From Diplonema japonicum (lineage: Eukaryota > Protista > Euglenozoa: Diplonemea), in the NCBI GenBank assembly GCA_964019335.1, contig OZ025692.1, forward strand, positions 434,001 through 498,000: DNA of 64,000 nt. Reading direction: 5' to 3'. Below, piece by piece: positions 1 to 64,000 of the stretch; the first letter of the stretch is position 1, and every line of letters begins with the position of its first letter. The notes under the pieces were generated by a model. The model was not told where the DNA came from. It saw only the letters and a program-made list of their open reading frames with translations, and did no database searches. The position numbers and the translations under genes were made by a program.

Positions 1-18
1 TTTTTTTTTTTTTTTTGT

Positions 19-1680
19 TCACTGTTCCATAGATTCTTTCATCTTGAGAAGTGTCTCCTTTTTTTTTTTTTTTTTCCCATTCCAAATACATACCCCTCCC
101 TTAACGTCATAGTACGCATCAAAGTAAGTTGTGGACACATTAGCAACAACATTCCTATCAGGTATGCTCTGTGTAGTTCCGTAGATGGCGGCGGACCCTG
201 TGGCCTTAAGCTCCTTTGTCTTCATGAACTCGCCACAGGCCGCAGTAATATCGGCGATAAGCCTCTTCGAGTTCTCCATCTCGTTTACAGCATGAAGCTT
301 GGTGCAACATATGTGCAACGAGGAAGGGAACTGCAGCGCGTTCAACTCCCACCCCTTCGATGACAGGTCTCCCGCTAGCCTGTAAATATCGAATTCATCG
401 CTTGCAAAGGCGATGACGGTACCAACCGGGTCACCAACTAAACGCAAACCAGGGATCTTTTTGAGTTCCTCCTTGATGTACCGGGCAGTACCTATAATAT
501 CTTTGGCAGATTGTACGTAACCTTCCATCCCGTGCAACATCATGGCAGCCCATGTACCTGCAACCACGTTACCAGCCCTTGAACCGCTGATGACCGGCGA
601 TGCGTACAAACCACCAGGCCAGTTTGTAACGGAATGCATCTGATACCTCCTAATATCCGCGTGCCTGTATAATATAGTGCTGCTCCCCTTTGGGGCAAAA
701 CCGTATTTGTGAGTGTCACATGAGATTGACGTCACTCCGGGAAGTCTGAAATCGAATTTCTCACCCATGTCGTAGCCTGCTTTTTCTGCAAATGCGATGA
801 TGAACCCGCCAAGGCACGCATCGACGTGAACAGGAATCCCCTTCGCTGCACCTAGTGCTGCAATGTCTTCAATAGGATCGATGATCCCATGCGGGAAACC
901 GTACGCAGAGCCAACTAAACAGATGGTGTTCGATGTGATGAGGCTTTTCATGTGTTTAAGGTCCGCTTTGCCCGTCTTGGGGTCCATATCGGCGTGTTTC
1001 ATTGTTATGCCGAAATAGTGCGCGGCTTTCTCGAAGGCAGCGTGGGAAGTTACACATGCTACCATTTCGGGGTTTGTAATGTTTTTCTCGGCACGGGCGA
1101 GGTCTCTGTAGGCCTTCATGGCAAGGAGGATGGATTCTGTACCGCCGGATGTCATTGCACCGCAGCAGCCGTCTGTCCCGTTGAACATCTTGACCACCAT
1201 GGACAGGATTTCTGTTTCCATCTTTCGGACGCCGCTGAACTGTCCTGCGTGTAGCGGGTTTGTCCATTGGTGCATGGCCATGGCTTCGTTGATGAATTCT
1301 GTGTATCCATCCATGCCGCCGTGGTATACACACCCGCTGCACTGACCTTTTGAGTAGTCTAAGTTGATCTCCGCGTGTTTCTTGCACAATGCCAGAACGT
1401 CCTCCTTCTGAGCAGATTTTTCCGGGAGCTCTTCGTGTACCTCCTTCATGTCGGCCTGTTTCTCGGTGAATTCCTTGAGGAAGCTCATCTTAACACAGGC
1501 GGCCATCATCGCCAGCTGCGGGTCTGGAAGGGACGCTTTCGCCTTGTCCGGAGACGGGTTCTTTTGAGGTTCAGGAGCTGTCATTGGAACATCTGACTTT
1601 TGCAACTTTCGTAGTTCGGCCTTTCCGGATACCGGCCTCCTCCTGCTAGGTGGCGCCTCCTTGGAGTCTGCACAACCCAT
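19..1680 (-). CDS. SPL: Sphingosine-1-phosphate lyase (PLP-dependent, group II decarboxylase fold); exons 1680-94 and 57-19, ~541 aa
   Basis: Family motifs SGCVYHG, TNPLH, TSGGTESILLA, HVDACLGGF, CDTHKYG (PLP lysine) and SGSRAG. Probable start is MGCADSK (ATG at 1680) after an A-rich leader. The poly-K stretch near the C-terminus is explained by an in-frame intron. Confidence 0.92.
   Translation of the reverse strand: MGCADSKEAPPSRRRPVSGKAELRKLQKSDVPMTAPEPQKNPSPDKAKASLPDPQLAMMAACVKMSFLKEFTEKQADMKEVHEELPEKSAQKEDVLALCKKHAEINLDYSKGQCSGCVYHGGMDGYTEFINEAMAMHQWTNPLHAGQFSGVRKMETEILSMVVKMFNGTDGCCGAMTSGGTESILLAMKAYRDLARAEKNITNPEMVACVTSHAAFEKAAHYFGITMKHADMDPKTGKADLKHMKSLITSNTICLVGSAYGFPHGIIDPIEDIAALGAAKGIPVHVDACLGGFIIAFAEKAGYDMGEKFDFRLPGVTSISCDTHKYGFAPKGSSTILYRHADIRRYQMHSVTNWPGGLYASPVISGSRAGNVVAGTWAAMMLHGMEGYVQSAKDIIGTARYIKEELKKIPGLRLVGDPVGTVIAFASDEFDIYRLAGDLSSKGWELNALQFPSSLHICCTKLHAVNEMENSKRLIADITAACGEFMKTKELKATGSAAIYGTTQSIPDRNVVANVSTTYFDAYYDVKGGVCIWNGKKKKKKETLLKMKESMEQ
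58..93 (-). other. Predicted 36-nt GT-AG intron (phase 0) in SPL
   Basis: GTATGT donor, poly-A interior, AAG acceptor; removal deletes VCIWNGKKKKKK in frame. Confidence 0.7.
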
Positions 1681-1721
1681 GGTTTTTTTTTTTTTGGCTT
1701 TTTTCTTTTTTTTTTGAAAAA

Positions 1722-1860
1722 CTGTGGAGGGAATGGGGGGGGGGGGGGGGGGGGTGAAGGATGTCACAACATATTCAATAAAAAAAAGAAGAACACTTTT
1801 TTTTTTTTTTTTCCTTCTTCTTTCTTTCTTCCCCCTTCCCTTTAATGTGCTTTCTTTCTA
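1722..1860 (-). promoter_or_regulatory. Candidate trans-splice acceptor region upstream of SPL
   Basis: On the minus strand, a poly-C tract then CCCTCCACAG (AG at 1723-1722), then an A-rich leader to the ATG. Confidence 0.45.
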
Positions 1861-1895
1861 TAGAAATGAAAAAAAAAGAAAAGAAAAGAAAAGGT

Positions 1896-3896
1896 TTAAA
1901 GCCTAACCATCAATCGGCGTGTGGTGGCAATCGCCAGCAGCAGCAGGGCGTAGAGGTGTAACACGCCGAGGCCTGCAGCAGAGGCCCTAGCGGTGGCGAC
2001 AGTGGTGCAGATCCACGAGGTGTGGGGGCCTCGGCAAGAGTTGGCGGGTTTTTTAGCGAGCTTGGCGGACCAGCCGCGTTGCGAGAGGAAGTTCTTCACG
2101 TCTTTAGAGACTGTGATCGGAGGGAGCCACTGACGAACGGGCTTGCTCGTCCACCATGCCGTAGCGTTGTAGTCCTTCGTGAAGTTGTAGTGGTACAGAG
2201 TGGCTTTGATAGACAGAGGACGGTCACCTTTGAAGTCCACGCCTGTCACATCCAGAACAGGGCGCGACCCACGAAGGAGCTTCACCACCATGTGGACGAC
2301 CCAGGAATCTGTTCGTGTGTTCCCTAGTGCAGCGAACCACAGCCGCCAATCCACCCTTGGCTGGTGGGGTGCCACCCATGGTGGGGACTTGTTCACATCC
2401 CCTACTGCATATCTGAACTGGATCTCCTTCCACTTCATGGGGTCGACTTCGGTGTTGTACTCGAACACGAGCACAGGCACCGCCACCTCACCGTTGTCCC
2501 CCACACCCGTCATCACCCTGAACAGCCCGTAGCCGGACGCCACGTGGAGCTTTTGATTGTAAACATCCTTGTACGCCATCACCTGTGCACGCCCGGGCCA
2601 CTTCGGCACTGCTCTGTCAACGTTCTTGTAAACCTCGCGCATGGCGGTCAAGGAGGTCACTGCGATGGCCAGTGCTATACACGTCATTGCGGCTGTGTGC
2701 AGGCTGTCCAGCAGGACCAGCACCATGTGTTTCGAGGTGCACGTCACCGTCTTTATGACGCTCCACACACCACGCACGACGACCGTTGTCAGCAGGTAGG
2801 GAACCACAATGGGCATCACCTTCTTGACCCACACCTGCAGAGTGGCCGTCGTGACACTGTTAACAGGGGTTTGGAGGGGCGACCCGTAAGCAGAGGTATA
2901 GGTGATGACGATAAAGGCCACGGTGCCGGCTAACTGAACGAACGGGAACGACCTCTCCAGAACGAGGCCGAGCAGGGCAAGGAACACCGCGGCCACCTCG
3001 TGCACGGTGGACGTGAAGAAGACAAGACCAGGGATCAGCACGAGCACCGCCCTCCTCTTGTAGTCAGCAACGTCCGCTTCCTCGCAACAATCATCTTCAT
3101 CTTCATCCTCATCATAAAAGCACGCCATGGCGGCTAGGCAACCGGAGTGGATGTTGAACCAGTTGTAGTTGCCGGTGGCTTGGATACCGATCATGCTAAA
3201 TATCTGGAAAGCAGCCCCAACACGGCGGACCATCAGGAAGGGGCTTATCAACATGAAGCTGCCGAAGAGTTGCGACCACATAACGAACGCCAATGAAAGC
3301 TTCTCAAACCATTCAGGGAGAAGAGCGGCGTACCACGCTAGCGGGGTGGGAATGCACTGAGATGCGTAGTGATACTTCAAAGCCGTCAGGCTCGTCCATG
3401 TAGGACACCCTGAGAGCACCTTCAACGCCCCAGACATGAAAAATATTTTAAACGCAGTAATTCTGAGAATCCAGGTGAACTGAGACCTTGAAGACGGGTA
3501 GAAGATGGCAGCGAAACCGGTTTCCAATATAAGATAGTCCCATTGAAAGGAAAGCAACGACTGTCCAGTAGTGACCACCATGTGGTAGACCGCGAAGCAG
3601 ATCATTAGTAAAACCGGGCTAGTTGCCCCGAAGCCGCAGATGAGAAAAGCTGAGGCGATTCCCACCAACAGGCACCACTCGTAGTAGTCGTCAACTTCGA
3701 TGTTGAGGTGTTCCGCGCCCCACAGGAGGTTTGGGGTTGCTTCGAATGACGACCGCTCCTGCACTCGTTTCCAGAAAACACCCACAGGTTCCACCCCGTC
3801 TGCTCCACCAACACCTGGGAACTGGACCCAGTAGCTCACCATCGCCATGAGATACACAGCTCCGGTAGCTATTATGAAGAAATTTCGCGCATGCAT
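1896..3896 (-). CDS. LMF: Lipase maturation factor (LMF) family ER membrane protein, 666 aa
   Basis: Motifs FQWDYLILETGF, CPTWTSLTALKYHYASQCIPTP, TGNYNWFN, YGLFRVMT and PHQPRVDWRLWFAAL; multiple hydrophobic segments; no intron seen. Confidence 0.92.
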   Translation of the reverse strand: MHARNFFIIATGAVYLMAMVSYWVQFPGVGGADGVEPVGVFWKRVQERSSFEATPNLLWGAEHLNIEVDDYYEWCLLVGIASAFLICGFGATSPVLLMICFAVYHMVVTTGQSLLSFQWDYLILETGFAAIFYPSSRSQFTWILRITAFKIFFMSGALKVLSGCPTWTSLTALKYHYASQCIPTPLAWYAALLPEWFEKLSLAFVMWSQLFGSFMLISPFLMVRRVGAAFQIFSMIGIQATGNYNWFNIHSGCLAAMACFYDEDEDEDDCCEEADVADYKRRAVLVLIPGLVFFTSTVHEVAAVFLALLGLVLERSFPFVQLAGTVAFIVITYTSAYGSPLQTPVNSVTTATLQVWVKKVMPIVVPYLLTTVVVRGVWSVIKTVTCTSKHMVLVLLDSLHTAAMTCIALAIAVTSLTAMREVYKNVDRAVPKWPGRAQVMAYKDVYNQKLHVASGYGLFRVMTGVGDNGEVAVPVLVFEYNTEVDPMKWKEIQFRYAVGDVNKSPPWVAPHQPRVDWRLWFAALGNTRTDSWVVHMVVKLLRGSRPVLDVTGVDFKGDRPLSIKATLYHYNFTKDYNATAWWTSKPVRQWLPPITVSKDVKNFLSQRGWSAKLAKKPANSCRGPHTSWICTTVATARASAAGLGVLHLYALLLLAIATTRRLMVRL

Positions 3897-3952
3897 TTTT
3901 TTTTTTTTTTTTTTTTTTTTTTCCTCCCTCCAGGTCCACTCCCTGTGTGTGT

Positions 3953-3985
<33 letters not shown>

Positions 3986-5737
3986 CCCTTGGAAAAGTAG
4001 AGCAAAAAAAAAAAAAAAAAAAAAGGAGAACAAGATAAAAAAAAAAAAAAAAAAAAAAAATGGGGGTAGAGGATAAGAGGATTGTAACACAAAAAAAAAG
4101 TGAGAAAAGAAAGGACCAATGGGGAGAGAGGGGGGGAATTCAATTCAATTCAATTGCTAACTGTATACTCAAAGTGGTGAGGGGGAGGGGGAGGGGGAGG
4201 GGGGAGAGAAGGAGAAGCTGGATTCAAGTGGGAATTTGTTTTTTTTATGTTGTTACCGGTTTAGCTGTGATAGGTATGGGAAAATAAAAAATAAAAAGGT
4301 TTTTTTTTTCTTTTTTTTTTTTTTACATCTCTGTGAATTCAGTCCCAACAATTTCTTTTTTTTGCAGGGGGGTTCAGCGGAAAATCGAGTCGAACAAAGT
4401 AGCAGATTATTTTCTTTTTTTTTCCCTTCTCCTATTTCTTTTTTTCTTTCCACTTTTCTTTTTTTCCCCCCACTTACGAAAAATAAAAAATGTGGACGCG
4501 CAGGAGTATAGAGAGAGATGGGGACGGAGGGGAAAATCGCAAAAAAAAAAGATTTTTTTGAAAAAAGAAGAGAAAAAAAAACCCCCCCCGAAAGAAAAAA
4601 ATGCAGCTAAAATTAGAAGGAAAAAAATATGTAGGAAGAAAAAAAAGGCTAATGGGACAGCAACGAATAATGGGAAAAAAAAAGGCAAAATCTATTTCTG
4701 AATGAATAAAAACAGTTGGAGGGGGGGGGGGGGGGGGGGTAATGAGTTTTTTCTTTCTTCAAAGAGTTCTCGTTCAATTCCTTAGCCCCTTGCAATATAC
4801 TTAACACCCTGTGTTGCCCAGCTGTGGAGGGAAGGGGGAGAAACAGAAAAATATTCGATATGGGTGGGGGCTAGTTGTTAGCAACGATCCGTATAAATAA
4901 AAAAAAAAAATTCAAAAGGAAAATGGGGATAAGGGCGGCCCTGGGAGCCTGGAGTCACGCCTTCATTCCTTTTTTTTTTTTTTTTCTTTCTTTCACTTCC
5001 CGATCGTTTGCCAAGCTATGCTACTACTGCCAAAATTTTTCTTTTTTTTTTTTGTTTCTTCCTTTTTTTTATTTTTCTTTTCTTAGAAATCACTCCTTTG
5101 TCTTCCCCCCTTCAAAAAACCGGCAGTTTCTTGAAGGGGGGGAAAGGGAGTGCCACCCGCACATTGCCTTCCTTTTTTTTTTAAATCCACTTCTTTTTGT
5201 TTTGTTTTTCATTTTTTTTTTAGTAACTCTCTTAATTACTAGTTAAAATAATTCGGTTGCGAGAGCAAAGGTAAATAAAAAAAAAGGGAACTTACTGAAG
5301 TACAACGTACGCGATAGTCCCCTTTTTCGTTTGCGTGATATTTTTTTTCAAAAGCATAGATATCACACAAAATAATAAAATTAAAAAAAAAAAAAAGACG
5401 GAAAAAAAGAAAAAAAAGAAGAAAAATATCCGTATTGTGTGTGATCGGTCTATTTTATCACCCCTCCTTCAGAGGCAAAAAAAGAAGAAGAAAGGGAGGC
5501 ATAAGGAAGAAAAAAAACAAAACACAGTTTCACAACCATTTTTTTTTTTATACAAAATCGCCAATTTAAAAAAAAAATAACGCAGGCAGAGAAAGAAATG
5601 TGGAAGACCTGGGAAGGGAAAAAAAAAAAGGGAAGAGGCGGGGGGGGGAAAAAATGGTCCAGTTACTACAAAAGATTTCATGTTCTCAAAAAAAAAAAAA
5701 CAAGGGGGAGATGGGAACTAGTGGGAAAGAGTGAAAA

Positions 5738-5769
<32 letters not shown>

Positions 5770-5810
5770 ACACAGCAAAAAATCTAGGAAAAAAAAAAAA
5801 AAAAAAAAAC

Positions 5811-6937
5811 TTAAACCCACCCAGATGTGCCTGGCGCAGCCTCTGTTTCAGTACCCGACACGTAGCCACCCCTCCCTCTGGTGGAAAGTGGAGACTCAAC
5901 ATAACTAGGGGAAACCGCAACACCCCGCCCCCTGCCCATAGAAGGGTAAACGGCGCTGGAGAAGGGATAAACCTCACCAGAAGGCGAAGCTTCAGGAGAC
6001 GGCTGCACGACACCTCCCCTACTTCTTGCAGAGGGGAACTGGTACTGGTTAAGACCTTCAGGTGATGCCTCCCTCGAGGGCGTCTGGAATGCCGTGTTTG
6101 TTCTTTCCTCTGGCTCCGTGTACAATGGAGGATCGTTCATGTGCGTCTCAGGCTCAGCCTCCTTAACCGGCGGCGAAGCCATTTCGACCTCAGGCTGCGC
6201 TTGTTCTTCGGGTTGCTGTTGGTACGGAACAGACTTGCCTCCGTCCTTGCCACCCTTGCACAGGCAGTACAACAGAAGAAGCAACAAAATAACCGCGAGA
6301 ACAATACCACCAATGATGACAATGCACACGCCGAGGGTCTGCCCAAAGCAAGCACTGTCATCATCATCAGGTGCAACAGGTGGGTTGTCCGATGCAGGGT
6401 TCACAGAAAGCACAGACGTTGGAACGAACCCGTTCATGGCGAGAGCGTTGTTGCCCTGAAGGTCGGCCTTTGCGTTGTCAAGGACACGCTTCTCAAGCTG
6501 TGCGTTGGTCTCGTTGGTCTTGGCCGAGACGGTGAAGGTGGCGTTTGTCCTGCCGGCATCCAATTCGGTGAAGGTCACGTTCTGGATAGAGCTTGTCGGC
6601 ACACCCATCGCCACAGACAGTGCCTCGATGAACTCGTCCTGCATGGCGCGCATGTCGGCTACAGGGTTGTTCAGCGCCATCGTCAAATTCGTGCTTGCCT
6701 CGTTACATGTGTCGCACGTCTGGATGCACGTTGAGACGACCTTGTTGTTCGCCTTCCCATGCTCGGGTGACGGGCACAGGCACACGAAGTTGTTCCCTGT
6801 GGCGGCACCGTCGGTGTCAAAGCAGACGTGTGTCTCGTTCCCGCACTTCACGGCGCTGTTTGCCACAGCACAGTCACCGACATGCACCTTGTCTTCGGTT
6901 ACAGCGTAACCCCTGCTCGGAAGGCCAGACAGCAGCT

Positions 6938-6971
<34 letters not shown>

Positions 6972-9900
6972 TAATACCAGCTCTCTGTAGTTCTCCCCCA
7001 GCTTCCCTGTGTTAGAGGCGCCGTTCGTGTTGACGATGTTGAAGACAACTCTCTGCCCACCGCGCCCGTCGGTCGTGATGTTCATGTTCTGCACCGACGC
7101 CCCGGTGTGCCCACCGGTCACCAGGATGTTCCGGAGCTGTGTCGTGAGGTCCGCTTCGTTCGGCGCTGTATCACCTGGAATGGTGAGCCCCATCTAGTAG
7201 TGTGGTGGTATAAATTGGTTTAAAAATAAGCAGCATACCCTGATGGTAGTGGGTCCCGTGGGAACAGTACAGTCCTCAGCGTAGGCCTTCCCAACAGCAA
7301 ACCTGGTGTTGTCCTGAGTGCAGGCGCACCTCCAGTTGTTAGTAATTGCTGTGTCGGGGTCTATACACTGCTGGCTCGCTGCCTCACAGACCTGCCTGTT
7401 CGCGGCAACTTCGCATTCGTTCACGAGGCTCTGGTAGCAGACGGTAGGGGCGTTCTGCTTGTTGGTGCCTGTGAGCGGAGGCGCGCAAGCACAAGCAAAC
7501 CCCTGTGTGGCGGTAGTGTCAGCCACACAGTACTGGCCGCTTGACGTGCACGTAGCGTAGTTATTCGTGCAAGCAGTGCTGCCGTAAGTGCACACTGCAG
7601 GAGCTGCAATCTGTGTGCCTTGTCCGTCCCCAACACACTCACAGGACCAGTCGCCCATCACATCCTGTCGAGGGTCCTTGCACACCTGCCCCTTCTTAGA
7701 GCACTCCGTCTGAAGTTGGCACTCGTCGATTAGGCATGTTGCACGCTGAGCAATGGCCTTCTGTCCCGTGGCAGGGGTGACACACACGCACTGCCAGTCG
7801 CCGGTAGTGCTCAGGTTCGGGTCATCGCAGGTCTGACCAGCGCTTGTACACGTCTGGAAGTTGTCCACGCACTCACCCTGCCAAGAACAGTCAGCAGTCC
7901 TACCGCGTGCCTGACCGACGGCAGGCGACACACAGTTGCACCTCCAGTCGCCTGTCGAGTTCGCGAACGGTGCGTCGTCGGTGCAGGTCTGGCCGACAGC
8001 CGAGCAGGTCTTCTGCCCAATGGTCCCAGCAGCACACTCGTCGACAACGCAGTTGGCAGGCTTCATGGTAGCCGACGTGCCCATGGGGTTGACGCACATG
8101 CACTGCCAGTCGTTTGCCTTCATCTCATCGGGGTCGACACAAGCCTGGCCCACACCATTGCACACGCTTGCATGAATGGCGCACTCTCCAGTGAACACAC
8201 AGTTGTTTGCAACGGCAGCTATGGCACTACCAGTGCTAGAGCCAGCGCATCGGCACATCCAGTCACCCTGTGAAATAAAGTATTTTGAGGAAAAAAAAGA
8301 ATGCATACCCTGATGTCGTCACTTGGGTTGGGGTCAACACATGTCTGTCCCACAGCGTGGCACACTCTACCGTTGTCCTCGCACTCATTCACGATACATG
8401 TTGCAGATCGCGCGCGTGCACTGCCCGTGCCCGTCGTGCACTCGCATTTCCAGTCATCCAGGGAAAGAGGGGATCTGTTAGGGTCCACACACTGCTGCTT
8501 GTTGCCGCACTTGTACCCGTTGGCGATGCACTCGTCGAGCGTGCAGTTCGCAGCCTCTCTCAGCGACCTACCCACAGCAGGCTCTAGACAGTTGCATTCC
8601 CAGTTGTTCAAAGAATTTGTGTTGGAGTCCAAGCAGTACTGCCCCTGAGAGGTGCAGATACGCGAGTTCTGTACGCACTCGCCAACAAAGTTGCATTCAG
8701 CAAGAGTGCCAGCGGCGGATCCTGATGAAACAGGCACACACTCGCACCTCCAGTCGCCAAGAGAGGTGGGGCTAGTGTTGGGATCCTTGCACCTCTGTCC
8801 AGCAGAGGAGCACAGCAACGCGGCGACACTGTTCCCCTTGCATTCGTCTTGAACGCAGAAAGCCGGGGAGACAGGTGACGGACTGCCCGACTGGGTTCCA
8901 ACACACTCACACTGCCAGTCGCCAGGTGCGTTCTCGTTAGGGTCAACACACGTCTGGCCGGCGGCTGTGCACGTCCTGAAGTTGTCTTTGCATTCACCCC
9001 TCCAAGCGCAGGTAGCTGCACCACGGTCCTTCGTGCCGGTGCCATCAACGCAGCGACACTCCCAGTCATTCAGCTTGTTTGCACTGACATCCTTGTCGTA
9101 GCACACTTGGCCGGCAGCGGTGCATACGGAACCAAAGGTGATACACTCATCTAATGTGCATGTAGCCGCAGAGCCCACCATCTTCCCTACCATCGGAGGC
9201 ACGCACGAGCACATCCAGTCTCCCACTCTTGTCTCGTCGGGGTCGATGCAAGTCTGGCCTTGATCGGTGCAGGTCCTGGAGTTGACGTTGCACTCGCCAG
9301 TGTAGGCGCATGCTGCCTGGCCAGCCACTTGCCTATTAGAAGCAGACTGTGCAGACCCCAGGCACGAGCACATCCAGTCACCAGTAGACACGGGGTCGAG
9401 GTTCGGATCGTGGCAGACTTGCCCAACACTAGTGCAGGTGATGTTGTTCTCACGGCATTCATCAAGTAAGCATTTTGCGGGTTTAGCAACAGCCACGCCA
9501 ACTGTGTTGTCGCCAGTGCATTTACACCTCCAGTCCCCGAGGCTCGTGTAGTCGGTGTTCGGGTCGTCGCACTCCTGACCCTGTGCAGTGCAGATCTGCC
9601 TGTTTGAAGTACACTCATCGAGCTGGCACTTAGCCACACCACCCACTTGGTTCCCTTCCGCAGGTGCAGCACATCTACAAGACCACCCAGAACCATCGCT
9701 TACGCACGCCTGCCCTGCTGCCGCACAAACGTTTGCGAACTGGTTGCACAAGCTACCTGTTGCGAATACACACGTAGCCGGTGCCATGAGCTTGCTGCCA
9801 CTTCCACTACCATCACACTTGCACACCCAGTCATTGTTGGTTCTGAGGCTGTTGTCTTCGCACGCTTGTCCCTTGTTGGTGCAGATGTCACTCTTCACAG

Positions 9901-12900
9901 TGCACTCATCAATTTCGCACACAGCCTGCGACCTCGGCAGTGTAGGTGTACCGGCAGCCACCTTAGCAGGCTCAACACAGATGCAGTACCAGTCATCCAC
10001 AGCAGGGCTCGGGTCCATGCAAGCCTGCCCCACTGCCGAGCATGTCTGAGCATTTTGGGAACATTCCCCTGTGAAGGAACAAGAGGCAACAGAAGCTTTA
10101 GCAGAACCCGTCGACGTACCAGCGCACTGACAGGCCCAGTCACCTAGGCTGCTAGGGTCAGTGTTACGGTCAATGCACTTTTGCCCTGCGTTCATGCAAA
10201 TTTGCCCGTTGAGAACGCACTCGTCCAGAACACATTGCGCGGCACGTGCCCTGGCAACACCTGAAGCGTCGCCCGTGCACCTGCACACCCAGTCACCGGT
10301 GCTTGTGGGGCTTGTATCGGGATCGATGCAGTTCTGGCCGTTCCTAGTGCATATGGCACTGTTGATCGAACACTCATCAAGGATGCATGTAGCAACAGCG
10401 CCCGTTGCAGTCCCAGTCTGGGGTGCAATGCACAAGCAGTCGAAAGCGGTGGTGCTGGAGCCTCTGCAGGCCTGTCCTTTGCTAGTGCAGGTACTTGCCG
10501 ACGTTTGACAGGCGTCCGAGGCAGGGTAGTTGCAGTTTGCCTTCCGGCCAACAGCTTCATCATTGGCTGAGCCCTGGCACACACACTTCCAATTGTTGAT
10601 CGAAGCAGTAGTCTTCACGGGGTCAACACACAGCTGTCCCTGCGAGGTGCATATGGTGCCCTTCGTTAAGCACTCGTCGTACTCACACGAAGCAACAATC
10701 CCGACAGCTCTGCCAACTTGTGGGGCCTGGCACACGCACTCCCAATCCCCTGTGCGGGTGGCGTCGGGGTCCTGGCACCTCTGGTTTGATTGTTCGCATT
10801 TGTTACGGTTAACAGCGCAAGATTCGCACGTGGAGAGTCCGTCGCTGCTGAGGTCTGAGCCCGAGTAGCCGCACTCGTCAAGGATGCAGGTCGCTACGCT
10901 CTCGATAGCAGTGCCCGATGAAGGCAGCTTGCACTTACACAACCAGTCGCCCATTGAAGTCACGTTGGTGTTAGGATCAATACATTCTTGGTTCGCAGTG
11001 TCGCAGATGGCTTTGTTGGAAGCAATGGTGCACTCATCCAATGTGCACAACGCCCTCTGTGCAGTGGCTTCACCTATCTGGTTGCCGACGCACTGACACC
11101 TCCAGTTCCCGAGCGACGCAGAAGACGTGTCAGGATCAAAGCACGTCTGTCCAACGTCGACGCATTTCGATTTCTCAACTTGGCACTCGCCAGTCCACGC
11201 ACACATGGCAGGACTGCGGAGCGCAGTACCTGTACCGCTACCTCTGCACTCGCACCGCCAATCTCCGATGGAAGTCGGGCTAGTGTTAGGATCGCTGCAT
11301 TCCTGGCCCTCAGCGTGGCAGACGTTAGCATTCTCAATGCACTCGTCCAGAACACAGCTCCTTGAGGCCGAAGCCACACCTGTGCCCTGAGTAGGGGGAA
11401 CGCACTGGCACTCCCAGTCGCCGTTCGTGGTGGGGTTAGGATCGTTGCAGGCTTGACCTGCCGCAGAACACGTCGATGCGAAGGTCTGACACTCCCCTTC
11501 GGAATACGTGCAGACTGCTGCAATGCCTCGTGCAGACCCACTTCCTGCACCAAAGCAGTTACACGTCCAGTCGTCGGTGCTCTCGGGGTGAGTGTCGGGG
11601 TCGATGCAAGACTGGCCAACAGAGGTACAGACGCTCCCCTTCTGCAAACACTCGTCCAACTGGCAGTTAGCAGCAGACCTGGTAGCGTTGTTACCTGTCT
11701 GCGGCAGGATGCAGATGCACATCCAGTTGTTTGCCACACTTGTATCAGGGTCCACGCACGTCTGCCCAACGGATGTACACGTTCCGGAGTTACTGACACA
11801 TTCCCCAACAAAGCTGCATGTTGCGGCAGTTGCAACCCCCCTGCCGACCAAGGGATCAGCACACTCGCAGTACCAGTCACCCTGCACCAAGGGACTCTTG
11901 TTCGGGTCGGTGCAAATTTGATCGGCATTCTCACAGGTGCGGCGATTCTCAATACACTCATCGTACTCACAGACAGCAACGGTAGCAATGTCAGATCCAG
12001 TGTAAGGGGGCACGCAACGGCACTCCCAGTTACCTGCGCGCGTTTGGTCGGGGTCCATGCAATACTGTCCAGAACTTGCACACGTGAGGTAGCCACTGGC
12101 ACACTCGCCGGTATATTCGCACTGTGCCGTCATCATCAGCGCTTCTCCGCTAGCTGACCCAGCGCAGGTGCAGTACCAGTCATTCCTGGAAGTGGGATCC
12201 TGGTTCTTGTCAATACAGATCTGGCCGACACTCGCACAGACTTGCCTGTTGGATTCAATAGAACACTCGTCCAAAGTGCACACAGCAGCCTTGCCCACAG
12301 CCGACCCAGACTCTTGGGAACCGGTGCACTCGCAGGTCCAGTCATTCAGGCTATCAGCGAAGGTTTTTGGGTCAACGCACCTCTGGCCGACGGACACGCA
12401 AATGTAACCATTATCGACACACTCATCAAGGACGCACGTGGCAGGCTGGCCAGTAGCCGCGCCAACCAAGGGGGTGACACAGCTGCATTCCCAATCATCC
12501 GCCTTATTCTGGTTGCGGTCGATACAGGTCTGCCCCTTGGTGGTGCAGACTGCACTGTTGCTCGGGTTTGTACATTCACCAATGTAGGTGCAGGTCGCGA
12601 CCTCCCCAAAGGGGACTACGCTGGTGTTTGTCGCCTGCCCTGCACATTTACATATCCAGTCATTGCGGCTAGTCGCGTTCTTGTTAGTGTCCTCACAGGT
12701 CTGTCCCGCAGCACTGCACAGGCTGCCGTAGATAAGGCACTCATCGAAGGTGCACACAGCAGCGTTTGTGACTTCGCCGCCGAGGTATGGAGTGATGCAG
12801 AGACAGCCCCAGTCATTCGACGTGGTCAAGTCTGGGTCACGGCAGGCCTGACCAGCGGCAGTGCATGTCGAGGCTTTCGTGATGCATTCGCCCTCATACA

Positions 12901-15900
12901 CGCAGTCAGCGACAGCAGCAGTTGCTGAACCAGTGCCAGACCCTTCACACTCGCACTTCCAGTTATTGAGGGCCAGGGGGTTCGTGTCGGGATCCACACA
13001 GCGCTGCCCGCTTCTAGCACAAATCAGACCGTCTTGTAGGCACTCATCGAGGATACAGGGAGCAGGTTTGCCCTTCCTGGAACCTGCCTGCGGGAAAACG
13101 CACTGGCACATCCAGTCACCGTCCACTGCTGATGACGGGTCGTAACAAGTCTGCCCGGCGGCCGAACAGATATTATTATTGGCAATGCATTCGCCAGTCC
13201 ACGCGCAAGTAGCAACACCACCCCTCTGGGAGCCACTAGAAGAAAGGCCAACACAGTCGCACTGCCAGTCAGCAGTTCCAAGAGGGGTGACAGTAGGGTC
13301 ACGGCAAGTCTGACCGACATTGGTGCATGTCTTGCCGTTCTGTTTGCACTCATCTTTCAAACACGTTGCCGGCCTGCCGACCTGTCGGCCCTCCTGGTCT
13401 CCAACGCACACGCACTCCCAGTCACCGACGCGCGTGGTGTCGGGGTCACGGCAAGCCTGGCCTGCAGTCGAGCAAGTGACAGCGTTAGCAATGCACTCGC
13501 CAACATGGCTACAGGTAGCAATCTGCGCTCTGCTCGTGCCTGTCGCGGGGGCGAGGCACTGACACTCCCAGTCATTGAGGCTAGTCGGTAATTGTATGGG
13601 GTCGAAGCAGATCTGTCCAACGGCATTGCAAGTTGCAGCGTTTAAGATGCATTCATCAAGCACGCAGGTAGCAACCCTACCCGTCGCACGACCTGTCAGG
13701 TCACCGACGCAAACACATTCCCAGTCACCATTGCTGGAGGGGTTGGGGTCATTGCACGACTGTCCAGCAGCATTACACGTGGGGGCATTCGCTTCGCATT
13801 CTCCAACCTCCACACACGTGGCGGTGTTGCCCTGCTGCTGTCCCGTGGCACCCACGCAGTTGCAAACCCAGTCATTCAGCGATGAGGGGTCCCTCACCAG
13901 GTCCTGACACTCTTGTCCAACAGCATTGCAGACTTGCTTGTTGGCTATACACTCGTCGAGGATGCATACAGCCTGAGCGGCAACAGCTTCACCGACGCGG
14001 CTGCTTCCCTGGCACTTGCACATCCAATCACCCCTCGCCGCGGGGAGCTGGTTGGGATCCACACAGATTTGACTTACCGCGCTGCAAAGATCTCTCTGTT
14101 GCAGGCACTCGTCAATCATGCAGTTCTCAGCTATCCCACCGCTCTTCTTACCAGGGTTGGCAAGAGGGCTGTAGGAAACACATCGGCACTCCCAGTTGTC
14201 GCGCACGTTGGTCAACGGGTCGAAGCACGTTTGGCCTGCTCGGTTGCAGATTGTCGCACGCTGTTCGCACTCGTTTGTGTACGTGCACACGGCAGGTTTT
14301 GCAACTGCTCTGCCAACCCCTGTGCCACCGCCACCGCTGCAGTCGCATTCCCAGTTACCAGTCGATCCAGTTGCTTTGTTGGTGTCAATACAGACCTGCC
14401 CCACATTAGAGCAGACGGTGCCGTACAGGATGCACTCATCTAGCTCGCACTCAACTGACGTGTGAGAAGTCTGATCAATTTTGCTGTAGGGCCACACGCA
14501 CTGGCAGTAAGCATTGTTAGGGATACTCTCCTCAGGGTCGACACAAGTCTGTCCCTTAGCCCTGCACTGGGTGTTGTACAAATCCTGGCAGTCTTGCGGG
14601 AAAACACAAGTGGCTCTCTGTGCGACCATTTGGCCGGTGCCCGACCCTTGGCACAAGCAGTACCAGTCTCCGATTGTAGCAGCGCTCGTGTCAGGGTCAA
14701 TACACCTCTGACCCACCTCAGTGCATACAACGCCGTTCGCAAGACATTCATCCAAGATGCATGTCGCCACGCCACCAATTGTGAACCCGCCGTTCGCACC
14801 GCCACTGCACTGGCAACCCCAATCGTCGAGGCTGGTACTCTTCTTGTTCCTGTCAACGCAGATCTGGTTTGCGGCAGCACAGATATCGTTCTTCTCAATA
14901 CACTCATCGTGCTCGCAGTCGGTGGAATAGTTACCTGTCTTCTCACCTGTAGACTGACCAATGCACTTACACTTGAATGTGCTGCCATCAGGCTCACACG
15001 TCTGGCCGTGTGTGGTACAAATGTGAGAGTTCTCCGCACAAGAACCACTGAACGAGCATGAGGCGAACTTAGCCCTGGCAGCACCAATGGCTGGGGACGG
15101 ACAGACACAGGTCCAATCACCCGTCTTGCTCGGCACAGGGGTAGGGTCACTGCACAACTGCCCGTAGCTGGCACAGACAGACCAGTACTCATTGCATTCA
15201 TCATGCTGGCAGGTCGCTGGCAGCCCAACGCGAGAGCCGTTCTGAGGGGACACGCACATGCACATCCAGTCACCAGCGACATTAGGGTTGGGGTCGTAGC
15301 ACGTCTGCCCAGCGGTAGTACAAATCGATGATTTCTCGACACACTCACCTTGGAAGGCGCACAGTGCAGGCTTGGCAACAGCCTCGCCAACTGCAGGCGT
15401 CGCACATTGGCACATCCAGTCACCGGTGTTTCTAGGATCAGTGTTAGGGTCCAAGCACAGCTGCCCAGCCTTGCTGCAGATATGACGGTTTTCGTCACAT
15501 TCGTCAAGAATGCATGTTGCGGCATCGCCGACCTTTGACGTTAGCCTGTGCGGAGGCACACAAGAGCACTGCCAGGTGTTCCCACTGCCAAGCTGGTTGG
15601 GAGTAGGGTCGCGGCAAGTCTGGCCAGCAGAGGTGCATGTTGCAAAGTTCGTTCTGCAGCCGCCCTGCCACTGGCAGGTTGCTGTTGCGCGGAGAGCAAA
15701 CCCAGTGGCTGGTTCCACACAGTTGCAGGTCCAGTCGTCGAGACTCGAAGGCGCCATGTTGGGGTCATTGCACACTTGACCCACCGCAAGACAGGTGGCG
15801 CGGTTGACCTTGCACTCGTCGATGATGCACGTTGCAGGCATAGCAGATGCAGTACCTTCCGCGTCGGAACCTTGGCAGTTGCAGCTCCAGTCGCCCACGC

Positions 15901-18900
15901 TGTCGGGCGAATGGTTGGGGTCAACACACACTTGGCTGACTGTCGTGCATACTGCATTGTTAACAATGCACTCGTCAAGCAAGCAGCTCGCCGAAGTCCC
16001 AGTGGAGCGACCCTGCCCGATGAGGCACAGGCACTCCCAGTCGCCAGAGATGTTGATATCAGGGTCGTTGCACGTCTGTCCCTTCTCAGTGCAGGTTGAG
16101 TAACGTGTGACGCACTCGCCCTTCCACTGGCACACCGCAGGCTTCCCCACGGCAGAACCCACCTGCGGTTCAGGGCAGTTACACGTCCAGTCTCCAAGGT
16201 CCGTCGAGCCTTGGTTGGGGTCATTGCAGACCTGGCCGACAGCCGTGCACTCGGAAGCATGAATCAAGCACTCATCAAGAACACAAGCCGCGACCCTGCC
16301 AATGGCATCAGCACCAACCGATGGCGGAATACATCTGCACACCCAGTCGTTGCTCCGGGTGGAGACATCGAAGCAAGCCTGGCCCGCAGTTGCGCACGTA
16401 AGACTGTTCGCGATACATTCTCCTGTAGCCGTACATGTCGCCACAGTGGCGCGTGCTGAGCCGGTAGATGAGCCTGTACACATGCACTCCCAGCCGGACT
16501 TCGCAAGAGGCGACGTGTTGGGGTCACGGCATGACTGACCTGCGGCAAGGCAGATCTGCTGGTTGTCAACACACTCGTCAAGTACAGCAAGGTTTCTGAC
16601 AGGGATGAGCACTTCATTCTGGTTCCTGTACTCCTCGTCTGTGGACAGGAGCGAGTTCAGAATTACGTCGTATATGATGTCAGCGTCGTCCAGACCGTCG
16701 TCGACACCAGTGATGGTGATGGTCCTTTCGATGCTCCACGTGGCGGAGGTGAACAGGAGGTATTCGGGATTGGCCGCACCTTCCGTCTTATCGGTCACGT
16801 TGACGGTGAGCGACACACCTGCCTGCGGCTGGCTCCCTAGCTTTACGTAAATTCGTGTCGAAGTTCCATCCTCCGATGTCTCGAGTGTGTCGCTGCGCCA
16901 CACGAGGCCAGCGACGTCATCGTCAAGGTTCCTAACAACCATGTCGGGGGGGTTCACAATCGCGTTGTATATAAGATCGTTACTGACGCAAGGGGCAGTC
17001 AGCACGGTGTAGACTTGGGTACCGTCCGCAATATCATCGTTAACGGCAGTGACTGTCACTGTCTGGGGGGTGTTCCATGTTGCCGCAGAGAAAATCAGAC
17101 TGGCGGGAGTAACTAAGCCCTCTGTGGGATCTTCGCTCGACAGCCCGATAGTGACATCAGAGGTGGGGCTGCTGGTCAGTGAGATTTCGAACTCAGCAAT
17201 GCCCGCGAAGTAAGGAGTGTTTGCAGTGACACCTTCGGTGGTGGTGAGGCTCCCAGTGCAGTTGTCGTTGCATTTGCCTTCAGAGCCAAGCACAACGTGG
17301 TCGGTGCTGTTAACTTCCGTAGGGCACCAGTAGTCGCCACCCAGCACAGGCTGCGCACACGTTGTGTACATTACACCTTCAGAGATGAACGGGAAAATGC
17401 AACGCTTGCCGTGAACAAGGGGTGTTGCGGTGTTATCCACGTAGCAGCCACCGATGGTGGGACGGACCTTCGCGCCTGCGTAGTCGTCGTCCATGTTAAC
17501 GACAGAGACGGTGCTCATAGTGACCATCCCGCTGTATACCATGTCATCGCTCACCGCAGGGTCTAGGAAGATTTGGTACGGCTGGTTGCCGTCTGCGAAG
17601 GAGTCATCAACCCCAGTGATGTTGACGAACTGCCTCGTCTGCCAGTTGAACTGGTTGAAGATCAGAATTGAAGGGAAGACGGAACCCTCTGTGAGCTTGC
17701 TCGAGACAACTCCAATCTGGACAGGCCCCACGGGCTGGCTGCCGAGGTTGACGCTGAATAAGGCCATCCCACCTGCCTCAGTGGTCTCCAGGTTTACGAT
17801 GTCATAGACCAGAATCGATGCAGTATCGTCATCTGCGTTAGAAAGGCGTCGTGTCTGCGACTGGATGCTGCCGTAGATAGGGTCGATGCTGGCAATGCTG
17901 AAGGACACACTGTACGCGACATCACCGTCGTCAACATCGTCGTTGATACCGGTGATGGTCACTGTCTTGGGCTGGTCCCACATGGAAGGCACCCATTCCA
18001 ACACCAGCTGTGTGAGCTGCCCTGCCTGTCTTTGCTCGCTCACAAGACCCTCGCTTGGGTTACTTGTTGTCACAGTCACTCGCACAGGGTTCTCGGGCTG
18101 CGTCATGAGTTTGATGATAAATTCTTGCGCAGTGCCTGTCTCACTTGTTTCGTACACATTAGTCGCCGGTAAGTTGCCGTCAGGGTCACCCGGTGTGGTG
18201 ATGGACACACCAGCGGTATCATCGTCTTCGTTAACAACCACTACGTCGATAGGGTTGATCGAGTTGTAGTTCGCATCCTGCGAGATGGAGGGCAGCGTTT
18301 GGATGGTATAGGTAATGTCGCCGTCGTCGATGTTGTCGTCAACCCCAACGATGGTGACCGTGTACTCTGTGGTGATGGGCGCATTCTCAACGAAGACAAT
18401 GGTCGCTGCCTGCCCAGTGCCGAGGGCACCCTCTGTCGCGTCCCCTATCACGAGGTCGACGGAGACATTCTTTTCGGGAATGCTGTTCAGCGCGAACCTG
18501 AACGTCGCACTGGACCCAGACTCATGCGTCCTCAGCGTAGTGTCCAGCACCTTGATGCCCGGCTTGTCGATGTCAATGTTAGTCACGTTGACCTGTTGCT
18601 TGGGCAGCACCTTGTACTCCATATCAAAGGTGCTCGGGTCGTTGATGGCCACGTCGATGGAGACCAAAGGGTCCACGACCTCGATGATGTTGTCGGGCAT
18701 GCCCGTGATGGTGACGGTCTTTGGTGTCCTCCAGTCCATCTCATTGAACGCAAACGACAGCGGGCTCAAAGTTACCTCATCGGTGTCAGACGAAGGGTCC
18801 ACGCCCACCACGAAGTGGACCGAGGACTTCGGCTGTGTGCTCAAAACAACTGTGAAAGTAGTTGCGGTACCGTCTTCGGTCACGGAAAGGCCCGACTTGG

Positions 18901-21900
18901 GTGTCACTACGAAGCCAGCAACATCGTTGTCCGTATTCGTGAGCTGCAGGGATGGCTTCGACATCCCCGAGTAGACAGGGTCGAGACTAACAGCAGGGCG
19001 CACATCCACCGTGTACAGGACATCACCATCATCAATGAAATCGTCAACACCAGTGATGGTAAGAGTCTGCGTAGTGCTCCAGTCGAGCGACGTAAAAGTC
19101 ATGCTTACAGGGAACACAGTGCCCTCCTTGTCGTTCTGACTCTCGAAGGTGACGAGAACGTTAGCGAGAGGCTCACTTGTGAGAGAGACGGTGAACTCAG
19201 CAGTGTCACCAAGCTCGGAAGTTGCAGACATCATACTCATGCCCGTTGAGCCCGAGATGAAGATGCCTGCCGTGTCATCGTTGGTGTTCAAGCATGGCAC
19301 ATCGTTGGGGTCTAGGCCGTTGTACTTCTGGTCGACACTCATGACAGGTCCTACCTGCACAAGGTAACCGATATCACCGTCTTGGATATCGTCAGAGGCA
19401 CCTGTCACCGTCACACGCTGTGTGATATTCCAGGTGTTGGGGAAGAAGACAAGCGAGCCCGGACTAGTGGTACCCTCCGTAACGTCGTTGGATGTAACGT
19501 GCACTGTAACCTGGTCAGTGGGCTGCGTAGCAAGTACCACGTCAAAGTAGTTGGTCTCCTGTGCCTCAGATGTGATCAACTCCCCTGCGGGGCCCAACTT
19601 CACGGCGGGATCAATAACAACGGTGGGAACAGTCACGATAACCTCGGCGGTGTCATTGTCCTCGTTTCTGATGAGCACACCCGGGTGGAACAAGCCACTG
19701 TACGGTGCATCTATGGAGGTCACGGGTCCGATGGTCAGGTTGTACGTCTGGTCGTCGTCGTCAATGTAATCATCGACACCAGTAACGGTCACCGTTTGTA
19801 GTGTGTTCCAAGGGCGGCCGTTTGTGTTGTCGGTATCGAACTGCAACGTCAGAATCTCTGAAGGCACTAAGTTCCTTGCGTCCGACAGCAGACCTTCCGT
19901 GGGGTCAGACCTTATCTTCACATACACCGGGTTGACGGGCTTTGTGAGCAACTTGACCAGAACTTCACCAGTCGTCCCGATTTCAGAAGTCACGATGCCC
20001 GTCACAGGTGAGATGTCAAGCCCGGCCGTGTCCTCGTCAATGTTGGTAGCGTTGATGAAGATACCAGGCGCAGGAGGCCATGACATGTAGTTGGGGTCGG
20101 TGCTCCCGCAGTCGGTGATGATGATGTTGTACGGCTGGTCACCGTCGTCTATCCAGTCGTGGGTCCCGTTTACTTCGATGATCTTGCGCCTGTTCCAATT
20201 AGTGCTGTCGAACTCGAGGATTTTCGTGGCAGGGACCTGGATGTCCGCCTCCGTTGTGTCATCGGTGTTCACGCAAAACCTGACGACGGTGCCCACAGCG
20301 GGGATGCTCGTGAGCGTGATGTCGATCTTCTCGTTACCACAGGAGCTCATGCAACCCATGCCGAGCGGTGCACCCAGCTCCTTCGTGATGATCGAGTGGT
20401 TCGGGGAAAGCCAGATACCCGGCTTGTCATCGTCAAGATTGATAATCGACACATCGACCGGGTTCTGGTTGTTGTAGTTCGGGTCGGTGCTCACAGCGCT
20501 TGCCAAGTCGATGGTGTAGGCGATGTCGCCATCCTGCAGAGTGTCGTCGACACCGGACACAGTGATGAGCTGCTTGGAGTTCCATGTGATATTTGTGAAA
20601 ACGAGCTGTGTCAGCCCCACCTGGAGGATGCCCTCCGAGGTATCCTGCGACGTGATTCCAATAGTGACATCACCAGTGGGCTGCGAAGTGAGCACAACAG
20701 TGAAGGAGGTTGTCCCCAAGTTGCGCTCAGTTGTGGTCAGTCCCGAACTGGGCTCCACGAGAATGTCGGCAACATCATTATCCACGTTGAGCACCGTGAC
20801 GTTCGAGGCGTCGAGGCCAGAGTACTTGGCGTCTGTCGACACAGCGGGGTGGGTCCTGATGATGAATGTCTGATTCCCATCAGCAACGAACTCATCGACA
20901 CCACTGACAGTGAAGGTGCGCACGATGTCCCAGTTGGAGGCGGTGAATCTCACGTTGAGCGGTGTGACGGAGCCCTCAGTGATTTCCAGGGAGGAAACAT
21001 CGAGGCTCACGTCCGCCACGGGCTGCGAATTGAGAACAATAGTAAAGGTGTCGGAACCGCCCTCCTCGCTTGTGATGAGACCAGACGTAGGCGCCACAGT
21101 GATGCCGGCTGTGTCGTTGTCCGCATTTGTTACCCGCACGTCCGTAGTGCTGAGCCCGTCGTAGACAAGGTCGCCACTGATGAGCACGATAGTTACATTG
21201 AAGCCCACGTCGTCATCGTCGATGAAGTCATCGACACCCGTCACGGTGATTGTCTGTGGCGTACTCCAGGTCAGCGATGTGAATAACAAGCTGGATGGGG
21301 AGGTCGACCCTTCCAAGGGGTTCCTGCTGATGCCCTGCACCGTAACGTCTGACGTGGGCTCTGACAGCAGCACCACAGTGAACTCACCGCTGTTCCCTGT
21401 CTCCGAAACAGTAAGAGCAGTCGGTGTAACGAAGATGCCTGCCGTGTCGTCGTCGATGTTCGTGAAGTACGCGTCGTCGGGGTTCACGTTGTTGTACATG
21501 GGGTCCAGACTGGTGATGACAGACGTGACTGCTGTGAACGCCACGTTACCGTCGTCGATGAGGTCGTCGACACCTGTGAGGGTCACTACTGCGGGGACAT
21601 TCCATGTGGCCGCAGAGAAGGACAGAACAGTGGGTGCGATGAGACCTTCAGTCGTATCCGACGACGAGAGCATGATGGTGACGGCAGACGTGGGTTCACT
21701 GTTCAACACAACAGAGAAGGTTGCGGTGCCCCCTGCCTCAGTTGTCTGGCTTGTGATTGCAGTGACGGTAATTCCCACCTGGTCATTGTCGATGCACCTG
21801 ACGCTGACGTCAGGGGGGTTGTGCGTGTTGTAGTTAGCATCTGTGCTCACTGCCGCGGAGGTCATGATGGTGAAGGAGATGTCGCCGTCGTCGATGAACT

Positions 21901-24900
21901 CGTCAACACCTGAGATAGTGACCGTCTGCGGGACATCCCACGTGGTGGGCGTGAAAACCATTGGAATAGGCGTAGCGGTCGGTCCTACGGCGCCAACGGT
22001 CAGGAGACCTTCTGTGGTGTCCGAACTCGTCACTGTCATCGTCACCTGAGCGAGCGGCTGACTGCGTAGCACAACTGTGAACTCAGCCTTAGCGCCCGAA
22101 GCGTCCTCGAAGATCGTCAGTGCTGTGGCCCCAACAGGCAGAAGCGTAACTACAATATCCCTCACGTCGTCATCAGCGTTCGTGACTAGCACGTCGTTAG
22201 GGCTGAACTTCAGGAACTCTGCATCGCCGGAGACGGCCATGTTGACCGCGTAGTCGATGTCACCGTCGGCGACGTCGTCGTCGATGCCCTTCACGGTCAC
22301 TGTCTGAGGAACGGCCCACGTAGTTGGTGAGAAGATAAGCTGTGAGGGATCGACGTTACCCTCCGTCACGTCGCTGCTTGTGACGTCGATGGTGACATCA
22401 ACTGTTGGCTGCCCGATGAGGACAACTGTGTAAGTCGCTGAACCGCCTGCCTCTGTGGTCTGGAGCCTTACACCGCTTGGCGTGGTGATCACACCCACAC
22501 AGCACGTCGTGTCGCTGCAGCTCGGGATATCTCTACCAGCGCACTTGATAGAATTGGCAGCACCGCGCAGCTCGAAGGTGTTCGTGCATGTGTACCAACC
22601 ACATGAAGCGTGGCACTCGTGAGTCCACACGTTCAGTGTCGTGTCGTAGTTCACAGCAGGTATCGGCACAAAGGCGGCACGGCAGTTGCAAGTGCCTGGC
22701 ACCTCTGCGTTGGTCGGGCATGGCACGGCATTGCAAGTAAGTGCAGTCCAGCTGCCAGTAACGCCATCGCATCTCGTTTGGCAAGGTGTTGCAGAGCAGA
22801 CAAACCCAGTCTTGCATACGACGGTGAAGGTGTCGTCGGTGAAGCCGGTGATGACACCGGTTGCTTCGTGTGCAACAGAGTTCGGTATCATAGTGTTGGG
22901 GTTGCACGGCTGAGCGGTGCACGTCGGTTGGTCCCACGTGCCATCGGGTCTGCAGGTCGCAGTACCAAAGGTTGCGATGTACCCAGGGTTGCAGTCCACC
23001 ATGACAGCGTCACCTGTGTTGCCGTTCAGAGCACCTGCGGTGGAGTACAGAACAGAGTTCAAGATCTGCGTGGGCGTGCATGCGTCGGGCACGCACATGC
23101 CGTTCCATGCTGTGCCTGTCCAAGTCAAGGTACCCGTGTATCCAGTGAGACACACACACTGCCCAGGGATGGCGGTGGTGCCTGCATTCACCGGGCAGGG
23201 TTGAAGGTCGCAGCTCGCACCGCTGACATCGTAAGTAGGAGAGCAGATAAGGTTAATAGTCGTAGTACCCACCAGTCTGTACCCCGATCTGCATACTGGG
23301 GTGCACATCCCTCCGGTCTGCTGGCCAGTGCACGAAGCGTACCCAGTAGCAGGGTCAGCGTTGGGGTCAGGAGTAGTAGGTCCCGTGCAGGTGGTGGGCA
23401 CACAGGTGACGCCAGTGGCATCGTATTGCTCTGCATTGCACAGCAGCGCGAAAGTCCCACCAGTGATCGTGTAACCAAGGTTGCAGACGGGAGTGCAAGT
23501 GTCTGCCGTCTTCTGGATGTTGCAGCTGGCGTAGTCGGCATTAGGGTCAAGGGCCATGCTGGGGCCCATGGTGCAAGTGTTGGCCACGCACGCGGCAGTT
23601 GACACGAAGACACCAGCAGCATTGCAGTTCAGAATCTCCGAACTGACCGTGACGGTGTAGCCAGCGTCGCAGGAGGGGAAGCATGTGTTCCCAGTAACTA
23701 ACCCGTTACACGCCGCGTAGTTCGGTCCGATAGGCACGGCAGCAGGTGCCACGCACACGTTGGGCGTGCAGCATGTCGGGATATCGCACGATGGGGCAGT
23801 TGTCCCAGAACATTTCACTGTAGTAGGGGCAGCAATGTCGGTGTACCCAGCAACGCAGGGGATGAACAATTGGCACGACGCAAGGCACTCATGGGTCCAC
23901 CTGTTATTGGCAGCGTCCCAAACCTCGGCGGCACCGTCCAGAAGGAAGTTAACGTTGCATGCAGTCGTTGTGTGTGTTGTGGCAACAGTCCCGTCACCGC
24001 AGGTTGTGTCAGCGCCCATGTCGAGGGTGTTTGCCTGGCGTGCGTTGACAGGGCACGCTGCAGCATTGCACACGAGCGGGCCACTTCCGTCCACAAACTG
24101 GTTAGCAGCATCGCACGACAGAATAAAGCTCCTCGTGCTGATCATGTCCCAGATGAAACCCTGCTGGCAGACAAGGTCGCACGTGTCGCCCGTCTTCTGC
24201 ACCAAGCAGGTTGTGTAATCAGCAGTTGCGATGGGCACAGTCGCACCTCCACCACAAGTGTTGGGGGGGCAAGAGTGCGTCCATGAAGGCGTGGCAAATG
24301 TAGGAGCGACACCGGCACCGAAGCCGGCGTTACAGGCACAGGTGCCTGCCGTTGCGGCATTCGTCGGGCATGCTGCGGCAACGCAGTTTACCGCGGCAAC
24401 CCAGTTACCAGCAGCAGTGCAGGACATCGTGAAGGGGGATGACAGGAAGTACCCAACATTGCAAGGGGGCGTGCAGAGTTCACCAGTTTTACGGTTCAAG
24501 CAAGAGGCGTAGGCGTCGGACACCTGCGGATCAAGGGGAGCAGGCGCGAGGGTGCAGGTGCTGGCTTCGCAGACGAAAGCAGTGGCATCAATGAGGAAAC
24601 CGGCGCTGCAGATCAGAGGCATGGGGAGAACGACGGTGGCAGCAGGTTGGTAGCCAACTCTGCATGTGGGTGTGCAAGTCGCACCTGTGGCAAGCGCCGT
24701 GCACGCTGCGAAGGAGTCGGCGTTGGGGTCGAGAGTCGCGGGGTCGGGACCATTAGTGCACGGGTTTGCTGTGCAGGTGTGGGTGAAAGCGCCTGCAGCG
24801 ACAGTGGGTGTGCCGGTGAAACCAGGCTGGCAAGAACAGTCGCCCGCAACCATGTTGCTGTTGGCGATGGCGCAGGCGATGGCGTCGCAGGTGGCACCGC

Positions 24901-25297
24901 TGGCGTCGAACTGGAGCGATGGGAAGACACAAACGAGGGCGAAACCAGCAGGGGGGTTGAGGACGTAGCCAGTAGCACACGTTGGTACACACGTGTCGCC
25001 GCTGTTCTGGGTGGCAGCTTGGCACGAAGCGTAGTTGGCGTTCGGATCAGCACCGCCACTGGCCCCTCCAGTGCATGTGTTCCCGTTGCAACACCTTTGG
25101 TTGTTGTTAGCATTGTTCGTGTCACAGAGCTGCGCCCCACCAGGGGTACATGCAGCGCACGTCCCGTCACAGCACGCGCATGTTATCGCTGCAGGCGTCC
25201 CTTTCGTTGTGAACCCTGCAGGGCACGTGTAGCCACCACAATTGCTAGCAGCGGCTAAGCTCATCAAGGCTGACAGCGCAGCCAACCTGAGCCACAT
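5811..25297 (-). CDS. Giant type I membrane protein (~6452 aa), putative adhesin/receptor; exons 25297-8309, 8267-7239, 7193-6978, 6935-5811
   Basis: Signal peptide MWLRLAALSALMSLAAA. Three consecutive ORFs join in frame via GT-AG introns (DDIR|GDW, TTIR|MGL, REL|LLSG). Cys-rich, beta-sandwich and EGF-like repeat regions; TM helix LGVCIVIIGGIVLAVILLLLLLY (~6267-6335); P/S/Y-rich tail. Confidence 0.9.
6936..6977 (-). other. Predicted 42-nt intron, GTATTAC-(A)32-CAG
   Basis: GT donor and CAG acceptor bracket a pure poly-A run that otherwise translates as VLQK10Q inside an extracellular domain; phase 0, length divisible by 3. Confidence 0.75.
7194..7238 (-). other. Predicted 45-nt intron
   Basis: AGG|GTATGC...ACTACTAG|ATG joins ORF 7194-8306 to ORF 5811-7193 in frame. 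Confidence 0.85.
7270..16585 (-). repeat. Array of roughly 65 six-Cys EGF-like protein repeats (~45 aa each)
   Basis: Consensus (D/G)EC-x5-6-C-x3-GQ-x-C-x-DP-x6-8-DW-x-C-x-C-x~13-C recurring over ~3100 aa; the count is estimated from length. Confidence 0.85.
8268..8308 (-). other. Predicted 41-nt intron
   Basis: AGG|GTATGC...TTTCACAG|GGT restores the repeat consensus DP......GDWxCxC across a frame change. Confidence 0.9.
16590..22490 (-). repeat. 16 tandem Calx-beta/cadherin-like beta-sandwich repeats (~110-120 aa)
   Basis: Consensus TTE.G...F.V.L.SQP...V........EG...P..L.F....W...QTVT..GVDD...DG, counted 16 times by the TxE and GVDD-like motifs; acidic DDxxxDG and NxDDD motifs suggest Ca2+ binding. 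Confidence 0.8.
17258..17446 (-). other. Fibronectin type II-like domain within the giant protein
   Basis: GKRCIFPFISEGVMYTTC...WCPT...GKC matches the FN2 signature CxFPFxxxGxxYxxC...WCxT...G.C. Confidence 0.75.
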
Positions 25298-25353
25298 TGT
25301 ATTTTCTATTGTCTTGTTTTCTCTTCTTTTTTTTTTTTTAAGTTTTCCTTCTC

Positions 25354-25382
25354 CTGCGGGTGGTGTTGTCAGGGCAACGCGA

Positions 25383-25424
<42 letters not shown>
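25354..25424 (-). promoter_or_regulatory. Candidate trans-splice acceptor upstream of the giant gene
   Basis: Minus strand has a ~40-nt poly-T, then ACAACACCACCCGCAG (AG at 25355-25354), then a ~56-nt A-rich leader to the ATG. Confidence 0.5.
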
Positions 25425-25425
<1 letters not shown>

Positions 25426-25562
25426 AGTATCGTTAATACAAAAAAAAGGGGGGAACTAAAATAATTTTGGTGACTTTGACTAAATGTAAACAAGGGTGGG
25501 GGGGATTTCCTTTTTCTTTTCTCTTAACCGTTTGCTAAACGAAGGTACACAATAGAACAGAA

Positions 25563-25603
<41 letters not shown>

Positions 25604-25760
25604 GCTTTCTACTTTTTTTTTCTCCCTTTTCTTCCGGGCATTTTTTGGTTTTCAAAGGATTTTAAAAAAAGCAATAAAAAAGTTACGTGTAGGTTAGGGG
25701 GGGGGAATCACCAACAAAATAACATGAAAAAAGAAAAGGAGTTAAACACAAAACAGAAGT

Positions 25761-28700
25761 CTAAAAATCTAGAGAGCCCAACCACTCAGCAGTATTCCCG
25801 AGTAGCTCCTCTGCCAAGTCATCGATGATTTCTGTTACCAGCTCGGCTTCGTAGGGGTTCGTCTCCCAGGCAGGTTCCCAAAGACCGTGTTCAAGGAATG
25901 GGAGGTCAGGGGCTGAGGCGTGGGTCACTCGGTGCCACTCCGTACACCACTTGTCGATGAACCGTTGGAAGCTGGCCCTGTCAGCTGCCCTTACGGGCTT
26001 ACCGAATTTGCTGACATAGCAATCTCTACCTTCCTTGGCCACATTGACCAACAGTGTGTGGTACGTCCTCTGCCCTTTGTTCGAATGAGCCGTGTTCAGC
26101 ATTTTATCCATTTTCTCATCCAACTCCTGCTCCTTCATTCCTGGATTGCCAGCAAGCACTTTGCACACACTTTTCAAGGCAGCCTGGGTAATTTCCTGTC
26201 CCCGCTGAGCTTTCTTACCACCTCTCCCTCTTGCTCTTGAGACCGGTGTTGTTTGTGAAGCTGCCTTCACAGTACTCCTGTATTTTTTGTTTAGTAGACC
26301 TTTATTCCTTTCTCCATACGTGTCGTTATTGCCTATCACATGGCCAACGACTTCGTCCATCATGTCCTCTATCAAGATATCTGTGCAGTGGTCTATTGTT
26401 CTCAGCTCCTGTGATATGGTGCATTTGTGTTGTTGTTGTGGTAGTACCATCAGTTCGCCTGCGTACATCTCGTAGGTCTGTGCCACCTCGACCATGGACT
26501 GCTTTATCAAGGCACCCCTTGCCTCCATCTCATTTGTAATAAGGGCCATCACAGTGCAGATCATCCTTGTCGCACTGTCGCTTGCCTCCACCACCGCGCC
26601 CCATTCCTCTGTCTCAGCGTCCTTCACCTCAACGCGTTCACAGTCTTCCTCTGCGCAGCATTGTCCCACCGCCACCTGTATGTGTTGCCAATGTGCTTAT
26701 CAACGCTTACCTGTAAATCTGCGTTTCGTGTTTCTTCGAGTTTTTCTGCCAGCTCTTGTTCTCGTTCTGCTTCTCCGTGTAATGACTGTCTCATGGACAC
26801 CTCTGCGAGTACTTCCCCCACCATGTCGTCTGCCAAGCTGGTCATTAGCGACGCCGCGCACAAGTCCGCTTTTTGTTGTATCTGTCGCAGTTTGTAAGGT
26901 CTTGGTTCCCTGCATACCTCGATGTTGTTCCCTTGTGCCGCTTCTTCTTGCGCAAGAGCTTCACGTGCTGTCGCTTCGTCCGTTTGGAAGCCCATCACGT
27001 CACGGACCACTGCTGCTGCACGGTGGCTTTCCTGCATTGCTTCCTCCCAACTAGCGTCTTCCGCAGTTGTAATCTGCCGTCTTTCTTCAGCTTCTGCAGC
27101 AAGTCTATTGTCTTGTGCTTCCCTGTCGCGGACAGCTTGCTCTGCAGCCCATCGTTCTTTTTCCGCATCCAGGAGTTCTTCTTCTCTCAATCTCTGTGCC
27201 TCCAGCTCTGTTTCCTTTTCTTCGTCTATTTCTCCCGCTTGAACAGGTGAGGGCACCCTGGTGACAGCCTCAGTTTTGGTGACAAGCGCCACCACCTCTT
27301 CGACTACATCGTCCAGCAACGTTGTGAAGAGCGCCTCTGTCTGGCTTGTGGCTTCCTGTGTTGTGTGACAGGTGTGATTCGGAACTACCTGGTTCAGGTG
27401 GGTGGCCTCGGCAAACAAGCTCTCTGCAGCTGCAAGGTTTGCATTCTCTTCGCTGGCGATGTCCGCCCTTGTAGAGGTCTCCTGCGTTGGTTGTTGTGAG
27501 AAGACACACATACCTGCTCTTGCACAACGTTTCGTTCCCGTTGTTGGGTGTCTTTCAGGAGTTCTCGTTGTTCTTCAAGATCTTGTTTTCTCTGTTCAGC
27601 AAGCTCCCTTTCCTTTTGCTCTGCCAAGTCCTTTTCCCGTCGTTCCACTGCTTCTCGTTCTCTTGCGGCTTTGGCTTCTCTTTCGCTCTCTTCTCTTTCC
27701 GCCAGCTCCCTTTCCCTTTGCTCTGCCAAGTCCTTTTCCCGTCGTTCCGCTGCTTCTCGTTCTCTTGTGGCTTTGGCTTCCCTTTCGCTCTCTTCTCTTT
27801 CCGCCAGCTCCCTTTTTTGTTGTTCGGCAGCTTCCCGTTCCCGTTGCTCTGCGGCCTGCCGGTCCCTTTCCCTTTGCCGGTCAGCTTCTATTTCAGAGGC
27901 TTCTTTTCGCCGCCTTGCTTCGGCCTGAGAGGCTGCAGCTTCTCGGGCTGCGACAACCGCGTCCTCAAGTTCCTTCTGTTCGGCTCGCAGCTTTGAAAGT
28001 GCTTCGCTTTGCCCCTCTTGCTCCTCCGCAAGTGCCCTTTTTGCGATCTCTGCTTCTTGAAGTGCAGCACGCTCTCGCTTCACGTTCTCCCTAAGCTCCT
28101 GCAGCAGGTGTTCTTCTGACTCGCGCTCTGCTGCCATAGTCGTTTTTTGCTCCTCTTCCGCTGCTCTTTGCGTTTCGAAAGCCTCGCGCTCTTGTTCAAG
28201 CACCGTTCTGCTTGTTTCCAAAGTCTCTCTCATCTGCCTAAGCGCTTCTTCTTCTGTTCCCCTTTTGTGCACCTCTTCTTTCTTTCGTGCATCAAACTCC
28301 TCTTTCTCACGCTGCAGTGCTTCTTTTTCAGCCTCTACTGCCTCCCTCTCACGCTGCAGTGCTTCTTTTTCAGCCTCCACTGCCTCCCTCTCACACTGCA
28401 GAGCCAGGTTTTGTGATTCTTCACCCAGGCGCTTGGCCGCTTCTATGTCCTCCACAAAAGCCTGTCTATCACGCCCGAGAGCCTCCCCTTGTGCTTCCAC
28501 GGCCTCCCGTTCCCGGTCAAGCGCGAGCCTATCTTCAATCAAAGCCTCGTTGCACTTGCTTGCCAACTCCCGTTGTGTTTCCAGTTCCTCCTTTTCTGCT
28601 TGAAAAGCGCTTCTGCTTTCCTCTAGCGTAGCCCGCATCTGCCCCAGCGCCTCCCGTTCCACAGCTAAGCCTTCTGTCTCTTCTCTCTGCTGTGCTTCAA

Positions 28701-30264
28701 ATGCTGTCTTTTCCGCTTCAAGGGCCGCCTGGGACACAGTATGGGTCTGTTGAATGCGCTCCTTTTCCTTGCTCCATGTTTTCTCCCGGTTCTCAAACGC
28801 CTTGAGAGCTTCATCTTGCTTCTTTTCGTTCTCCTCCTTCAGCACCAAATCTGCATGGAATAACGCCAGTTTTTCTCCCAAACCCTTTTCACGTTTGCTG
28901 ATGTCCTCTTCACGTCTGCGGATGTCATCTTCCAGCCTCTTCTTTTCTTCATGGTGCTGCTCGGCAAGGTGCTCTACCCGCCGCCTATCTTCCTGAAGCT
29001 CCTGTTTTGCGGTATCTAGCTGCTTTTGTTCAAGCTCCATTTGCGACTTCTGTGCATCCGCCGCCTGCGCTAGCTCCTCGCGCAGTGCTTCCACTCTGTC
29101 GCTCTTGTCAGCGACCTCCTTCTCTTTGGTTTCGATCGTTGCAGTCATGCGTTCCATTTCGGCTTTGCAGCGTTCCTCTTTCTCGAGCAGGTCGTGTTCC
29201 CTTGTGTCTAGATCTGCCACAGCCTCCTCGTGTCGGGAGTGGCGTCCCCGTGCGTCGTCAAGGTCTATGGTGAGACGCTTGTTTTCATGTTCCAGTGTGC
29301 GTTGCTGCACGCTCATGTTGGAGGTGATTTCTTGCCGCTGGAAGTGCTTGTAGTCTGAGCATTCCTTGCTGATGAAGTCGATCCTTGTCAGAAGTTCCTC
29401 GTCTTGCAGGAGGAACAGAGCGTGGTGGTCGTGTCTAGAGGCACGCGCAGCAAGGAGCAACAGGCACGACATGCCGTCGGCTTCCTCCTTCATCACAGCA
29501 ACCCTGCAATCATATTCGCACGCGGCAAGCTTCCGGTACCCAGACATGTTCTGCACGATGTTGGTGACACGTGTTTGTTGATCCTTCTCGACGGCAGCTC
29601 TTGTACCGTGCTCCCCGGTTTCGATGACCTGAACGCCCTCAAGGTACGCACGGTCACGTCGATGCTGATCGTTGATGGCTTGTATGAGGACCTGGAACTC
29701 GGTTTCCTGCAAGGTGTCGAGCTTGCGCCGCCATTTGGTTTCCTGTTTCACGATGTACTTCGCGATGTCACGAAGAGAGGGTTTGCGTTTGGTACTTTTC
29801 GGTTTTTCATGCGGGTCGAAGGGATCTGCTTCGACATGCGAGTGCGTGTGCGACACGGCCTCGAAGTTGGGTATCTTAGGGATAGGAAGGCGTGGCCGTG
29901 TGGGGACGTCTTCACTTCGGTGGACAAACTCTCGGAACTGGATTTGGAACTCTTCCAGCTTTGCTTGGATGGCATCTGCCCTGTGGAGGGCCTCGGGGAT
30001 GCTGCATGTGGCTTGTGTTGGCACTGGTGGTGGTTTCTCTACCTTCCTCACACGCTTTCGTTTTACAGCCGGTTCCTTTTCTTTTATTTTATTTTCGTCC
30101 TTCTTCTGCTCCACACGTTTCGGGGAAAACAACTGCTCGAGACACAGACTCCTCTCCCCTGCAGACCACGAAGACATCTTCTGGTACATGTCAGTAGTGA
30201 TCCTGTTCATCTCGCGCACTACCGCCTCATCATTCATTACGGACCCCCTTGCGTCCCTGTTCAT
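25761..30264 (-). CDS. Large coiled-coil protein (~1478 aa) with possible CAP350/TRM (DUF4378-like) C-terminal motif; exons 30264-27514, 27481-26711, 26675-25761
   Basis: E/R/K/Q/A-rich helical ORF starting MNRDARG. Two GT-AG introns join three ORFs in frame. C-terminus is WETNPYEAELVTEIIDDLAEELLGNTAEWL. Confidence 0.8.
26676..26710 (-). other. Predicted 35-nt intron
   Basis: CAG|GTAAGC...ACATACAG|GTG, phase 0, joins ORFs 26624-27511 and 25761-26675. Confidence 0.85.
27482..27513 (-). other. Predicted 32-nt intron
   Basis: CAG|GTATGT...CAACGCAG|GAG, phase 0, joins ORFs 27394-30747 and 26624-27511. Confidence 0.85.
27600..27830 (-). repeat. Near-identical ~100-bp coding tandem duplication (ELAEREESEREAKA.REREA.ERREKDLAEQ.ER, two copies plus a partial)
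   Basis: Visible in both DNA and protein; a 42-bp LQREREAVEAEKEA repeat also occurs at ~28305-28400. Confidence 0.8.
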
Positions 30265-32627
30265 CCCTGCATGGGTGGGCAAATGGCTGAGATTTTTTTT
30301 TTTTTTTGCCGCCTTCCTTTTTTTTTTTTTTTTTTTATAATTTTTTTGGGGCACGGTTGTGTCAAAAAACTGAAAACTCAAAAAAGAAAGAAAAGAAACG
30401 AAAGAATGGTTCACTGATTGGGGGGGGATAATATAAAGCAAAGGTATAGTATAAAAAAAGAGGGAGGGGGGGGGGGGGAAAGAAATAAGAAAAGAAAGCT
30501 TGTGTGTGGAAAAAAAAAGGGAAGCGAGAAAGAAAAAGAGAACACACCTCCCCCCCCCTCCCCAGGATGGGATAACCAAAGATGAGATACACCGGACCCA
30601 GTCGACGCTGGGGAGGGGGGGGGGGGGGTTCTTTTTTGTTGCTGTTCCCCTTTTTCTCTTTCCTCTCTTCTTCCTTTCTTCCCTTTCTTCACTTGTTCTA
30701 ACCCTTGTCTTTTTTTTTTTTTGTGGTTTGCCGGCTCCTAACAGCAATTTCCTCTTCTTTTCCCCCTTCCCTCTTCTGTTCTCTCGAAAGGATCAAGTCA
30801 CGCGCACGAAGTGAACACAGAAGGGGGGGGGGTGCTGGAAAAAAAAGCCACAGTATTTGGAAAAAAAAAAAGAAAACGGTCTATTTCTTTTTTTTTAAAA
30901 TAGTTCTCTCTTTTTTTTTGTTGCTCCGTATTTCCTTAACTACGGACAAAAAAAAAAAACACCGGACCAATAAAACTCAAAGTGCAGGACAAACCCCCTC
31001 ATGGAGGGCCGCCCTTGGGTGGGTTGGGGGGGGCTATCTATTTATACTCCCCTTCTGGAATAAAATAACAATTTCCCCCCCCCATTTTTTTGCTCTTTTA
31101 CAAATTCAAAAGGAAAAAGGAAAAAGAACAGCATCCCCCATTTCGGGGGGGGCAGCCTACCCTGCGAAAGGGCAAACACACAACGAGTAAAAAAAAAAAA
31201 GAAGAAAAAAAGAGAGAAAAAAAAGAAAAAAAGAAAAAAAACACCTCTCTGTCTTTGTATCCCCTATCTTCATTTTTTTTTTTAAAAAAAATTATTCCCC
31301 CTTTCTTTCTGACCTTAATCCAAGTAAGTAAAATAAAGTATAAAGTATTTTGTAATACTGTAAAAACGGAAGAAAAAAAAAGGGGGGGGAAGAAGAAGAA
31401 AAATATCCCGGCTGGTCCAGCTTTGAGAGTGGATTGCTGCTCCCAGCATGCTAGAGGTGTGCCCAGGGAAATAGATCTGGAAGGAAAGTACTAGCGGGTG
31501 CTTGGGCAGACCGGAAGCTTTTCTTTCCAGATTTCTTTTTTTTAATTTTTTTTTTTTTAAACGCTCCACATCTCTAAAACCTGTTAAGGGGGGTTGGGGG
31601 AAAATCTTGCAAAGGTTGGCTGAGAAGTTTCATATGGACAGACGCGAGGGTCCCGTGGATGTAATTTTCATTTTGAGTAAAAACCCTTTGGGCAAAAAAG
31701 AAAGAAAAAAAATAAATTGTCCTAACGAAAGGGGGTTCGATTAAACGTGGGTTTTAGAGATCTGAGGCGCAAATGTTTTTTTTTTTGCTGTAAATGTTTG
31801 AATAAGGAAGAAGCCTTTGGGAAGGGGCCTTTCCTTATGTGGTCTCACTCAGTGCAGGTATTGGAGAAGGAAAGAAAAAAAAAAAAGGGAAAAAAAAACT
31901 ACCATCAACCCAATAAAGCTTGTGCGAATAAAAAAAACGAAATAATTCGGCTGTTGATCTTTATCGGCAATAGCTTTTTTTTTTTTTTTCCCCGGCAAAA
32001 AAAGATAATCAGGGGGGGGGGGTGGAAAAAACAGGCAACTGCCCGATCTGGGAAAGTTATTTTCCCAAAAAAAAAAAGTACCATTTTTTTTTTGTTGGAG
32101 GGGGGAGAAAAAAAAAAGAAGAAAGAAAGACTGGATAGAAATCTTTGTAAGAGCTTTTAACCTGAAAAAGTGAACCCTCCCCTTTGTATACAAATAAATA
32201 TCGTTTTAGTTGGAAAAAAAATAAAAGGGAAAGAAGAAAGAGAAAAAAAAAAAACGTAAGGAAAAGAAAGGAGGAAAGAAGCGCATGTGGTGGGGGAGAC
32301 CCCCCCCCCCCCCCCCCCCCCCAGCAGATCTCCGATCGTTCTGTCTTAACAACCTACACAATGCAGCGAGGCATTCAAACAGAAGGACGCTGAAAAAAGT
32401 ACAAGAGATACGATTTGGGCTTCCCCTCCCCCTACCTTTTTCCCCCATTGATGATGCTATCTTGAATGGAATGAATATAGAAAAAAAAAAGAAAAAAAAA
32501 AGACATTTTTCATGAGCTGTTCCCAGCGTCGACGAAATTTTATGATCCCCTCTCTGAACGGGAGAAAAAAAAAATAAAATAAAGAAAGAAAAAAAAAAAC
32601 CTAGAAATCTTGGTCATGTGTCTGCTA

Positions 32628-32658
<31 letters not shown>

Positions 32659-32895
32659 CCGAGCGTGTGCCTCAGCCAGGAGTGCACTTTATCCACCTGA
32701 GCCAATCTACTGTCCGTCTTCCACTAAGGGGGGGGAGTGCATCATCTGATGTACTACTTGTTTATCCCCATTAGCACCCAAAAATAAATCGTTTTTTTTT
32801 TCTTTCTTTTTTTTTTCGCACGTAGCATCAGTATCCCCCCCCCCCCCCCCCTCGAATTATGATACACAACTGTAGGTAATGTGATAATTATTATT

Positions 32896-33242
32896 TCACA
32901 TCAAGACACACTGCCCTTCCCGTTCGAGATTGCCAATGCAGTAGGTGTCCCAGGCACTCTTTTGTTTATGGAGGAGGAAGTCTTCAGTTACATCAGTGCC
33001 TGCCCGTCGGAGGAGGGTCTCCCTGCCACCAGGATGCGTCTCAAAGTTTGTGATATTATAAACCTTGCCCCCGGCAGTAACCCATGCATCAGAAGAAGTG
33101 TTATGCCGTGCCACTTCTTCCATTGTGTATACGCTACCCTCACTTTTTTTCGATCCCAGCACCTTAGCAAGCTCGTAAAGACACAGATCATGCTGTTTCG
33201 TAGGTTGCCTGCCACACCTGCGCATTCGAGAATGGCCTGGGG

Positions 33243-33294
<52 letters not shown>

Positions 33295-33323
33295 TACATA
33301 CCGCTGCTTGCACATGCAGGCAT
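32896..33323 (-). CDS. Cytochrome b5-domain protein with C-terminal CaaX box (~120 aa); exons 33323-33302 and 33236-32896
   Basis: YTMEEVARHN..DAWV...KVYNIT..HPGG...AGTDVTEDF..H is a b5 heme-binding domain with both His ligands; ends CVLM; a phase-1 intron supplies the start MPACASSG. Confidence 0.85.
33237..33301 (-). other. Predicted 65-nt poly-A intron (phase 1)
   Basis: G|GTATGTAC-(A)~48-CCTCCCCAG|GC joins the ATG at 33323 in frame with the b5 domain. Confidence 0.75.
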
Positions 33324-33649
33324 TGTTTTTTTTTTTTTTTTTTTTTTTTTCCCCTCGTCTTTTCTCTGCGCGTGGGGGGTATGGGGTGGGCCTTTTCCTA
33401 TTTCCCCCCCCTCTCCCTCTCCCCCCCACCTTTAAACGGGGGGGGGTTTTTTTAAGAAAAAAAGGGGGGGGGGAATGCTAGAAAAAAAAGGTTAACAATC
33501 TTATTAAACAAATACCTTCATTTTTTTTTTTCCCCTCGTAATGTGCGTAGCCGATTTATTAGAAATTTGTTTCATTTTGGGGAGAAACAAAAAAAAATGT
33601 GTAACCATGGTGGGGGGGGATCAAAAAAAAAAAACACGCCCCTCTTCCC

Positions 33650-34843
33650 TCACATTCTATCAGGAATAAGAAGCGCAGCCCGGAGCACAGTCTCGTCATC
33701 ATTATGGCGACCGACGACCTGCACGGAGCAGATGGGGAGGCCGGCGTTGTTTCTGTGCGAAAGCGGCACATTAAGAACAGGTAGCCCAGCGTGCGACCAT
33801 GGGATGTTCATTGAAGGGTCACCGGTTGTCTTATCAGACAACAAAGGAGCACAGGGCTCGACTGTTGACGGTGCAAGCAGCACATCGACCCCAGCCCTGT
33901 CCATGCACACCTCGACAGCCTCACGCAAGGCCAGCATGGACGCCTGCCCGCTTTCTACCTCCATATCAGTCACCTTGGACCCACGAACCATCATTTCGTT
34001 GAACTTCACACTAAAGATGTCCTCGTTCCCTCGCCACAGGTTTTTATGAACACGGAATGCCTCGCCTTCAGTAAGGAGTTTGTGCCGTACCAGCACTTCG
34101 GACACGTTCTCAAGAATATTAAGATACTCTGTAACAACACTGAAGGTAGGTTCGTCGCCGATGTTCCTGGTGGAGAGAGACAGGTAGTTGCAATGAGGAA
34201 GTCCGAATGATATTTTACCCTGTCGTGAATAGACACCAGTGTCCCACCTATCTATCAAAGCCTGTGATAGGAGCAGGGTGAGGTCGTGGGTGGCGGCGAA
34301 AAACCCGGGTTGGTCCACAGATGGAGAAAAATTCACAAATCCGTCTCTAGGAAGGCGGTTCAAAGATGGTTTAAAGCCGTATGTAGCGCAGTATGCTGCA
34401 GGCCGGATGACGGACCCGTTAGTTTGTGTGCCTAAGGCAACGTCTGTGATGCCCAGAGCAACTGCAGCGGCACTTCCTGAAGAACTCCCGCCAGGTGTGT
34501 GTACGCGTGACCAGGGGTTTAGTGTTGCGGAGGAGTCCATGAATTGCATTTCGGTGCATATTGTCTTTCCTATCACAAGGCCGCCGTTTTGTTTCACGTT
34601 ATTCACCAGGCACCCTTCTTTGCCTTCGAATTTGAGTTTTTTCGTGCCAGCGCGGGTTTCCCACCCTTCCACGTGGAACACATCTTTCACACCCACTGAT
34701 ACGCCCTCCAGAATCGACCCTTTCCAATTTTTTTCATTATGCGCGTTGATCCGTTCTCTAATTGCTTCTTCAGTGTAACCCAACATTGCCTTGTACCTCT
34801 GGTTGTCCTGTATCCCTCTCAGGAACCTGCTCATACATGTCAT
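33650..34843 (-). CDS. Amidase signature family enzyme (~397 aa), bacterial malonamidase-like type
   Basis: GVKD (catalytic Lys), TPGGSSSGSAAAVA, GTQTNGSVIRPAAYC, GFKPS; start assumed at MTCMSR after poly-A. Confidence 0.88.
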   Translation of the reverse strand: MTCMSRFLRGIQDNQRYKAMLGYTEEAIRERINAHNEKNWKGSILEGVSVGVKDVFHVEGWETRAGTKKLKFEGKEGCLVNNVKQNGGLVIGKTICTEMQFMDSSATLNPWSRVHTPGGSSSGSAAAVALGITDVALGTQTNGSVIRPAAYCATYGFKPSLNRLPRDGFVNFSPSVDQPGFFAATHDLTLLLSQALIDRWDTGVYSRQGKISFGLPHCNYLSLSTRNIGDEPTFSVVTEYLNILENVSEVLVRHKLLTEGEAFRVHKNLWRGNEDIFSVKFNEMMVRGSKVTDMEVESGQASMLALREAVEVCMDRAGVDVLLAPSTVEPCAPLLSDKTTGDPSMNIPWSHAGLPVLNVPLSHRNNAGLPICSVQVVGRHNDDETVLRAALLIPDRM

Positions 34844-37195
34844 TTTTTTTTTTTTTTGTTTGTTCAAAACAACTTTTTTTCTCCTTTATGAAATATGGTG
34901 GTCCCGTGAAAATTATCATAGAAACAACAGGAAATTTAAAAAAAAAAAAAAAAAAGGAACAAAGAATTGAGTAGCATGGGAAAAGGGACAAAAGGAGGGA
35001 TGATCAATTTGTCTTTTTTTTTTTTTTCTCTCGTTTTTTTTTTTCTGAAAAAGGAGAACAGGGGTATAGGGAGAAGGGGAAGAACACGAAAACAAAAAAG
35101 AGGGGGGGGGGGAAAGAAAAAAAATACTGTCGATCTCCGTATTTTGTTTACCCCTGAATGACCTTCAAGTTTTCAACGACCTATGTAACCCGTTCCCTTC
35201 TTTTTCTTCTTCTTCTTTTTTTTTTTTCCTCCCCTTCTCCTCCCTCACCTCGGGTTCATGGCTATTGTGTGTACCTCAGTTCAAAGGTTTCCATCACTCC
35301 TCGGTGGACGCCTCCCTCAGGGAATAAATTAAAATAAGGATATACTGTTCAGTATTCATTTTTTGTTTAGGGCAATAGACACAGGTTTCAGTGTGCCCAT
35401 GTCACATATCTTGGGACTGTGTGTCTAAAGAACAGCCTTGCAGAGGTTGCTAGTTCTTTCCTCTCTCACGGAGCCGAGACTGAAAAAAAAAGCCAAAAAA
35501 GAGAGAGAGAAAACAGCTGTTAATCCCCCCCCCTGTAAGTTGCCTTTTTCTTTTTTTTTTGCTGTGGGCATCTGGGGGGGGAACAATTCTGAAGATTTAG
35601 CAACCTTTTTTCTCTCTTTTTTTTCCCCCTGAAATCCTGCCCCCCCCCCCCCCCCCCCCATGTCACAATTATCTTTTTTTTGAGGCCAAAATTAAAAAAT
35701 ACGGTCCTATAATTCTTTTTTTTTTAAAAATGAAAAGGATGTGGGGATGAAGAAGTAAATAAACAGAACTGGTCAAAAAAAAAAAAAAGTGCTCACCCTC
35801 CAATGCAACACGAAATACAAAAAAAAAAAGAAAAAAAAAAGAAAAGAAAAAGGGGTGAAGAGAAAAAGGGGCAGGGGGACATTAGGGGAAGAAAAAAAAG
35901 TTTCCTTTTATTTACTTATTTTATTTTATTTTTTTTTTACATTTACACCTTCCCCACCTCTTCCTCCCAATTGAGCGTCCGCAAACTGGAAGAGGCATCT
36001 GACTCTATTTTTTTTCTCTTTTTAAAAAATTTTTCTTCTACTTTTTTTTCTTCTTCTTTTTTTCCCTCTGCCATCTTTCTAGTTGCCAATTATCATATAT
36101 TTCCCCCTCCTGAGAAGTAACAAGAAATGTACACAATCAAAAAAAAGGGGGATACGTCATATAAGTTTCTTTGCAAACATCTTCCTTTCTCCTCACCTCA
36201 AAATAAGAAACTTACAGTTTCACGCAGGGGGGGGGGGGGAGAAGAAAAACAAGAAGTTGCTTTACTACTACAGATGCTTCCCTAGCGATGTTCTGGAGGA
36301 GACAAAAAAAAGGGGGGAAGGATCGCAAAAACACGGCTTTAGCATTCCTGAGGGTGTTGGTCCCGAAAAAAAAAAAAGAAAAAAAAAAAAAAAAACATGG
36401 AAACATTTAGAAATAAATAAATCACTATTGGGAGGTAGCAACAATCCACCATTAAGAGAAGGGGAGCCACGCCTTGTCAACGAAAGCAAGGGGCAATACT
36501 TTTTTTTTGAGAGTCATTTTTTTTTTCCCTCCCCCATTCTCTTCTTCCGTTCTTTTTTTTTTTTTTTTTTTTTGCTTTGTTTATCGACTTGTTCCCCCAA
36601 CAAAAAAAAATACAGAAAACAATGGGGGAACGAGAGAGGAAAAAAAAAGACTTTTTTTCTTCCTCTTTTTTTTTTTTTTTTTTTTTTGGGAAAGTAGAAG
36701 TCGTGGCTAAGTTTTATAGGGCGTTGTCCCTTAAGAAGAAAGAAAGGAAATAATAGAAGTATGGTGAGGAAGGGCCTTATCCTTTCGCCCTCCTGATGAT
36801 CCCTCAACCCTCCTCCCCCCCAAAAAAAATCATGCAATATTGTCCAGCTAAGAATAAAAGCAGCGAAATATAAGAAAAGGAATGAGGGGGGTTCTCCCCT
36901 CCTACTCCCAGTGCATCCTGTTTTTTTTTTTTTCTCTTTTTTTTTCTTCTTCTTTTTTTATTTGCAAAATTCATCACCCAAGAAGGAATCCATTTTGAAT
37001 GTGAACCGGGATCCCCCCCCTTTTTTTCTTTTTCTTTTCCCTCTCCTTGACAACACACGAGGGGGAGAGAGAAGGGGGAGGGGGGAGGGGGGGGGGGGGG
37101 GGAGTGATCGGGAGGGGAGGGTAAAAAACACTGGCCAGATATAACTCATAACACAACAGAAGAAAAAAAAATCTAAAAAAAAAAAAAAAAAAAAA

Positions 37196-37897
37196 TCAGA
37201 TCCTATCCGAGTGGAAATGTTTGACAGCAGTAGGGTAAGGGTACCCATTGCCACCAAGAAGCGACCCAGCCCCACCTCCAGGAGCATATACATCAGGCGA
37301 GATAAATGGAGGCACTGCTGGTGGAGTGTTAACATATCTTTTAGGCGAAGAGGCGGCAGTGTACTGAGGCACATGCCCCGCAGGTTTGGGAGAGTTGAAA
37401 GAAGCCGCCCCACGAGTGGGAACCCCGTAGTACTCAATGGGCTTCGGTGCCATATAAGGGCTGGGGCGGGTTCTTGAGGGTTGTTTCCTCATTAATTTCG
37501 AAAGACAATAACGAATGAGCTTTCCAAAGTAGCGTGCGAAGACACCAAAATGAACGGGTCTAGGTATTCTGTACGCTTTTAACACCGTGGCCTTGACAGC
37601 CTTTAACTTACCCATCACCCCGTTGCTCCGTGTCTCTTGGACGGGTAGAGGCGGCGCAGGCTGAGCGAGGTACGGCTGCCTGTTTACGGGGACCGGGACG
37701 ATTTCCTCTAGTTCCTCCTTTGCCATCATGTTCTGTTTCTCTATCTTCCAGGCCTCGTACTGAGCATCATAAGCAGCAATAACATCATTTCTCCGTTGCA
37801 GCTCGTCCTGGAGCCGAAGGTACAGGACCAAGGCCACAACTGCAATCACAAAAAACCCCACACACATGACTATCAAGGTTACTAATGACGAATCCAT
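37196..37897 (-). CDS. Hypothetical single-pass membrane protein (N-terminal TM, short coiled coil, P/Y-rich tail)
   Basis: 233-aa ORF bounded by homopolymer spacers; TM LVTLIVMCVGFFVIAVVALVLYL. An internal GTAAGT at 37611 may be a donor, so the C-terminus is uncertain. Confidence 0.65.
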   Translation of the reverse strand: MDSSLVTLIVMCVGFFVIAVVALVLYLRLQDELQRRNDVIAAYDAQYEAWKIEKQNMMAKEELEEIVPVPVNRQPYLAQPAPPLPVQETRSNGVMGKLKAVKATVLKAYRIPRPVHFGVFARYFGKLIRYCLSKLMRKQPSRTRPSPYMAPKPIEYYGVPTRGAASFNSPKPAGHVPQYTAASSPKRYVNTPPAVPPFISPDVYAPGGGAGSLLGGNGYPYPTAVKHFHSDRI

Positions 37898-38016
37898 TTT
37901 CTCCGCATATTATTTCTTTAAAAAAAAAAAAAAAAAAAGAAAATTCAAAAAAAAAAAAAAAAAAAAGAATTCCTGTGTGATGATGAGAAATGGGAGAAAA
38001 AAAAAAAAAAAAAACA

Positions 38017-38865
38017 CTACGGTCTCACCATGTGTACGGCGAACAAAACGTTGGCCAGCATGAACATCACAAAGCTCGCGATTTTTTTGTTCGTCCATTG
38101 GATCTGCTCCGCTTTCAGGAGCTCCTTCCTTGTCTGCTCCATTCTCTGCACGGTCTCCGCCGCGTTCCTCTCGATCTCCATCACCGCCACGCTCTGCTTT
38201 TCCACTTGCTGTTGTATAGTAGCTGCTATCGTGTTCACCTTCTCAATCTCCTTCGCCACCTCCTTCAGCGCCAGTGCGTCCGTCTGCAGGGCTGTAACTA
38301 AGACTTGGTTCGCCATTCCAGGAACTTCGCTGTCTTCTATTCTGTTTTCCGGTTCTGTGTTGTGGTTCTGCTTGACAGGTACGGGAACAGATTGTATTGG
38401 ATTTTCTCTTTTTTTAATTTCCGGTTTTTCAATGCTGCGTTCAGCCTTTCGTGCTCTGTTTTCCATCGATGTAGCATAGCCCAGTACTGCCGCAAGGTCG
38501 GCTTGGATGTTGTCTAGTTTTGTTTCGACTATGCGGTGGGCAGCTAGGAGGTGTTCTTTTTCGTCACAGCCGCGGACCCCTTTGCAGAGTTTGGATATTT
38601 CTTTTAGTTGCAGCTCGCAGTGCGTTGCTAGTTTGGTGACGCTTTCCCTTTCGCCTTCTTCTTCTGCACCCAGCAGCACTCCGCTCACTCGCCGAGAGCA
38701 GTATAGTTCCCCCTTCCGCACCACCCCCTGCACTGCAGCATCTACTTCACTGAGTGCCCTGCGTAGCCCTTCATATTGGGGTTTAACGGGTTGAGGGGTT
38801 TTCTTGCCAGCTTTGCTTTTTGCTGTCCATATGGCTGTCAGGTCACCCGTCCGGTCCACGTGCAT
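38017..38865 (-). CDS. Syntaxin-family Qa-SNARE (syntaxin-18/Ufe1-like), ~282 aa
   Basis: N-peptide MHVDRT, helical region, SNARE heptads IQQQVEKQSVAVMEIERN...KELLKA, C-terminal TM IASFVMFMLANVLFAV; subfamily assignment is tentative. Confidence 0.75.
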   Translation of the reverse strand: MHVDRTGDLTAIWTAKSKAGKKTPQPVKPQYEGLRRALSEVDAAVQGVVRKGELYCSRRVSGVLLGAEEEGERESVTKLATHCELQLKEISKLCKGVRGCDEKEHLLAAHRIVETKLDNIQADLAAVLGYATSMENRARKAERSIEKPEIKKRENPIQSVPVPVKQNHNTEPENRIEDSEVPGMANQVLVTALQTDALALKEVAKEIEKVNTIAATIQQQVEKQSVAVMEIERNAAETVQRMEQTRKELLKAEQIQWTNKKIASFVMFMLANVLFAVHMVRP

Positions 38866-38922
38866 CAATATGGGAATCGCTGGGAGAGACCCTTTGGTGA
38901 AGAACGGTAACAACAAAAGAAC

Positions 38923-38984
<62 letters not shown>

Positions 38985-39050
38985 ATAACACAGAACCTCC
39001 TCTGGAAAGAAGGGGGGGGTGACGACTTTTTTTTTTTTTTTTTTCCCAAC

Positions 39051-39446
39051 TCAAATATGTCTTGTCGGGCACGATCTGTACCGTGAAGCGGCGGGTTTTG
39101 TGCCTTTTGTGGAGATTTCCCGTAGACATTGGAGGTTCGGGGGTGCGACCTCTGAGGAGGTAGACGTATACCGTACTTGCCAGTTCTTCCTGTTTGACTC
39201 TGTTGTGCAGTCTAGGATGTATGAGTCACGTAGAGCCGTGTTGCCCATTGTGCGGTAGCGTGATCTGTCGAAGGTGTCCTTAGCGCCCCACACTGCGTCA
39301 AGGGTTCTCCGTGGGCTGTCGAGGATCTTCCCGTTGAGAAGGACATCTTTTCTCTCCCCGGGTTCTGTGACGGCCCATGAGTTGTTGGCCTTCGAGATGC
39401 TGCATTGCAGTGAAGGAAGTTTCTTGCCTCCTGGTTTCTTCTTCAT
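39051..39446 (-). CDS. Hypothetical basic protein (~131 aa)
   Basis: Complex-sequence island between homopolymer spacers, open on the gene strand from MKKKPGG; no recognised domain. Confidence 0.5.
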   Translation of the reverse strand: MKKKPGGKKLPSLQCSISKANNSWAVTEPGERKDVLLNGKILDSPRRTLDAVWGAKDTFDRSRYRTMGNTALRDSYILDCTTESNRKNWQVRYTSTSSEVAPPNLQCLREISTKGTKPAASRYRSCPTRHI

Positions 39447-39995
39447 TGTAGTCCCCCTTTCTATAAATGGTATATTTTTTTTTTCTTTTTGTTTTTTTTT
39501 TTTTTTGAAGGGAAAAAAAAAACACATAAAAGTGCGGTAGTGAGGGTGGGGGGGAAAAAAAAATCATTTGTTTCTCAAAGTAAAAGACAACCTACGTATG
39601 GGTAGCTTTAAAAAGAAAAGAGGGGGGGGGGGGGAGGAGAAATCAGAGCTACCCCACATTTTTTTTAACCCGGCAGGGAGGCCAATAGGATGGCACTCGA
39701 AAGTCTTTTTTTTTTAAAAAAAAGATTTCGCATAGTACTGGTAGGCCGGCACAGACTTCTCTCTTTTTTTTTTTTTTTTTTTAACTCTTGAGAATCATTA
39801 GCAACTAATTTGAAATGACCAAGGGTGGGTGGTCGCACTTTATAACATTAGAAATAAGATTTTCAAGAGCAGACATGATGTCAAGTATTTGGTCGTTCTT
39901 CAACTGCTGGTGCTAAAAAATAATAAATAAAAATAAAAATGGGGCTTTGATTGCAACACTAGGTGGCGTTAAGCGTGCAATGAAGCATGAACTAC

Positions 39996-40226
39996 CTACT
40001 TGATTACAGGGGGCGCTCCTCGGCCGAGTTGTGGCTTCTTCTGCGTTCCGCGTCGTGTCCTTAATGCGTGCGGTGTGCTCAACCCTAGCCGGGGCGTCCC
40101 GGGTAACCAAGATTCTGCGCTCGTGCAGTTTGCTGCCTGTTCGTCACCCTGAGCATCTGCGTTACGTTCTTCCACTTGGGCACTACCGGTGATGACCGAC
40201 GAGGAGGTCAACAGCGAACAACACAT
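39996..40226 (-). CDS. Possible small ORF or orphan exon (76 aa)
   Basis: GC-rich island with CATCAG|ATG at its 5' edge; no recognisable motif. Confidence 0.22.
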   Translation of the reverse strand: MCCSLLTSSSVITGSAQVEERNADAQGDEQAANCTSAESWLPGTPRLGLSTPHALRTRRGTQKKPQLGRGAPPVIK

Positions 40227-41133
40227 CTGATGTACTTCTTATATTTTCATGTTATCCCCACCACCCTAAAAATAAAATAAAAAAAAACGAAACAACATCA
40301 CCTTAAGACTTCACATAATTGTTCTAATTCCCCAAGCCCGCCAAGAGCAAAAAAAAAAAAAAAAAAGAAAGAAAGAAAACAGCTGAAATTCGAGCATTTT
40401 TTTTTGTGGGAGGGGGGTTTGAACAGTGTTGTCTTGCCATTTTAGTTTTCTTGGTTCGGCTTTTTGTTTGCGGTGTTTATGTCAAGAAAAAAAACCCCCC
40501 TTCCAAGAAGAGAAAAAAGAAAAAGAAAAAAAACCAACCCTCAAAAAAGGCCTTCCCCTGCCTGGTTAAGATGGGGGTGGAAAGAGGAAATGCTATTTTT
40601 TACCATTCAAGCAGGAGAAAAGAAAAAGAAAAAAGAACGAACGAAAAAAGAGGAACTGGCGGTTGTTTGCGCGTGCCAGGAGGTTCTCAAGAAATCTGGA
40701 GAAAAGTTTATTACAGCCAAACACGTTGCCTACATTCTTCTTCTTCTTCTTCTTTTTTTTAAAGACAAGTCAAAAGACTTTCTTGCAAAAAAAGGGGGGT
40801 AAATTAACAGCACGAACCCATAAGTCTTCAAAGATCCAGCTGTTACAGATATGCAAAAGGTGGCTGGGCCACGTTTGGAGACAGCTGCTAAGTCCTCTTT
40901 TTTTTTTTTTTTTTTTTCCCTTCCAGTTTTTTTTATAGCATTCCCCCTCCCTCCCCGGAAAGATGAAGGAAAAAACAAAACTTTTTTTTGCAAGGGGGGG
41001 TTATTTTTTTGAAAACAACAAGAAGAATAAAAAAGAAGAGAAAAAAAAAAGAAAAGAAAAGAAAATTGTCTTTTTTCCATCTGGTAGGTCATGCAACCAG
41101 TGGAATGAAGAAGAGCGTGGTGCTATGACACGG

Positions 41134-41333
41134 NNNNNNNNNNNNNNNNNNNNNNNNNNNNNNNNNNNNNNNNNNNNNNNNNNNNNNNNNNNNNNNNNNN
41201 NNNNNNNNNNNNNNNNNNNNNNNNNNNNNNNNNNNNNNNNNNNNNNNNNNNNNNNNNNNNNNNNNNNNNNNNNNNNNNNNNNNNNNNNNNNNNNNNNNNN
41301 NNNNNNNNNNNNNNNNNNNNNNNNNNNNNNNNN
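41134..41333. other. Assembly gap (200 N)
   Basis: Run of N. Confidence 1.
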
Positions 41334-41900
41334 TTTTTTTTTTTTTTTTTTTTTTTTTGACAATAGAGTGAGGTAGGTCAAAGAACATAAAATAAGAAAG
41401 TATTTACAGCAGTTGCTTATCCCCTTCGCCAAGTTACAATTAATCACTAAACTCTCATTGGGGGATCAGTGAAAGATGGAAGCATTAAAAAAAAGGGGGG
41501 GAGGCGATTCCTTCTTTTTTTTTAATTTTAATGAGACAAAGGAAGAACAGTACAGTATCACTTTTGGTGTCACTTTTTCCTCTCTTTTTTTTTTTTGACC
41601 CCCCTTTTCATGTTGCCAGTTCTGAAGGCTAAATTTACTTTTTTAACCCTAAACGCCCGGAGTCTATCTACGGTACCCCCCCCCCCCCCCCCCCCCCATT
41701 TTCATGCAGCATGCAACCATAGGAAGATACAAAGAAAGGGTAAATGGTACTAAAATTTTCAATTCCAGGTGCCAGAATTAAATGAGAATAAACTATGCAT
41801 GGCGGACATTTCCCTGCTCTTCTTTCAGATTATGGAGGTGTTGATGTTTTCTAGGTTGTCAAAAGTGAAGTGGCGCTGTATGTCAACGTATCGGTCTGCT

Positions 41901-41939
<39 letters not shown>

Positions 41940-42097
41940 AAAGCCGAGATCCTTGAGGGTTGTTGTGCTTCGCAATTATTGCAAAAGCCAGCACAGGGTA
42001 CAGGGGAGTGGTGAGTGTTTAGGATCGTGAACCGCAGGAGCAGAAATTACTTTGGTGAATATTGGGCTCGAGATGAAATGGGGTGGGGTGGGGGGTA

Positions 42098-42537
42098 GGG
42101 GGGGTCATATGGTCCTTAAAAAGGGCCACTTTTTGCCCTTTTTCAGGCTCTTCGCCAAGGGCATTTTGGGCCCTTAAAAAAACTGTAACCACCCCAAAAG
42201 TGCCCACAAATCACCCAAACCCCCGTTTCCCGATGGTTTCCGGCCCCAGAAGTGCCCAGAATCATGTTCTAATTTTGGGGCCCCCGTTTGGTACTTTCCC
42301 TATGTAATCCTAGGGGCCCCTATTTTATGTTCCCTAGGATTACATAGGGAAAGTACCAAACGGGGGCCCCAAAATTAGAACATGATTCTGGGCACTTCTG
42401 GGGCCGGAAACCATCGGGAAACGGGGGTTTGGGTGATTTGTGGGCACTTTTGGGGTTTACAGTTTTTTTAAGGGCCCAAAATGCCCTTGGCGAAGAGCCT
42501 GAAAAAGGGCAAATAACGACCCCCTTATGACCCCCCC
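42098..42537. mobile_element. Foldback/MITE element A (440 bp), TA-flanked
   Basis: Termini TA-GGGGGGGTCATA...TATGACCCCCCC-TA; ~180-bp arms (42132-42315 vs 42332-42513) are near-perfect reverse complements with one 2-bp indel; ~16-nt loop; no ORF. Confidence 0.85.
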
Positions 42538-42539
42538 TA

Positions 42540-42697
42540 GGGCTATGCTGGCAGGAAACGTGGAAACGTTTCCGTTTCCATACTTTTCAAAATTCTTATG
42601 GAAACGCGTTTCCTTCTTAAGGAAACATAAGGAAACGTTTCCGTTTCCCTTTTTTTCAAAAAATGCATGGAAACGCGTTTCCATGCCAGCATAGCCC
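42540..42697. mobile_element. MITE element B (158 bp), TA-flanked
   Basis: 14-bp TIR GGGCTATGCTGGCA / TGCCAGCATAGCCC with TA on both sides; interior built from GGAAAC/GTTTCC repeats and palindromes. Confidence 0.8.
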
Positions 42698-44821
42698 TAG
42701 GGGGGGGGGGGGGGGGGACAAGGCATGTTTGTGTGGAACAACTCACATACATTTTCCCTGTCCTTATCATTCAATCCCCCACTCTTTTTTTTATATTTTT
42801 TTTATTTTTTTTTCCTTTGAGAATGCAGCTCACCAGCGATGCGAGAGAAAAAATTCTCATCCCCCCCCCCCATTTAATAGACAGGTAGAAGCCAAAGGAC
42901 AAACGTAGGGGGGGAAGTAAACACATCAAAAATTCAACCTTTTTTTTGGGGGGAGGGGTGTAATATTATTATTGGAAGTAGGGTTTTGTTGTTAAAATAG
43001 CACTCCCCCCCACACCCCACAACACGGAAGAAGAAATAATTGGTTTTGCTCCTCTCTCCTTTTTTTTACCCCCCTTTTTTTTTCTCTCTCTCTCTTCCCT
43101 CACTCGGCGAGACGCAACGGCGACCGGGCCTTTACAACGAAAGAGAAAAAAAAAACAAAAGGAAGAAAAAAAAAAAAAAAAGTAAACAGCAAATATCTTG
43201 GGTGAGAAAAGGTATGGATTACACCAAAATAACAGCAAAGAAAGTAACGTGGAATGCCTATAAGAAGTAGTGAATTATGCGAATATGCGTTTATATACAA
43301 ATTCCTTCTGAAATCCAAAAGAAAAAAAAAACCCCGAAAAGTTCTTCTTTTTTTTTTTCTTTCTTTTTTTTTTTTCAAATCATATGCAATTGTAAGATCC
43401 AACAATGGGGATTTGTTACAGGAGAAAGAAGGAAAAAAAAAAAAAAAAAAAAAAAAAAAAACGAAGGTATTTCCCCGCCAAAGGGTGTTTTGTGTGCTAG
43501 GTGTGGTCTACCTAGTGCGGGGAGAAAAGAAAAAAATGGAATGAAAGAAAGAAGGGTGAGGTGAATAACAAGAACGGAAGGGGTGAATAAAGGGGGGGGG
43601 GGGGGGGGGGGGTTTGACCAGCTCTTCTGCTTCGGTCGATTAAAAAAAAGGGAAAAGAAGAATTGCGAGGCTTTCTTTAAAGATTTGCAGTGCGAAATGA
43701 AGAGAAAAAAAAGAAGAACTTTCTTCAAAGGTATGTGGTGTTTTTTTTCTTGGGGGGGGGAAAGATGGAGCTTTAATGAGAATTCGGGGCGCCAGAAGAA
43801 GAAGAAAAAAATCTTTTTTTTTTATTAAAAATCCCTTCCGTTTCTTTTTCCTCCCTTTAAAGTTCAAACAGATAGGTAAAACAAAAAAAACAAAAAAAAA
43901 CACAAAAAAAAAAGGGGAAACAAAAAGGGAGGCAGAGATGCGCTGCCAGTTGTTGGCATCATGCACAAGAAGCAAACTAACGAGGGAACTTTAAGGGAAG
44001 GGGGTGTGCGAAGAACACTAACATCAGGCTTGAGGGGGGAGGGGGAGAAAAGAAGTTTTTTTTTTCTCTTTTTGTTTTGCTTAATGCGACGATTTATAAT
44101 GAGCCACTATAAGTTCCTGTTGGTGTTTCAAAATACGGCCCTAAATAAACCAAAAATCTGTCACTACTCTTTGTCAAAAAATCGGGTATTTGATTTCTTT
44201 TTTTCTTTCCGATGAGAAAAAAAAAAAAAAAATAGTAGCACCTAACGTCTTAATGTACCCCCCAAAAAAGCGTATTTTTTGTGGGGGGGGGATCACATAC
44301 AACCCTCTATAACTTTTTTGCGCTTCCAGTGATAGAATTTTTGGAAAGATAAGGCCATCAAGGAAATAAATAAATAAAAGAAAAAATGCAAGTAATAATA
44401 TTAAAAAAAAAAAGAAGAATGATAAGACGGGTAGCACAGCGTGGGAAAACTTGATTTTTTTTGTCCCCCCCCCAGCCCCGTCTTAGCTTTGCATTCCTTT
44501 CCCGGGGAAGAGAGAAAAAAAAATAATAAAAATAAAAGAGGGAGGGGAGAAAAAAAAAAGGTTTGACTTGAATTCCGTAAAACCCGTTTTTTTTTTTTCC
44601 CATTAACTTTTGTAGCACCATCCCTCCCCCATTTTTTTGTAAAGCATAAAAAAAAGGAAGGGGGGGGGGGGTGGGGAGAAAAAAAATCTCGTGGGTGGTG
44701 GTATTTTTTTTTTTTGTGGTTAAAAAAAAAAAAGCAAATAAATAGTGGTCAAAAAAAAAAGGAGAAATCTCTCTCTTGGCCGATGTGATTAAATAATAAT
44801 AAATAGAAAAGTGGCCATGGG

Positions 44822-44853
<32 letters not shown>

Positions 44854-44880
44854 CTTTTCCCGTTCTTCTCATCTTTTAAT

Positions 44881-45882
44881 TCACGCAGCTTTACGTTCTA
44901 ACTTGGCGCCATAGCGCTGTTCGACCTTGCCCACCTCATCTGGAAGGCGCACACGAAGATTTCGCATCTTGCCAGAAGCACACATGACGTCTGACCCGTC
45001 CAGCGCTTGGCAGGCGTGGTCAGCATCCACGGTGTTAGCAAACCTAATGAAGGCTACCCCATCAGAGTGCTTACGGGAATCGAGCACCTTCCCCGAACGG
45101 ATTTCCCCATACTCGCGGCACAGGGACAGGAGGTCATCCACATTGAGTTCTTTGCCGAACCCGCCAATGTAAACAGTGTTGGACTTGCGGTGCTCTGACG
45201 ACCGCCTTCCATAGTTCATGACCACCGCAGCGGGGCTGGGATCGTCGGAAGTGGGGGTCGGGATGAGCTGACCAGACTGCAGCAGTGCTTTCTTCGGTCC
45301 ATCTGCCTCCGTGAACTCCACAAATCCGAACCCCCTGCTCCGCCCTGTCTCCTTGTCCATCACCACATGCACACGAGACACCACTCCGAACTCGGAGAAC
45401 AAAAGCTTCAAACCGCCTTCATCCATCCCAAGCGGAAGGTTAGTAACTATCAGGTTCCTGCCGTCCACCCATGCCCCGGGGCGGACTACGTACGGTGCCT
45501 TCTTGTCCTTCACCTCGTTGTCGATTGTCGGGACTGTGGAGTTCGCCACCGCAACTGGAACAGCTGACACTGGTACAGGTGCAGCCGTGGAGACCAGTCC
45601 ACTGATGTTGGCATTGGTGAGGCCCCTATACATTGCCTGTTGTTGGATCGTCGCCTGTTGTTGGATGGTAGCTTGCTGCTGCATTGTGGCCTGGTTGATT
45701 TGGTTCAACTGCAGGTTCGGGAACGGTGCCTGCAGCCCGCCGCTCATCACGGGCACGTACGTCACGGGCATCAACTGCGGCTGCTGCATCATCATCAGAG
45801 GGAACTGCGCACCGTTGCTAAGCCCGCTGTTGAGGCTGTTGCTCAGGTCGCTGTTCACACCAATCTGTCCGGCGGGAAGCAT
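44881..45882 (-). CDS. RNA-binding protein with two RRMs and a Q/M/N-rich low-complexity N-terminus, 333 aa
   Basis: RRM1 has RNP2 LIVTNL and RNP1 RGFGFVEF; RRM2 has VYIGGF and DGVAFIRF; three ATxQQQ repeats. Confidence 0.9.
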   Translation of the reverse strand: MLPAGQIGVNSDLSNSLNSGLSNGAQFPLMMMQQPQLMPVTYVPVMSGGLQAPFPNLQLNQINQATMQQQATIQQQATIQQQAMYRGLTNANISGLVSTAAPVPVSAVPVAVANSTVPTIDNEVKDKKAPYVVRPGAWVDGRNLIVTNLPLGMDEGGLKLLFSEFGVVSRVHVVMDKETGRSRGFGFVEFTEADGPKKALLQSGQLIPTPTSDDPSPAAVVMNYGRRSSEHRKSNTVYIGGFGKELNVDDLLSLCREYGEIRSGKVLDSRKHSDGVAFIRFANTVDADHACQALDGSDVMCASGKMRNLRVRLPDEVGKVEQRYGAKLERKAA

Positions 45883-45979
45883 TCTTTTTTTTTTTTTTTC
45901 TTTTTTTTTCCTCCGTTTCTTCCTCTCTGTAATGCTTACAAAAAAAGGAGGCTTGCTGTGGGGTCATATTATTATCACA

Positions 45980-46870
45980 CTAAGCTAGGCAGTCTTTGTG
46001 AAGCGCTATCTTATCACGGAAGTAAGCAATGCACGCAGCGACGTCCGACTGGTTGTCCTTGGGCGGCTGGAAGACCTTCTGGAGGGAGGGGAAGGAGATG
46101 GTGGGCGGGGGCGGAGAGGCGGGGTAGGCGGGGGGTGCTGCCACAACAAAGAACAACGTCCCGTCCATGAAGGTCAAGGTGTTGTGGTCGTTCCCACAGG
46201 GCTCCCCGAAGGCAGCCACACAGGCAGAGAAAAATGTACTTTGCGTGACTGGCGGGCGGGCGAGAATCTCCTTTCGTTTTGCAAGATAAGCGTCAGTTTC
46301 TTGCACCACCCTGACCCACGACAGGGGGCTAGCGTCGACTGCTGCACCACGCAGCTCCCTCCCGCCATACAGGTTGTACAGCCCATCAGGGCCCTTCAGC
46401 TCTGCTTGGCAGTAACTGTGGCTGAATCGGCTTACTTTTATAAAAGACACCTGAGGCCCTTCCTCCAGTTTGATGACCACTTCCACGGACCCTGTTTGCA
46501 TGTTGTGGCTCACCCTGAACTCGTAGCCAGCCAGCACCTCTGCAAGGACCGCGCCGCACTTCTTATCAGCCATCGCGTACATGTGTTCTCGGTACCGCCG
46601 CACGACGTAGCCCAGAACGGATTCCAGTTCGTTTCTATTTTTTCGCAGCCCGCTTGTGTCCAACCACTTCCCTATGTTAAGGGGTTCTGTCACAACCACG
46701 TCGAGCAAGCCGCCCATTTCTAAATTGTACACAACTTCGAACTTAACAGGTGGTGAGATGTCCTTCGACTCCACCACCAACCTGTCCCACTCACTACCGT
46801 TATGCGACACCTTTTGCGAGACAGAGTACGGTCTGTACTGGGGAGACGCTTGAGGGGATGCTTCAGACAT
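45980..46870 (-). CDS. Hypothetical protein, possibly a divergent BRE/BABAM2 (tandem UEV/RWD-like) homolog, 296 aa
   Basis: Segments DRLVV...VKFEVVYN, FFSACVAAFG, FFVVAAPPAYP..PPTISFPS and CIAYFRDKI parallel recalled BRE motifs; not verified by search. Confidence 0.6.
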   Translation of the reverse strand: MSEASPQASPQYRPYSVSQKVSHNGSEWDRLVVESKDISPPVKFEVVYNLEMGGLLDVVVTEPLNIGKWLDTSGLRKNRNELESVLGYVVRRYREHMYAMADKKCGAVLAEVLAGYEFRVSHNMQTGSVEVVIKLEEGPQVSFIKVSRFSHSYCQAELKGPDGLYNLYGGRELRGAAVDASPLSWVRVVQETDAYLAKRKEILARPPVTQSTFFSACVAAFGEPCGNDHNTLTFMDGTLFFVVAAPPAYPASPPPPTISFPSLQKVFQPPKDNQSDVAACIAYFRDKIALHKDCLA

Positions 46871-47021
46871 TGGTGGGTGCTTTTTTTTTTTTTGTGTTGT
46901 GTTGTGTATGGGGCACTTTTAGAAACATGAATTTCGTCCGGATATATTAAAATGCCAACACTTTTTCTGAGCAAAAAAAAGGGGGGGGGGGCAGCATGCA
47001 ACCATAGGTACCTGTTGCCGT

Positions 47022-47066
<45 letters not shown>

Positions 47067-47674
47067 CAATTGCGAAGCTTGTTTGCCATGAGGGTGGCAG
47101 GCTTTGCAGCGGAAGCGGGGAAAAAAAGGGTCCAAAAAATGGCATAAAAATAATACGTGTGGCCCCTCCCAAAAGATGTCAAGTATTCCACACACACCAC
47201 TTTCCACCCCGTTGGCAGCATGTGGTTTGCACACGCATTTTAAAAATAAAACAAATGGCGCGCATTGTGACCTACATGGTGTCCAAGCTTAGTCGGCCAG
47301 TCTGCACACAAAGTGGTGGTATCTAAAGGATCATTGTTGACATTTCTTTTTCCGGGCGAACTCATTTAACTATTTTTACGTGGATAATTATAAAAAAAGA
47401 AGGGGGTGAATGAATAGACAGATGTGCGTAGTTTTAACTCGGGGGGGGGATAAAAATAAAAGTGCTTATAAAGCAGTGTGTTTTGCTTGGTTTTTTTTTT
47501 TTCATTTTTTTTTATTACAACAGGTGAAGGAGAGGTTTTCTTTTTGTTGGTTTCTTTTTTTTTTTTTTTTTTTTTTAAAGAAGAAGAAAATCAGACATTG
47601 GTAACCGAAATGGGTACTACGTGAAAAGATTTCCCTTTTTTTTTTTTTTTCTTTTATCTTCTTTTTTTATTATT

Positions 47675-48346
47675 TTATTTCACTCTTCAGAAATTACTTC
47701 ACGCACTGGGGGGCCCTTACTTCACGCTAAATCTCATTACTTCACGGTGAAATAATGGCCTGTTTTCCGTGAAGTAATAGGGGGGTTTCCGTTAAATAAT
47801 ATGCCTCGGTAGGCCAATTTTTGGCTCGGTTCGGTTCCCAGTGGGGCTACTTTTTCCTCTCAGTTTGCTATTTCCCCCCAGGTTCAGCTCAATTGGCCAA
47901 CTTTTGCCTCGGCTCAGTTCCAAGTTGGACTACTTTTTCCTCCCAATTTGCCCACTTTTGGCTAGGCCTTGTTCCCAGTTTCTGTGGGTAACTCTTCTGT
48001 GGGTAAGGGTAACTTAGTCAGCTTACCCAAGCACCCCAAAAGACTTCAAAATACCGAAGCAGCAGAAAAAAAGGAGCCAGCGGCCGCGCTAGGTATGGGA
48101 AGGCCTGATTAGAGATGGTGACAGTGGCAATGCCAGCGACAGCGGCAGCTCTTAGTCAACAAAAGGAGGAAAAACAACTTGTATTGTAACCTTTGTAACC
48201 CCTCTCTTGTTGTACCCCTTGTCACCCTGTTGTGCCCCTCGTGGTGAAGTAATTTCAGAGTGTCGTGAAATAAAACCACTTACCTACCGCCAAGTAATGC
48301 TTTACCGACCTCGAGGTAACGGTAAAGTCATTACTTGTAAATAGCT
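47675..48346 (+). mobile_element. Non-autonomous element with asymmetric inverted repeats and 3' hairpin, copy 1 (Helentron/HINE-like or Crypton-like)
   Basis: Starts TTATTTCACTCTTC; inverted counterpart at 48244-48273; long hairpin at 48291-48337; ends TAAATAGCT; internal ~83-bp imperfect tandem repeat (47812/47895). Confidence 0.6.
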
Positions 48347-48347
48347 A

Positions 48348-48854
48348 TTATTTCACTCTTCGTCATTTTCTTCACTCACTAGGGGCCTCATAATTTAACG
48401 CGAAACGGCCATAATTTAACTAGTTAAATTATGAGATTTTCGAGTTAAATTATGGGGCTTCAGAGTGAAAAAATGGGTCTTGTCGTGGAAATAAATGTAC
48501 CCAACCCCTTGAAAAATCTTTTTGGGGACGGGGTATTTTGACTATTTTTGGCCATCTGAGGCCATTCCAGCCCTTAAAAGTGGGAATAAGTGCTTTACTT
48601 CCCCTTTAAATGCCACGGCGAAATAGCAACCCCATATTACCTTAGGAAAATCCCCAAAAAGGCTGACCTGCGTGAAAAAAAACAGCAGTGAAATCAGTGA
48701 AGAGTGAGTGACTCAAATGACGAAGAGTGAAATAAAACGACTTACTTGCCGCCAAATGAGCCATTATTTAACACTCGTTACTGTTTTTTTGCACGAGGGC
48801 CCGCAGGGAACTCGAGTTAAATAATGACTCATAATTTGTTGACAATAAATAGCT
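48348..48854 (+). mobile_element. Related asymmetric-IR element, copy 2, head-to-tail with copy 1
   Basis: Perfect 21-bp IR TTATTTCACTCTTCGTCATTT (48348-48368 / 48715-48735), then a hairpin at 48758-48830 and the same TAAATAGCT end. Confidence 0.65.
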
Positions 48855-50013
48855 GTTTATTTTATTTTTCTCCATTATTTCTCCCTTTTTTTTTGTTTTT
48901 GGCGTTGTCATTGAGGGGTGGGGGGGGTTTTTTTTTTCGTTCTGGCTGCGCGCACATCGATACAAAAAGAAATAGAAAGAAAAAAAGGGGAGGGGGGGGA
49001 CGAGGGGAGTGAAAGCACCTAAAAACACAATAAAATTCTTACTAACAAATCTTCGCACGTAGAAAAGAAGAAGAGGCAGGGTACTCCACTACTCCCCTTT
49101 TTTTGTTGCTGATCCGGACTGGGGGAGGAATTGAATTACTGGCCCCCTACGTAAGAAAGAGTAGGGCATGTGAGAACCATATTAAGGGACATGCATGACA
49201 TTGTGGATAAATAATAAGAGAAGAGAAGAGAAGAGAAGGAGAATGGAAGGAAGAAGAAGGAGAGGGGGGGGAAAGAACGATAGTCTAGTATCTAGTGTGT
49301 CTTTCTATTTTCTCTTTCTCCCCCCCCCTTTTTTTTTCTTTTTTAAGTTACACCCTGCATCGTAAGGCTTAATTTTTACAATGGATTTGAAAGTATCGCA
49401 TTCTTGTTCAAAGGGAGGTGACAAGGGGAAATATATAGTGAAGGGGAGAGGGGGGGAAAAAAATATTTAAAAATGCTGATACAAGTGAGTTAATTCAAAA
49501 GAAGAAGAAATTTATGTAGCTTCGAACCAACGAAGGTTCGCCGGCCACCAGGATCAGACAGGGAAAAATCAAACTAATGTGACCGAGGTCTTAGGACCCC
49601 GCTCCTCCCTTTTAGCCCAACGAGACAAACACACAAGGCTAGCTTCACAGTTTATTTTTGTTTTTGTTTTTGTTTTTTTTATACAGAAGAAAAGAAAAAA
49701 GAATTCCCCCACTACTTTATTTCTTTCTTTTTTTTCTTCCTCACCCCCATATAGTCACCACCCAAGCAAAGCACGCAAACGTGGTTTGCGTCTTTTTCTT
49801 TTTTTTTTTTTTCTCTCTCATTTTTGCTTCCCCTTTTTATTCTACAAATAGGTAGGAAGGGGGGGGAGTCAGAACGAAAAATCAAATCAAAACCTTTTTT
49901 TTTCTTAACTAAAACTACAATAAGAAAGGGGGCTGAAAAAGGGGGGAAACAGTGAAATGAAGAGGGGGGGGGGGGGGGGGGAATCACACAAAAGATGATT
50001 GCCGCACGCCGTA

Positions 50014-52653
50014 CTAACGGTAGCCGTTGTAGGGCAGCAGGGGACTGCTGTGGTTGGCGTGCTCTGTGAAGGACCCGTTCGTCGAGTTCGTGAATGAAGT
50101 GGAATCTTGAGGCGGGCGTCGTGTGGAGGGGAAGCCTTGCGAGTCCTGCGACAACCTCCTCCCTAGGACCTGTTTGAAGTCTCTACGCACGTTCCCTGGA
50201 GACAGCTCACACTGTGCGCAAAGCGGCTGGTGCTTGGTAGGCTTGAGCCCCGTGCAGTTCGGGCACATGTGGTGGTAGCAATATGATCCCTCTGCTTCTC
50301 GAGTAGCAGTGCACCCCAGCGACTTGCACTGGTTCTCATGCACCGTGTATGAGCCCTGCCTCTTCGGCTTCGCTTTCTTCGGTGTGGCCACATCACCGTC
50401 CTCGCTGTCAGGCCAGTACTCCTTCAGGACAGGTTCTGTGCCCCGCCGCCTTGTAAGGTATGGGTTGGTTTTGTCATTCCGTCCTGCCTTTGGAGAGGCT
50501 TGTCGGACCGAGATGGGCATGTGCATAGGTGGCGGCGGTGGGGGTGGTGGGATATCCCCCGTCTGCGTGGCAATGGACACCATAGGCGGGGGCGCCTCAC
50601 GTGTGTTGTTGCTGCTGTTGTCTTGTTGTTGGTGTCCTGCTTTGTCAAGCTTGACGCCCACCCTGTACATCGTGGTCTGCATGTGATCAATCTTTGCTGA
50701 CAAACTGTTCACAGACCGCGCCACGTTCTTCCCGCCATCTGGGTCGCGTGTTCTCAGCTTTCCTCTCATGAACAACTTCAGAGCTAGCTCGGCATCTATG
50801 TACTCCCTCGAGGTGTCCAGCCACTCGCGCAGCGTGATGGTCATCATCTTTTTTTTGGTGTCTTCTTCGTTGTTCTTCTTCGCACCCGACATCTTCAGCA
50901 AGAGCAGCAGCACGCCCAGACGCTTCTCGCAGTAGTCGTGGTTGCGCATCTTGCAGAAGGGCACCGGCAGGCGGTCGACGTAGTTGATGAAATCCTTCTT
51001 CAACTGTCTGGGGGACCAGCCTTCTACCTGCGTCTTGTTGTTCTCCTGCACAGAGACGAAGGCGCCTGTGATAATAGCGAGAACCATGTTCAAGATGATC
51101 ATCCATGTGATGATCATGAAAGTCGCCATGTAGAAGCCTGTCCAGTTAGGGTGGATCGCCTTCAGCTCGTCGTAGTACTGGTCCACCTCTGCGGAGATCA
51201 GCAGCCGCAGCAGGTACGCCATTGCAATCCACCATGAAGAGAAGTTCTGGTGGTCCACGCCGTAGAGGGCAGAGCCTCCTATCCCGTACCCCACGAGCAC
51301 AATGATCAAGATCATGAGCATAGCTATCAGGTCTGCCTTTGCCTTGTACAGCGTCTCCGAGAGCACTCCTAGCCTGCCGTTGTACTGCAGGAACCTGAAC
51401 AGCCTGACCCAAGCGAAGACTACAGCAATGCCGACGTAAGTGTTTGCTCTCTCGTATCTGAACCCATAGTTGAAGAGCAGTGTGTACATCTCCTTGTCGT
51501 CTGCAGGCGGCTGCCCGTCGTGCAAATCTGGCCCGTCACGCCACAGCACCATCCTGTAGTAACAGGCGTGGATCAGGATAACTATGAACATCACGTCGTA
51601 CGCATCGTACAGCCCCAGCCACACAGCGTAGTTCATCTGCCGCCGCCTGTAGATGGTAACGATGAGCCCTATGGCGAGCTGTGCGGTCAGCAGCACCATG
51701 ATAACGTCTGCCACGAAGAGGTACCGAAAGTCGTGGGACGTCATGTGCAGTATCTCAAAGGGGTATGCCTTGAGGTTGGCGACGACGGAGCCTGTCGCGA
51801 AGAACTCAATGTAGAAGTGGTTGAGGGCAAAGGCGTCGATGCTGGGGTTGAAGGTCAGCACGTCGATGATCACGCAGCGTGTGGCAGAGTCGATCCAGTT
51901 GTTCAGCTTCAGGAAACTGACATTTGACGATGCGTCTGCCTGCGACTGGCTGAGGGGGAAGGTGATGGTGAAGGCGTCCTCCGACGATGGGTACGTGTGG
52001 AACATGGTGTTCACCGACAGCACGTCGAGCTCAGACCCGTGCACCCAGTTGGGGGCACCGTACGCGTCTTTGCTCATCATGTCGATGTCCCACTCGCCGT
52101 AGCATTCATCGGGGAAGGAGAGGTGCATAGTGCCTTGGATGATGGAGGGCACCACGCACGCACCTGGTTTAACCCGGAACTGCCGCAGCAGGAGGTAGCC
52201 AATAGGGAAGTTTTGATTTTTCGACATGCGGGAGTTGCCATGTCCGTTGTCAAGGCTGAAGACAGCGACAGCTAACTCGGAGTACCAGTCCCAGAAGGTG
52301 TCGACGTCGGAGACGTTCAGGAACTGGTTTGTAAACAGCTCCCTGCGGTTTGCGCTCTCCAGGTGGTAGAGCTCGTTGTACCGCTCGTTCGACAAGCGCG
52401 ACATCCACGGGATGCTGGTGATGGTCGCCAGCAGGAACAGGTACAGCGGCAACACGCGATACGCCCTTGCCTTCTCAATGTCGAACCTCAGTACCCCTAT
52501 CTGGGGCCACAGCCCTACCTCATCGTCAAGGTACAACCCAAGCGCCTCCACCTTGGGCATGATGCCCGCGTGCTCGTTCTCATCTTGCCCCTCGTCCAAA
52601 GGGGTCAACTCGATATCTTTCCCGAAGTCCTGAGAGCTGTCTAAGTGTAACAT
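50014..52653 (-). CDS. Polycystin-2 (TRPP/PKD2-like) cation channel, 879 aa
   Basis: Polycystin (TOP) domain motifs LRQFRV and NNWIDSATRCVIIDVLTFNP, six TM segments, S6 MILNMVLAIITGAF, coiled coil, C-terminal Cys/His cluster. Confidence 0.9.
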   Translation of the reverse strand: MLHLDSSQDFGKDIELTPLDEGQDENEHAGIMPKVEALGLYLDDEVGLWPQIGVLRFDIEKARAYRVLPLYLFLLATITSIPWMSRLSNERYNELYHLESANRRELFTNQFLNVSDVDTFWDWYSELAVAVFSLDNGHGNSRMSKNQNFPIGYLLLRQFRVKPGACVVPSIIQGTMHLSFPDECYGEWDIDMMSKDAYGAPNWVHGSELDVLSVNTMFHTYPSSEDAFTITFPLSQSQADASSNVSFLKLNNWIDSATRCVIIDVLTFNPSIDAFALNHFYIEFFATGSVVANLKAYPFEILHMTSHDFRYLFVADVIMVLLTAQLAIGLIVTIYRRRQMNYAVWLGLYDAYDVMFIVILIHACYYRMVLWRDGPDLHDGQPPADDKEMYTLLFNYGFRYERANTYVGIAVVFAWVRLFRFLQYNGRLGVLSETLYKAKADLIAMLMILIIVLVGYGIGGSALYGVDHQNFSSWWIAMAYLLRLLISAEVDQYYDELKAIHPNWTGFYMATFMIITWMIILNMVLAIITGAFVSVQENNKTQVEGWSPRQLKKDFINYVDRLPVPFCKMRNHDYCEKRLGVLLLLLKMSGAKKNNEEDTKKKMMTITLREWLDTSREYIDAELALKLFMRGKLRTRDPDGGKNVARSVNSLSAKIDHMQTTMYRVGVKLDKAGHQQQDNSSNNTREAPPPMVSIATQTGDIPPPPPPPPMHMPISVRQASPKAGRNDKTNPYLTRRRGTEPVLKEYWPDSEDGDVATPKKAKPKRQGSYTVHENQCKSLGCTATREAEGSYCYHHMCPNCTGLKPTKHQPLCAQCELSPGNVRRDFKQVLGRRLSQDSQGFPSTRRPPQDSTSFTNSTNGSFTEHANHSSPLLPYNGYR

Positions 52654-53307
52654 CGCATTTCAGTAAAGGGTGCTAGGTACCCTTCCTTCCTGTGTTCGGT
52701 GTGCTATTTTCGTTGGGAAAGAAATGCTGCCGGTAATAGCAACAAGCAAATAAAAAAGAAGGGGAAAAAAACAGAATAAAAAAGATAAAAAAAAAAGAAG
52801 AAGAAAAACAAAACCCCTCCAACTGTTATGCAAGCACGGCATACTCTTGCGGGACAGTAAAGGTGGGGTGTGTTGACCGTGCTCATCTCGCTCCTGTCTA
52901 CTCCAGGTGCTGACCTCTTCAGCGTGAGGTACTCCTCAATGCAGGTTGGAGAGTACCGTTCCCGCCCACTATCCTCGCAATTGCACTGTAGACAAGACTA
53001 AGGTCCCTGTGGCTCCTGCGAGGAAAAAGAAAAAGAAAAATAGAAAACGAAGAAGACGAAGGAGAAGGGATAAGAGGAGAATTTTTGAAGGAGATTGTCA
53101 GCGACTGAAGGTGGCGTTATAAGCGCAACCCCATCACTTGCCCAATTGATCACGGGGGCACACCCACCTAGATACTGATGCCTCGCGAGAAAGGGAAAAA
53201 GAAACAACTGAAAAGTGAAAGAAACAACAAAAAAAAAGAAAAAAAAACACAACAACATGAACAGTGTTTCTTTATCTTTCCTATATATTATTCCACAAAG
53301 TCAGTAG

Positions 53308-54984
53308 CTAAGCTGTACTATCCACGAAGCCCTTGCTGGCAGACAAGTCATGTGAGTGGAGGTCACTCCACGCACTGCAGTCTTGTATCGTAACCACAGA
53401 AGGCACTGTTCCGGCAAACACGAAGCGCAGACGACAGTGCGAGAGAGGTACAGGACAGGGCATTGATGCAATCAGGTTCTCTGCCGCACCCACCTGATGA
53501 CGACCTGTGTTGTTTGCGTTGTGAAACCTCCATCATACCGGGGGTGGCTCCACCGTGGTCTTCCCCTTCCCTTTCATCTTCGCATGTCCCTTCAGCACCA
53601 ATGGCTCTGATGACGACTCGGGGATTTGGTAAAGTGGTTCTTCTTCAGGTTCGGGCTCTGGCTCCGGCTCCGGCTCTGGCTCTGGTTTTGGCAGTGCTGG
53701 TAGAGGCTCCTCAGACTGCTCGGGATCCTTCTGGAAGTCCAGGTGCACCCATGCAGGGGGCCTTTCATCGAGCGTCTCGTCCACATGCATGTGCTGCTCG
53801 TGCGTGTAGCGGATGAGGTAGTTGATGGCGTCGATGATGCCTGCGATGCCTTCGTACGCCTCGCTGCTGACAGGCGGTTTGGGAGGCGTGCGCATCACCA
53901 CTGGCGGCGGCGGTGGCGACGGCTCCTGCCTCCTCCTCACCTTCCGCACAGGCTTCCCCCCAAGTACGATTTTCTCCCTCCGCGTCTGCTCCTCTTCCTT
54001 TGGTTCTGTCCGGAGAACAAGCGGCTGGAAGTCGTCCTCCATAGGCCAGCCTGTGATGGGCTCGTCACGTGTGAAGAGAGCGTCTTTGTCCACCTTCTCC
54101 CTTTCTTTCTCTCTCCTGCTGCTCTTCACTTGGTGCTCCTGAAGAATAGGGGCCGCGTACGGGGTCGCAGCGGTGCCGTTGGTGCGAAGACGGTGCCCGG
54201 CACCGGAGTTCCAAGGGGCGGGGTTGGCAGCTGGGGCCACTGGCTGTGGCTTGGCGACGATTCGGCGGCGGGAGGAGCTGAGAGAGCGTGTCGCGGCAGG
54301 GGGTTGTGTGTGGTGTTGCGAGGGGGCACTACTGCTGCGGCGGTAGGCAGTTGAGGGTTGAGTCACAGTAGCTGCAAAGTGCGGGCGGTGCTCATCCCGT
54401 GATGGCTCTGCCTGTGCCTGTGGCTGTGGCTGTGGCTGTGCCTGTGGCTGTGGCTGTGGCTGTGGCTGTGGCTGTGGCTGTGGCTGTGCCTGTGCCTGTG
54501 GCTGTGGCTGTGGCTGTGCCTGTGGCTGTGGCTGTGGCTGTGGCTGTGGCTGTGGCTGTGGCTGTGCCTGTGGCTGTGGCTGCAGTCGAGGCTGGGACTC
54601 CACCGCCGCCGCTTTCGTGAAGGCGGCTTGATCTGGAAGCTCAACTTCTCGCTCTACCAACTCAATTCTCTCTCTTCTCTGCTCGGGGGACGCGTTCCTG
54701 AGGGACATGGGGTACCGCCTCTGCAGCGCAAGGGACAGATCCCTTCTTTTAGTGACACGCTTCACAGGACCGTACCCATTGCGCTCGTCTTCCTCGACAG
54801 TGAGCGACAGGGAGCGGAAGCCGCTACCCGTCTGCGCCATTTGATCATCACTGGGGGGGACCTCTTGCTTGGCCCACTTCATAGCCCACTCTCCCGTCCC
54901 CACCTTTCTCGGTTTATTCGAGGTGTACCCCATTGCCGCCAGTGCCTTCATGCTCCCTTGCGCATCTTGCTCGGTGTCCCCCAT
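53308..54984 (-). CDS. Hypothetical disordered protein with PQ and PE dipeptide repeats; main exon 54984-53539 plus a probable 3' exon (53493-53308, or a short alternative from 53504)
   Basis: Long ORF from MGDTEQ ends at CCG|GTATGA (donor 53538). Two candidate acceptors: ACACAG at 53505 and CATCAG at 53494. Confidence 0.65.
54411..54582. repeat. (TGGCTG/TGCCTG)n hexamer microsatellite encoding (QP/QA)n
   Basis: About 28 direct hexamer units inside the ORF. Confidence 0.95.
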
Positions 54985-55562
54985 GAATGCACTGGAGGGA
55001 AGGGTTGTTTGCACAAAACAACAAATGTAATAAAACAATAAAACAAAAAGAAAAAACTCTCATCACAAGGTGTGAGGGGATAGAGAATTGAACAGTAAAG
55101 AAGAAGAATGTGAGGGGAGGGGTTATGGGGAAAAGGGAGAAGGGGAGGTTTTTTTTTAAAAAGGGATTCCTTGTTAATGGGGTGGGTGGATAGAGAAGTG
55201 GGAAGGGGTCGAAAATAAGAAAAGGGGGGGGATAAAATAAAAGCACACTGTAAAAAATACCCTTCCCTCCCTTCCCTTCCCCCCCTCCCACCCGCCCCTT
55301 TGTTATGTAAATACCGGTTATTACTGTACTATGTGTAAAAACAAACAAAAAAAGATCTTTAAAATTTAATTCGCCCCCACTTCCCATATCCATGAAAATA
55401 ACCTCTAAGGGGAACAAACCCCCCTGCTTATTTTGCCTCTTTTTTTTCTTCTTCGTCGTTTTTCTTTACCACACTTTGGTCTCTATTTGAAATAAAATTT
55501 AAAAAAAAAAAAAAGGAAATCTATGGAAGAAGAAAAAAATAGCTCGCCCCCTCCCCCATCGC

Positions 55563-56805
55563 CTAACGGTAAAATTCAAAATCGTCCGTCTTTCTCTTCA
55601 CGTGGCGCTGGTAGGCCTTTTCGAAGTCCCGTGCGAGAATAACGTATCTGTTCTTGCGCACAGCTTGCATGCCTGCTTCCTGGCAAATGGCGTGGATCAT
55701 CGCACCCGCCAGCTTGTCAGGGCGTGTAACGAAGTCTTCAAGGTCCACCTCGTCAGCAAGAGACATCTTACCAGTGCACACCTTTTTTTTTTTTTTTTTT
55801 TTTTTTTCTTTTCTTGATATAAAGTAATACCTGGAAAATCAGTCGCTTTGACCTTCTGTCTGGGAGAGGGAACTCAATCTTTCTGTCCAGCCTTCCGGGT
55901 CTCATGAGGGCGGGGTCGAGGGTGTCCCACCTGTTGGTTGCCATGATGACCTTGACGTTCTCCGTCTGGTCGAACCCGTCCATCTGGTTGAGCAGCTCCA
56001 GCAAGATACGCTGCACCTCACGGTCGGCACCGGTCTGCGCGTCGAAACGTTTTGTAGCAATGGAATCGACCTCATCGATGAAGACAATGGACGGTGCGTT
56101 CTCCTTCGCCAGACGGAACACGTCCCTCACCATACGCGGGCCCTCCCCTAAGTACTTCTGGACGAACTCTGACCCGACAACACGGACAAACGCAGCATTG
56201 GTGTGATGAGCAACTGCCTTAGCAAGCATGGTCTTACCGGTACCGGGTGGGCCGTACATGAGCACGCCCCTTGGGGGGTCGATACCAATCTGGCGGTACA
56301 GCTCACCGTGGGTTAGAGGGAGTTCAACAGCCTCTCGCATCTCTTGCTTCTGGATGTCGAGCCCACCTATGTCAGCGTATGTCACGTCTGGCTTGTCGCC
56401 AGCAGCGAGCAATGAGATGGACGCGTCTGACTCAGATGGGAGGATGGCAACACATGCGTTGCTCTGTTTGTGAAGCCCAATACTGCTGTTTGGCTTTAAC
56501 TGTTCTCTGTCCAATGTGGAGAGAACCCTGACATAGTAGTTGGGGCCGTTTGTGCTGCCCACGATGCCCCTTTGCTGGTCGATCATCTCGACGAACTGCC
56601 CCACGACAAGGGGGACGGACTGTATCTTCTTCACCTCTTGCTTGGCTGCGAGCTCTTCTTTCATCAGTTGCTTCGTCTCTATCTTGCAGATCAACGTCTT
56701 TAAATCGATTGTGGCTTGATTTTTAACTAACTTCATGTAATCAGTATAACACCCTTCCCTCGACACCATCGGTATCCTGTCCTTGTCCCCCTCGTCGCCT
56801 GACAT
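55563..56805 (-). CDS. RPT3: 26S proteasome AAA-ATPase subunit RPT3 (PSMC4), ~397 aa; exons 56805-55831 and 55781-55563
   Basis: [19 protein letters not shown] (Walker A), IVFIDEVD (Walker B), [16 protein letters not shown]-terminal HbYX motif (EFYR). Confidence 0.95.
55782..55830 (-). other. Predicted 49-nt A-rich intron in RPT3
   Basis: CAG|GTATTAC...(A)n AG|GTG restores the conserved [13 protein letters not shown] continuity. Confidence 0.9.
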
Positions 56806-58136
56806 CTTTGTCCCGAACCCTGTCGTTGTGTTGTGATGAGGGGAACGGGTGAAGGGGGAAACAAAACAAAAGGTTGTGAAACGCAAGTTTTTTTTTTGGG
56901 GGGGAAGGGGTCCATTTTCTTTCCCCCTTCCTCACCTTTTGTTCAGAATTTTGATTAAGTTTTTAATTGACGGTTTCTCTCTCTCTCTCTCTCTTCTCCC
57001 CTTATTAGTTGTCTGTTTCCTTTCCCCTCCCATCCTTTAAAAAGAAAAGAAAAAATTCAAGGGGGGACGCTTTCAACGAAAGTTGTAAGGAAGCATTTTT
57101 TTATTATTATTTTTCCACCACAGTGAAGTACGATTTAGAGGTGTGTAGTGTTTTCTTAGGTTACCACCACTTCGGTAGGAGGCAAACATCGTTGATGGGA
57201 TGCTAAAGCGCTAATACGCAACTCTGCTTACATTACTTCTTTTTTTTTTATTTTATTTTTTTTCTCGTTCAGTGTCCTCTCCCCCCCCCCCCTTTTTATA
57301 CGTACACAGTTTCCCTCATCCCCCTTTTTGTTCCTTCCTTTTTCCCCCCCTGCTTTTTTTCGTGGGGAAAAAAAAGTCCTCAGGAAAAAAAAAGGGGGGG
57401 GAGGAGGGTGAATGGAAAAAAAAACTGAAACGTGTCCCCCCATTGTCTCCCTCGATATTTCTGTTTCTCTTTTGCCCAACATATCACTGCATTAAGATTG
57501 CATTTGAAAAAAGGGGGGAAAAAAAGGGGGGGGGAGGAGAAAAAAAATGGAGGAGGGGAATAAAGCCCCGTGGCAACACCACCTTTCCTCAACTGCTTAA
57601 GTTCAGCGTCGGTAAAAGCGACTGGTCTGAAGCTTTACTTAGCATGGACTGATATTCTTTTTTTTTTTTTTTTTTTTTTTGATTTCTTTTTTTTTTTTTT
57701 TTGATTTCTAGGGGGAAGGGGGGGAAATGATCTTCAGACCAAACCTCCGTTGGGAAGAGGCTTTCTCCTAAAAACAAAAAGAAAAAGGAACAAAAAAAAA
57801 AAATAAACATAAGTTTACAAAAAAAAGAAGAAAAAAAAATGTCAAAAACACAGGGTGAGAAGGAAGACAGTGTGACTTGGCGCCAAGCGTGAAAAGCGGC
57901 CACACACTTACACACCACAGCTTGTCGAACTGCAAACACCACCAGCTGCATAGTCCGACTAGAAGGCAACGGCACGACTCTTGAATCCGCCGACAAAGGG
58001 AAGGAAAGAAGGAACGACAGGGAACAATCAAAAACACCATAATGAGCTCACAACGAGGGACGACAAGATGACACAAGACAGGTTGGCACCACGAGCACGG
58101 TGCACGGGCGGTAAGTCGGCACTGCACTGCTCAGCA

Positions 58137-58231
58137 TTATATGCTCTCAGCGTATGCACAAAGGGTACGGAAGACCGGCAAGCAAATAGCACTCCCTGCG
58201 CTCATCCGTATCGCACAAGGTACAAAACCCT

Positions 58232-58265
<34 letters not shown>

Positions 58266-59112
58266 CCTTCTTTTCTTTTCTTTTCTTTTCTTTTCTTTTC
58301 TTTTCTTTTCTTTTCTTTTCTTTTCTTTTCTTTTCTTTTCTTTTCTTTTCTTTTCTTTTCTCCCATACTTTCCACAATGCGAGGAACCCTTCATCCCGCG
58401 CCACCCTAGTGATGGTCCCCGACACCGAGCTGTAGACGAGAGGCTGGTTCTGCATCCTTGTTTTGGTCATGAAGAAGGGCATCTTGGGAATGGAGGCCAA
58501 GAATCCCATGAGAGAGCCTGACATCACATCCTGCGCGAGCTTCTCAGAAGACGAGGTAGCAGGTGGGAGGTAGTCCTTCTGCATCTTGTGGACGCCGAAG
58601 AAGAAGGTGGAGTTGAAAATGCAGTTCCTGATACACATGGCACGGTAGCCGGAGTACAGTGCGAGGGGGCCTTCCTCCCTCAGAACTGTGGCGAAGCAAT
58701 GAAAGGTGTTCCGGTAGCGGTGCATGTGCATCGCAGACATGAGACGCACTTTGCAAACTTCAAAGGGACACACGAGAGTCGTCTCTGCTATACCGCTGCA
58801 CAGCCCGCTGATAAAAACACCTCTTTCTGATAGGTGGCCACGTTCGTCTTGCAGTGCTTTGCTCACTTGTCTCTCACCCACGTACATTCCTATCGTAGCT
58901 GGTACTGCTGCCAAGACCTGTGGGCCCAGCCCCCTGTACATCGACAACACCCCCCCTTGCCTCCAGATCCCCATGAACTCCTTCAACATGCTCGTTCTCT
59001 CTGTGCCCTCCCTGAGCATGCATCGTGTGGCTACAATGTCTATCGGTTGGCATGAGCAGTACTCGGCCACCCCTGCACACGCCCCTGCCGCGATCTCCTT
59101 AGCCAGATCCAT
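58137..59112 (-). CDS. Mitochondrial carrier (SLC25), oxodicarboxylate-carrier-like, ~278 aa; exons 59112-58369 and 58229-58137
   Basis: Three Solcar repeats (QPIDIVATR, CPFEVCKVR, MPFFMTKTR; G..SMYRG, G..ALYSG, G..ALWK|G). RNCIFN resembles ODC contact point II. Confidence 0.9.
58230..58368 (-). other. Predicted 139-nt all-purine intron containing (AAAAG)~18 and poly-A
   Basis: AAA|GTATGG...AAACAG|GGT restores the carrier motif LWKG; the microsatellite spans 58271-58360. Confidence 0.9.
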
Positions 59113-60226
59113 TGAGAAGCACTAGCCTTGCCTCTCACCTGTGTCGGTTGGCATTGAATTTATATTTTTATTTAAAAAAAAAAAAGAAATGCAGATCTGA
59201 CGCTTTACTCTTCTCGTAAAGGGAAGCAACAAAAGAAGAAAAGTCGGAGGGGGGGGGAGGAAACAGGGGAAGAGAGAGAGAGAGGGAAAGAGAAGAGAGA
59301 GATAAAGAGGGGCTTTTTTTTGTTCTTTTTTTTTCCCCCAGTCCCTTTTACTTTTTTTTTCTCGATCGGAAGGCGTTTGGTATGCGGGGCAAGACACGCC
59401 GTACGGTGCCTCCGCTTGCGCCTGTGGTGACTGTAGAGGTGAGAGGAAATGGTGATTGGTGATTTTTTTTTTCTTTTTGCTTCGCGTTTTCTCTTCTTTA
59501 TATCACCCTCTCCGAAAACTCAATTGTTAATCATCGTTGCCACTTTTTTTTGCCTTCTCTCTTTTTTCTTTTTCTTCTTTTTTTCCCCCCCCCTTCCTTC
59601 TCACCCAATTCATTTCTTTATCCCATATATCTGTTTCCATTTTTTTTTTCTTGCAGACTAAACTAATTACCAAAAGGGGGGGAGAAGAAGAAATAAAAGA
59701 AGCTGAAAAAATAAAATGTAAAAAAAGAGGAAAAAAAATCAAGGTATATGTAGAGGGGAACAGGCTCCCTTTCGCTATTTGTCGAAGGGCACATGGGCAG
59801 GGGACTTTGCGCTTAAAAGTTGCTACCCACTGTCATCTATGAGCTTTTCCCGAACATCGCTGGAAGATGGCAGGTCCAGCAGGTGAGCCCAAGAAAAAGG
59901 GAAAAAAAAGGAAAACAGAACACAGGAGCAACATAAGCAAACTAAGCGGCTGCTGAACAGAGCCGCACACAAAAAAGAAAGGGGGGGGGGGGGGGGGGGG
60001 GTGCGGGCGGTGCATAAAGGGGTTTAAAGGCGCAATACTTTTCGAGGAAAGCACCCAGTTATGGGAATACAAAAAGAGAAAAAAAACCCCCCAAGATCAC
60101 GATCCTTTGGAGAAGAGGGATAATGGGGCAGGGGGGGGAATACAACAAAAAGGGGGGGAATAAAAAAAAAAGGGATGTAGGGGACAATGTTGAAGATCAA
60201 TGGTTGCTTTTACACATAAAATATTT

Positions 60227-60403
60227 AGCTATTTATTACCAACAAATTAAAAGCCATAATTTAACTCGGGTTTCCGAATTTCAAAAAAAAAAGGGGGGGC
60301 GGTAAAGGGGGGGGAGCAAAACGGTAACGAGTTAAAGTATGGCTCATTTGGCGACAAGTAAGTTGTTTTTCTTAGTACACCCTTTCGTCATTTTGCGTCA
60401 CTC
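60227..60403 (-). mobile_element. Diverged, inverted 3'-end fragment of the asymmetric-IR family
   Basis: AGCTATTTATT..CAACAAATTA..CATAATTTAACTCG...GGCTCATTTGGCGACAAGTAAGT...TTCGTCATTT aligns to the reverse complement of 48706-48854. Confidence 0.75.
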
Positions 60404-61220
60404 GGATCTTTTTTTTTCTTCTTTTGCTTGAGGGGTCTAATTTTCTGCTTTACTTTAAAAAGAAAATGCAAGGATCCCGCCGGATGACTTTATAACGCAC
60501 GCACCCGAGCATCTTGTGAACCCTTATTTATATTTTTATTTTTCTCAGAAGGTTTTTTTTTTCCCCCGGATATTGTAATTCTGATCCGTGGTAAAGTGAG
60601 TGAATGGAAAAAAATGGCAAAAAAAAAGGGGTGTAGAAAAAAAAAAAAAGGAAAGACATGAGTTGGGGGGGATGCTGATGCAACTGGCAGCATCATAATA
60701 ATAATAAAACAAAAATAAAAAAAAGTATCCCTTCAGTTTCTTTTCGAAGCCAGCACCTCCTCAAAAGGGAAATATTTCCACTGGAAGGGTCCCTAAGGAA
60801 AGGTAAGGCATCACCTTAGAAATCCGAAGCGTAAAAAAAAAAAAAAAAGAAAGAAAGAAAATCATAAATAAAAAAAAGAGTGCGTGCATAGCATCTATTT
60901 GTGCACACAGCACGGTAGGGGGTGTGTGCTGCATGCCACCACTACTCTTTTAATTCTCACAGGAAACTGAGCCTTACTTGTCGGGAAAGAAGAAAAAAAA
61001 GAGATTTTTGTTACATTCTTTGTACACCCTCTTTTTTTTTTTTTTTTTTCTTTTTTTTTTTTTTTGTTTCACATCCCGCACTCCCCCTCATGAGGCCTTC
61101 GCTTACATCACTTAAAACGAAACGATTCGACCTCAGGGGGGCAGGTCACGAATAATATAAAAAATAGAGAGAAAAAAAAAATAGGTGCATCTCGCACCTT
61201 GGCGGGCCTCATAGGGACTA

Positions 61221-62089
61221 TCATGCCAAGTCACCTTCTTGCACCGCTTCCCACAAGCTCTCCCATTTCATGTACTCGACATGCCCGTCCTCTGTCGGCT
61301 GCCCTCTACCGTTGGGCGATGCTGCTTGAGTGGCCACCGCTGCCTGTTTTGTGTTTGGTTGATGTGTGTGTTAAGCATACTATCTCTGTGATCTCCTCCA
61401 CAGAGAGGGCGTCACCGCATAGTTCCTTCAACACTTCTTCGAACTGATGCCTTGTGACGCACCCTGTCCTGTGGTGTGGTGTGGTTTTAAAAAAGATTTC
61501 TTTTTTTTCTTGCATACTTTTTCTTATCGTATTTTCTGAATGCGCCCTGCACCTCGTCGCCTGCGGACTCTTGCGACCCGAAGTTTGACATCATGAGCAG
61601 CAGGAACTCCTCGAACTCAATCTCGCCGCTCCCGTCGTCGTCCACCTCTCTTATCATCGCCTCGATCTCCTCCTTGCTCAGGTCCTGCCCGAAGGATGAG
61701 AACACGTTCCCTAGCTCCTGCATGTCAATGGAGCCTGACCCGTCCGTGTCGAAGGTGTTGAAGCACTCCTGCAGTGCTTGGATCTGGTCGTTCGACAGGG
61801 GGCGCATCCCTTGCGATTTGATCTTTGCCTTTAACATTGAGAACTGGTCCTTCCCGTCCACTTCCACACTCCTCAGCCAGTCCACAAATTCTGCCAGATC
61901 CAGCTCCATATCCTCTGTGTTCCCTGCCGCCACAATGCTCTCCCTCAGCGCCTCGTCCGACATCTCAATGTTCATCTTCCTCGCAAGCATCTTGAACTCC
62001 ATGAAGTCGATCTTACCACTGTTATCCGTGTCGAACTGGCGGAACATCACCTCGATCCCCTTCATCTGATCATTTGTGAAGTTCTCCAT
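61221..62089 (-). CDS. Calmodulin-like protein with six EF-hand-type motifs, ~260 aa; exons 62089-61518, 61468-61381, 61343-61221
   Basis: Canonical loops DTDNSGKIDFME, DTDGSGSIDMQE and DDDGSGEIEFEE; degenerate loops NTEDMELDLAE, DKKKTGCVTRHQ and EDGHVEY; two introns restore the frame. Confidence 0.88.
61344..61380 (-). other. Predicted 37-nt AC-rich intron
   Basis: ATA|GTATGC...CAAAACAG|GCA, phase 0. Confidence 0.8.
61469..61517 (-). other. Predicted 49-nt intron
   Basis: AA|GTATGC...CACCACAG|G, phase 2, rebuilds the EF loop YDKKKTG. Confidence 0.85.
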
Positions 62090-62224
62090 TCTTTTTTTTT
62101 TTTGTTTCCTGTATTATACTTTTTTTTTTCCTCTCCCTTCTCTATTCTTGATATAGAAAAACATGGGCATGGGTGGTGCCGCTTTTTTTTTTTTTTTTTT
62201 TTTTTCTTTTTCTTTTTGCTTGCT

Positions 62225-62263
<39 letters not shown>

Positions 62264-62387
62264 ACGAAACAACATAACTATCGAGTAACTACTTTCGCCA
62301 AGAAGTCTTCTTGGGAATGGCCAAGGCGTAGGTGGCAGCATGTCTAATAATCTATCAGCACGCACTGCTATGAGTTGCTATGGGTTG

Positions 62388-64000
62388 CTATGGGTCGCTC
62401 TCTTCGCCGCTGTACTGCAAATCATCATCTTCATGTTCACGCTTCTTGGGCTCTCTGATTGTCCCTGTCGGCTGGCTCTCCTCCACGCTGTCACTATGCG
62501 ACATGCCCCCCTCACAGCAGGGTTCCGTCTGCATCCCTGTGCTGACTGTGCTGACAGTGCTGATACGATGCATCAAGGGCACCTTGTGGCAGTGCAGCGG
62601 CGAGAGAGGCATTGCTGATGAAGGCGATGGTGTAGTGCCAGCAAGCTGTCTCATAAAAGCACGTCTCCCAGAAGGAGACATGGGTGGGGAAAAGCTTTCC
62701 GAAGTGTCACTCGGAGACATGTTGGAATCGAAGACAAAGGAGTCTGTCTGTGGTATGGACAGGGCGTCAAGAAGGTCGTCCTCCCGTGTCCTGGGTCCTG
62801 AGGAGGTACCAGGCTTTCGCGAAAAGCGGTGCTTATCCGGAGCGGGGGGCAGCTCGAAGACCTTCATCGGCATTCTGTGAACATTTCTTGCTTCCCGTGG
62901 GAAAGCAGGCCTTGCCCTAGGGCTGGCCCACCGCAGGTTCATCTCAGGAGACGATGGCGCAGTGGACAAGGGGCTTGGCGCCACATGCAAGTTGAGCGGC
63001 GACGAAAAACCCATGACACCTGCCACCAAAGGGGCGTCGAAGGGCGGCTGCGCTGGGGCTTTGGCTGGTGTCCATTTAGAAGATGTTGTTATCAACGAGG
63101 AGGCGGCGGATCCTTCAAGACCTGTGTGTGTGTTCTAGTGTGTGGTGACGTTACCTTGTCTCCCGTCACACCTCAGTGTTTCAACCTGGCACCGCGCATC
63201 GATCAGCTCGTTTTCGAGCTCCTGCTTCTCGTCCACAACTTCGTTCAACGTGTACTTCAAATTCCCCACCTCCTCCTGCAGCCGTATGATAGTGCTCTCC
63301 AGTGGTTCGCTCTGCTCGTCAGTTCCTTCATCGGATTCCTTCCATGCAGCAATGACTTCCTTTATATTGCTTGTGCTTGGGGGCCCCTTCGCTCCTGTTG
63401 AGGTGACCACCAAGCCCTCTTGCCTCTCGGCTTCCTCTTCCCACTTTGTTACAAGGTGTTCTGCCCTCTGCGAGTGCTTTGTGCCATGTAACATCTCTTG
63501 AATTAGTTGCAGTTTCAGGTTAGCATTTGTGCCCCAGAGCGCAACTATCGTGTCGCCTAGCGCCACCGCCGATTCTTTGCTTCGCGCCATCTGCTCGCGC
63601 AGAACTTTGATGTCCGCTTCCAGCACTGCGATGTGCCCCTTGCTGATCTCCGCCAGCATCTCCTGGGGGTCATGTCCCATGCTCCGCTCGAGTTCCTCGG
63701 ACACGGCGTCGCTCCTGTCGGTCGGGTAGTTCACCGACTCTTTTTCTTCTTTGTCTTCGTTGCTGTCCAGCTGCCGCCTCAGTTCGTCCACCTGCTCCTT
63801 TAGCGTCTCTATCGTGGCCCTGTCGTCAAGGTTCTGCTCCTGCGAAACGGTGAGCATCTTCTCGAGGTCGGCGCTCTTGTCGTGAAGGACTTTGACTTCT
63901 ATGCTGCGCTCTTCCTGGTCTTCTGTCTGCACGGCCATCTGCTTCAGTGCCTCCGACGGCCTTTTCAAAAGGAATGAAGAACTTGTCGTGAGCTTCGCTT
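62388..64000 (-). CDS. 3' part of a coiled-coil protein with a disordered S/P-rich tail (5' end beyond the window); exons >64000-63155 and 63121-62388
   Basis: Frame is open to the window edge; heptad-rich; a 33-nt intron (63122-63154, G|GTAACG...ACACACAG|GT) joins the two ORFs in frame. Confidence 0.75.

What the first reader, a model, noticed from the sequence alone, without database searches (positions are those of the whole stretch)
58..63154. Mini-introns with A/AC-rich interiors and no polypyrimidine tract: a possible cis-versus-trans splicing code
Seen: 13 GT-AG introns reconstructed by frame or motif restoration, of 36, 42, 45, 41, 35, 32, 65, 45 (or 34), 49, 139, 37, 49 and 33 nt. 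Donors are mostly GTATG(T/C). 3' ends are usually poly-A or ACAC-rich right up to AG; 6936-6977 is GTATTAC-A32-CAG and 58230-58368 is nearly all purine. In contrast, the AGs upstream of start codons (1722, 25354, 54992, 56820) follow long poly-T/C tracts. Established: U2AF65 normally reads a pyrimidine tract at 3' splice sites, and euglenozoan SL trans-splicing depends on such tracts. Inference: this genome may reserve pyrimidine tracts for trans-splicing and define cis introns by short length, a strong donor and an A-rich interior, preventing SL addition inside genes.
Basis: partly seen in the sequence, partly recalled or inferred. Interest (0 to 1): 0.8.

Follow-up and report, generated by a model that had tools for sequence, protein, structure and literature searches.

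The report
A-rich mini-introns in a diplonemid
This marine flagellate (genus Diplonema) has tiny introns whose ends are rich in A and C instead of the usual pyrimidines, a trait already published for Diplonema japonicum, and the one place where the leader cap was seen joined to an mRNA (in a close relative's RNA) is just as A-rich here, so pyrimidine tracts likely only favour leader addition rather than acting as a strict code.

Summary
The 13 introns are in the sequence as described, all on the minus strand (32-139 nt, median 41). Seven have support beyond frame repair: three are spliced out in RNA-derived contigs of a ~98% identical relative, three restore homologous proteins, one restores an internal repeat unit. 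The '45 or 34' intron is 34 nt. The organism is a Diplonema close to D. ambulator (RPT3 386/397 identical). Short, GTATG-led introns with A in place of the pyrimidine tract, with U2AF present, are already published for D. japonicum (PMC12621601). The new claim, a cis-versus-trans code, fails as a rule: the only spliced-leader site I could observe (AG 62110-62109) follows a purine-rich stretch (15% pyrimidine over 40 nt; longest pyrimidine run 7 in the 281-nt spacer), and one intron (8268-8308) holds a 15-nt pyrimidine run. It survives as a tendency: pyrimidine-rich CAGs lie near 9 of 16 start codons (3.6 expected, P~0.003), but those sites are unverified. Best reading: one tract-independent acceptor signal serves both reactions; a donor 30-65 nt upstream wins cis-splicing; pyrimidine tracts only boost many trans sites.

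The parts
58..93 (-). 36-nt in-frame intron near the 3' end of a sphingosine-1-phosphate lyase gene (ATG 1680)
   Evidence: Spliced tail YYDVKGG-ETLLKM matches transcript-derived homologues P0126/P0127 (YYDVKGA-DTLRKM); four genome-derived homologues run into Val-Cys at about the same place, as an unspliced GTATGT/C would give
6936..6977 (-). 42-nt in-frame intron GTATTAC-A32-CAG in a 6452-aa cysteine-rich membrane protein gene
   Evidence: Motif only: no stop, would otherwise add a poly-Lys run; no homologue found to test it
7194..7238 (-). 45-nt intron, TAG acceptor, same gene
   Evidence: Removes an in-frame stop and opens the reading frame; not seen in RNA
8268..8308 (-). 41-nt intron with a 15-nt pyrimidine run, same gene; counterexample to 'no tract'
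   Evidence: Restores frame and the gene's own repeat unit C.DPN...GDW.C.C; composition
26676..26710 (-). 35-nt intron (GTAAGC donor) in a 1478-aa coiled-coil gene
   Evidence: Frame restoration only
27482..27513 (-). 32-nt intron, same gene
   Evidence: Frame restoration only
33237..33301 (-). 65-nt candidate intron after a 7-codon first exon of a small cytochrome-b5-like ORF; could instead be the 3' end of an outron
   Evidence: Frame joining only; a later ATG gives most of the same ORF; weakest of the 13
53505..53538 (-). 34-nt intron (not the 45-nt alternative)
   Evidence: Run X1 contig joins 53502 to 53537 with no letters between, a 34-nt skip
55782..55830 (-). 49-nt intron in the proteasome RPT3 gene
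   Evidence: Spliced product 397 aa, 386/397 identical with no gap to EukProt Diplonema ambulator RPT3
58230..58368 (-). 139-nt all-purine intron expanded by a (AAAAG)n repeat, in a mitochondrial-carrier gene
   Evidence: Spliced form aligns better than unspliced to 9 of 9 homologues tested; repeat
61344..61380 (-). 37-nt intron in an EF-hand (calmodulin/centrin-like) gene
   Evidence: Skipped in an X2 contig, CT..AC ends; retained in one X1 contig of depth 2.5
61469..61517 (-). 49-nt intron, same gene
   Evidence: Skipped in contigs of both X1 and X2, two studies
63122..63154 (-). 33-nt intron (GTAACG donor) in a gene that starts beyond the window
   Evidence: Frame restoration only; no RNA contig spanned it
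62109..62111 (-). Spliced-leader acceptor CAG, 19 nt upstream of the EF-hand gene's ATG (62089), preceded by a purine-rich stretch with no pyrimidine tract
   Evidence: X2 contig ends here with 13 loose letters whose reverse complement plus the shared G equals the last 14 letters of a published euglenozoan leader; composition; no GTATG/GTAAG-type donor in the spacer
1722..1724 (-).
   Evidence: 88% pyrimidine over 40 nt; not observed in RNA
25354..25356 (-).
   Evidence: 72% pyrimidine over 40 nt; not observed in RNA
54992..54994 (-).
   Evidence: 70% pyrimidine over 40 nt; not observed in RNA
56820..56822 (-).
   Evidence: 70% pyrimidine over 40 nt; not observed in RNA
3943..3990 (-). Two competing candidate acceptors of the LMF gene: AAG at 3988 after a pyrimidine tract and CAG at 3943 after A33-(CA)n; the best single test site
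   Evidence: 95% versus 10% pyrimidine over 40 nt; neither observed in RNA

Best explanation
These are ordinary GT-AG mini-introns of a Diplonema genome, and both intron removal and leader addition likely use one acceptor signal (mostly CAG, often after an A/C-rich stretch) that does not need a pyrimidine tract. Shown: the introns, their A/C-rich 3' ends, splicing of three of them in a close relative's RNA, and one leader joined at a purine-rich site. Inferred: the U2-type spliceosome defines each intron across its short length, so a GTATG donor 30-65 nt upstream of the AG commits it to cis-splicing before the leader snRNP can act; an AG with no such donor upstream takes the leader by default; pyrimidine tracts further upstream strengthen many, but not all, leader sites. 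How the A/C-rich end is read (relaxed U2AF65, U2AF35 on the AG alone, or a substitute such as SPF45) is untested.
For: Three introns skipped in RNA-derived contigs with CT..AC ends; three more fixed by homologues. A/C signal at -13..-4 in 11 of 13 introns versus 18 of 898 coding CAGs. Leader at 62109 with 15% pyrimidine over 40 nt, longest run 7 in 281 nt, and no GTATG/GTAAG-type donor in the spacer. 12 of 16 candidate leader acceptors have no GTA(TG/TT/AG/AC) within 150 nt upstream. D. japonicum: 10,131 introns, median 41 nt, GTATG donors, A the commonest base in the tract region, U2AF1/2 present (PMC12621601). In Euglena gracilis cis introns and outrons share one 3' signal (PMC11170887). In Schistosoma, longer introns and longer tracts shift acceptors toward leader addition, a graded effect (PMC5832876).
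Against: Only one leader site was observed, in one contig of depth 8.3, from a strain or sibling species about 98% identical; its own outron is not visible and might hold a tract. Candidate leader acceptors are on average more pyrimidine-rich than introns (0.59 versus 0.34 in -23..-4, 14 genes with a CAG of 16, P=0.012; with the nearest-YAG rule 0.52, P=0.07) and pyrimidine-rich CAGs are enriched near start codons. The A/C signal is weaker at candidate leader sites (0.71 versus 0.91, P=0.004) and the observed site itself has only 6 of 10 A/C at -13..-4, so the two classes are not identical. 15 GTATG words sit in coding sequence that reads through without a splice, so the donor word alone does not define an intron. 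Six introns rest on frame or motif only.
Confidence: 0.6

Rival explanations
1. Strict cis-versus-trans code: pyrimidine tracts are reserved for and required by leader addition, and A-rich interiors stop the leader entering genes.
For: Only 1 of 13 introns has a pyrimidine run of 10 or more, against 8 of 14 nearest-CAG candidates (Fisher P=0.013); 9 of 16 genes have a CAG with at least 70% pyrimidine within about 150 nt of the ATG, 3.6 expected (P~0.003); trypanosome leader sites usually have a tract and purines inserted in it are harmful (PMC9639853).
Confidence: 0.1
2. Graded two-signal code: A/C-rich ends are actively selected in introns to lower leader mis-addition, most leader sites carry tracts, and 62109 belongs to a minority class helped by exonic enhancers.
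For: Class differences; 5' UTRs are A-rich (0.53 versus 0.29), which could act as enhancers; the Schistosoma precedent of tract length deciding cis versus trans.
Against: Nothing here shows that A-richness lowers leader addition; the A-rich observed site argues that it does not. It cannot be told from the best explanation without many mapped sites.
Confidence: 0.22
3. Neutral filler: the A-richness is transcribed-strand mutational bias and homopolymer slippage in any transcribed non-coding DNA that stays unstructured, not a recognised signal.
For: 5' UTRs are also A-rich; intergenic DNA has 71 A-runs and 54 T-runs of 10 or more; the 139-nt intron is a simple repeat expansion.
Against: Intergenic sense DNA is balanced (29% A, 32% T) while introns are 64% A, 13% T; U and G are shut out of the last 10 nt before the acceptor far more than chance; CA-rich motifs recur in the introns of other diplonemids.
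Confidence: 0.08

Closest known systems
Canonical introns of Diplonema japonicum (Thakur et al. 2025, PMC12621601; parts 1-4 of 8 and keyword passages read, figures and supplements not available)
   Same: GT-AG, median 41 nt (here 41), (G)/GTATG donor, CAG acceptor, A as the main base where the tract should be, poly(A) tracts, rare YTRAY branch motif (13.9% there; 3 of 13 here)
   Different: That paper does not examine leader acceptors ('spliced leader' and 'outron' 0 occurrences). The window's species was not determined; its closest named RPT3 is D. ambulator.
Euglena gracilis conventional introns and outrons (PMC11170887; passages read)
   Same: Euglenozoan with both cis- and leader trans-splicing, an atypical tract, and a 3' signal shared by the two reactions
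   Different: There the shared tract is C-rich pyrimidine and introns average about 500 nt; here it is A/C-rich and introns are about 40 nt.
Cis/trans competition in Schistosoma mansoni (PMC5832876; passages read)
   Same: Graded bias in which longer tracts and longer introns favour leader addition; the classical view that a donor-less acceptor takes the leader
   Different: Schistosome cis introns keep pyrimidine tracts, and 43% of leader sites there are intron acceptors; internal leader addition was not seen or tested here.
Trypanosoma brucei leader acceptors (PMC9639853; passages read)
   Same: Same leader 3' end, unidirectional gene cluster, no branch-point consensus
   Different: Trypanosome sites usually need a U-rich tract; the observed site here has none.
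SPF45/RBM17-dependent human short introns (bioRxiv 10.1101/784868; abstract and outline read)
   Same: Very short introns spliced without a full tract
   Different: A subset in humans with a truncated tract, not an A-tract; no evidence here that SPF45 is involved.

Membership tests
U2-type (major) spliceosomal intron | GT...AG ends | tested here: met
   13 of 13; RNA joints read CT..AC on the plus strand
U2-type (major) spliceosomal intron | Removed from the mRNA | tested here: met
   3 of 13 seen skipped in contigs of a close relative; 3 more by homologues; the others not seen in RNA
U2-type (major) spliceosomal intron | Polypyrimidine tract before the AG (typical, not obligatory) | tested here: not met
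   1 of 13 has a run of 10 or more; mean pyrimidine 0.34 in -23..-4
U2-type (major) spliceosomal intron | Branch point and lariat | not testable with these tools
   YTRAY-type words in 3 of 13, related words in 2 more; no lariat data
U2-type (major) spliceosomal intron | U1/U2/U2AF genes in the genome | not testable with these tools
   No genome held; no Rfam match in the window; reported present in six other diplonemids
D. japonicum-type A-tract mini-intron | Median about 41 nt, GTATG donor, A-dominated 3' region | tested here: met
   Median 41, GTATG 9 of 13, A 0.62 in -23..-4
Euglenozoan non-canonical (structured) intron | Non GT-AG ends with paired termini | tested here: not met
   All GT-AG; terminal pairing not computed
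Euglenozoan spliced-leader trans-splicing | Leader 3' end joined at an AG upstream of the ATG | tested here: met
   14 of 14 letters at 62109; one site, one contig, related strain
Kinetoplastid-type tract-dependent leader acceptor | Pyrimidine tract upstream of the leader AG | tested here: not met
   Not met at the 1 observed site; met at 8 of 14 unverified nearest-CAG candidates

The most novel reading that the evidence does not exclude
Diplonema has rewired 3' splice-site recognition for both reactions: its spliceosome reads an A/C-rich or purine-rich acceptor with no pyrimidine tract even for leader addition, unlike its trypanosome sisters, and keeps leaders out of genes by intron brevity and by holding introns toward the 3' end of genes, making it a natural system for learning how one spliceosome chooses cis or trans without the U2AF65-tract contact.
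Probability: 0.3. Interest if true: 0.6.

Novelty: new member of a known kind. Interest (0 to 1): 0.3.

Why it matters
The introns themselves add little: the same type is described from ten thousand D. japonicum introns. What remains of value is the trans side, which my searches did not find treated for diplonemids (Additional file 1 of PMC10161547, on intron splicing and UTRs, and the supplements of PMC12621601 could not be read and may cover it). A leader joined at a tract-less, purine-rich acceptor suggests that the tract dependence known from trypanosomes is not general in Euglenozoa, and public RNA data would allow the cis-versus-trans comparison genome-wide at little cost.

Tried and rejected
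No whole genome is held, so no genome-wide count. No run was on record as RNA; X1 and X2 were guesses that proved to hold spliced contigs, while X3, X5, X6 and X7 kept the introns they spanned and behave as DNA. No homologue of the large cysteine-rich protein's C-terminal part among longer proteins (weak evidence), so 6936-6977 and 7194-7238 remain unverified. The metagenome scan with the EF-hand protein gave 6 distant loci, none usable as diplonemid orthologues. Rfam: nothing. Earlier findings: none on introns. The 45-nt form of 53494-53538 was rejected in favour of 34 nt on one X1 contig; both could occur. The leader site as a hidden 5' UTR intron was rejected: the loose letters are the leader's own end and no donor-like word lies in the spacer. 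A motif scan for further mini-introns gave 24 minus-strand hits (9 known) and 14 plus-strand hits, so motif alone is not diagnostic.
Full report
Organism and setting. All 16 genes I annotated lie on the minus strand in one unidirectional cluster with homopolymer-rich spacers. The proteasome subunit RPT3 (ATG 56805) has diplonemid best hits; spliced at 55782-55830 it is 397 aa, 386 of 397 identical and gap-free against EukProt Diplonema ambulator, 362 against Lacrimia lanifica, 358 against Rhynchopus humris and 356 against D. papillatum. The window is therefore a Diplonema near D. ambulator; the species was not determined. No whole genome is held.

The introns are there. Donors are GTATG in 9 of 13; acceptors CAG 10, AAG 2, TAG 1. 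Independent support, 7 of 13: (a) contigs of two runs from different studies, about 98% identical to the window in the aligned pieces (15 other letters in 960 for X2), skip 53505-53538 (X1, which picks the 34-nt form), 61344-61380 (X2) and 61469-61517 (X1 and X2), the last two listed with CT..AC ends; one low-depth X1 contig retains 61344-61380. (b) Homologues fix 55782-55830, 58230-58368 (9 of 9 homologues tested, of 150 listed, align better spliced) and 58-93 (the two closest of 14 tested match the spliced tail; the other 12 are uninformative or mixed, 4 of them genome-derived models that appear to read into an intron at about the same place). (c) 8268-8308 restores the gene's own repeat unit. 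The other six rest on frame (7194, 26676, 27482, 63122, 33237) or motif (6936); 33237-33301 is the weakest.

Composition. Interiors are 64% A and 13% T against 29% A and 32% T in 20.7 kb of sense-strand intergenic DNA. At -13..-4, 11 of 13 introns have at least 9 A or C, against 18 of 898 coding CAGs. The signal is real, but not absolute: 8268-8308 has a 15-nt pyrimidine run, and 4 of 13 are 55-65% pyrimidine (mostly C) at -23..-4.

This part is known. Thakur et al. 2025 (PMC12621601; parts 1-4 of 8 read, keyword passages; no figures or supplements) report for D. japonicum 10,131 introns, median 41 nt, GTATG donors, A as the most abundant base in the tract region, 'atypical poly(A) tracts', U2AF1/2 present, and CA-rich motifs in several other diplonemids. 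They do not treat leader acceptors.

The cis-versus-trans claim. I applied fixed rules to all 16 genes. Nearest CAG (14 of 16 genes have one within 200 nt): pyrimidine 0.59 versus 0.34 for introns, P=0.012; nearest YAG (15 of 16): 0.52, P=0.07; nearest CAG versus 167 intergenic CAGs: P=0.18. A CAG with at least 70% pyrimidine lies within about 150 nt of the ATG in 9 of 16 genes, 3.6 expected from random intergenic anchors (P~0.003); with any AG, 13 versus 9.7 (P=0.07); the -140..-61 zone is 63% pyrimidine versus 53% (P~0.01), and the last 40 nt before the ATG are 53% A versus 29%. So there is a tendency, measured on guessed sites and not corrected for several tests.

The direct test goes against a strict code. 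In one search the X2 contig that carries both spliced junctions of the EF-hand gene ends at 62109 with 13 loose letters; reverse-complemented and with the shared G they equal the last 14 letters of the leader sequence printed in PMC12153298 (a trypanosomatid leader; passage read). The leader is thus joined at CAG 62111-62109, 19 nt before the ATG. In the window, the 40 nt upstream are 60% A, 25% G, 15% pyrimidine; the longest pyrimidine run in the 281-nt spacer is 7; no GTATG/GTAAG-type donor lies there. An A-rich acceptor therefore takes the leader. Limits: one site, one contig of depth 8.3, and a relative whose own outron is not seen.

Mechanism. Shown: short GT-AG introns with A/C-rich ends, splicing, leader addition at a tract-less AG. 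From established knowledge: U2-type spliceosomes do both reactions, and the classical view is that an acceptor without an upstream donor takes the leader, with tract and intron length shifting the balance (PMC5832876, passages); in Euglena cis and trans acceptors share one signal (PMC11170887, passages); trypanosome sites usually need a tract (PMC9639853, passages); essentially all D. papillatum mRNAs carry a leader (PMC10161547, passages). Inferred: intron definition across 30-65 nt lets a GTATG donor claim the AG for cis-splicing; 12 of 16 candidate leader acceptors have no donor-like word within 150 nt; pyrimidine tracts are optional boosters. The donor word is not sufficient by itself, since 15 GTATG words lie in uninterrupted coding sequence, so the A/C-rich end probably helps define introns. 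Which protein reads it is untested; SPF45 is a precedent in human short introns (bioRxiv 10.1101/784868, abstract). I put 0.6 on this, 0.22 on a graded code in which A-richness actively repels the leader, 0.1 on the strict code and 0.08 on neutral filler.

Novelty. The intron type is published for a congener. A comparison of cis and leader acceptors in diplonemids did not turn up in searches or in the Thakur text, but the library lacks most subscription papers and two supplements that may cover it could not be read. Interest 0.3.

Noticed in passing
window, 8 intron-bearing genes with a known start: Introns sit toward the 3' end: 11 of 12 lie in the last 40% of the coding span (binomial P~3e-4; first intron per gene 7 of 8, P~0.009); the large gene has none in its first 17 kb. 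Short 5' exons would be easier to miss, though RPT3 and the carrier start where their homologues do.
   Followed up: partly
window 58-93: Four genome-derived diplonemid S1P-lyase models end in Val-Cys-... at about the same place, suggesting a conserved intron position and gene models that read into it.
   Followed up: partly
window 45884-45939 (-): Possible 14th intron (56 nt, GTAAGC...A-rich...AAG) in the 5' UTR just before the ATG of an RRM gene at 45882; untested.
   Followed up: no
window 5814-25297 (-): A 6452-aa predicted membrane protein with at least 36 cysteine-rich DP...DW.C.C units and a block of beta-rich repeats; no Pfam match in the three C-terminal exon pieces tested.
   Followed up: partly
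40 nt upstream of 16 start codons: 5' UTRs are strongly A-rich (0.53 versus 0.29 background); the relative X2 carries a 13-nt purine insertion in the EF-hand gene's UTR.
   Followed up: partly
window 47100-49050 and 42100-42700: High-copy repeat (depth over 100 times the background in two DNA runs) and a long inverted repeat around 42100-42540 visible in the sequence; possibly non-autonomous transposons.
   Followed up: no
window 50017-52653 (-): Polycystin/PKD-type cation channel gene, no intron needed for its 878-aa frame.
   Followed up: no
window 54403-54582: (TGGCTG)30 tandem repeat inside an ORF, encoding a Gln-Pro/Ala-Gln run on the minus strand.
   Followed up: no
window 41134-41333: 200-N scaffold gap.
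   Followed up: no
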